Below, in pieces: positions 1-64,000 of a stretch of DNA of 64,000 nt. How positions within the stretch are numbered: the first letter of the stretch is position 1; the number at the start of each line of letters is the position of its first letter. The stretch lies in the NCBI GenBank assembly GCA_000092065.1, contig CP000583.1; one strand, given 5' to 3'. The DNA is from Ostreococcus lucimarinus (taxonomy: Eukaryota). The notes beneath the pieces are model-generated. The model saw only the letters and a list, made by a program, of their open reading frames with translations, was not told where the DNA came from and made no database searches. Made by a program: the position numbers and the translations under genes.

Positions 1-603
1 CCGACGCCGAACAAAACGTATCCCAACCCTGTTCACCGATGAAAATCACGATCACCTTCCGACAACTCAACTCCGCGAGTCGCAAAAACGCATTCAACAC
101 CGGTTCACCTCGCCACTGTAACATTCTCTGCGCCTCGTCGACGACGACGTAACACGCCCGCGCGCCCGGACTCGCCGGCAAGTGCGCGCGTAAAATCTCC
201 ACTAAATCACTAAACCTATCGCACTTCAGCGCCTTTTTCACCTGCTCTGCGCTCGCACGTCTCAAACTCTCGCTCGACCGCACCAAATACGGCGTCAGCT
301 CCTCCACCACCGCCTCGTACAACAGCTTCGGCGCGTGCTCCGTGGCGCACGACGCGTACGCCCACGGCCGTCCGCTCCTCCCGACGACGTCCCGCACGAT
401 CGACGTCTTCCCCGTCACCGGCGGTCCGTGGACGTACATCGCCGGATGATCGTCCCTCGCGCCTCCCAGCGCGCGCACCAGGCCCTCGATCGACGCCTTC
501 CGTCCTCCCCAGCGCGCGCACGCGTCGCGGATGAATCCTTCCTCGTCCCGTTCGATCGCATCGCGCGACGCGCGCGCGTCGTCGTCGTCGCTCGCGTCGC
601 CCA
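1..603 (-). CDS. ORC5: Origin recognition complex subunit 5 (ORC5), 5' part. The gene continues beyond the window start. The ATG is at 601-603 on the minus strand.
   Basis: Minus-strand translation reads MGDASDDDDARASRDAIERDEEGFIRDACARWGG...AMYVHGPPVTGKTSIVRDVV (Walker A) ...YVVVDEAQRMLQWRGEPVLNAFLRLAELSCRKVIVIFIGEQGWDTF. This matches the ORC5 AAA+ region (human ORC5 ...[45 protein letters not shown]). It is not in the ORF track because it runs off the window edge. Confidence 0.7.
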
Positions 604-830
604 TCGCGACGTCATCGACGCGCATCGACGCCCGCGCGTCGCTCGCCGCGCGCGGTCGCGCGTCGCGCGCCGTCGTCGTCTCTCGCGCCGCGCGCGCGCG
701 CGGCTGTCGACGCGCGTTCGAACGCGCGACGGCCGACGCGCGACGCGCGCGCACGTGGGGTTCGCGCGAGCTCCGATGCGTGCGCGTCAACCAACCGAAT
801 GTCCGAAATAAATACAGATTCAAAACAGCA

Positions 831-850
831 CGCGGACTGTTTGCGCGTGC
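831..850. promoter_or_regulatory. Putative core-promoter motif GGACTGTTTGCGCGTGCG in the ORC5(-)/RPS6(+) divergent intergenic region.
   Basis: A 15-mer identical to 18985-18999 (GGACTGTTTGCGCGT). Related CACTGTTT/AAACAGTG elements lie in other 5' intergenic regions (9375-9437, 19041-19063, 31601-31618, 35972-35990, 45214-45232, 57836-57862). It sits about 120 nt upstream of the RPS6 ATG. Confidence 0.3.
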
Positions 851-953
851 GATGCACACGCGTCCGTGTTTCTTCGCGGCGCGCCCCCGAGACGCGACGC
901 GCGCGCGGGCGCGCCGCGCCGTCGCCCTCTTTCGACGACGCGCGCGCGCGACC

Positions 954-2039
954 ATGAAGGTGCGTCCATCGACGGGCGACGCGGGATGACGATGGGGATG
1001 ATTACGGCGCGCGACGACGGACGGCGCGCGACGACGGACGCGCGACGACGCGCGCGGACGCGACGGCGGACGCGAACGACGCGGGTTTGCGCGACGCGAC
1101 GATCGGGGACTGACGACGACGACGACGACGACGCGCGTGATCCACAGCTCAACATCGCGAACCCGCAGACCGGGGCGCAGAAGAAGATCGAGATCGTCGA
1201 TGAGAACAAGCTCCGATGCTTCTACGATAAGCGCATCTCCGCGGAGGTGGAGGGCGATGAACTCGGTGATGTGCGTGTTAGGGCTTTGCGATGCGACGCG
1301 ACGCGATGAAGCCGAGGACGCGAACGATGCGCGCGCGCGGACGCGACGGTGGTGCGCGTGGATGATTGATGAAGATAATGATGATCGTGAATTCGTACTG
1401 ACCGCGCGTGTGATGCGCTCGTTTCGTCGATAGGAATGGAAAGGCTACATCTTTAAGATCATGGGTGGCAACGACAAGCAAGGGTTTGGGATGAAGCAAG
1501 GCGTGTTGACGAACCAACGCGTGTTCTTGCTCATGTCTCAGGGCACGAGTGGTTTCCGTGGGAACGGTCGCCGTAAGGGTGAGCGCCGTCGTAAGGCGTG
1601 CCGTGGTTGCATCGTCTCCCAAGACATCGCTGTTTTGAACTTGCTCATCGTCAAGCAAGGCGACGCCGAGGTTCCGGGTTTGACGGATACCGAAGTCGCG
1701 CGCTTGCGTGGTCCGAAGCGTGCGAGCAAGATTCGCAAGCTCTTCGCGTTAACGAAGGAAGACGACGTTCGTCAGTACGTGAACACGTACCGCCGTGAGT
1801 TTGAATCCGCGACTGGCAAGAAGAAGTCCAAGGCGCCGAAGATTCAACGTCTCGTCACCCCGCTCGTCATCAAGCGCAAGCACGCGCGCGCGGCGGCGAA
1901 GAAAGTTAAGCAAGCCAAGTCCAAGGCGGAAGCCGCGGAATACCACAAGGTCCTTGCCCTCCGCATCCGAGAACAACGCGAGCGCAGAAGCGAATCCCTC
2001 GCCAAGCGCCGTGCGTCCTCCGTCGCGAAGAAGGCGTAG
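954..2039 (+). CDS. RPS6: 40S ribosomal protein S6 (eS6). Three exons: join(954..959,1148..1270,1434..2039), 244 aa.
   Basis: Exon 1 is ATGAAG (MK) followed by donor GTGCGT at 960. Exon 2 encodes [41 protein letters not shown] with donor GTGCGT at 1271. Exon 3 begins [25 protein letters not shown]...KKA*. The spliced product aligns end to end with eS6 (human [68 protein letters not shown]...). The acceptors are CACAG| at 1143-1147 and TAG| at 1431-1433. CTGAC branch points lie upstream of both acceptors. Confidence 0.85.
960..1147 (+). other. RPS6 intron 1 (188 nt), introner-like.
   Basis: GTGCGT donor, CTGAC branch at about 1110-1114, CAG acceptor. It shares the 19-mer CGCGCGGACGCGACGG(C/T)GG (1051-1069) with intron 2 (1334-1352). 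It also shares GCGGGTTTGCGCGACGC (1081-1097) with the THF1 intron (23591-23610, opposite strand) and with the CCT1 intron (60650-60668, opposite strand). Confidence 0.6.
1271..1433 (+). other. RPS6 intron 2 (163 nt).
   Basis: GTGCGT donor, branch CTGAC at 1397-1401, TAG acceptor. It has the internal motif shared with intron 1. Confidence 0.6.
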
Positions 2040-2284
2040 GCTGAGGCAAAGATTTCTACTAGTGAAATGGATGGGATTTGGTGATTTAGTGTACTCAGAG
2101 ACGGAGATTGATCGCGACGCCGGTGACGCATCGCGAAACAAAGCTTAGCAGCTTACTATTCTTCGCACGCGACTTGTAATCGATGCGACGAAAATTCAAA
2201 AACACGCCGACGCGCATCAAACGCCCCCTCCGGAAAGTGGAATTCATTTTGAAACCAACCGTCGGCATCACACATCGCCGCGCG

Positions 2285-2914
2285 ATGGATTCGCTCGCCT
2301 CGCGCGCTGTCGCGTCGACGACCGTGTTAAAGACCGGTCCACGATCGATGCGCTCGCCGCGTCTGTCGATGCGACGCGCGGGTTCGTCGCGCGACAAAGT
2401 GTTAACTCGAATGGGACACGGCGACTCGTCGATGAGCGAAGACGAAGACGATTACGCGAGCGACATCAATCGCACGCCGTACTACACCCAAACCGAGCGC
2501 AAGTTTTTAGACATGATCACGATTCAGGCCTTGAAGAACTTGCTGCACTTTTTGCAGGAGACGAACGGCGAGATGCACATGTATTTGCACAACCACATCA
2601 CCGAAAATCCGTTTGAGCTCAGCGAGACGAGGTCGATGGAGGATTGGTTGACAGATCTCGCGGCGAAACCGTTGACGCGGGTGAACGATCCGCGGCGTTC
2701 ATCCGTGCCCGGGCCGGCGATGGACGAGGAGGCGTTGAGAAAGGGGCGAGAGATATCGCCGAGAGATTTAGTTGAGAGGATATTACAAGCGCGCTCAAAC
2801 GTCGCGGAAGAACTAACCAGAGAGCTGAGCGCGCCTCGTCTGGCGGTGAAAAACAATAAAATATTTACCGCGGCGTTGGCGTCGACGTTTCGATTGAGTG
2901 ATGACGACGTTTGA
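2285..2914 (+). CDS. RBCX: RbcX-like RuBisCO assembly chaperone, plastid-targeted. An alternative upstream ATG is at 2183.
   Basis: The N-terminus MDSLASRAVASTTVLKTGPRSMRSPRLSMRRAGSS looks like a transit peptide. The core TQTERKFLDMITIQALKNLLHFLQETNGEMHMYLHNHITENPF matches the cyanobacterial/plant RbcX signature (..LQSYLTYQALRTVLAQLGETNPPLALWLHNFS..). Confidence 0.55.
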   Translation: MDSLASRAVASTTVLKTGPRSMRSPRLSMRRAGSSRDKVLTRMGHGDSSMSEDEDDYASDINRTPYYTQTERKFLDMITIQALKNLLHFLQETNGEMHMYLHNHITENPFELSETRSMEDWLTDLAAKPLTRVNDPRRSSVPGPAMDEEALRKGREISPRDLVERILQARSNVAEELTRELSAPRLAVKNNKIFTAALASTFRLSDDDV

Positions 2915-3128
2915 TGACGACGTTTAGTTTAGGAAAACATCCGCGCGCGCAAAGTAGCCACGCGCGCGGGGATTTAAATTAATGTGACCTGTCGCGTTCC
3001 AACAGCGCATCGTTCGCGCGTCGTCGATTCGTCCGCGCGCGCGTCGACGCGCTGTCGCTCGTCTCGTTTCAGTATAGTACATCTAAAAGTTTCAAGTTTC
3101 TAGTCGACAAAACGTCGATGAAAAAAGT

Positions 3129-5489
3129 CTACGCGAGATAAACGTACATTTTTCGATCGCTCGGATCCCTCTCGATGTATTCACGCTCAATCAAGGTCTC
3201 GATGTGTTTTTTGATATCCGCGGGTGTGGGCATGAAACGGTTCCTGACTTGAGCCGTGACTTCCATGACGATGCTGTTGTGATCGAGCCGCTTCTTCGCC
3301 TTCATCACGCGCACAATGGTGGCCTCGATCTGCGGCTTACGATCGTCTACGATTTTGCTTTTCGTCAACGATCTTTCGTGATCGTTCTCTCGCTTGGCAG
3401 AAATGGACAAGATTTTGACCTTGGTCGTCTTAGATGAGAAGTCTCGATTGACTTGAAACGAGTCTCCCAAGCTCACATCTTTCCCAGCGGGCAACTTTGT
3501 GAGAATATTTTTCCCCTTGACGCACGAAAGCGCTTGCAAGCAACCCTTGAGCTCGTCGCCTATCATTCCAGTAAGATCCGAAATATCTTTTGTGGTCAAA
3601 GTCTCGTGCGTGTTGAAAAGCATGAGGACACACATGTGCAGCGTCGACGCAGAAATTTCATATTCACCGCTCGCAAACCTAGCCTTAATGTCGGCCCGGC
3701 CCATGTTCGCCTGCCAAGTGAGCTTTCGACCGGCGTGACGCGAGAGGTAGAAATTTTCAAAAACCTTGCACGTCCTCTCGCATTCATGGGGTAAGTTGAT
3801 CGGAGTTTTATGCACCTTCAAGGGCCAGGCTCCGGTGGTCAACACCGAGACATTTACTTCCATCGATCCCGAGCCTCTTGAGTAAACACCTTCAAACTCC
3901 CTCGTCAAGTCACCCGAAGTGAGCATGTCGTTGAACATGCCCTCCATTCTACTCGTGAATGTAAATCCACAATCGTCCTTGAGTTTACCGATGAACGCGA
4001 GCTCGTTATCGTCGCTTGCGGAGCGCTTGTTTAGCAACCTCTTCGACAAGTGTTGGCGATAATAATTCTCAAACACATCCTTCTCGTGAAATAGGTGGAA
4101 GAGCCCCATCGATCGGTTCAGGATGATCTCCAGTTCGCTCTGACTCGCGTCTTTTGACGATTTCCTCAACATGTGATCCAAATAAAGCGACAAATACTCG
4201 GGTGATCTAGGATTCAAGTTTGCGACGAGTTGATACGCCTGATTGCACTGCGACTCGATGAGGCGATTATTTGCAAACGCCTCGATCAAGATTGTGTCAT
4301 ACTTCTCCTTGAATTTGAAAAGCTCTTCGACAAACTGTGTCGGATTCTTTTCATTTTCTAAATCATTCACGATCGACTTGCCGATTTCCTTAAGATGATT
4401 GAACATCACGTCTGGAATACCCTCGAGATCGTCCATCGTCGAAAACAGCGAGTACATGCGACGCAAGTTTTCGATCTGGTTCGCTCGAAGCATGTGCACC
4501 ATGCCACTCGTAGCGTTATGCAATAGTGATTGTGACATCTCCTTCAATAACTGGTTGCGCGCTTGCTCAAGTAAAAGGCCTGTTGTTCGAGGAGCCATGT
4601 AAGCTTCACTTCGGTCCTTCTCTTGCGCCAGTCTCGCCTCCGCCATCCTCAAGAACGTCGGGCAGTCGTCGATATCGATTCGTTTCTGCGCCACCGCCTT
4701 GTAGTAAGATCTTGTCTCATCGAGCATTTTAACTTCGAACTCATCTACGTAAACAGATTCGTGCAAAGTGAGTAACATGGACGTCACCTTTTGCAACGCG
4801 TCCCTATCCACGCTCTCGCCGTCGCGCTCGCGGCGGATCAAATCTAACATGCACGAGTGCATCCGTCGTCTAATGCGTGGATTATTTACCACACACTCCC
4901 TCCAAAGCGTTATTACGAGATCCCCCACGGGTTCTAAGTTCGCGTTCCCGCTCCGCTTCAAGTGCACGCGATCGAGATAGATGAAGACGTCGGTCAGCAT
5001 TTGCGCGCTCTTTCTGTGCCGCGCAAATCGCGTCTCCAAATCCTTCAAAAATTCAACATCCCCCACCACGTCCGCGATCTTACTCGCCACGTGCAAGCAC
5101 AAATGATCTGTTACCGCGTCGCTTATGGTGTTATACAGCGCATCACCCTGTTTCCGAAGCACCAACGCGTACGCCTTACCGTACAGCTCCTCGTACGACA
5201 ACCCTTCGCTGCTCAGGTTCAACAGCTCCGTCGTCGCCGTTCGAAGCGTTCGAAGCGTCGTCTCCACGAACGACGGATCGGCGTCCACGCGATGTCTGAA
5301 CGGTTCCAACGCCGTCGTCGTCGCCGTCGTCGCCGCGCGCGAGCGCGCGCGCGACGCCTGTCCCGACGCGTCGCGTTTCCGTCCCACGACGCCGTCGCGC
5401 TCGCGCTCGCGCGCGCGCGCGTCGCTCGCCGCGCGCGCGCGCGCGTCGTCGCCGTCGACCGCGTCGCGCGCGTTCGCCGCGCGCGTCAT
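3129..5489 (-). CDS. CUL4: Cullin, CUL4-like with an N-terminal extension. Single exon, 786 aa.
   Basis: Cullin repeats run throughout, and the C-terminal cullin-homology/neddylation region reads IVRVMKAKKRLDHNSIVMEVTAQVRNRFMPTPADIKKHIETLIEREYIERDPSDRKMYVYLA. There is a true ATG at 5487-5489. Confidence 0.8.
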   Translation of the reverse strand: MTRAANARDAVDGDDARARAASDARARERERDGVVGRKRDASGQASRARSRAATTATTTALEPFRHRVDADPSFVETTLRTLRTATTELLNLSSEGLSYEELYGKAYALVLRKQGDALYNTISDAVTDHLCLHVASKIADVVGDVEFLKDLETRFARHRKSAQMLTDVFIYLDRVHLKRSGNANLEPVGDLVITLWRECVVNNPRIRRRMHSCMLDLIRRERDGESVDRDALQKVTSMLLTLHESVYVDEFEVKMLDETRSYYKAVAQKRIDIDDCPTFLRMAEARLAQEKDRSEAYMAPRTTGLLLEQARNQLLKEMSQSLLHNATSGMVHMLRANQIENLRRMYSLFSTMDDLEGIPDVMFNHLKEIGKSIVNDLENEKNPTQFVEELFKFKEKYDTILIEAFANNRLIESQCNQAYQLVANLNPRSPEYLSLYLDHMLRKSSKDASQSELEIILNRSMGLFHLFHEKDVFENYYRQHLSKRLLNKRSASDDNELAFIGKLKDDCGFTFTSRMEGMFNDMLTSGDLTREFEGVYSRGSGSMEVNVSVLTTGAWPLKVHKTPINLPHECERTCKVFENFYLSRHAGRKLTWQANMGRADIKARFASGEYEISASTLHMCVLMLFNTHETLTTKDISDLTGMIGDELKGCLQALSCVKGKNILTKLPAGKDVSLGDSFQVNRDFSSKTTKVKILSISAKRENDHERSLTKSKIVDDRKPQIEATIVRVMKAKKRLDHNSIVMEVTAQVRNRFMPTPADIKKHIETLIEREYIERDPSDRKMYVYLA

Positions 5490-5569
5490 CGCCGCCGGGC
5501 GCGCTGTGCCGATCGTTCGCTGGATTCGAATCGAGCCGAGTCGAATCGCGACAGACGGCGACGCGCTTC

Positions 5570-7540
5570 ATGGGCGCCGACGGCGACGCCGTGCGCGACG
5601 CGCTCGCGAACGCGGTCGAAGCGATCGCGCGCGATGTCCCGAACGCGCGCGGCACGGACTTATCCCTCGAGAGCGCGAAGGAGAAGGCGACGCGCGCGCA
5701 AAAGCTGCCCGCGCGGGACGCGCTGCTCGCGGTGAAACGGTGCTGGACGACCGCGACGCACGAACCGGGGAATCGACTGCGGGAAAAGGAGCTGGCGGAG
5801 GTGATGCGAACGTTTAACGAGGCGTGGTTGAAACAAGGCCTGACGGGGACGCCGTTGGACGATGGGACGTGGTCGTTTAGAGTGGCGCGAGTGAATCGAA
5901 ACGCGGCGAAGCGATGCCTCACGGCGCTGGGGAACTGGGCGAGGAAGGGAGCGTGGGAACCGTGGACCGGGGAGTGCCGAAAGATGAGGGATGAGGTGAT
6001 GAAGAAGGAGGACGGGGCGTACGATACGTACGCGCAAGTGCATCGGGGATTGGAAGCGTTGCGAGCGCGCGCGACGACGGGCGTGAGAAATTTGGTAAAC
6101 GATGGCGAGAGCGAGGTGACGTACGAACATGCGCTGGAGTTTGATAAAGAATTACAGAAATGGATCGAAACGTGCTGGCTTGAGAACGGACTGCCGCCGT
6201 TGGACGAATTGCCGAAGTCGAACGAGGTGTTTTACGCGAGCGGAATGGTACACACAGAGATGCCTCTTTCGTCCAAGCGAGCGCCGCCAAGGGATCGTTC
6301 GCAACCGATAAGCCCCGCGACGGCGCCGGCGAAGAAGGCAAAAACGATAAAAGATGAGAGATTACAGAGCCCGGTGAGAGCAAATGCGGAATTACCGCGA
6401 TCGGTGAAAAAGGAACCGAAGGAGCCCGGCGCGGCGGCAGTGCTGCGCTCACCGACGCCGCATTCGCCGACGCCATGCGAAACCGCCAAGCCGCCGGCGC
6501 GCGAGACGGAGATGCACGTCATCAGACACTCTGTTGCAGTCACGGTGAAGGTGCGCTGCTACGGACTAGACGCAGACTTGGTCATCATCCCGCCCTTTGG
6601 AGTGCCGAGCGGAGTGAAAACAAATGGCGAGATGGCTGCCATGGTATTTCGAGAGACTCAAGCCGCGCAGCAAGCGAATGTGCAACCAGCTGAATCTTCG
6701 ATGAGATGCACGCATAACGATGGTAAGGCGTGGCGGTGTCCCGGACGTAATCTGGAAGGTACGCCGTTCTGCACGAAGCATCAACCAGCGAAATTTTCCA
6801 CTTTGGCTCGCGTCAATCCAGTCACGTTTGAAACGGCACAAGGTTTATCGATTACGTACGCCGGTCCTCCATCGGCGTGCGTTATTCGAAGTGTTTCTGG
6901 CGTGCCAATCGATGACTCGGATTTGTTGATGCTTAAAGATCCGGAAAAGTTTGAAGCCTTTGCGTGGGACATCGAGCGTCAATTGAAATCTTGTGAAGGG
7001 CTCGTTCGACGAGACGGTGCCGGTGGACGATTCCGTGAGAATGCTTTCGTACTCGAACGCGGAGGATTTTGGGTCCCATACACTCAGTATGAAGCTCGAT
7101 TAACCACGCTTCTCCCAGGCACGCCACCCGGTTCGACCACCACGTCGGAAAGCGTGTTCAACCAATGTATTGAAGACATCGGCGCAATCAACACCGCACG
7201 CGTGGCCGAGCAAGCGAACGACGACGAGACTGAGAAAAGCAACGATGATGATGACAAACGAGAGAGCGCGCCGCCTGCAGAGCGTCCGGCTTTCGACGAT
7301 CCGATGGATACCGACAGTCCGGGACGAGCCAAAGTGCCAGCACCGACTGGCGCTCGAGAAGTGCGTCTGAAACTTGCAGAGCTTCATAGACAACTCCTCA
7401 ACGTGGATCGAGAAATCGTAGGCATGCGCGATGCTGGCTTCGCGCACGCTAAGAAACGTGATCCACAGAGTCTCGACAATAGCGAAAATAGCGAATATGA
7501 CGCGTACGAGCAGAGCGTGAATCGCGCGCTTCGCCTTTAG
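5570..7540 (+). CDS. Hypothetical protein with a WRC (Trp-Arg-Cys) zinc-finger domain, 656 aa.
   Basis: It contains CTHNDGKAWRCPGRNLEGTPFCTKH, which matches the plant WRC domain consensus (CRRTDGKKWRC...YCERH). The rest of the protein is low-complexity or novel. A true ATG is at 5570, only 80 bp from the divergent cullin ATG. Confidence 0.5.
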   Translation: MGADGDAVRDALANAVEAIARDVPNARGTDLSLESAKEKATRAQKLPARDALLAVKRCWTTATHEPGNRLREKELAEVMRTFNEAWLKQGLTGTPLDDGTWSFRVARVNRNAAKRCLTALGNWARKGAWEPWTGECRKMRDEVMKKEDGAYDTYAQVHRGLEALRARATTGVRNLVNDGESEVTYEHALEFDKELQKWIETCWLENGLPPLDELPKSNEVFYASGMVHTEMPLSSKRAPPRDRSQPISPATAPAKKAKTIKDERLQSPVRANAELPRSVKKEPKEPGAAAVLRSPTPHSPTPCETAKPPARETEMHVIRHSVAVTVKVRCYGLDADLVIIPPFGVPSGVKTNGEMAAMVFRETQAAQQANVQPAESSMRCTHNDGKAWRCPGRNLEGTPFCTKHQPAKFSTLARVNPVTFETAQGLSITYAGPPSACVIRSVSGVPIDDSDLLMLKDPEKFEAFAWDIERQLKSCEGLVRRDGAGGRFRENAFVLERGGFWVPYTQYEARLTTLLPGTPPGSTTTSESVFNQCIEDIGAINTARVAEQANDDETEKSNDDDDKRESAPPAERPAFDDPMDTDSPGRAKVPAPTGAREVRLKLAELHRQLLNVDREIVGMRDAGFAHAKKRDPQSLDNSENSEYDAYEQSVNRALRL

Positions 7541-7696
7541 AGGAATAAGCAACTCGTGTAAATGGGATTTTAAAAATAATCGCACAGTTAGCAGCACAAA
7601 TCCTTTCCTCGTCAATTCGATCGACATCAGAGGTGGATCTAAAGTTCTCTAAAGTGTTCCGCTCTCTTAATCAGTTCGTTCTTCATCCCTCAATGC

Positions 7697-9118
7697 TTAC
7701 TTGTACTGAGACATGAATTCGCCGTGGAAGTTGGTGAGCTTGACGGCGACGCCAGCGATATCTTCCTCGCTCGGAAGGAAAGTGGTCCGGAAGTGCCACG
7801 TGCCCGGCTTTTGCCCGAACCCAGACCCCGGAACGGTGACGATACCGGTCGCCAACAGTAAGCGGGTGCAGTACTCTGCATCGGCAACCTTGTTCGCGGC
7901 GGCGCATTCGTCAAGGAACTTTTGCGGGAACACCAGGTTCGGAAAGCAGTACATCGCGCCATCCGCTGGTTGGCAAGTCACACCCTCCAACGAGTTCAAC
8001 GCGTTGCTGAGTGTGATGGAACGTCTCTTCAGAGATGCGAGAATGTCATCGCGTTCTTGCGCAAACTGCTTGTACGAAGGGTCGCCTTCCACCGGCGGGT
8101 CCATGACCATCGAGGTCACGATTTGGCCCGCCAAGTTGGGGCAGAGAGCGATGGACGCGAGCTTCAGAATCGCATCCAGCACGCCTTGTTCCCACGCACC
8201 GATGAGTTCCATGAAACCACCGCGACGACCGCATTCACCGTAGTACCCTTTGCTGATACTCTGGAAGCTCGCCAAGGCGACCCGCTTGTCCAAGCCCGCC
8301 TCGAGCACGACTTTGCGCATGCTCTTGAACTTTTTGCCATCGGCGTAGATGTTTTCTTGGTACACTTCGTCGGAGATGATGAGAAGTCCTTCATCGGCGC
8401 AGAACTTGGCGATATCGAGCAAGTTGTCATCGCTCAACACGTTACCCGTAGGGTTACCCGGGTTGATGACGACGAGCGCGCGAACGTTTTTCCCTTGCGC
8501 TCGCGCCGCGTTCAACTGACTCTTGACGTGTTCGACGTCCATCGACCACCCAGTCTCTTCGTCCAGGTAGTACGGCGTCAGCGTACCGCCATACAGCGTT
8601 AACGCCGCCGAGTACAGCGGATACTGCGGGATCGGGCACATGATGGCGTCCTGTTCCCCTCGAATCAAGACGTTCATCAAATAATGGCACCCCGCCGAGG
8701 CCCCGTCGATGAGATACACGTCGTCGATGTTCGCCGGAATCCCATCCCTCTTCGTGATCCCTCTCACCACGCGCTCTCGCAAAGATTCCACGCCCTTACT
8801 CTCCGAGTACGCTCCCGTCCCGCCCTTAATCTTCCGCTTACACTCCTCCGCGCGTTCGAGGACGTCCGCCGCGAACGCCCCCGCCACCGCCTCGCAGTCG
8901 ATCGCCGCGAGCACCTGCCTGAAGAACGAGATCGGCCGCTGCCCGAGCGAGTGCGGATTCCCGATGTTGCAGTACACCACCTTATCGAACGGCAGTTTCT
9001 CCCCGTCCCGCAGCGCCCGCTCGAGCTGCTGCGCCCGCGCGACGATCGGCCCTCGCACCGCGTACTCCGCGTCGACGACGCGGTGATTGATCGTCCCGAC
9101 CGTGATCGCGTCGCGCAT
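7697..9118 (-). CDS. ALAAT: Alanine aminotransferase (ALT/AlaAT). The catalytic part is single exon, and a 5' extension or targeting exon is possible.
   Basis: MRDAITVGTINHRVVDAEYAVRGPIVARAQQL...VYCNIGNPHSLGQRPISFFRQVLA...SFQSISKGYYGECGRRGGFMEL... is the class I aminotransferase/ALT signature. The upstream part of the 804-aa track ORF is R-rich read-through with no ATG. Confidence 0.75.
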   Translation of the reverse strand: MRDAITVGTINHRVVDAEYAVRGPIVARAQQLERALRDGEKLPFDKVVYCNIGNPHSLGQRPISFFRQVLAAIDCEAVAGAFAADVLERAEECKRKIKGGTGAYSESKGVESLRERVVRGITKRDGIPANIDDVYLIDGASAGCHYLMNVLIRGEQDAIMCPIPQYPLYSAALTLYGGTLTPYYLDEETGWSMDVEHVKSQLNAARAQGKNVRALVVINPGNPTGNVLSDDNLLDIAKFCADEGLLIISDEVYQENIYADGKKFKSMRKVVLEAGLDKRVALASFQSISKGYYGECGRRGGFMELIGAWEQGVLDAILKLASIALCPNLAGQIVTSMVMDPPVEGDPSYKQFAQERDDILASLKRRSITLSNALNSLEGVTCQPADGAMYCFPNLVFPQKFLDECAAANKVADAEYCTRLLLATGIVTVPGSGFGQKPGTWHFRTTFLPSEEDIAGVAVKLTNFHGEFMSQYK

Positions 9119-9374
9119 CGCGTCCCGTCCGCGGCGCGCGCGATCGAAAGAGTTCGCGCGTTCGTCGCCGATCGCTCGCGCGCGCGCGCTCGCGTCGCGC
9201 CGAGTCGCGTCGCGGTGCGTCGATCGATCGCTCCGACGCGCGCGCAGGGGGGGTGCGCGCGCGCGTCGACCGACGCGTCGATCGAATCGATCGCGCGGTC
9301 GGTCGTCGACCCGCGGTCGAGGGTCGCGCGATCGAGACGATCGACGACGCGAGGGTGACGCGCGTCGCGCGGTG

Positions 9375-9437
9375 ATGTGTGTGGGTAAACAGTGCGAGGG
9401 TGGTTTCGGTCGATGCGTTGTGTGGGTAAACAGTGCG
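9375..9437. repeat. Tandem duplication of a roughly 43-bp promoter element carrying GTGTGGGTAAACAGTGCG twice (9375-9392 and 9418-9435).
   Basis: The direct repeat is seen in the sequence between ALT(-) and the CCA enzyme(+). It carries the AAACAGTG motif that recurs in other 5' regions. Confidence 0.5.
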
Positions 9438-11356
9438 GCGTGGGTTTTCGTGGACACGCGCGCGAATGCGCGTCCGTCGTCGTCGACGGCGCCGGCACAC
9501 GGCGCGCGTCGTGGATGCGCGCGCGATCGACGGCGAGCGATCGCGGGACGGGCGCGACGAGGACGATCGCGCGAGGGCGCGCGCTGCGGCGCGCGCTGGC
9601 GCGCGCGGGGGGGGGGGGACGCGAAACGACCGCGGCGGGACGGCGCGACGGACGCGACGGCGTCGCGGGCGACGGGACGCGCAGGGCGGGGACGGCGCGC
9701 GCGCGGGCGGATTTCGAGAGCGCGGCGGAGACGGCGGCGGCGCGGGCGCGGCGCGCGAGGGTCGGGCGAGGCGGAGGGATGCGATTTTTCGCGGGACGGG
9801 TGGACGCGAGGCGCGGCGGAGGACTCGAGGGGGCGACGATCGGCGAGGTGCGGTGCACGGCGAAGGAGAGGGAGGTGTTCGACACGCTGTTGGCGGTGGT
9901 GGAACACTTTAAGCTGGACGTGACGCTTCGCGTGGCGGGGGGGTGGGTTCGGGATAAGCTCGTCGGACGCGAGAGCGACGACATCGACGTGGCGCTGGAT
10001 ACGATGTTGGGGAAAGAGTTCGCGGAGAAGGTGAACGCGTACTTGGAGGCGCAGGGGATGGAGACGAAGGGGATCGGAGTGATTCAGAGCAATCCTGAGC
10101 AGAGTAAGCACTTGGAGACGGCGACGATGCGCGTGCGAGACGTGTGGTTGGATTTAGTAAACTTGCGCTCGGAAAACTATTCCGAGGACAGTAGGATTCC
10201 GGAGATGCAGTTCGGCACGGCCAAGGACGACGCGTTCAGGCGGGATTTGACCATCAACGCCTTGTTTTACAACATTAACGAGAAAAAAGTGGAGGATTTC
10301 ACCGAGCGCGGGATTGAGGATTTGAGTCGCGGCGTCGTGCGCACGCCGCTCCCGCCGCGAACGACGTTTTTGGACGATCCGTTGCGGATTTTGCGCGCCG
10401 TTCGCTTCGCCGCGCGATTCGGTTTCGATGTGGACGAAGAGATCGGGGCGAGCGCGAGTGATCCGGACGTGCAACACGCATTGAAGCATAAAGTGAGTCG
10501 AGAGCGTTTTGGAAAGGAAGTCTTGGGGATGCTCAAAGGACGCTCTCCCGCGGACGCGGTGGCGCTCATGGCGGCGTTCAAGATTTCCCCGATCGTCTTA
10601 CAGGTTCCCACGCAAAGCGTTGTGGATGCCGTCACGGACGCGGCGGACCGCTTGTCACAATACTCCACGAGATGCGTCGAAGGCGCGCTCGAAGAAATCG
10701 CATCAACCGACGCTTGGATGGACGAAGAGAAGCGGGTGTGGTTGTATCTCGCCTCGTGGTTGTTGCCGTACCGCGAATTGCAGTCGGACGGAAAGAAAGG
10801 AAAGAAGGTTCCCGCGGTGGGCGACATCATCAGTAACGCACTCAAGCTCCGCTCGAAAGATGCGGAAACGACGGTGCACGTGCATGAATCGATGGCTCTC
10901 GCAAAAACCTTGTTGACGAACAAAGACTTTACTCGGCTTGAGGGCGGCTTAGCGCTGCGAAAGATGGGTGAGACGTGGCGTCTTGCCGTGCTCTTAGAAG
11001 CTTTATGCGCCGTCGTGCCCGGCATGAGCGATGCCGAGGTCCCGACTTGGGCAGGCGAATACGCGTTCGAACCGGACGCCGCGCCTGCGGATGTGCGCGA
11101 GCGCGTCGCCGCGGGCGTGAAAGCCGCCGTAAGTAAATTTGAGGCGGTCGAGCAGCGAGTTGCATCGCTCGAATTGAACGAGTGTTGGGAGACTAAGCCA
11201 CCAGTCACCGGACAAGACGTCATGGCGGCGTTGAACATGACGAAAGGAGGTCCAGAGTTGAAAAAGTGGATCGATAAATCCGTGGAGTGGGCGCTAGAAA
11301 ATCCAAACATCACGAAGGAGGAGTGCGTGGAGAAGATAAAGCAGGGCGGGCATTAA
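9392..11356 (+). CDS. CCA1: CCA tRNA nucleotidyltransferase (class II). The start is uncertain: 9392, 9515 or 9779.
   Basis: GGWVRDKLVGRESDDIDVALDTMLG...RDLTINALFYN...DPLRILRAVRFAARFGFDVDEEI is the polymerase-beta-like head and neck of eukaryotic CCA-adding enzymes. The R/A-rich N-terminus may be an organelle targeting peptide. Confidence 0.75.
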   Translation: MRGWFRSMRCVGKQCGVGFRGHARECASVVVDGAGTRRASWMRARSTASDRGTGATRTIARGRALRRALARAGGGGRETTAAGRRDGRDGVAGDGTRRAGTARARADFESAAETAAARARRARVGRGGGMRFFAGRVDARRGGGLEGATIGEVRCTAKEREVFDTLLAVVEHFKLDVTLRVAGGWVRDKLVGRESDDIDVALDTMLGKEFAEKVNAYLEAQGMETKGIGVIQSNPEQSKHLETATMRVRDVWLDLVNLRSENYSEDSRIPEMQFGTAKDDAFRRDLTINALFYNINEKKVEDFTERGIEDLSRGVVRTPLPPRTTFLDDPLRILRAVRFAARFGFDVDEEIGASASDPDVQHALKHKVSRERFGKEVLGMLKGRSPADAVALMAAFKISPIVLQVPTQSVVDAVTDAADRLSQYSTRCVEGALEEIASTDAWMDEEKRVWLYLASWLLPYRELQSDGKKGKKVPAVGDIISNALKLRSKDAETTVHVHESMALAKTLLTNKDFTRLEGGLALRKMGETWRLAVLLEALCAVVPGMSDAEVPTWAGEYAFEPDAAPADVRERVAAGVKAAVSKFEAVEQRVASLELNECWETKPPVTGQDVMAALNMTKGGPELKKWIDKSVEWALENPNITKEECVEKIKQGGH

Positions 11357-11417
11357 TAAACACAACACAATTGTATGATACACAAATGATACATAAATTT
11401 GACTACGTTTGCTAATC

Positions 11418-13568
11418 TCAAAACCAAGGCTCGTCGAACGGCGTCGCCTTGACGACAATATTTGCCTCGGCGGGGACCGCCAATTTCCCTGGATGTCTAA
11501 GCATGACGAACACTTTCGTTTTGCCGCGACTAAAGTTTTCAGTGAGCATTTTCACTGCGTTGGCCTGAATCAAACCGGACGCTAGACCGACAGATGCCGC
11601 TGGTGCGGATACAGAAGTAATATGCCCGATGGTGTCGCCGAAGACGTCGCCGAGGTTCACGTCGCTTCGATGCTCCGAGCGAAGCGCTTTGTCCTTCTTC
11701 GACCATTGCGAGAACATACCCGACACCGTCCGATCACGACGGCGCGTCGTGTCGTCCGTCTTTTTGACACACCAAGCGTCGCGTTGTGCTTCGTTGGGGA
11801 AGAAGATCTCCGCACCGAGCGTCGGTTGACCAGACCACGGACATCGCAGGGCGACGCGAACCATCGCGTCGCGCGGATGCGAATCGCGTTCCAACTTCTC
11901 ATCGCGCACTCGAAGCACATTTCTCACCTTTACGAACGGCTCGGCGTGTCGCACGAGCGCTAAATCGCACTGAGAAACCTTGCTTTTTGGTTTCGCTCGA
12001 ATGTCGTCGAGAATATCGTCGAAAATCTCCAGACGCTTGTCCGCTCCAGCTTGGGTGTCGAGGTAATCGTCCGGGAATAGGGCGCGCGCAAAACGTTGCG
12101 CACACCACGACCATTCAGTGATTCCCACCGGACGTGCGCCGGTTTGGCACACGCCGTGCCAAACGGGAAGCATCCAAGACGAAGAAACGATCAGAGTGTA
12201 CCCTTCTATCGCTGTCACACCTCGATTGATGAGCGTCGCCGAGTATGATTTGACACCGACGGCGGCCGTTTCCTCCCATGGTCGCTCGAGCGCAGCCGCG
12301 CGCGATGCGCGTCGACTTTCGTCGTACTCGGCTTGCGTCGGCGCAACTTCCGTCGGCACCCGCATTTCACTCGAATCGGTTTGAACGCCCCAAGCAGCCG
12401 CACGAGCGTCTGGACAAACGATTCGACGGATGCCTCGGGTAGTATGCGCGCTCGAGTAAAAATCTAAATCCGGAGCCAGTTTCTGCACAATCTCGAAAGC
12501 TTTAGCACCGATGATTTCGATGCGCGCGAATGCGTCACTTTCTTCCACTTCTACGTCAGCTTTCGTGTTTGTCGCGACTCGCACCGCGACGGCGTCACGA
12601 AACGCTTCTGACGCCGACTCTTTCGCGCTCGGGTGCACCCAAACGTGCGCCTCGGCGACGCTCAACGTCTCCTCTCTCGGCGTACAGTACACCAGCGCCG
12701 GACAAATCACGCGACGTTTTGAATCCACAACGTGAATCGCAATCGCGCGTTCTCCGTCCTTGAACGCGCGCAAGTTTAGCGCTTTCTTTTCAGCCGCCGT
12801 CTTTGCTAAAACTTTGTGCACGTCGGTTCGGGCGCCCTTCACGACGAAACACGCGTTGTACGAGGAATCGTGGGCGAGCGCGGCTTGCGATATCGAACGC
12901 ATGATGAATCGCCAACCTCGACCTCGCCCCGGTCTCGCGGCGGGGACGACCCATCCCCACCCGCGAGGCTTTCGCATCGCGAACCTGCGAGCGCGCGCGC
13001 CGTCAGTCATCTCTCCAACATTTCGCCTCGTCTTCAAAAATCGAGCTTCCAAACGCCTCAGTCGATGTACCGTGCGGTAACTCTATACGCTCGTCTCCAG
13101 CGAACGCCGAAACGTTCTCGGATTGGCTGGGCGCGTGATTTCGTCATCACCGGCGTCTCTCGCGTTCGCGCGCGTCGCCTCGCGTCACCCTCCCCACCTC
13201 TTCGCGTGCCACGCGTGCGCGCGCAGCGCCTTCACCGCCGTCCCGCCTCCCGCGCGCGTCCTCGCCGCGTTCAGACGCCCTCGTCGCCGCGCGCGTCGTC
13301 GACATCCCTCCGTCGTCGCGTCCTCGCCCGCCGCCGCCGCGCGTCGCCGTTTCAAATTCGGCCTTCGCCGCGTCGCTCGCGGCGCGTGCGACGTCGCCCG
13401 TCTTCGCGCGTGTCTCGCCAGCGTCTCCACGCCCAGCGCGCGTCGTCCCTCGATCGCGCGCGTCGTCGCGCGCAGCTCGCGCGCGCGCGCCGCGACGAAA
13501 TCCCACACGCGCACGTAACGCGGCGTCGCGCTCGCGTCGCGCGCGTCGGCGACGACGACGACGTCCAT
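11418..13568 (-). CDS. POP1: RNase P/MRP protein subunit POP1. Two exons: join(13198..13568,11418..12984).
   Basis: Exon 1 reads ...LARHARRRATSHAPRATRRRPNL...ALRAHAWHAKR (human ...[21 protein letters not shown]...LETHIWHAKRFHM). Its donor is AG|GTGGGG at 13196-13197. Exon 2 follows a CTGAC...CGCAG| acceptor and reads (R)FAMRKPRGWGWVVPAARPG (human FHMVKKWGYCLGERP). A POPLD-like region is downstream. The splice restores the POP1 signature across two ORF-track frames. The track implies the start ATG is at 13566-13568, but my own base count puts it at 13565-13567. That is a ±1 uncertainty. Confidence 0.7.
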
Positions 13569-13907
13569 CGCGGCGCGACGTCCGGCGCCGGCGATTCGAC
13601 GGCGCCGCGCCGCGCGGTCGGTCGGTTCGCTTCAATACGACGCTCGATGGGACGGGCGTTTCGAGATCGTGGCCGCGTGACTGTTTGCGCACACGGAAAA
13701 GCGCGCGGGCCGGCGGCGTCGCCGGATCGATCGCTCGATCGCGTCGGCGTCGGCGGCTCGGCGGCGCGCGCGGCATCGCGCGACGCGCCGTCGGTCGTCG
13801 GAGGCGCGAAGGCGTGGACGCTCGACGCGCGGGACGCGACGTCGATCGGCGACGCGGCGCGGCGACGCGTTCGACGCGAGACGACGACGACGCGGGACGA
13901 CGGGACG

Positions 13908-16900
13908 ATGGCGCGCGAGGGCGCGATGGACGACGCGGCGACGGCGACGGCGACGGCGCTGATGGAGAGGGCGACGATCGATCCGGAGAAGGCGGCGAAG
14001 AAGGCGGCGAAGCTGGCGGAGAAGGAGGCGAAGAGGGCGAAGGCGGCGGCGAAGGCGGCGAAGGCGGCGGAGGAAAAGGCGAAGAGGGACGCGGGCGGCG
14101 GCGGCGAGGGCAAGGCGAAGAGGGAGAAGAAGGCGAGCGGGCCGAGCGAGGAGGACGTGCGAGCGCTGGAGAGCGCGCTGAAAACGCCGAGGGGGGAGAT
14201 GAAGGATTTGGTGGGGACGCCGATGGCGAAGTCGTATAATCCGGTGGCGGTGGAGGCGGCGTGGTACGACTGGTGGGAACGGTGCGGGATGTTTACGCCG
14301 ACGATGGGGACGAATAAGCCAAAGTTTGTCATCGTGATTCCGCCGCCGAACGTCACGGGTGCGTTGCACATTGGACACGCGCTGACGAACGCTATTCAAG
14401 ACACCATCGTGCGGTGGCGACGAATGCAGGGATATGAAGCGCTGTGGGTTCCGGGGACGGATCACGCGGGCATCGCGACGCAAACCGTGGTGGAGAAGAA
14501 ATTGCAGCGCGAGGAAGGCGTCACGAGGCACGATCTCGGGCGAGAAAAGTTCCTCGAGCGCGTGTTCGAGTGGAAAGACGTGTATGGGGGCAAGATCTGC
14601 AATCAGCTTCGCCGAATCGGCTCTTCTATGGACTGGACTCGAGAGGCGTTCACGATGGATGAAAAGTTGAGCAAAGCCGTCAAGGAAGCCTTCGTGCGCA
14701 TGTTCGACGAAGGTTTGATTTATCGCGACAATAGATTGGTGAACTGGAGTTGTCAGTTGAAGACTGCGATCAGTGATATCGAGGTGGATTACATCGAGCT
14801 CGATGGGCCGACGATGCTCGCGGTGCCGGGGCACACCAAAAAGGTGGAGTTCGGCGTCATCACATCCTTTGCGTACCCGTTCGAAGACGGGCAAGGCGAA
14901 GTTGTCGTGGCGACGACGCGTATTGAGACCATGCTTGGTGACACCGCTGTTGCGGTGCACCCCGAAGACGAACGCTACAAGAGCTTACACGGAAAATTCG
15001 TTCTTCACCCGTTCAACGGTCGTCGTATTCCCATCATTTGCGACGCCGAACTTGTCGACATGGAATTCGGTACAGGTTGCGTGAAGATCACCCCAGCCCA
15101 CGATCCGAACGATTTCAACACCGGTAAGCGTCACGATCTTGAGTTTATCAACGTATTCACCGAGGAAGGATTGGTGAACGAGCAAGGCGGCGAGCAATTC
15201 CAGGGCATGAAGCGCTTTGAGTGCCGCGTCGCCATCACGGAGGCGCTCGACAAGCTTGGTCTTTACCGGGGCAAGGCGAACAACCCGATGCGTTTGGGTC
15301 TTTGTAGCCGTAGTAAGGATGTCATCGAACCGATGCTCAAGCCGCAGTGGTGGGTCAATTGCCAAGACATGGCAAAGGAGGCGTGCGATGCCGCTCGCGA
15401 CAAGCGACTTGAAATTCTCCCTACTTTCATGGAACCGACGTGGTTCAGATGGTTGGAGAACATTCGTGACTGGTGCATCTCCCGTCAACTTTGGTGGGGT
15501 CATCGTATTCCAGCCTTCTACGTTCGTTTCGCCGGCGAAGGTGACGACGACTGTGGGATGCCAGGCGGTAGCTCTGAGAAGATGGATCGATGGGTCATCG
15601 GTCGTGACGCCGATGAAGCGCGCGTTTCGGCCGAGAAGAAGTTCCCGGGTCGAGAATTCACACTCGAACAAGACGAAGACGTGCTCGACACTTGGTTCTC
15701 GTCCGGTTTGTTTCCGTTTTCCGTCTTTGGCTGGCCCGACGAGACACCGGATTTGGCCGAGTTTTACCCAACGTCCCTCCTCGAAACTGGACACGACATT
15801 TTGTTCTTCTGGGTCGCTCGTATGGTAATGATGGGCATGAAATTGACTGGTAAGGTGCCGTTCAAACAAGTGTACCTGCACGCCATGGTTCGTGACGCGC
15901 ATGGTCGTAAAATGTCAAAGTCTCTCGGTAACGTCATCGATCCTCTCCATGTCATTGAAGGTATCGACTTGGCCGCCCTCAACGAGACTCTCGTCGGCGG
16001 TAACCTCGACGAGAAGGAACGCAAAAAGGCGCAAGCGGGTCAAAAGGCTGACTTCCCCGATGGCATTCCAGAATGTGGGACCGATGCTATGCGCTTCGCG
16101 CTCGTGTCTTACACCGCTCAAGGTCGTGACATCAACCTGGACGTTCTCCGTGTCGTTTCGTACCGCCACTGGTGTAATAAGCTTTGGAACGCGACTAAGT
16201 TTGCGATGATGAATTTGGGTGACGAATACGTGCCGCCGGCCGATTTCAACGCTACTTTCGATGTACAAAGTCTTCCGCTCGCGGCCAAGTGGGTTCTCAG
16301 CCGCTTGAATGCAACATGCGCGTCGACAAACGCGGGTATGGAAGTGTACGATTTTAACACCGCCACGAACTCTGTGTACGCGTTCTGGCAATACGAACTC
16401 TGTGACGTTTACATCGAGATCATCAAGCCTGTTATGAGTGGATCGGATGAAATGGCGAAGAAACAACTGCGAGATGCGCTTTGGATTTGCCTCGACGCTG
16501 GTTTGAGACTTCTCCACCCGTTCATGCCCTTCGTCACCGAAGAGCTCTGGCAGCGACTTCCGCGCACTCGCAATGAGAACACACCGAAGAGTATTATGAT
16601 TGCTGAGTACCCAGTCGCGGTCGATTCTTGGGCCAACGCCACGGCTGAGTCGCAGATGCAAATCATAATGGACTCTGTTAAGGCGTTCCGATCGTTGAAG
16701 TCCAACTACAACCTTCCTCCCAGAGCGAGACCGGATGTTTTCTACAGTGTCAAGACGGATGACAGCGAAGCGGCGATGAAGATTGATCCAGAAGGTTTGG
16801 TCTCTCTCGCGGGCGTCGGTGAGTTGAAACAGCTGGCTCAAGGTGAATCTGCGCCGCCGGGTTGCGCGGTGAGCATCGTGAACGAGTCCGTGACGGTCTA

Positions 16901-17132
16901 TGTTCTCTTGAAGGGAATCGTCGACGCCGCGACGGAAATTGCCAAGCTCGATAAGAAGCTTGATTTGCTCACCAAATCGACAGAAGCGCTCGTCAAAAAG
17001 ACGCAAGAAGATGGCTACGAGACCAAGGTTCCGGAGAAGGTTCGCAACGAAAACGCCGACAAGATCGCTAAGCAAGCTGAAGAAATTGATTCCATCAAGG
17101 CCGCACGTGCGGACTTTGAAGCGTTGCTGTAG
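13908..17132 (+). CDS. VARS: Valyl-tRNA synthetase (class I, HIGH/KMSKS). A Lys/Ala-rich N-terminal appendage is present, and an upstream start is possible.
   Basis: PPPNVTGALHIGHAL (HIGH), KMSKSLGN, and the anticodon-binding and C-terminal coiled-coil regions are present. The N-terminal KAAKKAAKLAEKEAKRAKAAAKAAKAAEEKAKR is an EF1Bγ-like lysine-rich appendage typical of eukaryotic ValRS. The 1438-aa track ORF includes 5' read-through that overlaps POP1 exon 1 on the other strand. Confidence 0.85.
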   Translation: MAREGAMDDAATATATALMERATIDPEKAAKKAAKLAEKEAKRAKAAAKAAKAAEEKAKRDAGGGGEGKAKREKKASGPSEEDVRALESALKTPRGEMKDLVGTPMAKSYNPVAVEAAWYDWWERCGMFTPTMGTNKPKFVIVIPPPNVTGALHIGHALTNAIQDTIVRWRRMQGYEALWVPGTDHAGIATQTVVEKKLQREEGVTRHDLGREKFLERVFEWKDVYGGKICNQLRRIGSSMDWTREAFTMDEKLSKAVKEAFVRMFDEGLIYRDNRLVNWSCQLKTAISDIEVDYIELDGPTMLAVPGHTKKVEFGVITSFAYPFEDGQGEVVVATTRIETMLGDTAVAVHPEDERYKSLHGKFVLHPFNGRRIPIICDAELVDMEFGTGCVKITPAHDPNDFNTGKRHDLEFINVFTEEGLVNEQGGEQFQGMKRFECRVAITEALDKLGLYRGKANNPMRLGLCSRSKDVIEPMLKPQWWVNCQDMAKEACDAARDKRLEILPTFMEPTWFRWLENIRDWCISRQLWWGHRIPAFYVRFAGEGDDDCGMPGGSSEKMDRWVIGRDADEARVSAEKKFPGREFTLEQDEDVLDTWFSSGLFPFSVFGWPDETPDLAEFYPTSLLETGHDILFFWVARMVMMGMKLTGKVPFKQVYLHAMVRDAHGRKMSKSLGNVIDPLHVIEGIDLAALNETLVGGNLDEKERKKAQAGQKADFPDGIPECGTDAMRFALVSYTAQGRDINLDVLRVVSYRHWCNKLWNATKFAMMNLGDEYVPPADFNATFDVQSLPLAAKWVLSRLNATCASTNAGMEVYDFNTATNSVYAFWQYELCDVYIEIIKPVMSGSDEMAKKQLRDALWICLDAGLRLLHPFMPFVTEELWQRLPRTRNENTPKSIMIAEYPVAVDSWANATAESQMQIIMDSVKAFRSLKSNYNLPPRARPDVFYSVKTDDSEAAMKIDPEGLVSLAGVGELKQLAQGESAPPGCAVSIVNESVTVYVLLKGIVDAATEIAKLDKKLDLLTKSTEALVKKTQEDGYETKVPEKVRNENADKIAKQAEEIDSIKAARADFEALL

Positions 17133-17190
17133 ACAAAAATTATTCAATACATATGCATAATATAACAACGGACTAATATTGGTATAGACT

Positions 17191-18843
17191 TCACAGCCTG
17201 TGTAGAGTCTGCTCTTTCGTTTGCGGGCTACGCGGTGAAGTCGCTCGCGCCGACTGGGAGCTCACGGCGTCGTACGCGTCGATGCCCGGCGACACCGTGG
17301 GCTTCACGTTCACGTGAACTCGCGTGCCAGACAAAGTTCTGCTCACACCTGGGCTGAGATTAGTTCTTTCGCTCGCGGGAGACACATTTTCTGACATTGG
17401 AAACGAAGCGGACGTGCGCTTGATCTCCTCCAATTTTTTGCGCAACTCTTCTCGCTCTCGCGCTTTTTGTAGGGAATCGACGCGTGTTGTTTCTGCTTTC
17501 GACTCTCGCTGAGACTTTTCGCGCTGCATCTTCTGCAACTCTCGCCAACGTCGAGCAGCTTCGGTACGCATACGATTTTCTGCCTCAGTGGCTTCCTGTT
17601 TGGCTTTTTGTACGAACGCGGCGTTCACTTCGGACTGATTATCTCGCGCCTCAGCTTCAGCGGAGCGTCGGCCAGCTTGGTAGCTTTCGTACGCGGCGTT
17701 ATTGTTCGGTGGAGACGTCGAGTATGTCTGCGTGCTCGAACTCGTCGCGCGAGTCCACTGCCTCGTCATCGACGGCTGCGCGCGAGTGAACGCCTTGTTG
17801 GGTTTGCCCATATTTTCCCAAACCTTTCGACACGCTTGCAGGAGTTTGAAGGTTTCCTCGCAACGCGCGTTGTCCTCTAACGTTCCTCCGCGCGCCGCGG
17901 AGCGATCGGGATGAAACTTCAATAAAGCCTTTTTGTACGAAGTTTCGATGTTCTTACCGTCCTCGTGCGTTCCCAACCGCAGCAATAACGTCGCCAAATC
18001 GCCGTTTTCCGCTATGAAATACAACCCCTCCGACTTGAGCGCCGTCTGCGCCGAGACGCGATATTCATTCAGTGAATCCGCTTCCTTGGCGCGATCTTCA
18101 GCCTCTTGCCTAAACGTCTGAGAGCGTTCCATCATGCGTCTCTCCTTTCTCGCCGCTTGCTTCAGTCGCCGCGCCTCCTCGCGCTGCTTCGCCAGCTCCT
18201 CGGCGCGTCGTTCCCACTCAATCTTATTCGCCTCCGCGCGAGCTTTGGCGCGCTCGTCGTCCGCGGCGTTTAAAGCGCTCGTGGCCTCCGACACTTGTTC
18301 GGCGACAAAGTACATCTTTTCCTTCGTCTCCGCGGAGTCACTCTCGTCCTCGGCCGCGGATCCGGACTCGTCCCCCCGCGACGTCTCCGCCGCGACGTCC
18401 CCGCCCGTCTTCGCCGTCCCGTTCTCCTTACTCGCGAACGTCGCGGGCGCGCTCCCGAATCTCTCGCTCGCTCCCTCGCCGTCGTCCCCATCGCCGCGCG
18501 TCTCGCTCTCGTCCACGAACGCGTCCTCCATCTCGTCGTCCATCCCCGCGAACGCCGACTCGGCTTCCTCGCCGTCGCGCGCCTCGCCGTCCGCCTCGCC
18601 GCCGCCCGCCGCGCTCGCGCTCTCCCCCAAATCCATCGGCGCCGCGCTCGCCGTCCCCGTCGTCGTCTCCGAGCGCGCGCTCGCCGCGCGTCTCGCCCTC
18701 GACGCCGTCGCCGACGTCTCGTTCGCATCCTTTCGCGTCGTCGCGCGCCGTCCCAACGACGCGCTCGCGCGTCCGAGCGCGCATCCGAGCGCGAACCACA
18801 GCGCGCACGCGAGCCTGAACACGAAACGATGGACGTCCGCCAT
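17191..18843 (-). CDS. J-domain (DnaJ-like) protein with an N-terminal signal peptide and a long acidic/coiled-coil region.
   Basis: [28 protein letters not shown] is signal-peptide-like. ...[23 protein letters not shown] is a J-domain with the HPD motif. A true ATG is at 18841-18843. The first 85 aa of the track ORF are read-through. Confidence 0.55.
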
Positions 18844-18982
18844 CGTCGCGCGAACGCCGCGCGCGACGGCGCGGGACGCGAGCGTCGCGCGCGCGCGCGA
18901 GTGACGGTGGCGATCCGTCGCGCGGACGGCCCGTGTGCCGTTGGGCGTCCGACCGACCGCGCATGCTTCACATCCGCCGGAC

Positions 18983-19063
18983 TGTTTGCGCGTACGAAAA
19001 CGCGTCCGGTCGGTCGCATGGACGGTCCGACCGACCGCGCGTTTACACTGTTTGCGCGTACAG
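18983..19063. promoter_or_regulatory. Two copies of ACTGTTTGCGCGTAC (18985-19000 and 19047-19062) in the J-protein(-)/RPT2(+) bidirectional promoter.
   Basis: The first copy is 15 of 15 identical to 833-847. The second copy's 24-mer CGTTTACACTGTTTGCGCGTAC is nearly the reverse complement of 57836-57860. Confidence 0.35.
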
Positions 19064-19223
19064 ACATACGAACACGCCCGCGCCGGCCGTTCGGTCAAAC
19101 GCGCGGGCCGATCTCGCGCGCGCGCGCCACACGGCGACGCGTCTCGACGCGCGACGGCGACGGCGCGAGCGACGGCGCGAGCGACGGCGACGATCGACGC
19201 GCGACGCGCGCGCGCGAGCGAAC

Positions 19224-20555
19224 ATGGGCCAGGGACAGAGCGCGGACGGCGGCGACGGCGCCGACGGACGCCACGGCCGGGGCAAGAAGAAGGAAAAGAA
19301 GAAGTACGTCCCGCCCGCGCCGCCGATGCGCGTGGGAAAGAAGAAGAAGAAGACCGGGATCGAGGGCAGCACGCGATTGCCGAACGTCGCGCCGCAGTCG
19401 AAGTGTAAGCTGCGGATGCTGAAGCTGGAGCGGGTGAAGGATTATTTGCTGATGGAGGAGGAGTTCGTGGGGAATCAGGAGCGGTTGAAGCCGCGAGAGG
19501 AGCGGGACGAGGACGAGCAGAGCAAGATTGACGAGATGCGGGGGGCGCCGATGAGCGTGGGGTCGTTGGAGGAGATCATCGATGACACGCACGGGATCGT
19601 GTCGTCGTCGATCGGGCCGGAGTATTACGTGAACATCGCGTCGTTCGTGGACAAGAGTCAGCTCGAACCGGGGTGCGCGGTGCTGTTGCATCACAAGAAT
19701 TCTGCCGTCGTGGGGACTCTGGCGGACGACGTCGATCCCATGGTGAGCGTGATGAAGGTTGATAAGGCGCCGTTGGAGTCGTACGCCGATGTTGGGGGAT
19801 TAGAGGATCAGATTCAAGAGATCAAGGAAGCCGTGGAGTTGCCGCTGACGCACCCCGAACTGTACGAAGACATCGGCATCAAGCCGCCGAAAGGGGTGAT
19901 CTTGTACGGAGCTCCGGGAACTGGGAAGACGCTGTTAGCTAAGGCGGTGGCGAACTCAACGAGCGCGACTTTTTTGCGCATCGTTGGATCTGAATTGATT
20001 CAAAAATACTTGGGCGACGGCCCGAAGCTCGTGCGCGAGCTCTTCCGCGTCGCCGACGAGATGAGTCCCTCTATCGTTTTCATGGATGAGATCGACGCCG
20101 TCGGTACGAAGCGATACGATTCTCAATCGGGCGGCGAGCGCGAGATCCAACGTACGATGTTAGAGTTACTGAACCAGATGGATGGTTTTGACTCGCGCGG
20201 CGACGTCAAGGTCATCATGGCTACGAATAGAATCGAATCGCTCGACCCCGCGCTCTTACGCCCGGGTCGAATAGATCGAAAGATTGAATTCCCTTTACCG
20301 GACGTCAAGACAAAGCGACACATTTTCAACATTCACACCGGGCGCATGAACCTTTCCGCCGACGTACAGTTGGAGGAATTTGTCATGGCCAAGGACGAAC
20401 TCTCGGGCGCCGACATCAAGGCGCTTTGCACCGAAGCCGGTTTGCTCGCCTTACGTGAGCGCCGAATGCAAGTAACGCACGCCGACTTCAGCAAGGCTAA
20501 AGAAAAGGTTTTGTACAAGAAGAAGGAAGGCGTGCCGGAGGGAATGTTTACGTGA
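19224..20555 (+). CDS. RPT2: 26S proteasome regulatory subunit 4 (RPT2/PSMC1), single exon, 443 aa.
   Basis: [10 protein letters not shown]... begins with an N-myristoylation-type [49 protein letters not shown] and the AAA module [16 protein letters not shown]...[11 protein letters not shown] follow. It is near-identical in pattern to human PSMC1. Confidence 0.9.
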
Positions 20556-20634
20556 TTAGAACCGTTTTAGGAGCGACGACACCGTGTAGTAGAAACTGCC
20601 AAGCATCACACGCGAGCGCCCGATCGCCCGAATA

Positions 20635-21526
20635 ATGTCCTCCGTCGACGACCTTCGACGCGCGTTGACCGCCGTAGGCGGTGAACGACGAGAGGTACGA
20701 CCTCGTTTTTCTCGAACGACGCGACGGCGACGATAAAAACCGACCGACACTGACGACGCGACTCGTTCGACGGAACGCGCAGGCGAACGAGAGATTACGC
20801 GCGCTTGCGTCGAGTAGACGCGCGAAATCCGCGCACACGGTGCGAAATGCGAAAGCTCGTCGGGTGATGCGCGATGAGGACGGAGCGGACGATCGCGAGA
20901 TGGATGAGGCGAGCGCGGTACCGAGGCCGAAGGCAGAGGCGGGACAGCGCGAGCGACGTCTGTTCGCGGGACTTCTCGGGACGCTGAGAAAGAGTAAATC
21001 AAACATAGAAGAGAAGGAAAAAGAGGTTTTGGCGAAGAGAAAGTCCATCGAGGCAGCGGTTTCGGGAAAGAACGAGGAGATTAGTCGGGAATTGAAGGAG
21101 GCGCAGTACAAGGCGTTTTTAGAAAAGCGCGAAGCCGACGAAAGGAAAAAGTTTGAGTTGGATTTGAAGTTTAAGGAGACAGAGGGAGCATTGATCGAGG
21201 CAGAATACGAAGAGATGAAATCTAAAATACATGATGGGGGTATATTGACCACGACTGAGCCCGTGCTCGTGTATAAGCCGAAGAATCCCACGAGCGAAGA
21301 CGCCGCAGCTTCGCAAATGAGTTTGGAAAAGTTGGACGCTTGGCGCGCGTCGCAACTCGAAAGAATCAGAAAAGCTTTGGAAACGATTCGCAGAAGGCGA
21401 GAAGAGATTGCCGAGCGCCGCGCACAATCAAAGGCGAGGGGTGAAGCGCACGATGACGTCGATGTCGAGGACGCAGAGGAAGGCGACGACGCGATGGAAG
21501 GTGACGCCGGCGACGCGGCTGCGTAA
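20635..21526 (+). CDS. PNN: Pinin/SDK/MemA-domain protein. Proposed join(20635..20694,20783..21526). Alternatively it starts at an internal ATG.
   Basis: RRLFAGLLGTLRKSK... plus a charged coiled coil matches the pinin/SDK domain (RRIFGGLLGTLQKFK). The track ORF starts at a GTG. An upstream ATG (MSSVDDLRRALTAVGGERRE) is followed by donor GTACGA at 20695, branch CTGAC at about 20746, and acceptor CAG at 20780-20782, which restores the frame. Confidence 0.45.
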
Positions 21527-21587
21527 TCTAACATTTGTAGTATCGACAATACGAACAGTTTAGTGCTAACGGCTAAGAATTAGTCAT

Positions 21588-22863
21588 CTAGTCCTTCAAC
21601 ACGCGGACAAAATCACGCGCGTAAGGCTCCAAGTGATCCGCTTCTGCCGGCATCTTTGCGCCGCCTTTTTCATTCCAGTTGAGCACGAAATCGACATGAC
21701 CCTCCTTTAGGTACAATAGCAACCTGGACGACACCCCAGCGTCTTGAAGTCTCCAGTAAAAGTCCGCGCTCTCGTGCCACGGCACGGTGATATCGGCGCA
21801 GCCCGCCATGAGGACTGTCGGCGGGAAATTGAAAGCGTCCGTTGACGCGTCGGCGGCAATTACGCTTCTCCTGTGGAATCCAGCCATCTTGGACATCGAA
21901 TCGCCCACTAAATCTGTAGGCCCTGGAATCGCGGGCTCAGCAGTTTTACTACGCTGCGGCATCAACTGTGCTGGACTGCACACGTCAAAGTTTTCAGCTC
22001 CATTCATCGCTCGTGCCATCGTGCTCACGATGGCGACGCCGCGCGAGTCTTCGTAGTCGTAATGATACCCAACGTCATAAACGCCCGCGATGCCGATAAA
22101 CTTCCGAGGCATCCTCGCATCGGCGTGCCACTCACGCTTATTCGTCGTCGATTTCACGTTCTGCACTCCCGCGCGCTGTAGAAGCGCCCTGGCGCACAGT
22201 TGCGCCCCAGCCGAGTGACCGACGATGGAAACGCGGTTCGCATCGCCGCCGTATTCACCAATATTATCCAATGTCCAAGACAGCGCCCGCGAAACTTCAT
22301 CCCACATTTGAATCGCATCGGCTCTCGGAAACAACGAGTACGTGACGACACAACAAATGACTCCTTCCTTTGCGAGCGCCGTCGCCATCGGAGAAAACTG
22401 CCAAGCCTCGCCGCTCGCCCACACGCCGCCGTGCACAAAGAGCGACACCGGCGCGTTCGCGCCCGCAACCAAGCCATCTGGAACGTAAATATCCATCACG
22501 CATCTCTCACCTTCGTCGTAGCGAACTTTACGGGACAACGTCACCCCATCCCGCGCGGCGCTCGCGGCGGCGCCGTCCCGCTCGCCTCTCCTCGGCAGCT
22601 TTCTGTGCGTCCTAATCGCCCTGTACCCGTACGGTACCTTCACGACGAGCCCTGAGATTTCATCCACGATGAGTTTCGCCAGTTGCGTGCATCTCGTCAG
22701 CTTTTGCGCGGGCGTGGCGCACCGTGCGAGGTCCTGCGCGCAGAAAGTCGTCGCGTCAGAGAGTTGGATAAAAAGCGATGGGGGCGACGTTCGGACGCGG
22801 GTCGCGCGCGCCGAGACGCGTTTATACCTGGGGTATCGCTTTAAACGCCTCGGTGAAGGACAT
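21588..22863 (-). CDS. Alpha/beta-hydrolase esterase, prenylcysteine methylesterase or kynurenine-formamidase-like. join(22828..22863,21588..22733).
   Basis: HGGVWASGE (HGGG box) and GHSAGAQL (GxSxG) are present. The track ORF begins at a GTG. Upstream exon MSFTEAFKAIPQ is followed by donor GTATAA at 22826-22827, branch CTGAC, and acceptor CGCAG at 22734-22736, which joins in frame to DLARCATPAQKL...VDEISGLVVKVPYGYR. Confidence 0.5.
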
Positions 22864-22942
22864 CGCGCGCGCTCGCGCGAGTTTTAGTCGAGCGCAGGCG
22901 CTGATCAATGGAGTATTTACTACAACGTGAAGATTGAGAATA

Positions 22943-23877
22943 TTATTCGCTGGCTTGCGCGGCGGCCTGTGCTTCAGCCTTCTTCGCCATGCGCTCCGCC
23001 GTCTTGCGCTTTTCCCGCTCCAAGAACTCTTCTTGCAACTCCTTCGCAGAGGCAAGCTTGGAGAGCAAACCCTTGTACATGGCGAGATCCCCGTTCACCT
23101 TCTTGAAAGACAATCCGCCGGCTTGCGCGAGCGCTTCGAGCGCCTTCGGATCCGTCGCCTTGGCGAGTTCCAACATTCTGAAGATACCGATCGCGATGTA
23201 CTTGGTGTACATGAGCTTATTCTCCGCACTCTTCGCCGCCATCGTCGCGAAGATCGGGTTCGCGCTCAGGCCATCCACGCCGCCGGCCGACGCCGCGAAC
23301 GCGCCGAGCGCCTCCGCGTCCGCGCGCGTCTTCGCCGCGTCCTCCCCGAGGGCGCCCAAAAACGCGTTGAAAATTTTAACCTTCTCCGTCTCGCTCGGGA
23401 ATCCCTCGTAGAGCTGATCGAACACGCTCACGAATCCCAGCGACGCGAGTTCGCTGTATTCGCTCTTCGCGTTGTACTTCGCAAAGTGTCCCTGCACGAG
23501 CAGCTCCTGCGTGACGGTCGACCACACCGACGGGATCGGGTACGGGTACGCCTGCAAGAACTTCGCCTTCGTGTCGCTCACCGTCACGTCTGCGTCGCGT
23601 AAACCCGCGATCGCGTCGTCAGTCTCGCGTTCGCGTCGCGCGCGTCGTTCGTCGCGTCGCGCGTCGCGCGTCCCGCGTCCCGCGTCCCGCATCTCGCGAA
23701 CCCTCTATCCATCCATCTCGCGTCGTCGCGTCGTCGTCGCGTCGTCGTCGTCGCACCGTAGGCGCTCGCGCGGACGGCGACGGCGGAGGCGCGTCGCGCG
23801 ACGCGCGATCCGCGCTCGACGCGCGGGCGCGCCGCGCGCGGGGTCAGGACGGAGGCGGTCGAACGCGCGGCGGACAT
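22943..23877 (-). CDS. THF1: THYLAKOID FORMATION 1 / Psb29. join(23757..23877,22943..23589), chloroplast transit peptide in exon 1.
   Basis: The mature part VTVSDTKAKFLQAYPYPIPSVWSTVTQELLVQGHFAKYN...LGFVSVFDQLYEGFPSE matches plant THF1 (ETKLKFLKAYKRPIPSIYNTVLQELIVQQHLMRY...). Exon 1 MSAARSTASVLTPRAARPRVERGSRVARRASAVAVRASAY (S/A/R-rich) is joined through donor GTGCGA at 23755-23756, branch CTGAC, and acceptor CAG at 23590-23592. The 167-nt intron removes the frame clash between two track ORFs. Confidence 0.75.
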
Positions 23878-23976
23878 GGCGTCGAAAAGTGCGGCCGCGG
23901 CGTCGACGTCGACGCGGGCGCGCGCGCGATGAAACGGTGGTCGAACTGTTTGGCTATAGGGGGATGGCGGACAAGG

Positions 23977-24999
23977 CTAGGACGCGCAACGCGCGGGAAA
24001 TCGTCGGTCGTGCTCGCGCGCGGTGGCGATCAAGTCCCCGGCGTCGCAGCGGAGGGCGAGCTTTTCGATCAACGCGCGCGCGCTGGTGAGCTGGGACTCG
24101 TAATCGGTGATGAGGGCGGCGACGGCGGCGTCGGCGCGAGACGCGCGCGCGTCGGAGGACGCGCGAGACGCGCGCTCGGAGACGAGAAGACGCTCGACGC
24201 GAGCGAGACGAGCGGAGACGCCCTCGGCGTGACGCTTGATGAGACTCATCTGGCGCTCGCGGCGGGCGACGTCGGCGAGTTTGACGGTCACGGCGTCGCG
24301 CTCGAGGGTGACGGCGCGAAGCGCGCGGCGGAGGCGCGGCGACTCCTCGTTCGCGTCCGAGACCTCGTTCGCGGACAGCCTCTCGGCGAGCTCGAGGTGA
24401 CGGCACTCTCGTAACGCGAAGTTTTCTTTCCCGAGTCGATCGATCTCGTCGTCGTACGACTCGAACACGCCCAACCATCGCTCTGGGACGTCGCGGCGCA
24501 ACTGTTTGCACCGCTCTCGCCACTCGTTCGCCGTCGATCGCGCATCTTCCACCGCTTCCCACGCCTCGGCGTCTCGCTTCGATCGATCCGCTTCTAATTC
24601 ATCTAACTTCATCTCCACTCGAGCGCGCGCGCGCTGCTCTTCGCGGAGTAAACGTAAGAGCGTCTCCGGCGTCTCGAGCGCGCGCGGTCGCGGACTCGAA
24701 TTCGCCCCCGCGTCCTCCCTCCGCGTCTCTTTTCGCCGTCTCCCTCCCTCCCGCGACGCGAACGCCTCGAACGCGCGCTCGAACGTTTCGTCCTCCTCGA
24801 CGTCGAGCTCGCTCGCCGGCGCCGCGCGCTCGGCGCGAGGAATCCGAACGCGCTCGACGAGCTCGCGCAAATCTTTTGCAACGTTCGGCGACTTTAAACT
24901 CGTCGACGTCGACGCCTCGCTCGCCTCGTTCGCGCGCTCGCGCGTGAGTTCGTCGTAAAGCGCATCGAAGGTTTCCGACGACGACTTCGCGCGCGGCAT
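23977..24999 (-). CDS. Hypothetical coiled-coil protein, 340 aa.
   Basis: It has a true ATG, a diverse composition, and long heptad-like E/R/L-rich stretches. I recognise no family. Confidence 0.4.
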   Translation of the reverse strand: MPRAKSSSETFDALYDELTRERANEASEASTSTSLKSPNVAKDLRELVERVRIPRAERAAPASELDVEEDETFERAFEAFASREGGRRRKETRREDAGANSSPRPRALETPETLLRLLREEQRARARVEMKLDELEADRSKRDAEAWEAVEDARSTANEWRERCKQLRRDVPERWLGVFESYDDEIDRLGKENFALRECRHLELAERLSANEVSDANEESPRLRRALRAVTLERDAVTVKLADVARRERQMSLIKRHAEGVSARLARVERLLVSERASRASSDARASRADAAVAALITDYESQLTSARALIEKLALRCDAGDLIATAREHDRRFPARCAS

Positions 25000-25237
25000 G
25001 GCGCGTCGATGTGCGGCCCGAGTTTGTTTTCTAGCTTCTAGTGCGACAAGGAACGACGCCTCGGCGCCGCGACTACGTGAATTAGATTAGATGATTCCCG
25101 ATCGCGAACGCACCGCGACCGGGATCGCGTCCGAAGACGCGCGGCGCGAAAGCCGTCGTCGATCGCGCGCGCGCGTCCCGCGCGCGTCGAGCGATCGATC
25201 GAACGAACGACGATTCGCGCTCGCGCGTCTTCGGACG

Positions 25238-25723
25238 CTAGAGCGAATACGTCGACATCCAGTACACGAAGTGCGCGTACGCCACCGACATCCCTAATAT
25301 CGCCCCCACCACCACCTGTATCGGCGTGTGTCCCAACGTGTCTCTCAGCGGCCTCGAATCCGTCAGCGGATGATCCCTGGGCAGTTCGACGATCAACTGA
25401 TTCAACACCTCCGCCTGTCGTCCCGCGTGCAGGCGCACCCCCGTGGCGTCGTACATGACCACCAGCGAGAACACCAGGCACAGCGCGAATATGCTCGACT
25501 GCATCCCCTCCTTCAGTCCGATCGACGTGCACAGGCCGACGACCAGCGCGGTGTGCGAGCTCGGCATCCCGCCCGAGCCGACGATCCGCGAGTAGTCCAC
25601 CTTGCCCGTGGCGTGATAGTGCGTGAACACTTTCGCGATTTGCGCGATGCTGAAGCTCAGCAGCGCGGCGATGAGCGCGGGAGAGCTGACGACGGCGGGG
25701 ATGTGGCTGATCTTCGACGCCAT
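25238..25723 (-). CDS. Acid phosphatase/vanadium-haloperoxidase-related membrane protein (DUF212 family), 161 aa.
   Basis: MASKISHIPAVVSSPALIAALLSFSIAQIAKVFTHYHATGKVDYSRIVGSGGMPSSHTALVVGL...VMYDATGVRLHAGRQAEVLNQLIVELP...GHTPIQVVVGAILG closely matches plant DUF212 proteins. Confidence 0.7.
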   Translation of the reverse strand: MASKISHIPAVVSSPALIAALLSFSIAQIAKVFTHYHATGKVDYSRIVGSGGMPSSHTALVVGLCTSIGLKEGMQSSIFALCLVFSLVVMYDATGVRLHAGRQAEVLNQLIVELPRDHPLTDSRPLRDTLGHTPIQVVVGAILGMSVAYAHFVYWMSTYSL

Positions 25724-25960
25724 GGCGCGCGCGCGCGCTCGCGCGTCGCGAGACGGCGCGTCGAGCGGAGGCGAGCGGAGGCGCGTGCCGCGCGCGTCCC
25801 GGGCGGGACGCGCGATCAAAAAAGGTCCGTGTGTGTGGTCTCGCACGTGAGCGTTTTTTCGAAACGCTCGAGCGCGCGCGAGGACGCGACGTCGCGGCGC
25901 GCGAGGACGCGACTCGGCGACGCGCGGTGGGCGAGCGGCGAGGACGACGCGCGGGTGAGG

Positions 25961-28777
25961 ATGGCGCGCTCGAGCGCGGAGGCGCGGGAAATCGACGCGG
26001 GGGCGCTTCGACACGCGGTGGAAGCGGCGAAACGACGAGGGAACGAGGCGTTCGCGAGACGGGCGTACGGGGAGGCGATGGAGGCGTACACGGTGGCGAT
26101 CGCGGGACGCGAGGACGATAAAACGCTGTATTCGAATCGGAGCGCGGCGGCGCTGGGGATGGGGTTGGTGGAGGAGGCGTTGCGGGACGCGGCGGCGTGC
26201 GTGCGCGCGGACGAGACGTGGGCGAAAGGGTATTATAGGTTGGGATGCGCGCTCATGTCGGCTTTTGAGAGCGGTAAGGCCGTGGCGGCGTTTAGACGTG
26301 GATTGGAGCTCGCGCCGGAGAGCGTGGACATGAAAGAGCGGCTGGAAGAGGCGGAAGTGTTGTACGAGGACGAGCGCGAACGCGTCGTCGCGGAGACGAG
26401 AGCGGCGCGGAGGAATTTGGCGTATAAACTTCGACAAGCGCGCGCGGAAGATCGTCGCACGGAGACCCTTAACTCTTGGAAGCAGGCAATGTCTGGACCG
26501 GATTGGGAGTTGGAGGATTACGAGTGGAGACCGACGTTTATTCCTCAGATGTGTTTGCGAAAACTCGACGCCAGTCTCTTCGACATGGATCCCGGAAGGT
26601 TGAATATCATCGCTTACGCGCACGCGTTGAGCGAGCTCGGGGCGCCCAAGAAAGCATTAAAATTGCTCGAGGATAACGTGCGCATCGCTGCGTATAAAGA
26701 GGCGATAGAGTTGACGGTTGCGGACGCTGAACCCGGGGAATTAAACTCGGCGTTGGTCGTCTCGGCAGGGGGGGGCATCTTGCCGCTCATCACCGCTCGG
26801 GCAGGGCTGAAGAGCGTGATAGGCGTCGAACGAAACCGATTTTTATATCGTATGGCAAAACAAGTTTTAAAATCCAACGCTGGACAGTTTGCGAAAGGGA
26901 CGATTCAATTACTAGATCAAAAACTCGACAAGTGTTCGCTCATGGAGGAAGATGACGCAAGCGACGACAAGCCGCAAATCGTACCTCAGCCGTCCGATCT
27001 CGTAGTCACGGACTTACTCGATCACGCGACGTTCGGATTAGGGCTGTTGAGAGCCATCGATCACGTGGGAGAGAAGAAGTTGGCGACTCCCGGCGCTCGT
27101 GTCATTCCTTCTCGCGTTCGAGTAAAGGCTCAACTCATCGAGCTTCGTTTGGATCAAGTCAGCGGATTTGATTTGAGTGCGTTGAATGCTTATAGATGGC
27201 ACCCGCAAGCAGCGAAGTTAGACCTCTTTTCGGAACCTCACATTGTGCTTTCTGATCCTTTCGACGTGTCAGATATTGACACGCAACAACGCTTGACGAC
27301 GGCGCTCGCCGGCAAGAAGCCCTCGAGCTCGATGGAGCAAGACGATATCACGTACGTCACATCGATTAAAGAGGGGACATGGAACGCGATTGCCTTTTGG
27401 TTCGAGTGTGAGCTTTGCGATGGAGTCGAGCTGAAAAGTTACGATGTCGACGGCGATCGGGGCGCCGCGGCGAGCTCTTGGGGCGCGGCGGTGCAGTATT
27501 TGGATGAGATACCCATCAAGTGCGGTGAATCCATCGAACTTCGAATTCAGCGCGATTCTGATCGACTTTACTTTTCGTCGACCCCGCCCTCGACGCGTCC
27601 ACGGCACGCCAATATTCCCAGTTGGCATTACGACATGTTGAACGACGCCTCGCGCAACAACGCATACGAATGCTCGATCAAGAGCGCGATAGCACGTCGT
27701 AAAGAACTGAAGTTGCGGAATGAAGTCTTGGACGTCGGCGCGGGTAATGGGCTACTTTCCATGTTTGCCATGCGTGCCGGTGCCGATTCTGTGTATGCGG
27801 TCGAGATGAGCCCTCACATGTGCGACGCGGGTGAGGAAACGGTTTGCATGAACGGTTATGGAACTTCCATCATGTATCTCAATCGCGATGCTCGACGATT
27901 GTTCACCAAGGAATCGGAAGGATTGATCAAGCACGGCTTGAAACCTGACGGCAACCCGCCCGAGATGGAGAGGAAATCGAATGTGCTCGTGTATGAGGTG
28001 TTTGACAGCGGGTTGATCGGCGAGGGCGCGCTGCACATTGTTGGGATGGCGAAGCATCGTTTACTTGCCCCAGATGCGACGCTTATACCTCGAGCGGCGA
28101 CAGTATACGCTCAACCTATTCAGTTGCGAACTCACGAAGTCTCGGGATTTGATTTTTCTCAGGCCAACCGCTGGCGTTGGCGAGACGACTACGAGGGCAT
28201 CAACCTCGAGCTTTGCCGCGAGAAGTGGAAGCCCCTTGCGCCATGGAAGCCGGTGTTTGACTTTGATTTCAACAAGTACATCGAAAATTTGAACCCGGCG
28301 CAAAATATGATGGAGTTTGAGGTCGATGAGGATGGAATATTCAACGCTGTGGCCTTTTGGTTCAAGCTCGAGTTGGACGACGAAAACGAATTGACGACTT
28401 CGCCGTACGTTGGCTCGCAAAAAGGGAAGACGTGGCAACAGGCGGTGCAGTACGTCGAGGAACTTAAGGTCAGCGTGGGAGACATCATGCCTTTGATTGC
28501 ATCTCACGACACGTATGGGATCAATTTTGAAGTGGACGATACGAAGCTGAAAAATAGAGTGACGAAACGCACGGGCGTCCCGGCGTACGACTCGAGCTGG
28601 CACGTCGCCCATGAGAGAATCAACGATGCATCCAAAGGCATCGCGAAAGCCGTGGCGCAGAATCCGATCGCGTACAGAGAAGCTGCAGAAACCGCAGTTG
28701 CGATCGGAAGTCGATCGCAAGACTTTGGGATGTGCGCGGAGGACGGCGCCGACTATTGCTTAAAATTTATGGGGTGA
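25961..28777 (+). CDS. PRMT9: Protein arginine N-methyltransferase with an N-terminal TPR region and tandem duplicated methyltransferase modules (PRMT9/PRMT7-like).
   Basis: TPR-like RRGNEAFARRAYGEAMEAYTVAIA...WAKGYYRLGCALMSAFESGKAVAAFRRGLELAP is followed by two Rossmann MTase cores (VVSAGGGILPLITARAGLKSVIGVERN... and VLDVGAGNGLLSMFAMRAGADSVYAVEMSPHM...). The first 210 aa of the track ORF are antisense read-through. Confidence 0.6.
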   Translation: MARSSAEAREIDAGALRHAVEAAKRRGNEAFARRAYGEAMEAYTVAIAGREDDKTLYSNRSAAALGMGLVEEALRDAAACVRADETWAKGYYRLGCALMSAFESGKAVAAFRRGLELAPESVDMKERLEEAEVLYEDERERVVAETRAARRNLAYKLRQARAEDRRTETLNSWKQAMSGPDWELEDYEWRPTFIPQMCLRKLDASLFDMDPGRLNIIAYAHALSELGAPKKALKLLEDNVRIAAYKEAIELTVADAEPGELNSALVVSAGGGILPLITARAGLKSVIGVERNRFLYRMAKQVLKSNAGQFAKGTIQLLDQKLDKCSLMEEDDASDDKPQIVPQPSDLVVTDLLDHATFGLGLLRAIDHVGEKKLATPGARVIPSRVRVKAQLIELRLDQVSGFDLSALNAYRWHPQAAKLDLFSEPHIVLSDPFDVSDIDTQQRLTTALAGKKPSSSMEQDDITYVTSIKEGTWNAIAFWFECELCDGVELKSYDVDGDRGAAASSWGAAVQYLDEIPIKCGESIELRIQRDSDRLYFSSTPPSTRPRHANIPSWHYDMLNDASRNNAYECSIKSAIARRKELKLRNEVLDVGAGNGLLSMFAMRAGADSVYAVEMSPHMCDAGEETVCMNGYGTSIMYLNRDARRLFTKESEGLIKHGLKPDGNPPEMERKSNVLVYEVFDSGLIGEGALHIVGMAKHRLLAPDATLIPRAATVYAQPIQLRTHEVSGFDFSQANRWRWRDDYEGINLELCREKWKPLAPWKPVFDFDFNKYIENLNPAQNMMEFEVDEDGIFNAVAFWFKLELDDENELTTSPYVGSQKGKTWQQAVQYVEELKVSVGDIMPLIASHDTYGINFEVDDTKLKNRVTKRTGVPAYDSSWHVAHERINDASKGIAKAVAQNPIAYREAAETAVAIGSRSQDFGMCAEDGADYCLKFMG

Positions 28778-28901
28778 TGGGTGCGGCGAAGATGATTTTA
28801 AGTGAAAGATTTAGACTTTGATTACATCGCAATCGCTTCTTCTAAACAAAATCTTCCGTTCGAATCTAAATTATACCAAACAGCCAAGCTCAGCCAAAGA
28901 A

Positions 28902-29483
28902 TTAAGCGACAATCATGTTGTTCGCCTCCGCGAAGCGCTTCTTTTCGGCCGCCGCCGCCGAGGCGTCCATCTTCGCCAACTTGGCCTCCTTCCACTTCGG
29001 GATGTAAAGCGGCTTCGGGCCCTTCGGCGCGCGCTTGTTCTGCTTCACCGGTTCCGAACCATTTTCCGCCAACCACTGCTTGCGTTCCGGATCCGCATCA
29101 ATGTACGGCAACGACGCCAAATCCAACCCGGCGCGCTTCGCCATCTCCTCCAACCCGAGCTTGTTGAGCGTCTTCAACGCATTGGTGGAGATGCGCAGGC
29201 GCACGTAGCGCTTTTGCTCCGGCCAGTAGATGCGCTTGTACTGTTATCGATAAAATATTCTCTCCGTCAGTCTCTCACTCACACACTCGTCCTGCGCGTC
29301 GCCAAGTCGTCGCGCGCGCCCGTTCAGGGTTTCAGGGTTGCCCCCAGCCTTTCGCCATCGTCCTCGCGCGTCACGCACCTGTAAGTTAACCTGCTGCAGC
29401 GTCTTGTTACGAATGTGCGAGAACGAAACAGTGCGACCGTTGTTCGCCTTCTTCCCCGTCAACATGCACTTGCGTCCGGACAT
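28902..29483 (-). CDS. RPL28: Organellar 50S ribosomal protein bL28. join(29379..29483,28902..29240).
   Basis: Exon 1 reads [35 protein letters not shown] (E. coli [34 protein letters not shown]). Its donor is GTGCGTG at 29372-29378, branch CTGAC, and acceptor CAG at 29241-29243. Exon 2 reads [32 protein letters not shown]. Confidence 0.7.
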
Positions 29484-30001
29484 CCCGTGAAGGTCTGTTT
29501 CCGCGCGCGAAATCGCGACCGTCAGTCCGCCATCCAAATCACCCAATCGCGCGCGCGAGCCCGTCCATCGTCATCGTCCGCACCGCCGCGAACGCGCGCT
29601 AAATATTTCGCCGCGCGCGTTTCCGCGACGTTCACGACGCCCCGCGCGCGAACGCGCGCGCGCGACGCTCGCATTCGCGCGCGGGTCGCCCGACCCCAGC
29701 CTCGCGTCGTCGCGTCGCGACACGTACTCTCCACGACGAGCGGCGCGCGCTTGACCGCGGCGGCGCCGCGCATCATCGTTCGCTTTAATCCATCGTTATT
29801 CCCGGTGACGAACGAGTTCGTCGGGCGCGCGAGGGACGTCGTCGAGGACGCGAACATCGTGCGCGCGGTGTGACGTCCGCGCGCGAGGGTTTTCGTCGAT
29901 CGATCGTCTTTGGTCCGTGTTGCGGTCGTGCGCGAAAGGGAGACCGAGGTCGCGCGCGCGCGCGAGTTCGCGACGCGACGGGGCGCGCGATCGTCGCGCG
30001 G

Positions 30002-30427
30002 ATGGACGCGTCGCGAGATGGGATCTCGAAGCTCATGCTCGCGGAGAAAGAGGCGCAGGCGATCGTGAGCGCGGCGCGCGAAGGTGCGAACGCGAGGGCG
30101 ATCGAAACGACGGGGCGACGGACGACGGGGGGAACGCGTCGCGGTGACTGACGACTGCGCGCGCGCGATGCGCGGTGAAACGCAGAGAAAACGGCGCGGT
30201 TGCGCGCTGCGGTGGAGGAGGCGAAGGGGGAGATCGCGGCGTACAGGGCGGAGCGGGAGGCGCGGTACGCGCGCATGGTGGCGGAGCAAACCGGGAACAA
30301 GGCGGAGACGGATTCGAGGTTGAAAGCGGAGTACGATGAGGAGATGGCGAAGCTTCAAGCGAAAGTGAGCGCGGCGAAGTCGACTGTGGTTCACGATTTG
30401 CTCTCGGCGGTGAAAGATGTGAAATGA
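30002..30427 (+). CDS. VHA-G: V-type H+-ATPase subunit G. join(30002..30083,30186..30427), 107 aa.
   Basis: The spliced product MDASRDGISKLMLAEKEAQAIVSAARE/EKTARLRAAVEEAKGEIAAYRAERE... matches Arabidopsis VHA-G1 (..[43 protein letters not shown]..). The donor is GTGCGA at 30084, branch CTGAC at 30148-30152, and acceptor CAG at 30183-30185. Confidence 0.75.
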
Positions 30428-30720
30428 AGTAGCGAGCGCGAGTAGCGACGACGCTTTTAGCCAGCGCGCGAGACGCGAGTTGTGTAGTTGCATCGATTTT
30501 AGTGCAGTATTGTACAATGGTAAGCAAATTCTAATGAGTACGCAGCGAAAAGCCAAAAAAAACAGCGCGAACAATGTGTTTGTGTGTTCGATTTTTCTCT
30601 TCCGAGATGGGATGTTGGTGTGTACAGGAAGATGGAGGTGAAGTTCGCACTCTCTCCGTGTTGCAAGCCAGCCGACGATTTTCGATGTGATGCACATCGT
30701 CGGCGCGCACGAGGACCAAT

Positions 30721-31404
30721 TTAGTCCTTGCCCGTGGCAGAAGTGATGTCGTGAATACTCGACCTTCGCTTATTATCCTTCTTGCTCATGCTGTTAAGCC
30801 TGATGAAGTATTTCTGAGCGTGGGATGCCACTTGAGTGGGCGTTCGTGAGATGACAAAGTTTCTGCTGATACTTCGCCAATCTCCCTTGCCGAACTTGTT
30901 CAAACCGAGAAGGAACAATTTGTGCTCTTCTTCAGTCCATGGAACGCCTTTGCGACGCTCTTGTTCGCCAGTCTTAGGGGCAGCTTTGGACTTTTTCGCC
31001 GCCGGCGCCTGCACGGGCGCGGGCGCCGGCGTTGGCGGCGGAGCCGTCGCCTTGAGAGGTTTCGCCGGCGCAAAGTTGAAGCTCACTTCCGCGGTGACGT
31101 GGTGATCACTGTCATCGTCATAGTCTGGAAGCTGTACGAGACCAGCTTCGATATTTCGCACGTCTTCTTCCAACTTGCTGAATCGATTCTTCAAGTCGTG
31201 GACGCCCTTTTGCGGCATCTGTTCTTGAAGTTGGCCCCAGTAATCATCGCCCGTGATGGGCCAAGACCCATCGTACTGCGCCAAACTCGTTTCAAAGAAT
31301 TTGTCCTCCTCAAACGTCCAGCTCACCGAGTCGCTCCCGAGCAACCCGAGGTTAGCGTACGTGAAACCGGCGTCGCCGCCGTAGCCAAAATCCAACGTCG
31401 ACAT
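30721..31404 (-). CDS. MYB-like transcription factor of the SHAQKYF/DIVARICATA-RADIALIS class, 227 aa.
   Basis: There is an N-terminal SANT/MYB-like motif ([16 protein letters not shown]) and a second MYB ...[52 protein letters not shown]. Confidence 0.65.
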
Positions 31405-32424
31405 GTTCGGCGTTTGTCGTTAATTTAATGAAGGTGAGAAAATGTGCGTTCGGTCGTCGAACAATGTGTTCGCTCGATCGATCTAGATGTGGTTCCTTAC
31501 GACGACAACGCGACTAGACCCGACGTCTAGCGCAAAAAATTGATATCAATCACTCGTCCGTCCTCTGTCGTTCGCGCGCGCGCCACGTGTCGTCAGTCAC
31601 TTCGCACTGTTTACCCATACGCCAATTTGGGATCTGATCTCGGTTCGTTCGCCTTCGCCGACCCTCCACGAGTCGAAACTCAAGAAATGACCCCCCGCCC
31701 CGGGAAAATCCCAGTGAAATCTTTCCGGGTGTCCGCGCGTTCGGTCCCCCGTTTCGAGGTTACCGCCGACGCCCGCCCCCCCCCCGCGCGCGCGTCGCCG
31801 CGTCCCGCCCCCCCCGCGCGCGCGATCGACGCTCAATCTTTCCCTCCACCGTTTCCGATCGTCTCCCAGGGCTCACCGCGTTCGCGCGCGCGTCCCCACC
31901 GCCCGCGCGCCGTCGCGAAATCCCGAGGGCGCGTCGCGTCTGATTCCGTTGCCGCACCTCGTCGCGACGCGTTCGCGCGTCGCGCGTCGCGCCTTTTCGC
32001 GCGACCTTCGACGCGAGCGTCCGAGATTTGTTTCCTTTCGATCCCTCGCGAAGTCGCGCGCGAGAATCGAGAGGTCCGAGCGGCGCGCGCGGCGTCGCCG
32101 AGTGTCGCGCGCGCGTCCTGCGGTTAGGGCGCCGCGCCGTCTCCACCGCGCCTCGCGCCCCGTGGACGCGCGCGGACCGCGGGAAATGGATCGCGCCGTC
32201 GAGTCGCGATTCGTCGTTCGGGGGGGGGTCGGCGCGCGCGACGCGAAGATTCGGTGAGATCTCGATTTTTCGCGAAGGGGCGCGTCGTTTCGCCGTTGAT
32301 GGCGTCTTGGAGGGATTAAACGCGTGAAATTTCTCGCATGTATACATAGGGCGCGGGGCACGCGACGCGAGGCGCCGTCGCGCCGTCGCGCCATCGCGCG
32401 ACGCGGCGACCGCGCGACCGCGCG

Positions 32425-34302
32425 ATGGCGGTGGAGGACGCGGAGGACGTGGAGGACGTGGAGGATATCTTTCTCGACGTCGCGCGGCGCGCGGGACGGC
32501 GCGGCGAGGACGCGCGGCGCGGCGAGGACGCGCGCGATGGCGCGGCGACGACGGCGGGCGCGGCGGCGACGGGGGGAGTGGGGACGGCCGAGCGAGGGCT
32601 CGGACGGAGCGCGCGAGCGATGGAGGCGGTGGTGGACGCGCGCGCGCGACGGCGGGGGGGGGCGGGCGGTGACGGCGAAGGCGAAGGCGAAGGCGGAGGC
32701 GAAGGCGGAGGCGGGCGCCGGCCGGGGACGGCGAAGATTTTCGTTCACACGTTTGGGTGCTCGCACAATCACTCGGATTCGGAGTTCATGGCGGGACAAT
32801 TGCGGCGGTACGGGTACGAACTCGTGGACGCGCCGGAGAAGGCGGATGGGTGGTTGGTGAATACGTGCACGGTGAAGAATCCGAGCCAGAGCGCGATGAA
32901 CACCGTCATCGAACGAGGCAAAGCGGCGAATAAAGCGATGGTCATCGCGGGATGCGTGCCGCAGGGCGATAAGGGTGCGAAGGAGTTACGAGATGTCAGC
33001 CTGTTGGGCGTGACGCAGATTGATCGCGTGGTGGAGGCGATGGAGCGAACGTTGGCGGGCGACACCGTGCGGATGCTGGAGAAGAAAGCCTTGCCCTCGC
33101 TCGATTTGCCAAAGGTGCGACGGAACGAGTTCGTGGAAATACTGCCGTTAAGCACGGGCTGTTTAGGTGCGTGTACGTATTGCAAGACGAAACACGCGCG
33201 CGGTGATCTCGGGTCGTACGAGATTTCTGCGTTGGTGAGTCGAGTCGAACAAGCGATGGCGGAGGGCGTCTCGGAAGTGTGGCTGTCTTCAGAAGACACT
33301 GGCGCGTATGGGATCGATTTGGGCACCGATGTCGCCGCATTATTTCGCGCCATCACTGCGGTTTTGCCCACGGATGGGTCGGTGATGCTTAGACTCGGCA
33401 TGACGAACCCACCGTACATCTTGGCGCACCTCGACGCCGTCGCCGAAGCGATGCGGCATCCATCAGTGTACGCCTGGATGCACATTCCGGTACAGAGTGG
33501 ATCCAACGCTGTCTTGGAGGGCATGAAGCGCGAGTACACGGTGGAAGAATTCAAACGCGTGTGCGATACGTTGCTCGCCGCCGTGCCAGGCATGGTCATC
33601 GCGACGGATATCATTTGCGGTTTCCCGGGGGAAACCGACGAGCAATGGCAAGAAACCATGAGCCTGATTGAAGAATATAAATTTCCAGAGGTTCACATTT
33701 CGCAGTTCTATCCTCGGCCTGGGACTCCCGCGGCGAAGATGAAGCGAGTGCCGACACAAATAGTCAAGGCACGTTCGCGCGAGCTCACAGCGCTCTTCGA
33801 GTCATACATGCCTCACGAGCACTTGGTTGGTAAAACCGAACGCGTTTGGGTGAGTGATATCGCGCGCGACGGCACATCGCTCGTCGCTCATACGAAAAAC
33901 TACACACAAATACTCTTACCTGGAGGCGAAGACCAAAGAGCGCGCTTGATGGGGCGGAGTGCCATGGTTGAAATTTACGAAGCGGCCCGTTGGTCTTGCA
34001 AGGCGAGAGTTTTAGAAGTCTTAGAAGTTGATCCTACCGTTGCCAGGGTAAAGCTTAACGTTATTTCGAGTGAAGAGGAGGCAAAAGCCATTCGTGAGAA
34101 GCTGACGAAAGGCAAACGCGTTCGCATGAAGAAGACTGAGGCGAACGGTTGCTCGACGTGCGGAAGCGACACTCCGTGCTCATCCGCCGAGACGACAGCA
34201 TTGTACGCGCGGTACTTTACGATTGAAGCCGCTTTAGTCGCCGGTGTGTGCGTTGGCGCAGTCGGTCTCGCGTATGCGACGTTATCTCGCTCTAGATACT
34301 AG
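32425..34302 (+). CDS. CDKAL1: Threonylcarbamoyladenosine tRNA methylthiotransferase (CDKAL1/e-MtaB type), a radical SAM enzyme with a C-terminal membrane anchor.
   Basis: The MTTase N-domain is [31 protein letters not shown]. The radical-SAM CxxxCxxC is in [24 protein letters not shown]-like domain follows, and the C-terminus has hydrophobic [18 protein letters not shown]. The E/D/G-rich N-terminus is low-complexity. Confidence 0.75.
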
Positions 34303-34332
34303 TTTGATATTGACAACCTACAGTTAGACGCG

Positions 34333-34959
34333 TCACGACGTCCGCCCGCGAGCAACTAGATAAATTTCCTTGCTCTCGCTTCGCGTCGCCTTCGGTTTGA
34401 ACCAATTTAGCTTGGCAAACCGTGGCTTACACGCTGCGACAAGTGCCTCTACGCTTCCGTCACCTTCTAAAATCTTCACTACCAAGTCGCCACGCAAACG
34501 CAACGCGCCTTCGCCGCCGCCGCGACTCATCGCGACATCTACCGCGCACTCTGCCAAATGCAACGACGCCGCCGCGTCTACGCTCGCAATGCCGCTCGTG
34601 TTCGCCATCATATCGCTAAGAATTAGATCGAACGAGTGCGCCCCGCCGAGTTCATTCAGAGTCGCTTCGTGCGCGTCCCGAACGAGCGTTCTCACGCGTG
34701 CCTCATCGATGTAGCGCATGCCCGATAATTCCACGTCTTGAAGGTCCACTCCTAACACTTCCGTGTGCTTCTCCCCGCGCGCGCAGCAGGCTTGGATCCA
34801 CGCCCCGGGCGCGCAGCCCAAATCGAGGATGCGGCTCTTCGAGCGCAGGAGACGAAACTTGTCGTCCAACTCGACGAGCTTGAGAGCGCTTCGCGCGACG
34901 TATCCGAGCTTACGGGCCGCGACGGCGATCGGGTCTATCGCACGCTTCGCCGCGGACAT
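34333..34959 (-). CDS. MRM2: FtsJ/RrmJ-type rRNA (uridine-2'-O)-methyltransferase (MRM2-like).
   Basis: YVARSALKLVELDDKFRLL...RILDLGCAPGAWIQ...DLILSDMMANTSG...DLVVKILEG is the FtsJ signature. The track start is a GTG. The first ATG (MSAAKRAIDP) is at 34957-34959. Confidence 0.65.
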   Translation of the reverse strand: MSAAKRAIDPIAVAARKLGYVARSALKLVELDDKFRLLRSKSRILDLGCAPGAWIQACCARGEKHTEVLGVDLQDVELSGMRYIDEARVRTLVRDAHEATLNELGGAHSFDLILSDMMANTSGIASVDAAASLHLAECAVDVAMSRGGGEGALRLRGDLVVKILEGDGSVEALVAACKPRFAKLNWFKPKATRSESKEIYLVARGRTS

Positions 34960-35011
34960 TTGTAGGGAGCATAGAATATGTAGGTGCGCTGACTTATGAC
35001 AAACAATAAGC

Positions 35012-35924
35012 TCAAGCACGCGACTTGTACGTGCCGTCTTCCGTGTTCACGATGATGGAGTCGCCGATGTTCACGAAGAGCGGCACGGTCACGACCGCAC
35101 CGGTTTCGATAGTCGCCGGCTTATCGCCACCACTCGCGGTGTTGCCCTTCAATCCCGGATCGGTCTGCACTACCTCGAACGTGTACGGGTTCGGCACCTC
35201 GCAGCCGATGACTTTGCTTTTCCACTGCACGATGCCGCAGTCCATGCCCTCCTTCACAAACTTACTCACCGCTAACGGCGGCACTCGAAGCTCTTCGAAA
35301 GTTTCCATGTTCATGAACATGTAGTCGTCGCCGTCCATGTACGTGTATTGCATAGTATCCTTGGTCACCTCGGCGAGCTCAAACTTTTCGCCAGAGCGAA
35401 ACGTCTTTTCGTTCGTGTTCCCGGTGAGTAAGTTCTTGAGCTTCGTGCGCACGAACGCCGACCCGCGACCGGGCTGTACGTGCATAAATTCTACTCAAGA
35501 CAATCGACGATCGATTTCCGTCAGTCGTGGCCTCGTCTTCGTGCATTTAAGCGATTTGCGCGAGCAGCCGTCGCTCTCGCGCCTGCGAGTGGATAAAGCG
35601 TACGCGTGCCGTTCGTCATCGCCCGCACGCACCGGTGATTCTCCACGGGTTGGAGTCGATCTCGAGCGAGAGTCCAACCTTGAAATCCGCGGTCGAGCAC
35701 GTCAGCGCGTTCACCTGCGGTCACAACGCGTCGTCAGTCGAGGACTCGTTCGCGGCGAGGCGAGGGCTGCTGTCGTCATCGTCATCCCGTCGAGTCGCGT
35801 CGCGAAGCGTCGTCTCGCGAAGGCGTACCTTGACCGGACCGCGGACACTAGACGCACGCTTAGTGACGGTCGACGTGCGCGTGAATGCGCGGACGCTGGA
35901 GATGGATTGCGACGCGGAAAGCAT
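35012..35924 (-). CDS. EFP: Organellar (plastid-type) elongation factor P. Three exons: join(35829..35924,35633..35714,35012..35490), 218 aa.
   Basis: Exon 1 MLSASQSISSVRAFTRTSTVTKRASSVRGPVK is a transit peptide, with donor GTACGC at 35827-35828. Exon 2 VNALTCSTADFKVGLSLEIDSNPWRIT (EF-P ..SNDFRNGMKIELDGEPWRVV) has donor GTGCGT at 35631-35632. Exon 3 [31 protein letters not shown]... (EF-P [24 protein letters not shown]) follows. The acceptors are CGCAG and TAG, each preceded by CTGAC. The ORF track shows only exon 3. Confidence 0.75.
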
Positions 35925-35971
35925 CGTGTGTGCGTCTTAAAGTGCGGCGTCTGGGCGGGTTGGTTTTCTGT

Positions 35972-35990
35972 TGTTACACTGTCCTCGTGC
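35972..35990. promoter_or_regulatory. CACTGT-type promoter motif (TTGTTACACTGTCCTCG) about 50 nt upstream of the EF-P ATG.
   Basis: On the sense strand it reads ..GACAGTGTAACAACAG.., which resembles CAAACAGTGTAAACAG at 57842-57857. Confidence 0.25.
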
Positions 35991-35995
35991 GGACA

Positions 35996-38900
35996 TTAAT
36001 TTTGCGATTGCGTGCTCATGAACAGCGCTGGATCGATCGCTAAGGGAGCGTCTGATTGGCTGTGATCAGTGAACGTGCGAACAAGCTGGGAACCAGGACG
36101 CGGAGAGAGCGTAGACGCAGTCTCGGCGGGGTCGTTGCTCGGCAAGAGGGCGGCGCGAGGCGTGGCGCCGGATTTGCGAGTCGTGCGCTGCTTCATGGAG
36201 TCCGAAGCTCGCTCGGTGACAACGTTCACGCGCATATTCGGCGGTTTGGGCAAGCTCGTTGACTTTGACCCGCTCGTTCGCGGTGAGCGATGAGGTGAAA
36301 CGCGGTTTCTGTCGAAACTGTTGCGCGGAGAGACGTGAGGAGAGATGTTTGGCGACTCGGGATCGCTAACGGCGGCAAACGCCGATGCGGCCATTTGGAG
36401 TTCAGCGTGAGGTTTGTTGACGTCGACGTCTGAAATTCGCCGTTCCTCCTTCGCTTTGTGCTTCCAGTTCGTGATGGCGGTGTTCGTGTACGCTTGTGCC
36501 TTTCGCACCGCAGCGTCCATCTGAGACAACGTCAAGCCGTGAGCCATCCACGAAGACACGCCTGGAGGTCGGAGGTGCATGTTGATTCGATGGTCTCGCG
36601 CGACGAGCTCGAGGTGCTTCTTCGTCGTCGTCGCCGTCAATGCGTTCAGAACGTCCGCGTACGATGGGTGATCCAGTCGTTCTGAGGCACTCTTTGACTT
36701 GCGCGAGTCAAACGGGTTCAATCGATCCCACAGCAAGCCGAAACTGCTCATGCCTCCATCGTGCGGCGTGAGATCGCGGAAGCTAATGAAATCTTTGTCT
36801 TCTACGTCCACAACGATCACAGTCTCGACTCCCATCTCTTTTCGCATCACGTCTACGGGAACGCTGTTCAGGTAGCCCCCGTCAACGAGTAACTCACCAT
36901 TCTCGTCGCGAACCGGAGGCAAGAGCCCGAGAACCGTCATCGACGCTCGAATACACCGCCAAAGACGTCCAGAAGTGTGCACATTCAAACACTGTTTGTT
37001 TAAATTTGTGCTACAGCAGAAAAAGTTCAGCCACAGATCTTCGATGGAGGTATCAGCGCCCACGGAACTCTTGATGATGGTGTCCAAGCCCTTGCCGCTA
37101 AAGAGCGAAAGCAGCGGGAGTGTGAGATCGGTGAGCAAATGATGAGGAGAGTTCAGAACGTGCATGTTGTTGCGAAGCATTGGGAGTATGTGCGATGTTG
37201 ATAATGTCCTAGCATACATCCCTGCTGTGAGCGTGCCTTGACTGGTGCCACCGATACAATCGATTGGAATTCCATTCTCCTCGAGCGCACGTAACGCGCC
37301 CAAATGAGCCAAACCACCGCCGCCTCCGCCGGTCAAGATCACGCCAACGCTATGTCCGGACACATACCTCGCGAGGCGTGACATGTCATCCCTCGACGCT
37401 AGTCTCACGTGATGATGGCGTTTGATTGTAGTTCTGTTTTCCTGCCAAGTCTTTGTTTGCGACGGCGTGCTTCCAGGCTCGTGAATTAGTACCAGTTCTG
37501 GACGTGCGCTGTTTCGTGTGCGCCAAAGTAGTCGTTGCTCGTACAGAAGCGGCATCTTATTCTCATGATTGCCGTGTGCCACGACTAATACACAATCCGC
37601 TTGGCTCGCACAAACTTTACTCCAACTTGATGCACGCGGATCCGCTTGGAGGACGATGAAACGATGCACTTCCTCTTGTTCTGCCATCCATCCAGTGAGC
37701 TTTGAACGGTAAAACAGGTTGTCTAGGCGATGAGTCGTTTCGTCAGCGAAAATTTCATCGATAACTGAACTCGTTAGCAGCAGTGTGGATCCAAACATGG
37801 AAAGCGCACTTTGAAGAGCGCTTGCAAACTCGTTGATTTGTGTGCGTGGGCCCGCAGGTATGAGGCAGATCGTCACGAGCTCAGCGAGCGAACGGTCGCC
37901 AGTTCGAAGGTTATTCTGCAGTTTGCAAGCGACGAGTTCAAGAAGTCGACTCGATACCTCAGAGTGATGCGCGTTGATCAGTTTCAGCGCTCCGTGCGAC
38001 ATTCTGACGAGTTCTGTATCGCGTGAAGTGACTGCAGTTGAGGAATACTTCCCATGCGCGAGTAAAGGCGCTTCTCCGATGGTATCGCCTCGACCGCGTT
38101 CCCGAATTATTTCATCTCCACTACTCGTGTGACGTGGAAACCGTAAACGCACGCGTCCACTGATGATGACAAACATACTTGTGGCATCTTCATTGGTCAT
38201 AAAGACGTGATCTCCGCTTCTCAGCCACACTCGATTGAGACCGAAGCCGATGAAATTACGAATGAGAACGCCAAGAGACGAAGACGTTTGACGGAGCAAA
38301 GAGATGTATGCCTCAGTTTCAGCTGTACACAAATGCTCGAGAACTTCTCCTGTTATGACGAGCATTTCACAATCTTCATCCGCCTGTTGGGTTTCTCTGA
38401 AGAGTGAGCGTGTCATAAAGTGCGCCGAACCGATCAACTGTAACGCTCGCACCGGCTTCCCACGCAGCCCGTCGCCTTTCGGCCATGGAATGGCTTCCCG
38501 CGCAATCGATCCCTTCAGAAGGATGTAAAACGCATCCGTAGAATCTCCTTCGGCAAAAATAATCTCACCCTTTTTTATTTGTTTGCGTGCGCAATACTTC
38601 TCCACGGTCGGTAAGTGCTCCAAGAAATCTGAATTTGCGAGCGAGCATGCGTCGTCCGCCTCAGGTTGACCGCGAAGCGATTGCCGAGGCATGCCAAGAA
38701 AATCAATCAGCGAAAACTGCGCCACGCGCCACAATCGCGCGATCGCTTGTTGCAAATACAGCTGCAAAGTGTGCGGATGCTTTCGAACGAAGTCTAAGAA
38801 GATGCGCTGTGAGACTCGCACTACCTTTGCCCCGCCCTGCATGGTGATGCAACTCACGCTTCGTCTCGCGCTGTCGAGGATGTCTATATCTCCCACCGAC

Positions 38901-39348
38901 TCTCCCTCTTGTAAAATATTCGTCATCACAGGTGGCGCTCCATTCGTCGGTTGCAAATACACTCCCACCGATCCCTCGACGACGACGTATATCCCACTCG
39001 AACTATCGTCTCCTTGCCGAAAAAGCACTTCATTCGGCGCCAACACCTCCTCCTCCGACGCCTCAAACAGCTCTCTCGACAACTCCAACTCTAACACGCT
39101 AAAAAACTTCGTACTCGCGAAAAAATTAGGCGTGTTCTCATCGTTCACGTCTTCTCCACTCGCGCTCGCGAAAAACTGTCCCGACGTCCGCGACCCCTCC
39201 AGGTCGCCCTCGTCGCTCCAAAATTCATCCTCTCGACTCGTCGAGCTGCTCATCCCGCGCTGACTCTCGCGCGATCCGAACGACCCAACGCGCAGGACTT
39301 CCGCGCTGTCTCCACCGTCCACGCGCACGCCTCGTCGATTGCGTCCTC

Positions 39349-39385
<37 letters not shown>

Positions 39386-39484
39386 TTCCTCAGCCGCGTC
39401 ACCGCCGTCGTCGCGCGCGAACGCGACGTCCCACGCCTTTTTCACCGCGCACGCCGTCGCGACCGCGCTCGCGGCGTACCCCAT
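35996..39484 (-). CDS. NTE: Neuropathy target esterase/SWS-like patatin-domain lysophospholipase with cyclic-nucleotide-binding domains, 1162 aa.
   Basis: Several cNMP-binding-like domains are followed by a patatin domain (GVILTGGGGGGLAHLGALRALEENGIPIDCIGGTSQGTL and a DGG motif). The start MGYAASAVATACAVKKAW is assumed. The 212 aa further upstream in the track ORF are antisense read-through of PPIP5K. Confidence 0.75.
39351..39384. repeat. (GTC)11 / (ACG)11 trinucleotide repeat encoding poly-Thr (T11) in the NTE N-terminal region.
   Basis: It is seen directly in the sequence. On the minus strand it translates to EEATTTTTTTTTTTGGRN. Confidence 0.8.
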
Positions 39485-39628
39485 CGCTCGCGCCGCGCGT
39501 CGTCCCCGCCCCGCGCCCGCGACGCCGCCATCCCGCGCCATGTCGTCGACGAATGCGGGGAATCGCGTCCTAACGACCGGGACGGCGGCCCGCCCGCCCG
39601 AAGCGTCATTCCCAGACGGACGCGCGCG

Positions 39629-42600
39629 ATGTCCGAACACGCGGCGCCGACGCGCGACGCGCGGAAGCAAAGCTCGCGCTCGGGCGCGTCGAGCGCGTCC
39701 AAGCACCCGATCGTCACGCTGGGCGTGTGCGCGATGGATAAAAAGTCGCGCTCGAGCGCGATGCGAGAGATCCTGACGCGGATCGAATCGTTCGGGGAGT
39801 TTGAGATTGTGATATTCGGGGACGAGTGCGTGGTGAACGAACCGGTGGAAAATTGGCCCAAGGTGGACGCGCTGATCGCGTTCTACAGCAATGGGTTTCC
39901 GTTGCAAAAGGTGGAGCGGTACGTGGAGATGCACAAGCCCTTTGTGGTGAACGAGCCGAACGACCAGTGGACGCTGCTGGATCGGAGATTGGTGTATAAG
40001 CGGTTGCAGGAACACGATATTCCAGTGCCGAATCACGTGGTGGTGAATCGTAACGATTACATCAAGAAGGGGGCGCTCAGGAAGAAGCCGAAGGGGGATG
40101 AAGTGGCGTTGCCCGATCAACCGACGTTCGAGCCAAAGAATTTCTCACAGGACGAAGAGTACGTGGAAATCAACGGGAAAAGGATATATAAGCCCTTTGT
40201 GGAGAAGCCGGCGAACGCGGAGGATCATAACATTTTTATCTACTACCCACACAGCGTCGGTGGGGGGTACAAGCGCTTGTTTCGGAAGATTGGTAATCAA
40301 TCGAGTCAGTACTACCCTCCTCCTGAAACCACCGCGGCGGGCGAGTTGTCTTACGCCCCGGTTCGGGAGACGACATCTTTCATTTACGAAGATTTCATGT
40401 CAACGAACGGTACAGATGTAAAAGTGTATACTGTTGGTCCGAATTACGCCCACGCCGAAGCTAGAAAGAGTCCAGTCGTCGATGGAAGAGTGCAGAGAGA
40501 CGAGAGCGGCAAGGAGGTGCGTTACCCGGTATTGTTGACGCCAGAGGAGAAAGAAATCGCACGCCGTGTGTGTATAGCGTTTGGGCAGCGAGTTTGTGGA
40601 TTTGATTTACTTCGTGCGAAAGGTCGAAGCTACGTTTGTGACGTCAATGGATGGAGTTTTGTGAAAAACTCCAAAAAATACTATGACGACGCTTCGGTGT
40701 GCTTGCGAGCGATGATTTTGAAAGCCGTAGCGCCGAATCACTTTAGCACTCAGCCTGCTCAAAAAGCCGCGGCATCGGCTAGTGTTGAAGAGCCTGATAT
40801 CATTTTAGATGGTAATGATGCCGAATTGAAGGAAACCAGACTCGAGAAGGCGCCATCACCCAAGGAACCGCCTGAGGAGTTGCGCGCCGTACTCGGCGTC
40901 ATTCGGCACGGCGATCGCACGCCCAAGCAAAAGATGAAACTGAGAGTGAAAAATCGTGAACTTCTTGATCTCATGCTTCGATGCACGAACGGTCGAACTC
41001 GCAAGCAAGCTAAATTGAAGACGCCTCAGACATTGCAAGAACTCTTGAATATTTGCAGGGACATTTACAAAAGTTTGTCTAAGCAAACCTTGGCGCCGAA
41101 AGACGAGGAGGGACATGAAGAGGCGCAAGAAGAACTCGAAGCGTGGAAACAAGTAGTGTCGATTCTCGAAGAAGGAGGACACTTTAGTGGTATCAATCGT
41201 AAAGCGCAGCTCAAACCTCTTGAGTGGGAGACAATCGATGCTGGAACGCTAGACTCTCACACAGAAAAAGTCACCGAGGCTCTCCTCATCATCAAGTTCG
41301 GCGGTGTTTTGACTTATTTGGGTAAATATCAAGCCGAAACACTCGGTAAGGCATTTAGAGTACGAATGTATCCTCGTGGTAACTATTACGGCTCGGACGC
41401 TGATGGTTTACTGAGATTACATTCAACCTATCGCCACGATTTGAAGATTTACTCCTCCGATGAAGGTCGAGTGCAGATCACTGCTGCAGCTTTTGCGAAA
41501 GGTTTACTCGCCCTCGATACCCATCATGGACAGCTCACGCCGATTCTCGCTTCTCTCGTTACCAAAGATGCAAAGTTGTTGGATTTCGTGACTCATTACG
41601 TGGAAGAGGACATCTTACACTCAAAGCACAAGCTGTTCACGGCGATGACATACAAGCCAGATGCACAGCTGAATGACAAAAAGCCGACCGAAGAAGAAAT
41701 TGGGGGATTGTCGCAGACCTTGCGATTTGCTTCGCTGAATAAATTCAAGGTGGTGACACAAATGGTTATGGCTGCGCATCGCTTTCAAAGCGCTGGCGAA
41801 TCATCCCACCACGATACGACTCAAAAAGCTGTCACGCTTTCAACCAATCTCATGGGTGTACCGAAGCAGCCACTCAAGAAACTCGAAATGCTGTATGAAC
41901 TCACGAAATCAATTTCGGTGCAGCTTAGAACGATGCTTTCTAGCCACCAAGTGCGATATGATTCCGATTCCGGCACTAGAATCAACTGGGCCGACACGCA
42001 TTCCGCCGTCGCCCCACGTGGTTCACTTCCAAAAGGAGGTATTCAACAGCTTAAAACCATGATCGTTCCCGCTGGCGGTGAGTCCTTTTTGCTCATGTAT
42101 TCCAGATGGAAAAAGTTAGAGCAAGATCTTTACCATTCGCGTAAAGCTAGGTTTGACATCTCGAAAGTACCAGACGTCTACGACGCGGTAAAATACGATG
42201 CCATTCATAACGAACATTTGGCTTTAGAGGGACTCGAGGCGTTGTACGAAATCGCGAAAGAGCTAGCAGATTGCATTGTTCCGAATGAATACGGTACGAC
42301 GGCTTCGAGCAAGCTACGAATTGGGGGCACCGTTGCCAACAGCTTGATTGCAAAATTGCTAAGCGATTTGAACAACACTCGCGAGGAATCTTTCGCCGTC
42401 GAAAGCGGTGGAATGTCATCGAATGAAATGCGCCGTGTTTCTATCAGCGAAAAGATACCGGTTTTAAATGAAGAAGACGAGGCCGAAACGATCGACGAAG
42501 AGACTGAGCGAGAACGTGAGGAGCAGGAAGAAGAAGAGGAAGAGCTGAACACGACTCGATTGAATTTGCGATACGCCACGGCGCACGGTGTGCATAGCCC

Positions 42601-43363
42601 ATTCAGACACGTGCGCACGCGGCTTTATTTCACCTCTGAATCTCACTTGCATTCGCTCATCAATGTACTTCAGTACGCGCACCTGGACAAGCCTCGAGAA
42701 GATCGCGAGCGAGGTCGCTCTCCGTATCACACCGAACATAGCGAAAGCGACGTCGATGCAAAGGGTCCGACGAAACGCACTTCTACGAAGGGAAGCTCGC
42801 GCGCGAGCAGGGTACCGCCCGGTTTGCCGCTAGGGAGCCCGAAAAAGGAAGAGGATGCTACCAGCGCAAACTCAAGCGTGAGTGCTACGAATGAAACCGT
42901 CAGGCCTTCGCTCATCGACGATGCCTTGGGAGCGTTGTTTAAGCGCGAGAAGGAGCTCGATTATCTTACCCACATCGTGTTTAGAATGTTCGAACGTTTC
43001 CATGTTCCTCCGTCAGATCCTCGACGCTTTCGGATTGAAATTTTGTTCTCCAACGGCGTCAGTTTACACCCGTTTAAGACCAATGCCATCGAACTTTTCG
43101 ACAGCAGCGCTAGGAACGGTGTAGCAGATGAAGACGAGGAGATGATATCTGATGATTTGCTCAAAGAAATACAGATTCAAAACGATAAAATCATGCCTGG
43201 ACAGGATTATCTCACTCTTAGCACCATGGAAGAGTACTTGGTAAACTACAATCGACGCTGGAACAAGGGAGGGGATTCAGCCGATGGCACGCCCGGGAAA
43301 GGCGCGAGGAGCTCGAGTGTTGGCAGCGAGCGAATCAGGGCGGGAAAGAACCTCTTTACTTGA
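39629..43363 (+). CDS. VIP1: Diphosphoinositol-pentakisphosphate kinase (PPIP5K/VIP1) with an ATP-grasp kinase domain and a histidine-acid-phosphatase-like domain. Single exon, 1244 aa.
   Basis: There is near-collinear similarity to human PPIP5K, with IVTLGVCAMDKKSRSSAMREILTRI, NEPVENWPKVDALIAFYSNGFPL, VRHGDRTPKQKMK and RTRLYFTSESHLHSLINVL. The start is 144 bp from the divergent NTE ATG. Confidence 0.9.
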   Translation: MSEHAAPTRDARKQSSRSGASSASKHPIVTLGVCAMDKKSRSSAMREILTRIESFGEFEIVIFGDECVVNEPVENWPKVDALIAFYSNGFPLQKVERYVEMHKPFVVNEPNDQWTLLDRRLVYKRLQEHDIPVPNHVVVNRNDYIKKGALRKKPKGDEVALPDQPTFEPKNFSQDEEYVEINGKRIYKPFVEKPANAEDHNIFIYYPHSVGGGYKRLFRKIGNQSSQYYPPPETTAAGELSYAPVRETTSFIYEDFMSTNGTDVKVYTVGPNYAHAEARKSPVVDGRVQRDESGKEVRYPVLLTPEEKEIARRVCIAFGQRVCGFDLLRAKGRSYVCDVNGWSFVKNSKKYYDDASVCLRAMILKAVAPNHFSTQPAQKAAASASVEEPDIILDGNDAELKETRLEKAPSPKEPPEELRAVLGVIRHGDRTPKQKMKLRVKNRELLDLMLRCTNGRTRKQAKLKTPQTLQELLNICRDIYKSLSKQTLAPKDEEGHEEAQEELEAWKQVVSILEEGGHFSGINRKAQLKPLEWETIDAGTLDSHTEKVTEALLIIKFGGVLTYLGKYQAETLGKAFRVRMYPRGNYYGSDADGLLRLHSTYRHDLKIYSSDEGRVQITAAAFAKGLLALDTHHGQLTPILASLVTKDAKLLDFVTHYVEEDILHSKHKLFTAMTYKPDAQLNDKKPTEEEIGGLSQTLRFASLNKFKVVTQMVMAAHRFQSAGESSHHDTTQKAVTLSTNLMGVPKQPLKKLEMLYELTKSISVQLRTMLSSHQVRYDSDSGTRINWADTHSAVAPRGSLPKGGIQQLKTMIVPAGGESFLLMYSRWKKLEQDLYHSRKARFDISKVPDVYDAVKYDAIHNEHLALEGLEALYEIAKELADCIVPNEYGTTASSKLRIGGTVANSLIAKLLSDLNNTREESFAVESGGMSSNEMRRVSISEKIPVLNEEDEAETIDEETEREREEQEEEEEELNTTRLNLRYATAHGVHSPFRHVRTRLYFTSESHLHSLINVLQYAHLDKPREDRERGRSPYHTEHSESDVDAKGPTKRTSTKGSSRASRVPPGLPLGSPKKEEDATSANSSVSATNETVRPSLIDDALGALFKREKELDYLTHIVFRMFERFHVPPSDPRRFRIEILFSNGVSLHPFKTNAIELFDSSARNGVADEDEEMISDDLLKEIQIQNDKIMPGQDYLTLSTMEEYLVNYNRRWNKGGDSADGTPGKGARSSSVGSERIRAGKNLFT

Positions 43364-43509
43364 GCGTGCAGTAGCAACATAGCCAATATTGTTTAAAACG
43401 CTAAATAAATCAAATGTGGAGATAGGCAAAAGCAGGGGAAAGGCGATCAGCTTTAATTGGAACCTCGCTTCGCAGCGACGTTTCAAAACGAGTCGTCATA
43501 ATTTATAAT

Positions 43510-44994
43510 TTAATCACCGTTCTCCCACACGAGCATGGTGCGCTTGCCGACCATGACATCGACGAGTTGTCCAAGACGCGTGAACACGGACTCTTGCACG
43601 TAGGGGACACCATACTTCTCGCACACAGCCTTGACGCGCGGCTGCATGTTTTGGTACGCGCGCATGGACATGTCCGGGAACATGTGGTGCTCGATTTGGT
43701 AGTTCAACCAGCCGTGCATGAAATCGTTCGCATCGCCGCCAGTCTTGAAGTTCGCGGAGCCGATCACCGCGCGGAGGTAGAAATCATCCGAACGAGGCTT
43801 CGTTTCCGTCTCGAATCGGTAGATGTCGTCGCCGACGTGGTTGGTGGCGATGATGATGAACGAGTGAACGTTCGTCATAACGTCCGCGAGGACGGAAGTC
43901 ATGAACCAGGCGAGCGCAGCCTTCGGGCCGCCGATGGCGTAGCCAATCGCCGGCAGTGCGGCGAAAGACCAGAGCGCGTATGGAGCGAAGCACTTGATGG
44001 TTTCAGACACAGCAGCAAACTCGCCCTTGAACGCGCCTTGAGCGACCGTGAGAACGGTTGACGGAAGGCTGCCAGTCTTGAACGGGTTTGGCTTGGAGTT
44101 ACCAGCCTTGGCGGCTTCACGCTCCTTACGCGCGAGAAGTTCCTTCAACGTGTTCGGCGCGTAGTAAAACCACTTCCAGACGAGCGCGAGACCAGCGACT
44201 TGGAGATAACGCGACACCATCGGGGTGTTACCTTCGCGGAGCTCTTGCATGTTGCGCTCAACGAGATCCGGATCCGCATCTTCGCCGAGTTGATAATGGT
44301 GCAAGTGGTTGTGTTCTACGTCCCACGCCTCTGGGAGCATCCAATCCATCCAATCGGTGCATCGTCGCCACAAACCGCGCGCAAACTTTCTGCGGTGGAA
44401 TCGACCAGTGACTTCCCCGTTCGTGCTCTGCGCCGCGTTGTAACCACCGTGGCACGTGTGGTGACCGACCATAGTCCATCTCGCGCAAATCGCAGTCGAC
44501 ATCATGAACGCCGCGATCGGATTCATCCCGTTCAACCAAGCCGGCATGTTCAAACCCACCATCGGCATCGCCGTCAGCGCCGCCAACCCGCCAAAGTAGC
44601 ACAGGTTCGCCCACGTCAAAATCTTCTTCAAGTGCTTCACATCCTCCTCGAAGTGTTCCGGCGCCTTGAATTCCTTCTCTATCGCGCGCATTTCCGCCGC
44701 CCATCCCGCGAGATCGAGGTTCTCACGCCACTTCCCCGTCTCGTTGTACGTCATCGTCGTCATCGTCGCCAGAGAGTCAGAGCCGCTCGCCGCGCCGTCG
44801 ATCGCGATCGCCTTGTTCGCGCACGCATTCGCCCCGCGGTTCACGTCCCGCGTCGCGTTCGCGGAGATCGCACCAGCGCGCGCGATCGCGCGCGGCGTTT
44901 GCGCGACGCGTTGACGCGTCGTCGTCGCGCGCGCGCCGTTCGCGCGCGCCGCGGTCGGGCGCGCCGTCAACGTTCGCATCGCGAACGCGCTCAT
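43510..44994 (-). CDS. Membrane fatty-acid desaturase, front-end/DesD-like (third His box QIEHH), with no cytochrome b5 domain and a predicted plastid transit peptide.
   Basis: His boxes HHTCHG, HNHLHH and QIEHHMFP are present. The N-terminus MSAFAMRTLTARPTAARANGARATTT is cTP-like. No HPGG cyt-b5 motif is present. The track N-terminus (MHAYEH) is a GTG start, and the first ATG is at 44992-44994. Confidence 0.6.
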   Translation of the reverse strand: MSAFAMRTLTARPTAARANGARATTTRQRVAQTPRAIARAGAISANATRDVNRGANACANKAIAIDGAASGSDSLATMTTMTYNETGKWRENLDLAGWAAEMRAIEKEFKAPEHFEEDVKHLKKILTWANLCYFGGLAALTAMPMVGLNMPAWLNGMNPIAAFMMSTAICARWTMVGHHTCHGGYNAAQSTNGEVTGRFHRRKFARGLWRRCTDWMDWMLPEAWDVEHNHLHHYQLGEDADPDLVERNMQELREGNTPMVSRYLQVAGLALVWKWFYYAPNTLKELLARKEREAAKAGNSKPNPFKTGSLPSTVLTVAQGAFKGEFAAVSETIKCFAPYALWSFAALPAIGYAIGGPKAALAWFMTSVLADVMTNVHSFIIIATNHVGDDIYRFETETKPRSDDFYLRAVIGSANFKTGGDANDFMHGWLNYQIEHHMFPDMSMRAYQNMQPRVKAVCEKYGVPYVQESVFTRLGQLVDVMVGKRTMLVWENGD

Positions 44995-45213
44995 CGTCGT
45001 CTGTGCGGCGTTCGAGATCGAACGTGCGATCGCGGGCGTTGACGAAGGCGTCTTCGTCGTCGGCTTCGCGCGCGGGCGTCGGTCGGACGCGTCGCTGTGC
45101 CGCGCGAGCGTCGGCGGCGGGGCGCCAATCTTATCTCGGCGCGCGCGTGACGTCGTCGTCGTTCGATTTAATGGGTAGTCGGTGTGTTCGTATGCGTGCA
45201 CGCGGGCACTGTT

Positions 45214-45232
45214 TTTTTTCGGACATACGGGT
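45214..45232. promoter_or_regulatory. GGGCACTGTTTTTTTTCGG motif about 220 nt upstream of the desaturase ATG.
   Basis: It has the CACTGTTT core shared with other 5' regions in this window. Confidence 0.25.
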
Positions 45233-45570
45233 CAGTCATTATCAGTTGTGTGCTGTTTATGTAAATACCCGGAATCGACGTCATTGGGTATAAGTCCGAA
45301 TGTCCGATTTTGCGGCTGAGGACGGAGTGATGGATGTAAATTTGAACCGATGGTGATGAAACTCCGCGAAATCACGCGTAATCAACGGTCGAAAATGGCT
45401 AGACGCCGCGCGCGCGGGCGCGCCGTGTCGGTCCGGCCGCAAAGATATGATTCAAAGTCTCGGTCGGTCGCGCGGCGGAGAGCGCGGGGAGGAAGTCTGG
45501 CTCGCGCGCGCGAAGGATCGCGCGCGAGAAAACTGTTTGCTTGTAAATAATCGTGGTGGTGATGATATTA

Positions 45571-46944
45571 TTATTCTTCAAACTCGGCGAAGAACGCGAT
45601 TGTGGATGTCAAGGCGTCGATGAAGGCGTCGACGTCGCTCGGGAGGTTGTAAAAGTAGAGGCTGGCGCGAGCGCTCCCGGGAACGTCGAGGTAACGGTGG
45701 AGGGGCTGAGTGCAGTGGTGACCGCTGCGACACGCGATTCCCGCTTGGTCTAGTAAGGTGCAAAGGTCGTTGGCGTGAATGCCGTCGACGTTGAAAGCGC
45801 AAAGCGAGGCTCGGCCGCGCGCGGGCGGAGGGCCGTATATCGTCACTCCAGGGACGGCGGAGAGCTTTTCGTACAGGTACGTCCCGATCTCGATCTCGTA
45901 GTCGTGGATTCTATCCATGCCTATTTTTGTGAGGTAGTCGCACGCCTCGCCCAAGGCAATGGCCTCAGCTATCGCGGGCGTCCCAGCCTCGAACCGTGAC
46001 GGAGGTTCGGCGTACGTGCTCTTTTCGAGGTACACGTCGGCGATCATCTCGCCGCCTCCCATCCACGGCGGCATGGTCTCTAAGACGTCCATACGACCCC
46101 ACAAAAATCCGATACCAGTCGGTCCGCACATTTTGTGCGAGCTACCCACGATCCAATCCGCACCGAGCGCTTGCACGTCCACCTTCATGTGCGGCAAGCT
46201 TTGGCACGCGTCGAGAAGCACCTTGGCGCCGACGCCTCGAGCGAGATCGATAATTTCCTTCACTGGTGCCACACCACCGGTGACATTACTCACGTGCGCC
46301 GTCGTGATGAGCCTCGTCTTTTCGTTCACCAAAGAGCGAAGCTGATCCATGTCCAGTTCCTGCGTATCCTTCGTCAATTCAACGAATTTCAACACGCACC
46401 CCGTCCGCTCAGCGAGCAGTTGCCACGGGACGATATTTGAGTGGTGCTCTAAAACGCTCAAAATTATCTCGTCACCGGCTTTGATGTGCTTGGTCCCCCA
46501 CGTGTTGGCCACCAGATTGATCGCCTCGCTCGCGTTTCTCGTGAAGACGATTTCCCTATCCGTCGTCGCGTTGACAAACGCCGCCACCTTTCTCCGCGAC
46601 AACTCGTACGCATCCGTGGCCTTGCTGCTCAGATAGTGCACCCCTCGATGGACATTGGAGTTATAATCCTTGTAGTAAAACATGTGCGCGTCGACGACTT
46701 GATTCGGCTTCTGGGACGTCGCCGCGTTGTCCAGATACACCAGCTGGGCGCCTGACTCTGTCTTTTGGTCGAGAATCGGAAAGTCTCCTCGTGTTTCCTC
46801 CCCCAGCGTCGACGTCGGCGCTTTCACCGCCGTCGCCGACGACGCAGCGCGTCGAACGCTCGCCGTCCGTTGCGTCGGCGAGACGCGGCGTCGCGGAGAC
46901 GACGTGGACGCGAACGCGGCGCGCGTGACGCCGGCCGCCGACAT
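45571..46944 (-). CDS. SUFS: Cysteine desulfurase SufS (plastid NFS2-type), 457 aa.
   Basis: This is a group II desulfurase, with [13 protein letters not shown]-lysine region [16 protein letters not shown], and C-terminal [11 protein letters not shown]. The N-terminus is an S/A/R-rich transit peptide. Confidence 0.85.
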
Positions 46945-47221
46945 GGGTGACGTCTTCGATTACGCGCTCGGTTCGCGCCTCGTGCGCGCGCTCGTGCCGA
47001 TGATGACTCGCGGGCGGGCGGGCGATCGGCGGTAACGCGTGCCGACCCGCGGTTTCGCGACGCACCGACGAGCGAACGCTGAGGTGTGCGGTGGGCGACG
47101 AAGAGAAGAACGTTTCTGAAGGGTGGCGACGCCGCACCCGAGTGGGTCTCGGATACAATGTTTTCGTCGAGAACGCGGGCTAAGACGCTCTGATGCGTCG
47201 TGAATCGTGAACCATGTGCGA

Positions 47222-50200
47222 TTATCGTGCGATGTCGGATTTTTCCATGTACTGGTACCCGGTGGGCAAGTCGCGATTGACCTTGTCCGCCTCGGGGGAC
47301 GTCAGGAGGGCGTCGCGAGGGAGCGCTCCGCCACGCAACGCACCGGTGTTTCGGGCTTGACCGCGCTGACCCGGTAGAAGATCGTCAAAGTTTTCTTCGG
47401 AATCGAACCCTGCGAGCGAAGAACCAGGGACACTACCAGGAAGCCTGTTGGCTTGTTGAAGATTGCTTCGAGTTTTCTTCGTCTTCGCCTTGGCGCTCGA
47501 CGGGAGTCCGCCAAAGGCGGCTCGCTTTTGTGTGTCTTTCGCGCGCATCGTCTCCCGGATCCGACGCATGGCTCCGTTCATTGGCGACACTCCGGTTGTA
47601 CCACCAGATAACGTGCGCTGCAAACCTCCAGATAGCTGTCTCTCTAACGGCGACTGATTGTACATTTCAACGAGCGCTGGAACAGGGTCTCCCACAAGGT
47701 TGACTGCGAGATCCTTTTCGCGTTCAGAACGCGAATGTTTCTCGCAAAAAGCAGTGAATCTTTTCTTGGAGTGGTCGACTGCGCGCATATGACACGCTGC
47801 TCGTCGGCAGCAGAGTGGATGAAAGACGGTTTGACAGTGCCCAAAGCAACAACGCATGAGCGTTCCATGCGAACGCGTACAGTATGTGCAAGACGCGTTG
47901 CGGCGCTCGCGAGGCACGTCCTCGATATTCACAGGTCTGATCACCGCTACGTGATTCATGATCCTATCGAACAAGTGCGCCTCGGGGACCCATTTCGCGC
48001 ACGCGACGTGACACCACTGGTTCCCGGTCAGCGTCTTCTTGAAGGCGCCCATTTTCACCGGGCAAAGCGTGCACTCCACTCCGCGGTAAAGAGCCAACTT
48101 GCCTTGTAACGTTATGCGCGACTTCTTTGAAGTCTTTGGAATTGCAGTGCCTGCTAACACGGCTGCATTGCACACAAAACACAACCACTTGGGATCCTTG
48201 ACATAAGCGTCACCCGTGATTCCGTAACAGTGCGGGTGCACGATAAGTTCACACTGCGAACACTTCATTGTTTCTTCCATCTTCTCCGCTTCTTCAGTCC
48301 CAGCACAGACACAGCAAGCTTTGTTATCGGACACGGCATGGAACGGATCCAGAAGAATCGATGACATCGGTGAACGAATCGGAGACGCTCCAAGAACAGG
48401 GGATCCGCTTCGAGGCGTGCCAGACAGGCTAAAAGACTTGAGGTGACTCGATGTGGTGGGGTCGAAGTTCGCGAGACCGAACATTTTTTTCACCCGACTT
48501 GGTGCCGCTTCTATTGCTTTCATCACCGCTTGGGTAGTCGGGGGCTTGTATGTTGGTATCAGGCTCTTCGGGTCGGGTGCCACTATTGCGGCTGAACCCA
48601 TCTCGCGTTTCGGTTTTGATTCGCGTCGCCCATCACCCACTGCTGCTTTGGCTCGCTCCAGTGCTGCCAGCTGGTCCGCTTCGCGCTTCTCTTTCTTCTG
48701 TTGACGTTTGACCTCTCTGATTCCCGACATGTACGTCGCGGCCTCATCGAGCTTTGCCTTGCGCTTTGCTTGTTCGTCGTTGTCCGACTCGATTCCGCTA
48801 GCTATTTTCTCTTGTGCCCTCTTGAGTTTCTGCCTGTTCGACTGTAGTTGCCAAAGAAGTTCATATTGAAGCGCAAGAATCTCTGCTTCTACTTCGTCTT
48901 TTGGAGCGCACGCCAAGAGCGTCGGGTTCGAACGCCAAGCGTCTTCAATTCGTTGCAACTCATCCTTTGCCGATGGACCGCCTTGTACACGGTTGGCGCG
49001 AGACGGCGCCCCAGGTAGTTGCAAATCTTTCGACTCGCCACTTTTCTTGAGACAATTCACGCTTCCTTCACTTGTACCGCATTTGCTCGACAACGTTTTC
49101 AATCTCACGCACACCGCGCATGGTTGAGATCCCCCCGAGCAACCTTGCTTGGGACCACTGGGAGTCTGTGAGGTAGACTCTTTGAGCCTGAACGCCTTGT
49201 CGAGCAAAATTTCCGTGTGAATGGCCATCGTCTCTTCTGTACAGCCTTGCTCAAAATGTTTCAGCTCTCCATCGATCCCAAATGCCGTTGTGCATTCGTA
49301 TCCGGTCTTTTCTCGCACATCCATATCCTTGTCACCGCCCAATTCTTCGTGCTCATCCCGAACGGGGTCGTTACCCACGACGGTCGTTCCCGCGCTGGAC
49401 GGTGAGTCGTCGATCCCTTGGCCGCCACTTAACGCTTGCTCGCTCGTAGTCGTCATATTTGTGAGGTTTGAAGGTACGTTAACGAGCCCGTAAGACGCTG
49501 CCATGTCTAGATTTTGCTCTGGGAAAATCATGTTTTTATCCAACTTTTTCTTCGCCTTGGTCGCCTCTTCTCGACGAGCATCTTGACGCGTATTCACGTG
49601 CGAAGCGCTCTCGTGACGAAGCCACATACGAAGGCACGACAACAGTTCGTCGGTGTCCGAGTTTTCACTCTTTATTTCGATCCCATTCTTGCTGCGTTTG
49701 CTATTGGTCTTGTTTTCGTACTTTCCAAGCCAGGCCTTCAACGCCGCGAGCGTTACTCTTGAAAATTTCGCAATCTCACGCATTTTTTCGCTCTCATCCC
49801 CCACTAAACTAACTAAAACTCTAATCGTCATCGCGACGTGTTCTGGTGGTAGATTCTGTACCAAATCGATCCCCTGTTCGTGTTCCTGCAACGGCGGTAT
49901 GACGAAGGGTTGCGTAGGTACGGCTGGAATAGTCCCGACAATGTGGTTCTTCTCCTCAAGTTTAATCGGCGAAGTCGGTGCCGATGTCGATGCGTGACTC
50001 TGATCTCCTTTTCTTCGGTACGTCAAACCGGGAATGGGAATTCCAATCTTGTCCTCTCCGACTTCATAATCCGGACCGACGCACGTAGTGTTCAGCGCGC
50101 TGTCAAACGTCCAAGGAGTGGCGGGCGCGATCCGAGCCAAGTCCGTCGCGTGAACCGGTCGAAAGAAATCTTCTGCATATCTCCACCAGGGCGCAACCTT

Positions 50201-50577
50201 CCGCGCCTCTTTTTCCTCCTCTACCCCGAGTCCGAACGTGCGTTTTCTCTGCGTACGATGAAAGTCTCGTCAGTCGCCCGTTCTACGAGCCCAAATATTT
50301 CTCCTGATTCGCGCGATCATTTCTCAATCCTCTATCACCACGGCGCTAGTCGTAAGGAACATACCGTCGAAGCCTTAGCCGCTGCCTTTTTCTCAATCTC
50401 ATCCAAGCTCACCGCCTCTGACACCGTGTACGGCGACCGCAGCCTCGGCGCACCGGGGCAACTCTTCGGCAGCAATGCGGCGACGTTCTTGAGATCTTTC
50501 TCCAGTCTGTCGATCGCATCCCTCACGGGTACACCATCCAAGGCTTTGAAGTCCCTCCCAGACGCGTTGGCGGGCAT
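47222..50577 (-). CDS. PHD-finger protein with a PZP (PHD-Zn-knuckle-ePHD) module, BRPF/JADE/AF10-like. join(50365..50577,47222..50248).
   Basis: The PZP cysteine pattern is CCVCAGTEE...CSQCELIVHPHCYG...WLCFVC then CTLCPVKMGAFKK..WCHVACAKW...CTYC..GTLMRCCFGHCQTVFHPLCC. The track ORF starts at a TTG. Upstream exon MPANASGRDFKALDGVPVRD...KKAAAKAST ends at donor GTATGT (50363-50364). With branch CTGAC and acceptor CGCAG (50249-50251) it joins in frame to RKRTFGLGVEEEKE.... Confidence 0.6.
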
Positions 50578-50859
50578 GACTGCGACGTCACGTGTCGTTT
50601 TCTGTCCCGTCGCGCGTTCGTTCGACGATCCCCGTCGCCCCTTTTACGCCCTCGCGCGACGCCTCCTCGATATCGATCGCCGCGCGCGCGCGACGAACAA
50701 TCTCGATCACTTTCGCGTCGAACGTTCGCGAGCGGCGAGCGCGCGCGCGTCGCGATCGCCCGCGCGGCGCGACGTGTGGGATGAATGCGCGTCCCACGCG
50801 CGTCCCACACGTCCCTCGTCCAGCCTGCGCCGTCGGACCTCGATGCCGCGATCGATCGC

Positions 50860-51100
50860 GACCAAACTCGATCGACGCGTCTCTCGATGGACGAAAGTCG
50901 GTTCATTCGATCGATCGATCGATCGATCGATCGATCGATCTACACACGCGTCTCTCGATCGACGGAAGTGGGTTCAATCAATCGATCGATCGATCTACAC
51001 GTCTGTCGATCGACGTCGATCGATGTTTCGTCGACGCGAGTAGGTTCAATCGATCGATCGATCTACGCGTGCGTCGATCGACTTTCTAGATGGTTCAGAC
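50860..51100. repeat. Roughly 60-bp GATC-rich minisatellite, 3–4 units with (GATC)n cores, in the PHD(-)/IPT(+) divergent promoter.
   Basis: Repeated units GGTTCAATCGATCGATCGATC(GATC)nTACACGCGTCTCTCGATCGACGGAAGT start near 50888, 50951 and 51046. (TCGA/GATC)n cores lie at 50900-50940, 50980-51000 and 51050-51062. Confidence 0.7.
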
Positions 51101-51278
51101 GGTTCACGCAAAAAACGCCGATCGATCGAACCCGATCGACGAGATTCGCATTTCGATCCCATGATCGATCGACTCGCTGAGCTTCGCGTGCGATCGATCG
51201 CGAAACCGCGCGACATCGCTCCCCTGGCGACCGGCTGCGCGGCACTTTCGCGCGCGCCGCGCGCGCGAGTCACCGCGA

Positions 51279-52601
51279 ATGCCGTCGCCACCGCGCGTGA
51301 TCGTGATCGTTGGTCCCACGGGGTCGGGAAAGTCCCGATTGGCCGTAGAACTTGCCCGCGCGCTCGGGGGAGACGTCATCAATGCGGACGCGTTGCAATT
51401 TCACGACTCGCTGCCAATCTGTACGGCGCGCGTTCGAGAAGATGAAATGGAAGGCGTGCGACATCATCTAGTTGGGTGCGTGAAATACGGTGAATACTTC
51501 GATGTGCGCGCGTTTCGAGCGCGCGCGGGATCGATCGTGCGCGAGTGCGTGGGTGAAGGGAGGTCGGTAATTGTGGTGGGCGGGAGCAACTACTACGCTC
51601 AAGCGCTCGTGTCCGACTCGCTGATGGATGTCAGAGATAGAGAAGAAGAAGAATGTATCAGTGATAAGAGTTTTATCGATGACATAGGACCGAATGGTGG
51701 ACGCCGAACGGCTGCCGAAGATGGAACGGTTGGCGTTGACGCGTCGACGGCGTACGCTCGGCTCGCCGAGGTTGATCCTGAGAGCGCTCAGAGACTTCAC
51801 CCGAACGATATCCGACGTGTTCGCCGGTATTTGGAAATCTTTGATACCACTGGTGAACGTCCGAGCGATGTATTCAAGCGAGAGCGCACTATGAAGAAGT
51901 TTGTGAGCCAATTTGACGTACTCGGTTGCCGGACCATCTTCATCGCGTTGAAATGTGACTCGAAAGTTCTTGACGAGATTCTTCGAGCGAGAGTCCTGTC
52001 CATGGTTGAAAACGGGTTGGTCGATGAACTGGAGCAGTTTGCGCGCTGTCATGGCGTTGAATCTCCGGACGGTGCTCGGGGAGACGTCCGTCAGGCGATC
52101 GGTTACGCGGAGTGGATGCCATACTTGCAAGCCAAAGTTAAAATGGACTCGACGCCTTGTGTCGACAGCGAACTCGCATCAATGCGTGATGAAGCCATCG
52201 AGGCGACTGTACGGCACACTTGTCGTCTATCACGACGTCAACAGTCACGTTTGACGACCTTTGCGAAGCAATACGGTTGGCCCGTGAGATTCGTCGATGT
52301 ATCGGATTCGTTGAGTAAGTTCTGTTCGGAGCGCGCCGCCTTCAAAGATAGCTGGTACGCGAATGTCGTTCATCGTGCCCTAGAACTGTGCGAACATGAA
52401 GACGTCGTCGAATTAGACTCAGGAAACAGCTCAAAACAGGTCGCTGTGCACACGTGCGAGGCGTGTGGGAAAACGTTGCGAGGCGAAATCGAGTGGCGAG
52501 CCCACCTGAATGGCAGGCGCCACCGAAAGGCTTCTGCCAATGCGAGGAAACGCCAGAGACTTGAGTTTGGGACAAAACATCCAAGGTTAGGTAGACAATA
52601 G
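51279..52601 (+). CDS. MOD5: tRNA dimethylallyltransferase (IPT/MOD5/TRIT1) with a C-terminal matrin-type C2H2 zinc finger, 440 aa.
   Basis: The P-loop is VIVIVGPTGSGKSRLAVELARALGGDVINADALQ. The DMAPP-binding core follows. The C-terminus CEACGKTLRGEIEWRAHLNGRRHRK is the Mod5-type Zn finger. Confidence 0.85.
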   Translation: MPSPPRVIVIVGPTGSGKSRLAVELARALGGDVINADALQFHDSLPICTARVREDEMEGVRHHLVGCVKYGEYFDVRAFRARAGSIVRECVGEGRSVIVVGGSNYYAQALVSDSLMDVRDREEEECISDKSFIDDIGPNGGRRTAAEDGTVGVDASTAYARLAEVDPESAQRLHPNDIRRVRRYLEIFDTTGERPSDVFKRERTMKKFVSQFDVLGCRTIFIALKCDSKVLDEILRARVLSMVENGLVDELEQFARCHGVESPDGARGDVRQAIGYAEWMPYLQAKVKMDSTPCVDSELASMRDEAIEATVRHTCRLSRRQQSRLTTFAKQYGWPVRFVDVSDSLSKFCSERAAFKDSWYANVVHRALELCEHEDVVELDSGNSSKQVAVHTCEACGKTLRGEIEWRAHLNGRRHRKASANARKRQRLEFGTKHPRLGRQ

Positions 52602-52673
52602 CGTTATAGATCATTAGAAGGATAGGCAAAATTGTTTTACAAACGCGTGTTGAACCGTAAATCGATTGAGGTT

Positions 52674-53501
52674 TCACGTTCCTGGAAGCTTAGGCACGAG
52701 CACCGGAGTCTTCCTTTTGTACGACTGATACCCCTCGTCCTTGCCCCATCTCTCATCGGCCATTCGTTCCAAAATTGGAATACCGCTCATCTTTGTCAGC
52801 AAGTAGGTGACGAAGAGTGGCGACGCAAACGCTCCGGCCGCTCGACCCGGATTCGACGCCGCCAAACCGTTGCAAGCGATTCCCGCGACCCCGAACCACA
52901 TGCAAATCTCGCCGAAGTAGTTCGGATGACGAGACAGGGACCACAAACCGTGCTTGATGTACTTGCCTTTGTTCGACTTGTCCGACTTGAAGGCAAACTT
53001 TTGTACGTCGGCGACGACTTCGAAGACGAACCCAAAGGCCCAAAACGCCGCCAGCGTCCAATCCACCGCGTTCAGATCCACCAATTGACCCGGAGACCCG
53101 TTCAACAGATACACCGGTAACGACGTCACCCACACCCACACGCCTTGGAGGAACCAATACACCGCGAACACCCCGGGCTTGTCCTTCACGCCGTCGAATC
53201 GCGAGTCCCCGCCGTCCCTGTGCGCCCTCGCGCCCAAGAATATCCCCAATCTCGCCGTCCACGCCATCGCGAGCGCGCTCGCGAGCTTCTGCCGCGGCAT
53301 CATCGCCGACGTCCCCAGCGTCAGCGCCGCCGTCGTCGCGAACGCCGCGCTCCCCAGAATGTCGTAAAACTTCTCCGTCCGCAGCGTCGCCGCCGCCGCC
53401 CAACCGACGAGCTGGATCCCAAAGTCCACGAGCGCCGCGCCGAGCATGCTCGACTGCATCGCGCCGCCGCCCATCCACGACAGCGCGTCCGCGCGCGTCA
53501 T
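52674..53501 (-). CDS. DUF1295-family integral membrane protein (steroid 5-alpha-reductase / ERG4-ERG24 / ICMT-like fold).
   Basis: HGLWSLSRHPNYFGEICMWFG is the DUF1295 signature. The start MTRADALSWMGG at 53499-53501 is assumed, and an upstream R-rich extension is possible. Confidence 0.6.
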   Translation of the reverse strand: MTRADALSWMGGGAMQSSMLGAALVDFGIQLVGWAAAATLRTEKFYDILGSAAFATTAALTLGTSAMMPRQKLASALAMAWTARLGIFLGARAHRDGGDSRFDGVKDKPGVFAVYWFLQGVWVWVTSLPVYLLNGSPGQLVDLNAVDWTLAAFWAFGFVFEVVADVQKFAFKSDKSNKGKYIKHGLWSLSRHPNYFGEICMWFGVAGIACNGLAASNPGRAAGAFASPLFVTYLLTKMSGIPILERMADERWGKDEGYQSYKRKTPVLVPKLPGT

Positions 53502-53750
53502 CGCACGCGAGGGCGCGCGCGCGCGCGCGCCGAGCGACGTTCCCGCGCGCGTCGAACGCGCGCCCTCGCCCTCGCGTCCCGCGCGCCCTCGCGCCGCGCG
53601 CGCGCCGCGCTCGGGCGCGCGCGCGCGTCGACGCGCGCGCCAGGCGACGTCGCGCCGCGCGCCGTCGCCGAACCGCGAGAGCGCGCTCGCTCGACCGCCG
53701 AAGGGCGACATGTGCGGCGGGGCGTCATCCGCATTCGTCGACGCGACGCC

Positions 53751-55445
53751 ATGTCGACGGCGACGCCGGCGCGCGCGGTCGCGCGCGCGCCGCCGCGATG
53801 GACCGGTAGGAGCGCGCGCGCGCGCGCGCGGGCGGTGACGCGCGCGGCGGAGGAGGACGACGCGCGAAGCGCGCGAGTGGTGGACTTGTTCGAAGCCGCG
53901 GCGACGCCCATGGGCGCGGCGGCGCGCGCGGAGGCGGCGATGGCGGCGGTGCGAGCGATGACGAGCGTGCGAGAGACGGCGACGTCGAAGACCGAGGCGG
54001 TGACGACGGGAGGAGGGGAAGGGGCGACGAGCGGGAGCGCGAGCGGGAGCGCGCCGAGGTCAACCGGGACGACGACCGGGGCGTCGGGCGCGGCTGACGG
54101 CGCGGTGATGAAGGGAGGGAGGTCCGCGAACGATTCAGGGTTGAAAAACACCGCGAAGAAGGCGTCGAAGCCGAAGGCGGAGACTTTCAACCCCGGGAGC
54201 GACTTTTGGACGTGGACGCCGCCGGAGGCGGCGGGTTCGGATAAAGTCGCCGCCGCCGCGGCGCCAAAGTTGCAGAGACAGACAGAGACTCGCGTGAGCG
54301 CGGCCGTGGCGGTCGCGGAGCGCGCGCCCGAGGCTTCGCTTCAGTTGAAGTTTCAAAGCGACGTCGAGACGCCGAGCGAGTTGAAGCTTGAATTCGAAAG
54401 CGACGTCGTTTTGGCGAAGGAACCGGCGCCGCTGAGCGACACGCCGACGGTGGAGCTAGAGGAAACTGCGACCGCCGTGCGCGAGCTCGGCGCAGATGGG
54501 GAAACCGAAGGTACACTTGAAAATGGTTCGAGGTGGTGGCGCGAGTCAGGCGAAGAGGAACTCGAAGGCGGGAAGCTGTGTCGATGGACGCTCGTCCGAG
54601 GCGCCTCCGCGGACGGTTCCGTCGAGTGGGAAGAAAAATGGTGGGAGACGAGCGATGCTTTCAACTATCGGGAACTCGGGGCGATCAAATCGGGGAGAGA
54701 CGCCAAGGGCAACGTGTGGCAAGAAAGCTGGCGTGAGCAAGTGACTCACGACACCACCACCGGTTTCTCAAACGCCTCGAAGCACATCATGAGAGAGGCG
54801 AACAAGTGGGGTGCGCAAGCCGACGGCGCCGAATGGCACGAAGTGTGGGACGAGAACTACTGGGGCGACGGTCAAGTGAAGCGTACATGTACAAAAAAAG
54901 GTGCGATCGCGAACGGCGCGACTCCAGACGACGGTCACGGTAATCGTTGGACGCACAAGTGGGGCGAGGAGTGGGACGGTCACGGTGGGTGCGTCAAGTG
55001 GACGGATTCCTTCGCCGACCGCGATCAGAGCGAGGACGGTGGAAGCGGACGTGCCTGGGGTGAAAAGTGGGAAGAACGATGGGGGGGATACGCTCACAAC
55101 GGGAGTGCGGGGAATCGCAACGGGAGCACATGGGACGATCGCGACGGGCACAAATTTGAGAAGACGTGGGGCGAGGAGCACTGGCACGACGGTCGCGTCC
55201 ACAAATGGGGCGCCACCACCGATGGTTCCGACGGTTGGGACACCTGGGAAGACAGTGCCGGTTGGTGGGAGCGCGCACCGAGCTTCGGATGGGACGAAGC
55301 CGTCTCGCACTCACCGCAACTCCTCAACGTCCCGCTTCGTCCGCGAGGCACCGGAGTCGAACCCGGAAAGAAAAAGTCCATCGGTCGAGCTCCCGGTCGA
55401 ACGATCAAGCCACCGCCGGGGTCGCGTCTTCACAATCCAGATTAG
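53751..55445 (+). CDS. Tryptophan-rich repeat protein resembling plant starch-granule proteins ESV1/LESV. Plastid-targeted.
   Basis: The C-terminal half is built of degenerate W-rich repeats: WREQVTHD..KWGAQADGAEWHEVWDENYWGDGQV...RWTHKWGEEWDGHGGCVKWTDSFADRD..RAWGEKWEERWGGYAHNG..STWDDRDGHKFEKTWGEEHWHDGRVHKWGATTDGSDGWDTWEDSAGWWERAP. The N-terminus MSTATPARAVARAPP is cTP-like. The first 200 aa of the track ORF are antisense read-through. Confidence 0.5.
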   Translation: MSTATPARAVARAPPRWTGRSARARARAVTRAAEEDDARSARVVDLFEAAATPMGAAARAEAAMAAVRAMTSVRETATSKTEAVTTGGGEGATSGSASGSAPRSTGTTTGASGAADGAVMKGGRSANDSGLKNTAKKASKPKAETFNPGSDFWTWTPPEAAGSDKVAAAAAPKLQRQTETRVSAAVAVAERAPEASLQLKFQSDVETPSELKLEFESDVVLAKEPAPLSDTPTVELEETATAVRELGADGETEGTLENGSRWWRESGEEELEGGKLCRWTLVRGASADGSVEWEEKWWETSDAFNYRELGAIKSGRDAKGNVWQESWREQVTHDTTTGFSNASKHIMREANKWGAQADGAEWHEVWDENYWGDGQVKRTCTKKGAIANGATPDDGHGNRWTHKWGEEWDGHGGCVKWTDSFADRDQSEDGGSGRAWGEKWEERWGGYAHNGSAGNRNGSTWDDRDGHKFEKTWGEEHWHDGRVHKWGATTDGSDGWDTWEDSAGWWERAPSFGWDEAVSHSPQLLNVPLRPRGTGVEPGKKKSIGRAPGRTIKPPPGSRLHNPD

Positions 55446-55615
55446 TAAACGTATTATTTCGTTATTCCCGTGACGTCGATTACACGCAGCTTTCGATCGA
55501 GTACATGCTCGTGCGTGACTAGCCTCGCCGTAGGTCTCGTAGCAGGTTAACCAGAGACGCGACTCAGACCCATCCCACTCGTCGACGCCTCGCGCTCGCC
55601 GACGCGCTCCTCACG

Positions 55616-57649
55616 ATGCGCGTCGCGTCTGTCGCGTCGCGCGCCGTCGTCTCGCGCGCCTCGCCGCCGTCTCGCGCGTCCTCGCGCGCGCAATCGTCAC
55701 CGCCGTCGACGACCACGCCCGGCGGCGGCTCGCGGCGAATCGTCACCGCGCGCGCGAAGAAATCTTCGCGCGCGGGCGCGGGCGACGCCAAGTACGCGGT
55801 GAAAACGACGGAAGACGCGCTCAAGTACGACCCCACGAAGTCTCTCGCGGACGTCCTCGCGTCCAAGGACGACGCGGACGAAGCGAATGGGAATTCGAGC
55901 AACGACTGGGCGAGCTCGCTCGCGGCGTTTCGAGAAGAAAAGGCGACGAAGGATCGCACGCGAGCGGAGATGGGAGCGGAGATGGCGGACATGGAAAGGA
56001 AATCGAACGAAAGCGATGATTTGATGGACACGACGTGGGTGACGGAGGCTGGGACGGTCGCGAGACGAGAGTTTAGGGGATTGAACGCGGGAGAGGAGGA
56101 GGCGACGTTCGGAGACGACGAAGCCGAATTCGTGGCGTTTGGGACGAATGAGGACGACGGCGAGGAAGTTTGGGGACCCGGTGATGAAGGGTTTGAAGTG
56201 TACATGTACGATGACGATGATGACGAGGGGGAGGGTGAAGTCACTCAGGAACGGGGTCGGGGAATACCGCGGGAGATGCGGTGCTTTGACACGGCGAAAA
56301 TTTACGTAAAGGCTGGCGACGGCGGTGATGGTCAGGTTGCGTTCAGGCGAGAAAAGTTCGTGCCGCAAGGTGGACCATCGGGGGGTAACGGTGGGATCGG
56401 CGGCGCGGTGTATATTGTCGCCGATAAGAACATGAATTCTTTAGATGGATTTAGAAAAAAAGTGCACCATCGGGCCGAGGCGGGCAAACGGGGGCTCGGA
56501 TCGAAGTGTGCCGGCCGTAACGGTCGCGATTTGGAGATCTTGGTGCCACCCGGAACTATCATTCGCGACAGTCGGAGCAAAACAATCATCGCAGAGATCA
56601 CGAAGGCTGAACAGCGAGTGATGGTGCTCGCGGGCGGTCGAGGCGGTCGAGGGAACGCGTCCTTCAAGACGGCGAAGAATAAGGCTCCGATGATTGCGGA
56701 GTTGGGCGAAAAAGGACGTGAGTTCTGGGCTGAGATGGAACTCAAACTCGTCGCCGATGTGGGAATAATTGGCATACCCAACGCTGGGAAATCAACCTTA
56801 CTCGCGAGCGTGAGCGCGGCGAAACCAAAGATTGCCGACTACCCGTTTACGACCATCGTGCCAAATTTGGGCGTCGTAGAGCGCGACTACGAGCGCATGG
56901 TGTTTGCAGACATCCCGGGTTTGCTCGAAGGGGCGTCGGAAGGGATTGGTTTAGGTTTCGAGTTCCTTCGCCACACAAAGCGAACGCGCGTGCTCATTCA
57001 CGTCATCGACTGCGCGAGCGAGACGTGCTTTGAGGCGTACGACGCGATTCGCACCGAGCTCGAACTCTTCGACGAAGCCTTGCTCGAAAAGCCCGAAATC
57101 GTCGCTTTAAACAAAGTGGACGACATCGAAGCCACGGAGCGAGCGCTGCAAATGAAGGAAAAGTTTGACGCCGAGGGCATCTCTTCGCACTGCGTCTCCG
57201 CCGTCACGGGTGAGGGCGTGGAGGAGCTCCTCGCCGACGTCCAAGCCGCCCTTCGCGCCCTACCTCCGGTCGAAGATGCCTGGGCCGCTGATATCGCGGA
57301 AACGGGCGTGCGCGCCGCGGATGGAAAATCCATCGAAGATTTCACAATCGACGACACCCCGTACGCGTTCGTCGTCGCCGGCGAAGCCATCGAGCGTTTC
57401 ACGCAAATGACAAACTGGGACTATTTCGAGTCCTACAAGCGCTTCGGCCGCGTCCTCGAAATGGCTGGCATCGACGCCGCCCTCAACGCCGCGGGCGCGG
57501 GCGAGGGCGACCGTATCATCATCGGCGACTTCGAGTTCGAGTGGAGCAAGGACCGCCGCGACCGCACCCTGTACGAATCCTTCAGGCAACGCGTCGCCGA
57601 CGCCCCCGGCGGCCAGCGAGGCAGCCGCCACTGGCCCCACGCGTCGTGA
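55616..57649 (+). CDS. OBGC: Obg-family GTPase, chloroplast ObgC-like, with an N-terminal extension.
   Basis: The Obg fold is KIYVKAGDGGDGQVAFRREKFVPQGGPSGGNGGIGGAVYIV. The G domain is GIIGIPNAGKSTLLASVSAAKPKIADYPFTT...DIPGLLEGASEG. The C-terminal OCT/TGS-like domain is FTIDDTPYAFVVAGEAIERF. Confidence 0.85.
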   Translation: MRVASVASRAVVSRASPPSRASSRAQSSPPSTTTPGGGSRRIVTARAKKSSRAGAGDAKYAVKTTEDALKYDPTKSLADVLASKDDADEANGNSSNDWASSLAAFREEKATKDRTRAEMGAEMADMERKSNESDDLMDTTWVTEAGTVARREFRGLNAGEEEATFGDDEAEFVAFGTNEDDGEEVWGPGDEGFEVYMYDDDDDEGEGEVTQERGRGIPREMRCFDTAKIYVKAGDGGDGQVAFRREKFVPQGGPSGGNGGIGGAVYIVADKNMNSLDGFRKKVHHRAEAGKRGLGSKCAGRNGRDLEILVPPGTIIRDSRSKTIIAEITKAEQRVMVLAGGRGGRGNASFKTAKNKAPMIAELGEKGREFWAEMELKLVADVGIIGIPNAGKSTLLASVSAAKPKIADYPFTTIVPNLGVVERDYERMVFADIPGLLEGASEGIGLGFEFLRHTKRTRVLIHVIDCASETCFEAYDAIRTELELFDEALLEKPEIVALNKVDDIEATERALQMKEKFDAEGISSHCVSAVTGEGVEELLADVQAALRALPPVEDAWAADIAETGVRAADGKSIEDFTIDDTPYAFVVAGEAIERFTQMTNWDYFESYKRFGRVLEMAGIDAALNAAGAGEGDRIIIGDFEFEWSKDRRDRTLYESFRQRVADAPGGQRGSRHWPHAS

Positions 57650-57835
57650 AAACGTCAATCGCGCGCCCACCGTCGCCGTCGCGCGCCCGCGTCGTCGCCG
57701 CTGTAACCATCGAATCCAACGCGACGCCGCCTCCTCGCCGCGCCTCGCCACCGCCCCTCGGACGTCGACGCGCGCCCGAACGAAGCGCGCCTCTCCTCGC
57801 CCGCGCGGGACTCGAGCGCTCAACTGTACGCGCAA

Positions 57836-57862
57836 ACAGTGTAAACAGCACCACCGCGATCG
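57836..57862. promoter_or_regulatory. GTACGCGCAAACAGTGTAAACAGCACC. This is the reverse-complement orientation of the motif at 19041-19063.
   Basis: Twenty-one contiguous nucleotides match the reverse complement of 19043-19063. It lies between the Obg 3' end and the bZIP gene. Confidence 0.3.
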
Positions 57863-57888
57863 CGACATCGCGCGCGCCAATCGAAACG

Positions 57889-57926
57889 CGCGATCTCGCG
57901 ATCTCGCGATCTCGCGATCTCGCGCG
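57889..57926. repeat. (CGCGATCT)4-5 tandem octamer.
   Basis: cgcgatctcgcgatctcgcgatctcgcgatctcgcg is seen directly. A second partial copy is at 57940-57960. Confidence 0.7.
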
Positions 57927-58110
57927 CCAATCAAAACGCGCGATCTCGATCGTCGCGCGATGCGAGCCACTCGTCGTCGCGTCGTCGGCGCGTCGCGCCG
58001 CGACGTCGATCGGCACTCGCGCGCGCGCCGCGCGCGCCGCGCGCGCGCGCCCGGGAAGAAAACGAACGACGCGCGGTCGCGCGCGTCGGGACGTCGGGAC
58101 GTCGCGGTCG

Positions 58111-58199
58111 GGCGCGACGGTCGGGATAACGCGCGCGACGGTTGGGATAACGCCGCGACGGTTGGGATAACGCCGCGACGGTTGGGATAACGCGCGCGA

Positions 58200-58243
<44 letters not shown>

Positions 58244-58252
58244 GGACGGCGA
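58111..58252. repeat. Two adjacent microsatellite/minisatellite arrays: a 19–20-bp unit GCGACGGTTGGGATAACGC ×4 (58111-58199), then (GACGGC)8 (58200-58252).
   Basis: Seen directly. They lie in the 5' region of the bZIP gene. Confidence 0.75.
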
Positions 58253-58312
58253 GGTGGGTGAGATCGAGGACGGGGATTCGCGCGACGCGCGCGCGATCGG
58301 GCGGGCGCGGCG

Positions 58313-58906
58313 ATGGCGGGACGGCGAGCGAGCGGTGGGGGGGGGGCGACGGCGAGCGACGGCGCGACGGGACGACGCGGGCGCGGGGCGAAGAAGAGCG
58401 AGAGCGGCGCGCGCGAGCGCGCGGAGAGAGAGAGGGCGCGGGAGGTCGAGACGGAGGAGGAGAACGCGCGATGGGACGTGCAAACGTATTTGGGTGGGTC
58501 GTCGCCGGCGCTCGCGCCGGCGACGTTATCGGGGTTACCGCCGTTTCCCATCGCGACTCAGATGCTGCAAAACATGACCCAAACGAACCCGTTTTGGGCA
58601 GCGCAAGCGATGCTCCATCGCGGGATCGCGATGGGGCAGAGCGCGGCGCTCCCGCAGGCGGGGGCGACGACGAACGGGGCGAGCGCGGCGACGGATGAGT
58701 TGACGCGGAAGAAATTGGCACGCAAGCAATCGAATCGCGATAGCGCGCGTAGAAGCCGGTTGCGCAAGCAGGCTGAAACGGTCGAGATAAACGTTAAAGT
58801 GAGCGAGCTCGAGCGAGAAGTCGTCGCGCTTCGTGAAGAAAATCAGCGTTTGAAAAAGCGCCTCGCCGAGAACGAAGGGCAACGTGAACGAAAAACGACA
58901 AAATGA
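58313..58906 (+). CDS. bZIP transcription factor. The start is uncertain.
   Basis: The C-terminal basic region ELTRKKLARKQSNRDSARRSRLRKQAE is followed by a leucine zipper (VSELEREVVALREENQRLKKRLAE). The N-terminus is G/R-rich and may include the 5' UTR. Confidence 0.6.
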   Translation: MAGRRASGGGGATASDGATGRRGRGAKKSESGARERAERERAREVETEEENARWDVQTYLGGSSPALAPATLSGLPPFPIATQMLQNMTQTNPFWAAQAMLHRGIAMGQSAALPQAGATTNGASAATDELTRKKLARKQSNRDSARRSRLRKQAETVEINVKVSELEREVVALREENQRLKKRLAENEGQRERKTTK

Positions 58907-59158
58907 CAACCGCCGCAAAACTTGCGCGCGTACGCTTCGAAACGAGATCCTGTGAAGGACCGGTGTATTCACGTAGTTCTAATCTCTTTTCATCCAAGCT
59001 TCCCCCACTCGATTCTTTGAATACATATATTATCATTATTCTTTCACGTCTGCAACCCCGCGGGGAGAAACGTTTGCGCCGCGCTGCGAGTGTTTCGTGG
59101 CTACCGTTCATCGCCGTCCCTGACCTCTCACTCTTACAATTAACTATTGGCCTAAAGC

Positions 59159-60842
59159 CTACTGACCCTCCTGTTCGGGTTCGAGTTGAATCAAGTCGTC
59201 GATGCGGAGAATCGTAATCGCAGCTTCAGTGGCAAACTGGATGCTCTTCACCTTGCTCAACGCCGGCTCGAGGACACCGCTGGCGATGTTGTCGCGAAGT
59301 TCGCCCTTGACGAGATCCAAGCCCATCCCGGCGAGCTCTTCGTTACCTTGACTCTGTGCTTGATGATGAATAGCTCGAAGCTTGGCCACGAGATCGGTGG
59401 AATCCTTCGCAGCGTTGACAGAGAGTACCTTTGGGATGACCAAGAGCGCGTTGGCAAACTCGGCGATGGCGAGCTGCTCCCGGCTACCCAGAGTAGTCGC
59501 CATATTCTCCAGATAAATGCTCAACGCAGCTTCGACGGCGCCACCACCAGCGACAACCTTGCCACTTTCCAACGTCCTCTTCACGATGCACAGTGCGTCG
59601 TGCACCGAGCGGTCGATCTCGTCGAGCATATAATCGTTTGCGCCTCGCAAGAGAATTGTACACGATTGGGTGCTCGCGCAGTCCTTGATGACGACCATAT
59701 CATCATCAGCCACGCGTTGCTCCACCACTTCGCCCGCAGTGCCAAGCATGGACTCGTCGAAAGTTTCTCCACCATCCATGTCGGACAGAGACAGCATCAC
59801 TTGCGCCCCCGTCGCCTTGGCGATGCGGCGCAAATCATCACGATTGACGCGACGACAGGCGATAGCCCCAGCCTCGACGAAGTACTTGAGCGCCATATCA
59901 TCGATGCCCTTAGAACAGAGCACGACATTGGCACCGGCGGCTAAGATCATCTTGATGCGATTGGCGGTGATTTCAAACTCTTGCTCGCGAATCTTTTCGA
60001 GTTCCTTCGGGTCGTTCACCAGCACTTGAATCCCCATCAACATCTTTGTCTTCTGCAAGTTGAAGTCGATGCACGCAATCTTTGCATTCTTGACTAACTT
60101 TGGCATCCCTTCCGCCGCACGACCGAGGTTAAGGGCGTATCCGTGCAACACCGATGACTCCTTCAAGCTCTTCCCGTGCGCCTTCAAAATGTTGATCGCC
60201 TTGATGGGATACCTGACGTCGCCCATGTCGTTGTACGTCTTGATGCTCGTGCACGCATCGACGACCAAATCCGCAAAGAAATCTTCTTCGGCACCGATGA
60301 TTTTCGAGCTCATGCTCGTCTTTGCGCACTGCAACAAGGCTTCCTTCCCGAGCGTCTCCACGTCTCTCGCCAACTTACCTTCGACGTACTTGACGCTTTC
60401 TCGCATCGCCAACCTGAACCCAGCGATGATGTTCGTCGGGTGAATCTTATTCCTCACCAACTCATTCGCCCGCTTCAAAAGCTCCGCGGCGAGAATCACC
60501 ACCGAAGTCGTTCCATCTCCCACTTCCTGATCCTGCAACTCGGCGAGCTCGACCAAGATCTTCGCCGCCGGGTGTTCAATCTCTAAAAGTTTCAAAATCG
60601 TCGCCCCATCGTTCGTGATCGTCACGTCACCGATATCATCCACGAGCATCTACGCGTCAAACCCTTTCATTCCGTCAGTCCTCGTCCCTCACCGCGCGCG
60701 CGCATCGTTTCGTCGATTCTCCGCGTCTCGTCCTCAAAGTCAACGCCTTCGCGTCTTCGTCACGCGCCTTGTCCAGTCCCACCGGCCCGAGCGACGTCTT
60801 CACGATGTTCGCCACCGCCATGACCGCCGTCGCTGTTCGCAT
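59159..60842 (-). CDS. CCT1: T-complex protein 1 subunit alpha (CCT1/TCP-1α). join(60768..60842,59159..60649), with a probable GC-AG intron.
   Basis: Exon 2 is near-identical in pattern to TCP-1α ([51 protein letters not shown]...). Exon 1 [25 protein letters not shown] matches the TCP-1α N-terminus (..[23 protein letters not shown]|MLVDD). The only frame-preserving junction uses donor AAG|GCGCGT at 60766-60767 and acceptor CGTAG| at 60650-60652, preceded by CTGAC. Confidence 0.8.
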
Positions 60843-60868
60843 CCCGCGTCGCGCGCGCGTCGTCGTCA

Positions 60869-60898
60869 GTCTCCGTCTCCGTCTCCGTCTCCGTCTCC
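60869..60898. repeat. (GTCTCC)5 hexanucleotide repeat in the CCT1 5' leader. (TCGATCG)3 is at 60921-60945.
   Basis: Seen directly. Confidence 0.7.
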
Positions 60899-61192
60899 CC
60901 GCTCGAAGTCGCGCGTCCCGTCGATCGTCGATCGTCGATCGTCGTCCTCGTCCCATCGCGTTCGAGATCGCGTCCCTCGTTCGCTCGCGCTTCGTCGCTC
61001 GTCGTCGTCCGCGCGCCGCACCGTTCGTCTGTCGCACGTCCTGTCCGCTCTCGCGCTCGCCGAAGAAGACGTCGGATTGTCGTCGCATGGCGCGCGGCGT
61101 CGCGCGTCGGCGAGTGGCGCGTCGGACGCGTTGACCGCGCGGCGCACTTCGCGTCGCGTCGCGTCGCGAGGCGACACAAGGCGTCGAGCGCG

Positions 61193-63259
61193 ATGGCGCG
61201 CGTCGCGGCGTTCGCGATCGGCGTCGTCGCGGGCGCGAGCGCGTGCGTCGCGGGCGCCGCGCGCGCGGGATCGGCGCGCGGTGGCGGCGGCGACGGCGAC
61301 GCGCGCGCGGGCGGCGCGCGCGCGCGCGCGGCGGAGGCGAGCGCGCGGAGGCGCGCGGAGGACGAAGGCAAGACGCGCGCGGACGACGCGGACGACGGGG
61401 AGGACGGGGAGGACGGGGAGGACGAGACGCGGGTGGTGGTGTACGCCACGCGAACGGGGACGGCGAGGCGGTACGCGGCGACGATTCGACGACGGTTGAA
61501 CGATGAAGACGCGGCCGCGACGGGAGGAAAGCGAGGATACGCGCTCTTGGACGCGGCGAGCTTGGTGGATCCGGAAAAAGTGCTGGCGGGGGGGAAGAGG
61601 GTCGTCGCGATATTCGTGGTGAGCACGCACGACGGCGGCGAGGCGCCGGAATCGAGCGCGTGGTTCGCCCGTTGGGCGCGAGAGGCGGCGTACGATGAAC
61701 GCACGGGATGGATGTACTTGAAAAACGTGCGTTATGCGGTGTTCGGGTGCGGGAATAGGGAGTATGGGGATAACTTCAACCGAGCGGGGCGAGAGTTGGA
61801 CGCGCAGTTGGCGCGCATGGGGGGCGAACGCTTGGCGCGACGGTGCGACGGGGATGAAGCGAGCGGACGGATGGAGAAGCAGTTCGAGGAGTGGGGGGAA
61901 AAAGTTATCCGTCGGTTGTCAAATTCTACCGCATCGAGCGGGGACGATGCAGCGCACTCGCGCGTCGGTGTGGCGGAAGAACGGGACCAGTCTGAATACG
62001 CGAGCGAGGGCGAAGACGACGAGGGGGGGGCGAGCGCGGCAGGGAGCGAGGATGGTCAAGATATGGAGGACATCGCCGAAGGTGAGGGTGGAGAAAAGAA
62101 AGAAATGGTGACTGATGCTTTGCGTGGGGCGCTCACGAAGCAAGGTTACAAGATTCTTGGATCTCACTCGGGCGTGAAACTTTGTCGATGGACCAAGGCG
62201 ATGCTTCGCGGCAGAGGAGGTTGCTACAAACACACTTTCTACGGCATCGAAAGTCATCGATGCATGGAAACGACGCCGTCGCTTGCGTGTGCGAATAAGT
62301 GTACATTTTGTTGGCGGCATCACACGAATCCTGTCGGGAAAACGTGGCGTTGGCAGATGGACGATCCCTTGGAACTTGTCGAAGCCGCGGTTTCCGAGCA
62401 TTGCAAGATGGTGAAGCAAATGAAGGGGGTGCCAGGCGTTTTGCCCGAGAAGCTCGAAGAGGGTATGAATCCCAAACATTGTGCATTGTCTCTAGTCGGT
62501 GAACCAATCATGTACCCTGAGATTGGAAAGTTTGTAAGCGAGTTGCACTCGCGAAAAATCAGCACGTTTTTGGTGACGAATGCACAATTCCCTGAGGCAA
62601 TCACAAACTTGCCTCCAATAACGCAACTATACGTCTCTGTCGACGCCGCAACGCCAGAGACCTTGAAAGCAATCGATAGACCGCTATTTGCAGACTACTG
62701 GGATCGTTTCATTGGTTCTTTGACATCCTTAAAGGATAAACAACAGCGAACTGTCTACCGCTTGACACTCGTCTCGGGATGGAACATGGAAGAAGTTGCG
62801 GCGTACGCCAAGTTGATAGACCTCGGCCAACCCGATTTTATCGAGATCAAAGGCGTGACATACTGTGGAAGTAGTGATGCATCGTCACTCACGATGAAAA
62901 ACGTCCCTTATCACAAGGATGTGTGTGAATTTGGCGAGGCTATTGTCAATCTTCGTCGACGCGAAAACGGCGAGGAAGAATACGGCTTGGCGTGCGAGCA
63001 CGCGCATTCTTGCTGCATCTTGCTTGCTCGAACAGACAGGTACAAAATAGATGACGAGTGGTACACATGGATTGATTATGACAAATTTCAAACCCTCGTA
63101 GCGAGTGGAGAAAAGTTCAAAGCGCTCGACTATATCGAGCGGACGCCGAGCTGGGCGACGTATGGCGCGGAAGAAGCAGGATTTGACCCAGAGCAAACGC
63201 GCCATCGTAAAGTTCGTAATCACCCAGGGAAGTTAACGAGCGACGAACCGCCAGAATAG
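61193..63259 (+). CDS. TYW1: tRNA wybutosine-synthesizing protein 1 (TYW1), with a flavodoxin domain and a radical-SAM domain, 688 aa.
   Basis: The flavodoxin-like part is [19 protein letters not shown]...[16 protein letters not shown]. The radical SAM cysteine motif is in [17 protein letters not shown]. The Wyosine_form domain is [15 protein letters not shown]...YVSVDAAT. The N-terminus is hydrophobic (ER anchor). Confidence 0.85.
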
Positions 63260-63286
63260 ACTATAGACTAATGTGTTATTACACCT

Positions 63287-64000
63287 TTAACTCCCTGCGT
63301 GAGCCGCGGAGGCGACGTCGTTGCCGTACGCCGCGATGTTCTCTTCCAAAGTATCCAAGAGATGTCGCGAAGCCGCGGGCATGAACGCCTCGAGAACACA
63401 AAGTGAAGGCTTCACAACCAACTTGATAAAACCTAGCTGGTTGGATTGTGTGCTAGCCGGTCCCGCCAGACTTCTGTCCATGAAGGGTTCTACTCGCATC
63501 CCGAGTTTGCGTTGGCGATCTCCCTGCTTGTAGAACTCAGCCGTGACGGCTTGCGCCCAAGCCAACGCTAGCTCGTACGGGCGGGCGGGATTACTAATAT
63601 CTGCGCAATGTAGCGCGAATGCTAACGGTACCCAAATATTTTGCCACTGTTTAATCGGTTTGATACTATTCGTTTCCTCATCTTGTTCGTCCTCGATTTC
63701 CTTCAGCATTCGCTGCGTCAGCTCGCCATGGAACTCCATGTCGGTGTACATGATCATCTTTTGTAACCACTTCTTCAAGTCCGACTGCTCGGAATCTGTA
63801 AATTTCGCTAGCACCGCGTGCTTCTTGAGCAACGAAAAAGCTGTGAACAAGTGACCATTCTCGTTGACGCTCACATCGTTCCAACGCTCCGCCTCCGCGG
63901 ATTTACAGTTGACGAGAAATGTGTTGTTGACTCCAGGATGTCCCACATCGTGAGACATGGCGGCAACAAGCATTGCAAAAGTGTGTATAGGCTCAATCTG
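63287..64000 (-). CDS. 3',5'-cyclic-nucleotide phosphodiesterase catalytic domain, 3' part. The gene continues beyond the window end.
   Basis: The PDEase_I signature is AAMSHDVGHPGVNNTFLV (HD..H..N). ...ALHCADISNPARP... also matches. The stop is only 27 bp from the convergent TYW1 stop. Confidence 0.65.
   Translation of the reverse strand, partial: QIEPIHTFAMLVAAMSHDVGHPGVNNTFLVNCKSAEAERWNDVSVNENGHLFTAFSLLKKHAVLAKFTDSEQSDLKKWLQKMIMYTDMEFHGELTQRMLKEIEDEQDEETNSIKPIKQWQNIWVPLAFALHCADISNPARPYELALAWAQAVTAEFYKQGDRQRKLGMRVEPFMDRSLAGPASTQSNQLGFIKLVVKPSLCVLEAFMPAASRHLLDTLEENIAAYGNDVASAAHAGS

Follow-up and report, generated by a model that had tools for sequence, protein, structure and literature searches.

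A discrete 15-nt motif, ACTGTTTRCSCRYRC (ACTGTTT + RCSCRYRC), occurs as eight exact copies across six intergenic regions of Ostreococcus lucimarinus CCE9901 nuclear DNA in a 64-kb window. We favor, at a probability of about 0.55, the interpretation that the motif is the recognition site of a sequence-specific DNA-binding protein and a candidate cis-regulatory element at shared promoters. This proposal draws on the restriction of the motif to promoter-bearing spacers, the lack of an orientation rule, the variable distance to the start codon, the tandem copies, the presence of a second element, and the conservation of the core between close strains. Judging from these sequence features, we infer that the motif is most likely bound by a protein and that this binding affects transcription.

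Results

The recurrence of an element upstream of genes in this window had been proposed in a sequence-only reading, and our counts establish it as real and far above chance. CACTGTTT matched nine times in the window against 1.12 expected, and none of 100 shuffles reached nine. The 14.3 kb of non-coding DNA contains ACTGTTT 12 times, where an order-2 Markov model predicts 0.59 occurrences; the coding DNA, 3.5 times as long at 49.7 kb, has just three. The order-2 model was used because a maximal-order Markov k-mer test, in which the sub-words of the motif are absorbed by the model, gave no signal for the motif and was therefore uninformative. The eight copies of ACTGTTTRCSCRYRC (zero in 100 shuffles) were counted in the same window from which the 15-mer consensus was built; independent evidence comes only from the tests on the 7-mer and the 8-mer and from 16 kb of sequence flanking the window, which holds one further strong match to the position weight matrix (PWM). 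A second extra, non-ascertained match lies on another chromosome of O. lucimarinus (L107). The PWM scores are bimodal, with the eight copies at 23.8–32.2 and the next best site in the window at 13.3. The first half of the motif is AT-rich, unlike the surrounding spacers; the second half varies, with ACCCATAC and ACCCACAC among its variants and GCGCGTAC, not ACCCAYAC, in half of the copies. The copies, one weak site, and the sites of a second element described below are as follows.

836..850, plus strand: motif copy ACTGTTTGCGCGTGC, exact ACTGTTTRCSCRYRC match, PWM 25.5
9379..9393, minus strand: motif copy ACTGTTTACCCACAC, unit 1 of a 41-bp tandem duplication, PWM 25.2
9420..9434, minus strand: motif copy ACTGTTTACCCACAC, unit 2 of the 41-bp tandem duplication, PWM 23.8
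13680..13694, plus strand: motif copy ACTGTTTGCGCACAC, exact ACTGTTTRCSCRYRC match, PWM 25.0
18981..18995, plus strand: motif copy ACTGTTTGCGCGTAC, first of a pair, PWM 32.2
19047..19061, plus strand: motif copy ACTGTTTGCGCGTAC, second of the pair, PWM 29.0
31606..31620, plus strand: motif copy ACTGTTTACCCATAC, exact ACTGTTTRCSCRYRC match, PWM 27.2
57826..57840, minus strand: motif copy ACTGTTTGCGCGTAC, exact ACTGTTTRCSCRYRC match, PWM 28.5
23945..23959, plus strand: weak, core-only copy ACTGTTTGGCTATAG, PWM 10.1
9297..9304, plus strand: second element GGTCGGTC in the context GCGGTCGGTCG, 82 nt from the motif
13616..13623, plus strand: second element GGTCGGTC in the context GCGCGGTCGGTCGG, 64 nt from the motif
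18951 (minus), 19008 (plus), and 19029 (minus), span 18951..19036: three copies of the second element GGTCGGTC, flanking the motif pair at 18–30 nt

Compared with this list, the coordinates of the sequence-only reading were off by 1–10 nt, and the site at 13680 was missing from it. The two occurrences of GGACTGTTTGCGCGT are present but start at 834 and 18979, not at 833 and 18985; GCACTGTTTACCCA starts at 31604 instead of 31603; and the tandem pair of GGGTAAACAGTGCG lies at 9383 and 9424, so that the units are 41 nt apart and not 43. A 22-mer assigned to 19041 was located at 19040, and its supposed reverse complement, on the reverse strand at 57826 instead of 57836, agrees in 21 of 22 bases and is no exact match. 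Two further proposed instances, CACTGTTTTTTTT at 45207 (given as 45217) and TACACTGT at 35975 (given as 35977), scored below 9 with the PWM and are not members of the motif. The former reads as a probable 3′ splice site (AAAAAAAACAG/T) on the opposite strand, where a GACTGAC branch point lies 20 nt before it, and the overlap of the latter is limited to an 8-mer. A site at 45532, implied by the same reading, lies within the 3′ UTR of the SufS gene and likewise scored below 9.

All eight copies are located in spacers with at least one gene start, comprising 5 of the 11 divergent spacers and one tandem spacer. The full motif is found in 6 of ~19 promoter-bearing spacers, or seven with the weak site at 23945, and its attribution to most 5′ regions was thus overstated. 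The copy at 836..850 lies between an ORC5-like gene (ATG 625, minus) and RPS6e (ATG 954, plus), 104 nt before the RPS6e ATG, and the pair at 9379/9420 is flanked by the divergent genes for alanine aminotransferase (ALT; ATG 9118, minus) and the CCA-adding enzyme (ATG 9779, plus). Between POP1 (minus) and ValRS (ATG 13908), the copy at 13680..13694 precedes the ValRS ATG by 214 nt and is part of a 93-bp unit. The spacer between a DnaJ-like gene (ATG 18846, minus) and RPT2 (ATG 19224, plus) contains the pair at 18981/19047, the second copy being 163 nt before the RPT2 ATG; both copies are preceded by GTCCGACCGACCGCGC, indicating a local duplication. The copy at 31606..31620 occupies a 1-kb divergent spacer between a Myb-domain gene (ATG 31404, minus), whose start codon is 202 nt away, and CDKAL1 (ATG 32425, plus). 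A branch-point-like GACTGAC adjoins this copy on the minus strand. In the tandem spacer, the copy at 57826..57840 lies between the Obg stop codon (57649) and a bZIP gene (ATG 58313), 473 nt before the bZIP ATG. Finally, 253 nt separate the weak site at 23945..23959 from the start codon of THF1 (ATG 23692, minus).

The distance from the motif to the nearest ATG consequently ranged from 104 to 473 nt, a 4.5-fold range, in place of the 50–240 nt proposed earlier. The earlier observation that the motif appears in either orientation was correct, as copies lie on both strands: with the nearest gene as reference, an assignment that is ambiguous in divergent spacers, the motif is sense at RPS6e, ValRS, RPT2, and ALT and antisense at Myb, bZIP, and THF1. 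There were no copies in the ~50 kb of coding sequence of the window or in its recognized introns. Convergent spacers in the window total just ~1.2 kb, which is too little to show exclusion from 3′ regions. The flanking genes revealed no clear common function; translation and tRNA genes account for 5 of 11, compared with 6 of 26 elsewhere, a difference that is not significant. Scans of the window with Rfam and for tRNAs found nothing, which indicates that the motif does not serve as the promoter for any known small RNA gene.

The motif forms homotypic clusters at two loci, 9379/9420 and 18981/19047. In population assemblies the first of these has one or two copies, and at a third locus (13680) the 93-bp unit is present in one to three copies in other strains. 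The second element, GGTCGGTC, occurs at seven sites, five of which are within 18–82 nt of a motif copy, at three loci; it was also found beside the motif on another chromosome (L107). The second enriched word, GACTGACG, was rejected as a promoter element, as it is the intron branch point of Mamiellophyceae (PMC3879977). We also rejected the motif itself as a splice signal. Its reverse complement starts with GTRYG and includes AAACAG, but this reading is true just for the non-member at 45207; the main sites are without a branch point or acceptor.

Comparison of the window with a 95%-identical relative showed that 33 of 36 positions of the 9-nt core are kept, whereas the flanks are 76% conserved (Fisher p = 0.018). 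Close clade-A relatives retain the motif, and its positions are stable between 95%-identical strains. The core of the copy at 18981..18995 is kept in L015, where the site orthologous to 23945 is ACTGTTTGCGCGGGG (PWM 15.0), and in two other strains the copy at 57826..57840 is GCTGTTTGCGCACAC, which still fits the RYRC half. Two other Ostreococcus lineages, examined in their syntenic spacers, and 21.5 kb of Micromonas pusilla gave no PWM match above 12.4. We scanned metagenomes with ACTGTTTGCGCGTRC; among the matches listed, most were chance matches in unrelated sequences, and the useful ones were L107 (O. lucimarinus), L132 and L144 (Bathycoccus), L085, and a few GC-rich marine contigs. Two scans of viral contigs gave single chance matches and no sign of motif use by viruses. 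Our literature search found, in the papers that it covered, no description of the 15-mer, which apparently is undescribed.

Discussion

In the mechanism that we propose, a putative factor would bind the 15-bp site, ACTGTTT followed by RCSCRYRC, in mostly divergent, promoter-bearing spacers and could act on one or both flanking genes regardless of the orientation of the motif. The motif, often in two or three tandem copies, and the adjacent GCGGTCGGTCG may together constitute a small promoter module. One expectation stands against a regulatory site: a widely used site would be expected to be older than the absence of the motif from the other lineages suggests, unless the factor and its site evolve fast.

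Of the alternatives, we first considered a site with a non-transcriptional chromosomal function, such as a replication origin, a recombination or instability hotspot, or the site of a boundary or nucleosome-phasing factor, which we regard as unlikely. The density of ~1 locus per 10 kb would suit such a function, as would the lineage-specific occurrence of the motif, since the origin consensus sequences of yeasts are lineage-specific as well. Moreover, three of the six loci have tandem duplications or copy-number differences among assemblies; however, these differences are partly assembly gaps (runs of N). A role in transcription accounts more simply for the association of the motif with gene starts and with a second promoter-region element.

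It is rather improbable that the motif is a core-promoter or TSS-positioning element that places the RNA polymerase II start in the manner of an initiator or a TATA substitute. The sequence-only reading had offered a shared core-promoter or TSS element beside a binding site for a common factor; the latter fits the evidence, whereas the former is poorly supported. The restriction of the motif to promoter-bearing spacers, a few hundred nucleotides from start codons, is what initiators and TATA boxes would also show. At RPS6e the motif is 104 nt before the ATG. In a relative, the 5′ UTR of the RPS6 transcript extends over at least 59 nt, and that of the M. pusilla RPT2 transcript is 82–86 nt long. 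With 5′ UTRs of these lengths, the motif could sit a few tens of nucleotides from the start site. Unlike an initiator or a TATA box, however, the motif has no set orientation or spacing, occurs at about a third of promoters (the six noted above), and is present in tandem copies. It is directed toward the nearest gene at some loci but faces the opposite way at Myb (31606), bZIP (57826), and THF1 (23945), its distance to the ATG is widely spread, and tandem copies 41–93 bp apart would mean multiple start sites. That the orthologous promoters in sister Ostreococcus lineages and M. pusilla lack the motif also argues against a core-promoter role.

Quite improbable, in our assessment, is an origin of the copies as functionless relics or fragments of a mobile element, be it a MITE or introner-like. 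Micromonas is known to harbor introner families (PMC4540971, PMC3879977). A 16-mer, CACTGTTTGCCCATAC, that is near-identical to one motif variant is present in an ~85-nt repeated intron family of a marine eukaryote (L085, L320), and the lineage-specific distribution of the motif is consistent with a mobile origin. The layout of these introns, comprising a 5′ splice site, an ~50-nt conserved block, a GACTGAC branch point, and AG, fits that of the Micromonas introner E2-IEt1, as compared with its published description (Simmons et al. 2015, PMC4540971). In contrast to introners, the copies in O. lucimarinus lie between genes, show neither splice sites nor branch points, and have the 15-mer alone in common. 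L085 was, moreover, found via a chance match in coding sequence, and the resemblance may be coincidental (rough p ~0.08 after multiple testing). Membership in a dispersed repeat had been named beforehand as an outcome that would overturn the sequence-only reading; an oriented alignment of ±70 nt revealed instead that similarity between independent copies ends at ~20 nt, local tandem duplicates excepted. Near the strong sites, we found no inverted partner (PWM >9), no terminal repeats, and no target-site duplications. The empty coding sequence and introns, the stable positions between strains, and a core that is better kept than its flanks also speak against relics.

A reading that joins these elements is very doubtful: the 15-mer would be bound by a fast-evolving general regulatory or boundary factor, specific to this lineage, which organizes shared promoters of clade-A Ostreococcus, with the same sequence carried by an introner family of another marine green alga. 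If that were true, mobile elements would spread or target the site, tying promoter architecture to intron gain.

The chance that the motif is an artefact of GC-rich, low-complexity spacers is negligible: CG-rich tandem repeats are abundant in the spacers and two motif pairs are local duplications, but the shuffle controls, none of which reached the observed counts, rule out a chance or compositional origin, collapsing the duplicates still leaves six independent loci, and the motif is replicated outside the window.

Mamiellophyceae include the smallest free-living eukaryotes and serve as a compact-genome model, and to our knowledge almost nothing is known of their promoter grammar. At the observed density, the whole genome would hold on the order of a thousand motif loci, an extrapolation from just 80 kb examined. 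Such a high-information motif provides a handle for fishing out the binding protein, defining its regulon, and designing synthetic promoters. If the motif is functional, the fact that sister lineages lack it although their gene order is the same would be a clean case of rapid turnover in cis-regulatory vocabulary.

Within the genus, Piganeau et al. (2009, J Mol Evol 69:249) reportedly identified conserved non-coding motifs by phylogenetic footprinting in Ostreococcus, which likewise are intergenic cis-elements. In comparison, a motif that is absent from the two sampled Ostreococcus lineages may escape footprinting of O. lucimarinus against another species.

Two known transcription factor sites can be discounted. 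TTTGCGCG and TTTACCCA do not match the E2F consensus (TTTSSCGC), and the GTAC core of the SBP-box site is found in just three of the eight copies, the others having ACAC, ATAC, or GTGC. The closest parallels are the promoter-proximal motifs of compact eukaryotic genomes, such as the Rap1 (ACACCCATACAT) and Reb1 (TTACCCG) sites of yeast, and the plant telobox and site II elements, which are found upstream of translation-related genes. The second-half variants ACCCATAC and ACCCACAC presumably resemble the Rap1 consensus; unlike Rap1 sites, half of the motif copies carry GCGCGTAC rather than ACCCAYAC, and we know of no Rap1 or Reb1 orthologues of such specificity in green algae. The Rap1, Reb1, telobox, and site II motifs are conserved over long distances, whereas the present motif is not common to sister Ostreococcus lineages or M. 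pusilla. In its other properties, the motif is like these elements: it is short, discrete, and upstream of genes, free in orientation, often multicopy, paired with a second element, and present in a subset of mostly housekeeping promoters.

A recurrent 15-mer in gene-start spacers

The sequence-only reading had proposed an element that recurs in 5' regions, and its recurrence is borne out: CACTGTTT was counted 9 times in the window compared with 1.12 expected, with 9 or more in 0 of 100 shuffles, although the positions it listed were off by 1–10 nt. When the window was divided into coding and non-coding DNA with a codon-usage gene map, the 14.3 kb of non-coding sequence held 12 ACTGTTT sites, where an order-2 Markov model predicts 0.59, and the 49.7 kb of coding sequence held 3. 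Once low-complexity words are set aside, no spacer 7-mer in the window is more enriched than ACTGTTT. In oriented contexts, a constrained second half comes after this core, giving the full unit ACTGTTTRCSCRYRC (ACTGTTT followed by RCSCRYRC). There are eight exact copies of this unit and none in any shuffle of the window, the consensus having been built from the same window in which the copies were counted. A 23-nt position weight matrix (PWM) is bimodal, placing the eight copies at 23.8–32.2 and the next best match in the 64 kb at 13.3. One more strong match lies in the flanking 16 kb, 343 nt from a beta-amylase start, and L107, a contig of 14 kb that belongs to a different O. lucimarinus chromosome, carries a second PWM match that is independent of how the contig was found.

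Exact copies of ACTGTTTRCSCRYRC in the window (start, strand, location)
836, +, divergent spacer between ORC5 and RPS6e
9379 and 9420, both −, divergent spacer between ALT and the CCA-adding enzyme
13680, +, divergent spacer between POP1 and ValRS
18981 and 19047, both +, divergent spacer between DnaJ-like and RPT2
31606, +, divergent spacer between Myb and CDKAL1
57826, −, tandem spacer, 5' of the bZIP gene

All eight copies lie in spacers holding at least one gene start. The motif-bearing spacers comprise 5 of the 11 divergent ones and one tandem spacer, and about a third of the promoters in the window are occupied; the THF1 upstream region has a weak copy consisting of the core only. No copy was found in the 10 convergent spacers, but these cover only ~1.2 kb, too little to establish that 3' regions exclude the motif. 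The use of either orientation was confirmed, with the motif facing the nearest gene in some cases and pointing the opposite way in others. The proposed distance of 50–240 nt to the start codon did not hold, as the nearest ATG is actually 104–473 nt away. The 22-mer pair taken to be exact reverse complements is near-identical, agreeing at 21 of 22 bases.

Several candidate sites fall outside the motif. Those at 24501, 36991, and 63646 are coding, that at 29426 falls in an exon of a ribosomal protein L28 gene, and that at 45532 lies in sense orientation 25–40 nt beyond the stop codon of SufS. Two further sites had been read as members: 35975 overlaps the motif in an 8-mer only, and 45207 is probably a splice acceptor read on the opposite strand, 20 nt past a GACTGAC branch point.

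Source and composition of the window

RPT2, encoded at 19224–20555, is identical in protein sequence to XP_001416670.1 (O. lucimarinus CCE9901), so the window comes from the nuclear genome of this picoalga. Its ~37 genes are closely packed and contain few introns, and the GC content is higher in spacers than in coding sequence: ~64–67% in spacers and N-terminal coding regions compared with ~52–58% in most coding sequence. Promoters are usually AT-rich, and these GC-rich spacers run opposite to that pattern. The spacers also contain long imperfect (CG)n tracts (e.g. 5396–5485, 53502–53640, and 61228–61330), a 20-bp tandem repeat GCGCGACGGTTGGGATAACGC in 4.4 copies just 5' of the bZIP gene (58112–58201), and, in the long divergent spacer between PHD and IPT, a (TCGA)n-rich repeat of 71 bp (50849–51063). 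The RPS6e gene (954–2039) has two introns and a first coding exon of 6 nt (ATGAAG|GTGCGT); it is fragmented by ORF-based gene callers on metagenome contigs.

A companion element and the branch-point word

A second element, GCGGTCGGTCG, lies in both orientations near the motif at 3 of 6 window loci, 18–82 nt away, and 5 of the 7 GGTCGGTC sites in the window are within the same range of a motif copy. GCGGTCGGTCG was located at 9297, 13616, 18951, 19008, 19029, and 45462 and near 9120 on L107, where its pairing with the motif is repeated. Weaker GGTNGGTN-like strings were seen near the remaining motif copies.

The second enriched word of the non-coding set, GACTGACG, is the known extended branch point of introns in both Ostreococcus and Micromonas (PMC3879977). 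GACTGAC(G) occurs 11 times in that set compared with 0.9 expected and is found in the window at 1108, 13002, 23618, 29266, 29521, 30146, 31592, 35520, 35733, 45231, 50269, 60674, and 60865. Because this is a known branch point, its occurrences mark introns missing from the annotation, several of which lie in 5' regions (POP1, THF1, Myb, desaturase, CCT-alpha, and EF-P).

Duplication and conservation

Local duplications include the motif at two loci. The copy upstream of ValRS is within a 93-bp unit present in 1–3 copies across ten environmental assemblies of the species (99.6% identity; L016–L025 around 4250–4475, orthologous to window 13600–13700). The tandem duplication at 9379/9420 is real, with a spacing of 41 rather than the 43 first read, and its 41-bp unit (9379–9434) occurs once or twice in L016–L025; several of these assemblies have N gaps exactly at the 93-bp and 41-bp unit sites. 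In oriented contexts, independent copies in the window share no similarity past ~20 nt, no inverted partners of the copies were found, and neither Rfam nor tRNA matches lie near them. The motif had been open to reading as part of a dispersed repeat, and its properties are unlike those of one. An origin in a mobile element is a possible minority reading.

In L015, a relative 95% identical to the window, the motif is present at orthologous sites, and 33 of 36 positions of the 9-nt core match compared with 76% of flanking positions (Fisher p = 0.018). At 57826–57840, where the window has ACTGTTTGCGCGTAC, two strains have GCTGTTTGCGCACAC (L324 at 6651 and L325 at 6684), which differs by one core substitution and a GT-to-AC double change still fitting RYRC. 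Neither a copy nor a PWM match above 12.4 was found in L007 and L011, two more distant lineages of Ostreococcus that share this gene order, or in 21.5 kb of Micromonas pusilla CCMP1545. A different word, (G)ACGACCGGTG, is enriched in the spacers of L007 (279, 326, 11812, 11843, 14056, and 15301), with some pairs ~30–45 nt apart. Bathycoccus prasinos has a single copy, 64 nt upstream of an ORF, on a contig found by the 15-mer search itself. In six metagenome contigs of an unrelated organism (L049, L062, L081, L096, L127, and L130), ~65 nt are conserved around the 15-mer, and this stretch, TATGGGGTAGCCTAGTTACTTGTGTAGAGTACTGTTTGCGCGTGCGCCAGTGTTAGGGCTTTGTTTC, may be a conserved non-coding element.

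Interpretation and comparison with known elements

The motif is discrete, information-rich, and restricted to promoter spacers; it follows no orientation or distance rule, occupies about a third of promoters, forms homotypic clusters, has a companion element, and keeps its core in close strains. Transcription-factor binding sites at shared promoters have these properties, from which we infer both binding by a common factor and a regulatory effect. Of the two functions first suggested, the binding site is thus the one favored, whereas the properties do not fit a core-promoter or transcription start site element. Because transcripts of relatives have 5' UTRs of at least 59–86 nt, the RPS6e copy would precede the start site by a few tens of nt. 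A non-transcriptional role, as a replication origin, recombination hotspot, or boundary site, is another possible minority reading. No earlier description turned up in the literature searched, the likeliest paper being outside that search, and the motif is apparently an undescribed promoter cis-element.

The motif fits neither the E2F nor the SBP consensus. Its ACCCAYAC variant presumably resembles the yeast Rap1 site. Repeated introns of ~85 nt form a family in L085 (1000–1110 and 5190–5300) and L320 (7680–7790 and 9880–9990), contigs of a marine eukaryote that occurs in both MMETSP and TARA data. Inside these introns lies the 16-mer CACTGTTTGCCCATAC, which is almost the same as the motif of O. 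lucimarinus; this likeness may be coincidental. The layout of these introns, GTACGTAT..TTTCCCAAATCCCACC.CACTGTTTGCCCATACA.GACTGACAC..YAG, is introner-like and, compared by description, fits the published account of Micromonas E2-IEt1 (PMC4540971).

Follow-up and report, generated by a model that had tools for sequence, protein, structure and literature searches.

Within a 64,000-nt stretch of Ostreococcus lucimarinus CCE9901 DNA (contig CP000583.1, assembly GCA_000092065.1; hereafter the window), a minus-strand gene for the chaperonin subunit CCT1 (TCP-1 alpha) is interrupted inside an otherwise invariant protein segment, and the interrupting sequence begins with GC. We asked whether this sequence is a genuine spliceosomal intron with a GC donor, or whether a base error, a different splice junction, the deposited gene model or a minor-class intron accounts for it better.

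A 118-nt gap splits an invariant segment of CCT1

The original prediction, made from the letters alone, held that the TCP-1α sequence SLGPVGLDK|MLVDDIGDV is split by 118 nt and that AAG|GCGCGT...CGTAG|ATG is the only junction that preserves it. Both points were confirmed: the gap occupies 60767..60650 on the minus strand, and when all donor and acceptor pairs were tried, only 60768^60649 gave ...LGPVGLDK|MLVDDIGD.... The prediction had, however, placed the deviating base wrongly at 60767; the C of the GC donor is position 60766 (G on the plus strand). The resulting gene structure, all of it on the minus strand, is as follows.

61022..61088, minus strand: CCT1 exon 1, with the ATG at 61088 and 22 codons plus 1 nt
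60833..61021, minus strand: CCT1 intron 1, 189 nt, phase 1, GTGCGG...GACTGACG, then 30 nt, AACAG; missing from spliced contig L001
60768..60832, minus strand: CCT1 exon 2, 65 nt, ending CTG GAC AAG at 60768
60650..60767, minus strand: CCT1 intron 2, 118 nt, phase 0, GC-AG; missing from L001
60761..60767, minus strand: 5' splice site of intron 2, GCGCGTG, preceded by exonic AAG, with the C of +2 at 60766
60686..60692, minus strand: cryptic GT donor GTGAGGG inside intron 2, which defines an in-frame 43-nt alternative and is unused in the assembled transcript
60673..60680, minus strand: branch-point motif of intron 2, GACTGACG, with the presumed branch A at 60675
60664..60665, minus strand: proximal AG of intron 2, 8 nt past the ACTGAC motif, bypassed for the AG at 60651-60650
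60650..60654, minus strand: 3' splice site of intron 2, CGTAG (consensus CGCAG), 22 nt from ACTGAC to AG
59159..60649, minus strand: CCT1 exon 3, 496 codons plus stop, starting ATG CTC GTG GAT at 60649 (MLVDDIGDV...)

Intron 2 reads GCGCGTGACGAAG...GGTGAGGGACGAGGACTGACGGAATGAAAGGGTTTGACGCGTAG, beginning GCGCGTG and ending GCGTAG. Intron 1 carries short tandem repeats (GACGATC three times and GGAGAC five times) and is stop-free in frame, so that exon 1, intron 1, exon 2 and part of intron 2 form a single 137-aa ORF (60675..61088), which ends at a TGA within the branch-point motif of intron 2.

The spliced product is a full-length protein of 540 aa. It scored 867.1 bits over residues 9-538 against the CCT alpha equivalog TIGR02340 (cutoff 800.2), which places it in that family, and it matches the 'predicted protein [Ostreococcus lucimarinus CCE9901]' (P0002, i.e., ABO95261.1, XP_001416968.1 or A4RUJ1) at 100% identity. 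The next protein matches were CCT alpha of Micromonas, Bathycoccus, other green algae and plants, at 72-79% identity.

Two transcript-type contigs lack the intron

The evidence from transcripts consists of two intron-less transcript-type contigs, which are assemblies and not reads. The first, L001, is a 1952-nt Logan contig from run SRR17229574 (for which a literature search gave no paper). It is 99.9% identical to the window and encodes the best database match to the product, a protein of 540 aa (P0001) that reads ...GLDKMLVDD.... BLAST aligned L001 to the window in three blocks: 277-362 to 61107..61022 (100%), 357-427 to 60839..60768, and 426-1952 to 60651..59125, with 1 mismatch in 1527 nt (99.9%). 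The last of these extends the CCT1 3' UTR at least to 59125. Both introns are cleanly gone from L001, and the junction at intron 2, GACAAG|ATGCTC, joins 60768 to 60649, as the original prediction had expected of spliced RNA. The two sides of this junction overlap by only 2 nt (AG), so a k-mer mis-join is impossible and the junction must exist in the reads. The first 276 nt of L001 are not in the window and code for the C-terminal end (77 residues) of a Gly/Arg-rich product unrelated to CCT1; this 5' part is probably an assembly chimera, joined within GC-rich, low-complexity sequence shortly before the CCT1 5' UTR, and it leaves the splice junction untouched.

The second contig, L099 (JGI sample 3300018681, 1730 nt), encodes the protein P0003 and has the junction GACAAG|ATG. 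It is 100% identical over 1559 nt to the genomic contig L025 and also matches exons 1 and 2 of L025, whose genomic intron at this position is 93 nt long and reads GCGCGTT...GACTGACG...CGCAG. GC-AG splicing at this site was therefore seen twice, in two Ostreococcus lineages with 93%-identical proteins. Because exon 2 and intron 2 both end in AG, shifting the boundaries by 1 or 2 nt (to GG-TA or AG-GT) would leave the mRNA unchanged, and cDNA does not separate these pairs from GC-AG; to our knowledge, neither pair serves as spliceosomal termini.

Apart from +2, intron 2 follows the Ostreococcus splicing code

In EST-confirmed O. lucimarinus introns outside chromosome 2, the donor consensus is GTGCGTG, which is atypical and strong (4.8 bits); ACTGAC occurs in 87% of these introns and GACTGACG in 66.5% (Irimia & Roy 2008, PMC2483917). 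The same introns prefer CGCAG as acceptor, with about 20-35 nt from branch point to AG, and non-canonical positions had been removed from this set by eye (PMC2483917). The donor of intron 2, AAG|GCGCGTG, matches this consensus at 6/7 positions, with +2 as the sole difference, in keeping with the prediction that it lies one substitution away from the locally preferred GTGCGT. Its branch point is a perfect GACTGACG (60680-60673) 22 nt from the AG, within the published range, and the bypassing of the proximal AG at 8 nt in favor of the AG at 22 nt agrees with the same preference. The 64-kb window has just 12 copies of GACTGACG, both strands counted, and the copy in intron 2 precedes the functional AG by 22 nt, so the arrangement is not due to chance.

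Among the introns that could be resolved at GACTGACG sites in the window, no second GC-AG intron was found, the donors being GTGCGT, GTGCGG and GTGCGA. One of these sites (23590-23755, minus strand) lies in a THF1/Psb29-like gene with an intron after the transit-peptide exon; its donor GTGCGAC (tacg|gtgcgac, at about 23755) has a canonical GT and is off consensus at +6, and its GACTGACG branch point is followed by a CGCAG acceptor 26 nt downstream. Another site (12985-13060, minus strand) has a perfect GACTGACG (13007) and a CGCAG 15 nt later, shortly before an ORF of 544 aa (11418..13052). The 330 nt upstream of it contain no GTGCG-type donor, and the site may mark an intron in the 5' UTR with an atypical donor or belong to a longer intron.

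The intron is conserved in position and varies at +2

All Ostreococcus-type loci that were recovered have a phase-0 intron separating the K and M codons, and the exonic AAG before its donor is kept in 7/7 Ostreococcus sequence lineages. The donor is GC in five of these lineages and GT in the other two, so the check on the orthologous intron that the original prediction had suggested came out in its favor.

Window, L002 and L019-21: intron of 118 nt, donor GCGCGTG
L022-23: intron of 121 nt, donor GCGCGTG
L024, L025 and L029: intron of 93 nt, donor GCGCGTT
L027, L032-33 and L106-111: intron of 89 nt, donor GCGCGTT
L034 and L100-105: intron of 93 nt, donor GCGCGTG
L003-10 and others: intron of 130 nt, donor GTGCGTT
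L011-18 and L035-37: intron of 96-102 nt, donor GTGCGTT

An alignment across GT and GC lineages (A1) revealed conserved exon flanks and intron bodies that are not conserved. All five GC lineages have a perfect GACTGACG at 19-28 nt from a CG(C/T)AG acceptor. Loci with 76-77% protein identity (probably Micromonas or Bathycoccus) have a GT donor at the same position (GTA... or GTGCGT), and an intron at the same phase-0 K/M position occurs in farther green-algal loci, down to 64-66% protein identity. Every Ostreococcus lineage has intron 1, invariably with a GT donor (GTGCGG, GTGCGT, GTGCGA, GTGCGC or GTACGG); the loci with 76-77% identity lack it.

In a neighbor-joining tree of 849 nt of exon 3 with 300 bootstraps (a single gene analyzed by a distance method), the GC lineage L034 grouped with the GT lineage L011/L035 in 100% of replicates with all codon positions and in 90% with positions 1+2. 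The GC lineages never came out together as one clade, and neither did the Ostreococcus GT lineages (0% of replicates for each). GT in the outgroups together with this tree provisionally implies at least two T/C changes at +2. Over the same 849 nt, at least three GC clades are only about 82-86% identical. The GC state is old and probably recurrent within Ostreococcus, as judged from these comparisons. The fuller reading is a serious possibility that we hold only tentatively: inside the genus, +2 would have changed between T and C two or more times, with GC persisting in at least three clades despite their deep divergence. If it is true, the strong constraint on GTGCGTG does not reach +2, even though the splice signals of this genome rank with the most constrained on record.

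A freshwater-type contig with 64% identity (L083, about 1080-1215; Ga0164296_1001661) also has a GC donor at this position, AAG|GCACGTG...CACTGACC...ACCAG, in an intron of 112 nt. It may represent a parallel GC-AG case in a distant green alga.

Alternative readings of the junction

The public annotation places the junction differently. XP_001416968.1 / A4RUJ1 (P0002) is 542 aa long and reads ...GLDK-AR-MLVDD..., and if this deposited GenBank/JGI model were right, the A and R would belong to the protein. Such a junction (KARM) can be derived only by removing 112 nt with GA-AG (60761..60650) or TG-TA termini, and a search for a canonical origin found none. The sequence is GLDKMLVDD in both transcript-type contigs and in the intron-less contigs from every related lineage. 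We consider the deposited model exceedingly improbable: XP_001416968.1 is mis-annotated by two residues, presumably since the modelling software disallowed a GC donor, an outcome that fits the prediction that gene finders miss GC-AG introns. A canonical GT-AG intron can also be drawn within the gap, as had been predicted: the donor GTGAGGG at 60692 defines a 43-nt intron (60692..60650) that is in frame and without a stop, and CCT1 would then carry a lineage-specific insertion of exactly 25 residues after GLDK. Introns of 40-65 nt are known on O. lucimarinus chromosome 2 (PMC2367439), which lends this reading some plausibility, but the spliced contig L001 lacks the 75 nt that it would retain, its donor stands only 13 nt upstream of the branch-point motif, and the insertion would interrupt a stretch that does not vary in any homologue with retrieved sequence. 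Nor is the alternative conserved: read-through of the corresponding sequence in other GC lineages meets TGA at codon 3 in L024 and L027 (GCG CGT TGA) and a stop at codon 10 in L034, so a GT-based coding extension is impossible in those lineages. Taken with its canonical termini, this leaves the 43-nt intron very unlikely. The other in-frame junctions at the gap, GC-AG introns of 52, 97 and 103 nt, all add residues, as the 43-nt GT-AG intron does, and none of them is in the transcript contig.

The 118-nt interval might also owe its GC to the reference itself or to another class of intron. A single T to C change, introduced in base calling or assembly, would suffice to turn a true GTGCGTG donor into the one observed. 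Six independent metagenome contigs from the same or a 99%-identical lineage nevertheless carry GCGCGTG.

L002: ENA ERZ23490498
L019: VMHT01033235.1
L020: Ga0181560
L021: Ga0213862
L022: Ga0222715
L023: Ga0222716

These contigs differ from the window elsewhere, in a G/A SNP in intron 2, in the 121-nt variant of intron 2, and in the spacer between exon 1 and exon 2, which spans intron 1 and measures 192, 195, 197 or 201 nt. GC is also found in three more distant lineages, and each of the five diverged GC lineages is represented by 2-9 contigs from different samples. Independent assemblies thus refute a sequencing or assembly error, the check for which the original prediction had called, and the probability of such an error is negligible. 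Since minor-class introns sometimes have non-GT termini, a U12-type intron would be another way to accommodate the GC. U12-type introns have the donor (A/G)TATCCTT and a TCCTTAAC-like branch site. GCGCGTG is unlike that donor, and the branch point of intron 2 is the local U2-type GACTGACG. Moreover, Mamiellophyceae lack the components of the U12 spliceosome (PMC3879977), so intron 2 must be U2-type, and the minor-spliceosome reading has next to no probability.

Genomic surroundings of CCT1

A TYW1-like gene (61193..63259, plus strand) is divergent from CCT1, with the two start codons about 100 bp apart, and the TYW1-like gene at syntenic loci has Flavodoxin/Radical_SAM/Wyosine_form domains. 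The order Obg-like GTPase, bZIP, CCT1, TYW1-like (55616-63259) is kept in most of the recovered Ostreococcus metagenome contigs; the L106-L111 lineage departs from it, with no called bZIP gene and with the Obg-like gene immediately after CCT1. Two plus-strand ORFs over intron 2 (60615..61499 and 60769..61134) are Arg/Ser-rich and look like by-products of GC-rich sequence. Rfam at the gathering threshold gave zero matches across the 64-kb window, i.e., no RNA gene inside the CCT1 introns and no snRNA gene.

Intron 2 of CCT1 is a U2-type GC-AG intron

The removal of the intron at its exact boundaries, the reality of the C and the presence of homologous GT-AG and GC-AG introns in relatives were each established directly. 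We are highly confident that 60767..60650 is a genuine U2-type GC-AG spliceosomal intron in O. lucimarinus CCT1. The pre-mRNA is cut after GAC AAG and before ATG CTC. General knowledge of U2-type splicing suggests that U1 and U6 would recognize AAG|GCGCGUG with one mismatch, at +2, and that U2 would pair with GACUGACG, leaving the A at 60675 within GACTGACG as the branch nucleotide. The second step would use the AG at 60651-60650, 22 nt past the motif, and bypass the nearer one. GC-AG introns of other eukaryotes are usually described in such terms, with intact flanking signals keeping recognition by U1, U6 and U2 adequate. Here the intact exonic G at -1, GCGT at +3 to +6 (GCGTG in the window) and the perfect branch point may offset the mismatch at +2. 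Retention of intron 2 would bring translation to a stop at the TGA within the branch-point motif. A less likely explanation for the persistence of the weakened donor is that it permits regulated intron retention, which would tune chaperonin expression through this in-frame TGA.

The titles and abstracts listed by a literature search gave nothing specific to CCT1 on GC-AG introns in Ostreococcus and no census of such introns in the genus. Our analysis corrects the reference protein of an essential chaperonin subunit, into which two residues that do not belong there, A and R, had been placed within a segment that is invariant elsewhere. It also shows that failure to allow for a GC-AG intron left the O. 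lucimarinus annotation with at least one impossible junction (GA-AG). The Ostreococcus spliceosome tolerates C at +2 despite unusually rigid 5' splice-site and branch-point signals, and among natural lineages of the genus GC is a stable and probably recurrent state. The understanding of splicing is unchanged by this case: GC-AG introns are a textbook minority class, to which CCT1 adds a well-supported example along with an annotation fix.

Compared with known systems, the gene is an ordinary, full-length orthologue that shows no difference from CCT1 / TCP-1 alpha (TIGR02340). With the O. lucimarinus introns outside chromosome 2 (PMC2483917), intron 2 shares GACTGACG, the 22-nt spacing, the CGTAG acceptor, a length near 100 nt and a location close to the 5' end of a housekeeping gene with high expression; it differs from them at +2, where it has C instead of T. 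GC-AG introns average about 1.2% of plant introns (PMC6310983). Like other U2-type GC-AG introns, that of CCT1 has GC at +1/+2 and AG at its 3' end, matches the U2-type donor and branch-point consensus of its species in the rest, is homologous to GT-AG introns of relatives, and was mis-set by the original gene model. Nothing fundamental sets it apart from that class; what is unusual is its context, an intron-poor genome with an atypical and tightly constrained donor consensus, GTGCGTG (PMC2483917).
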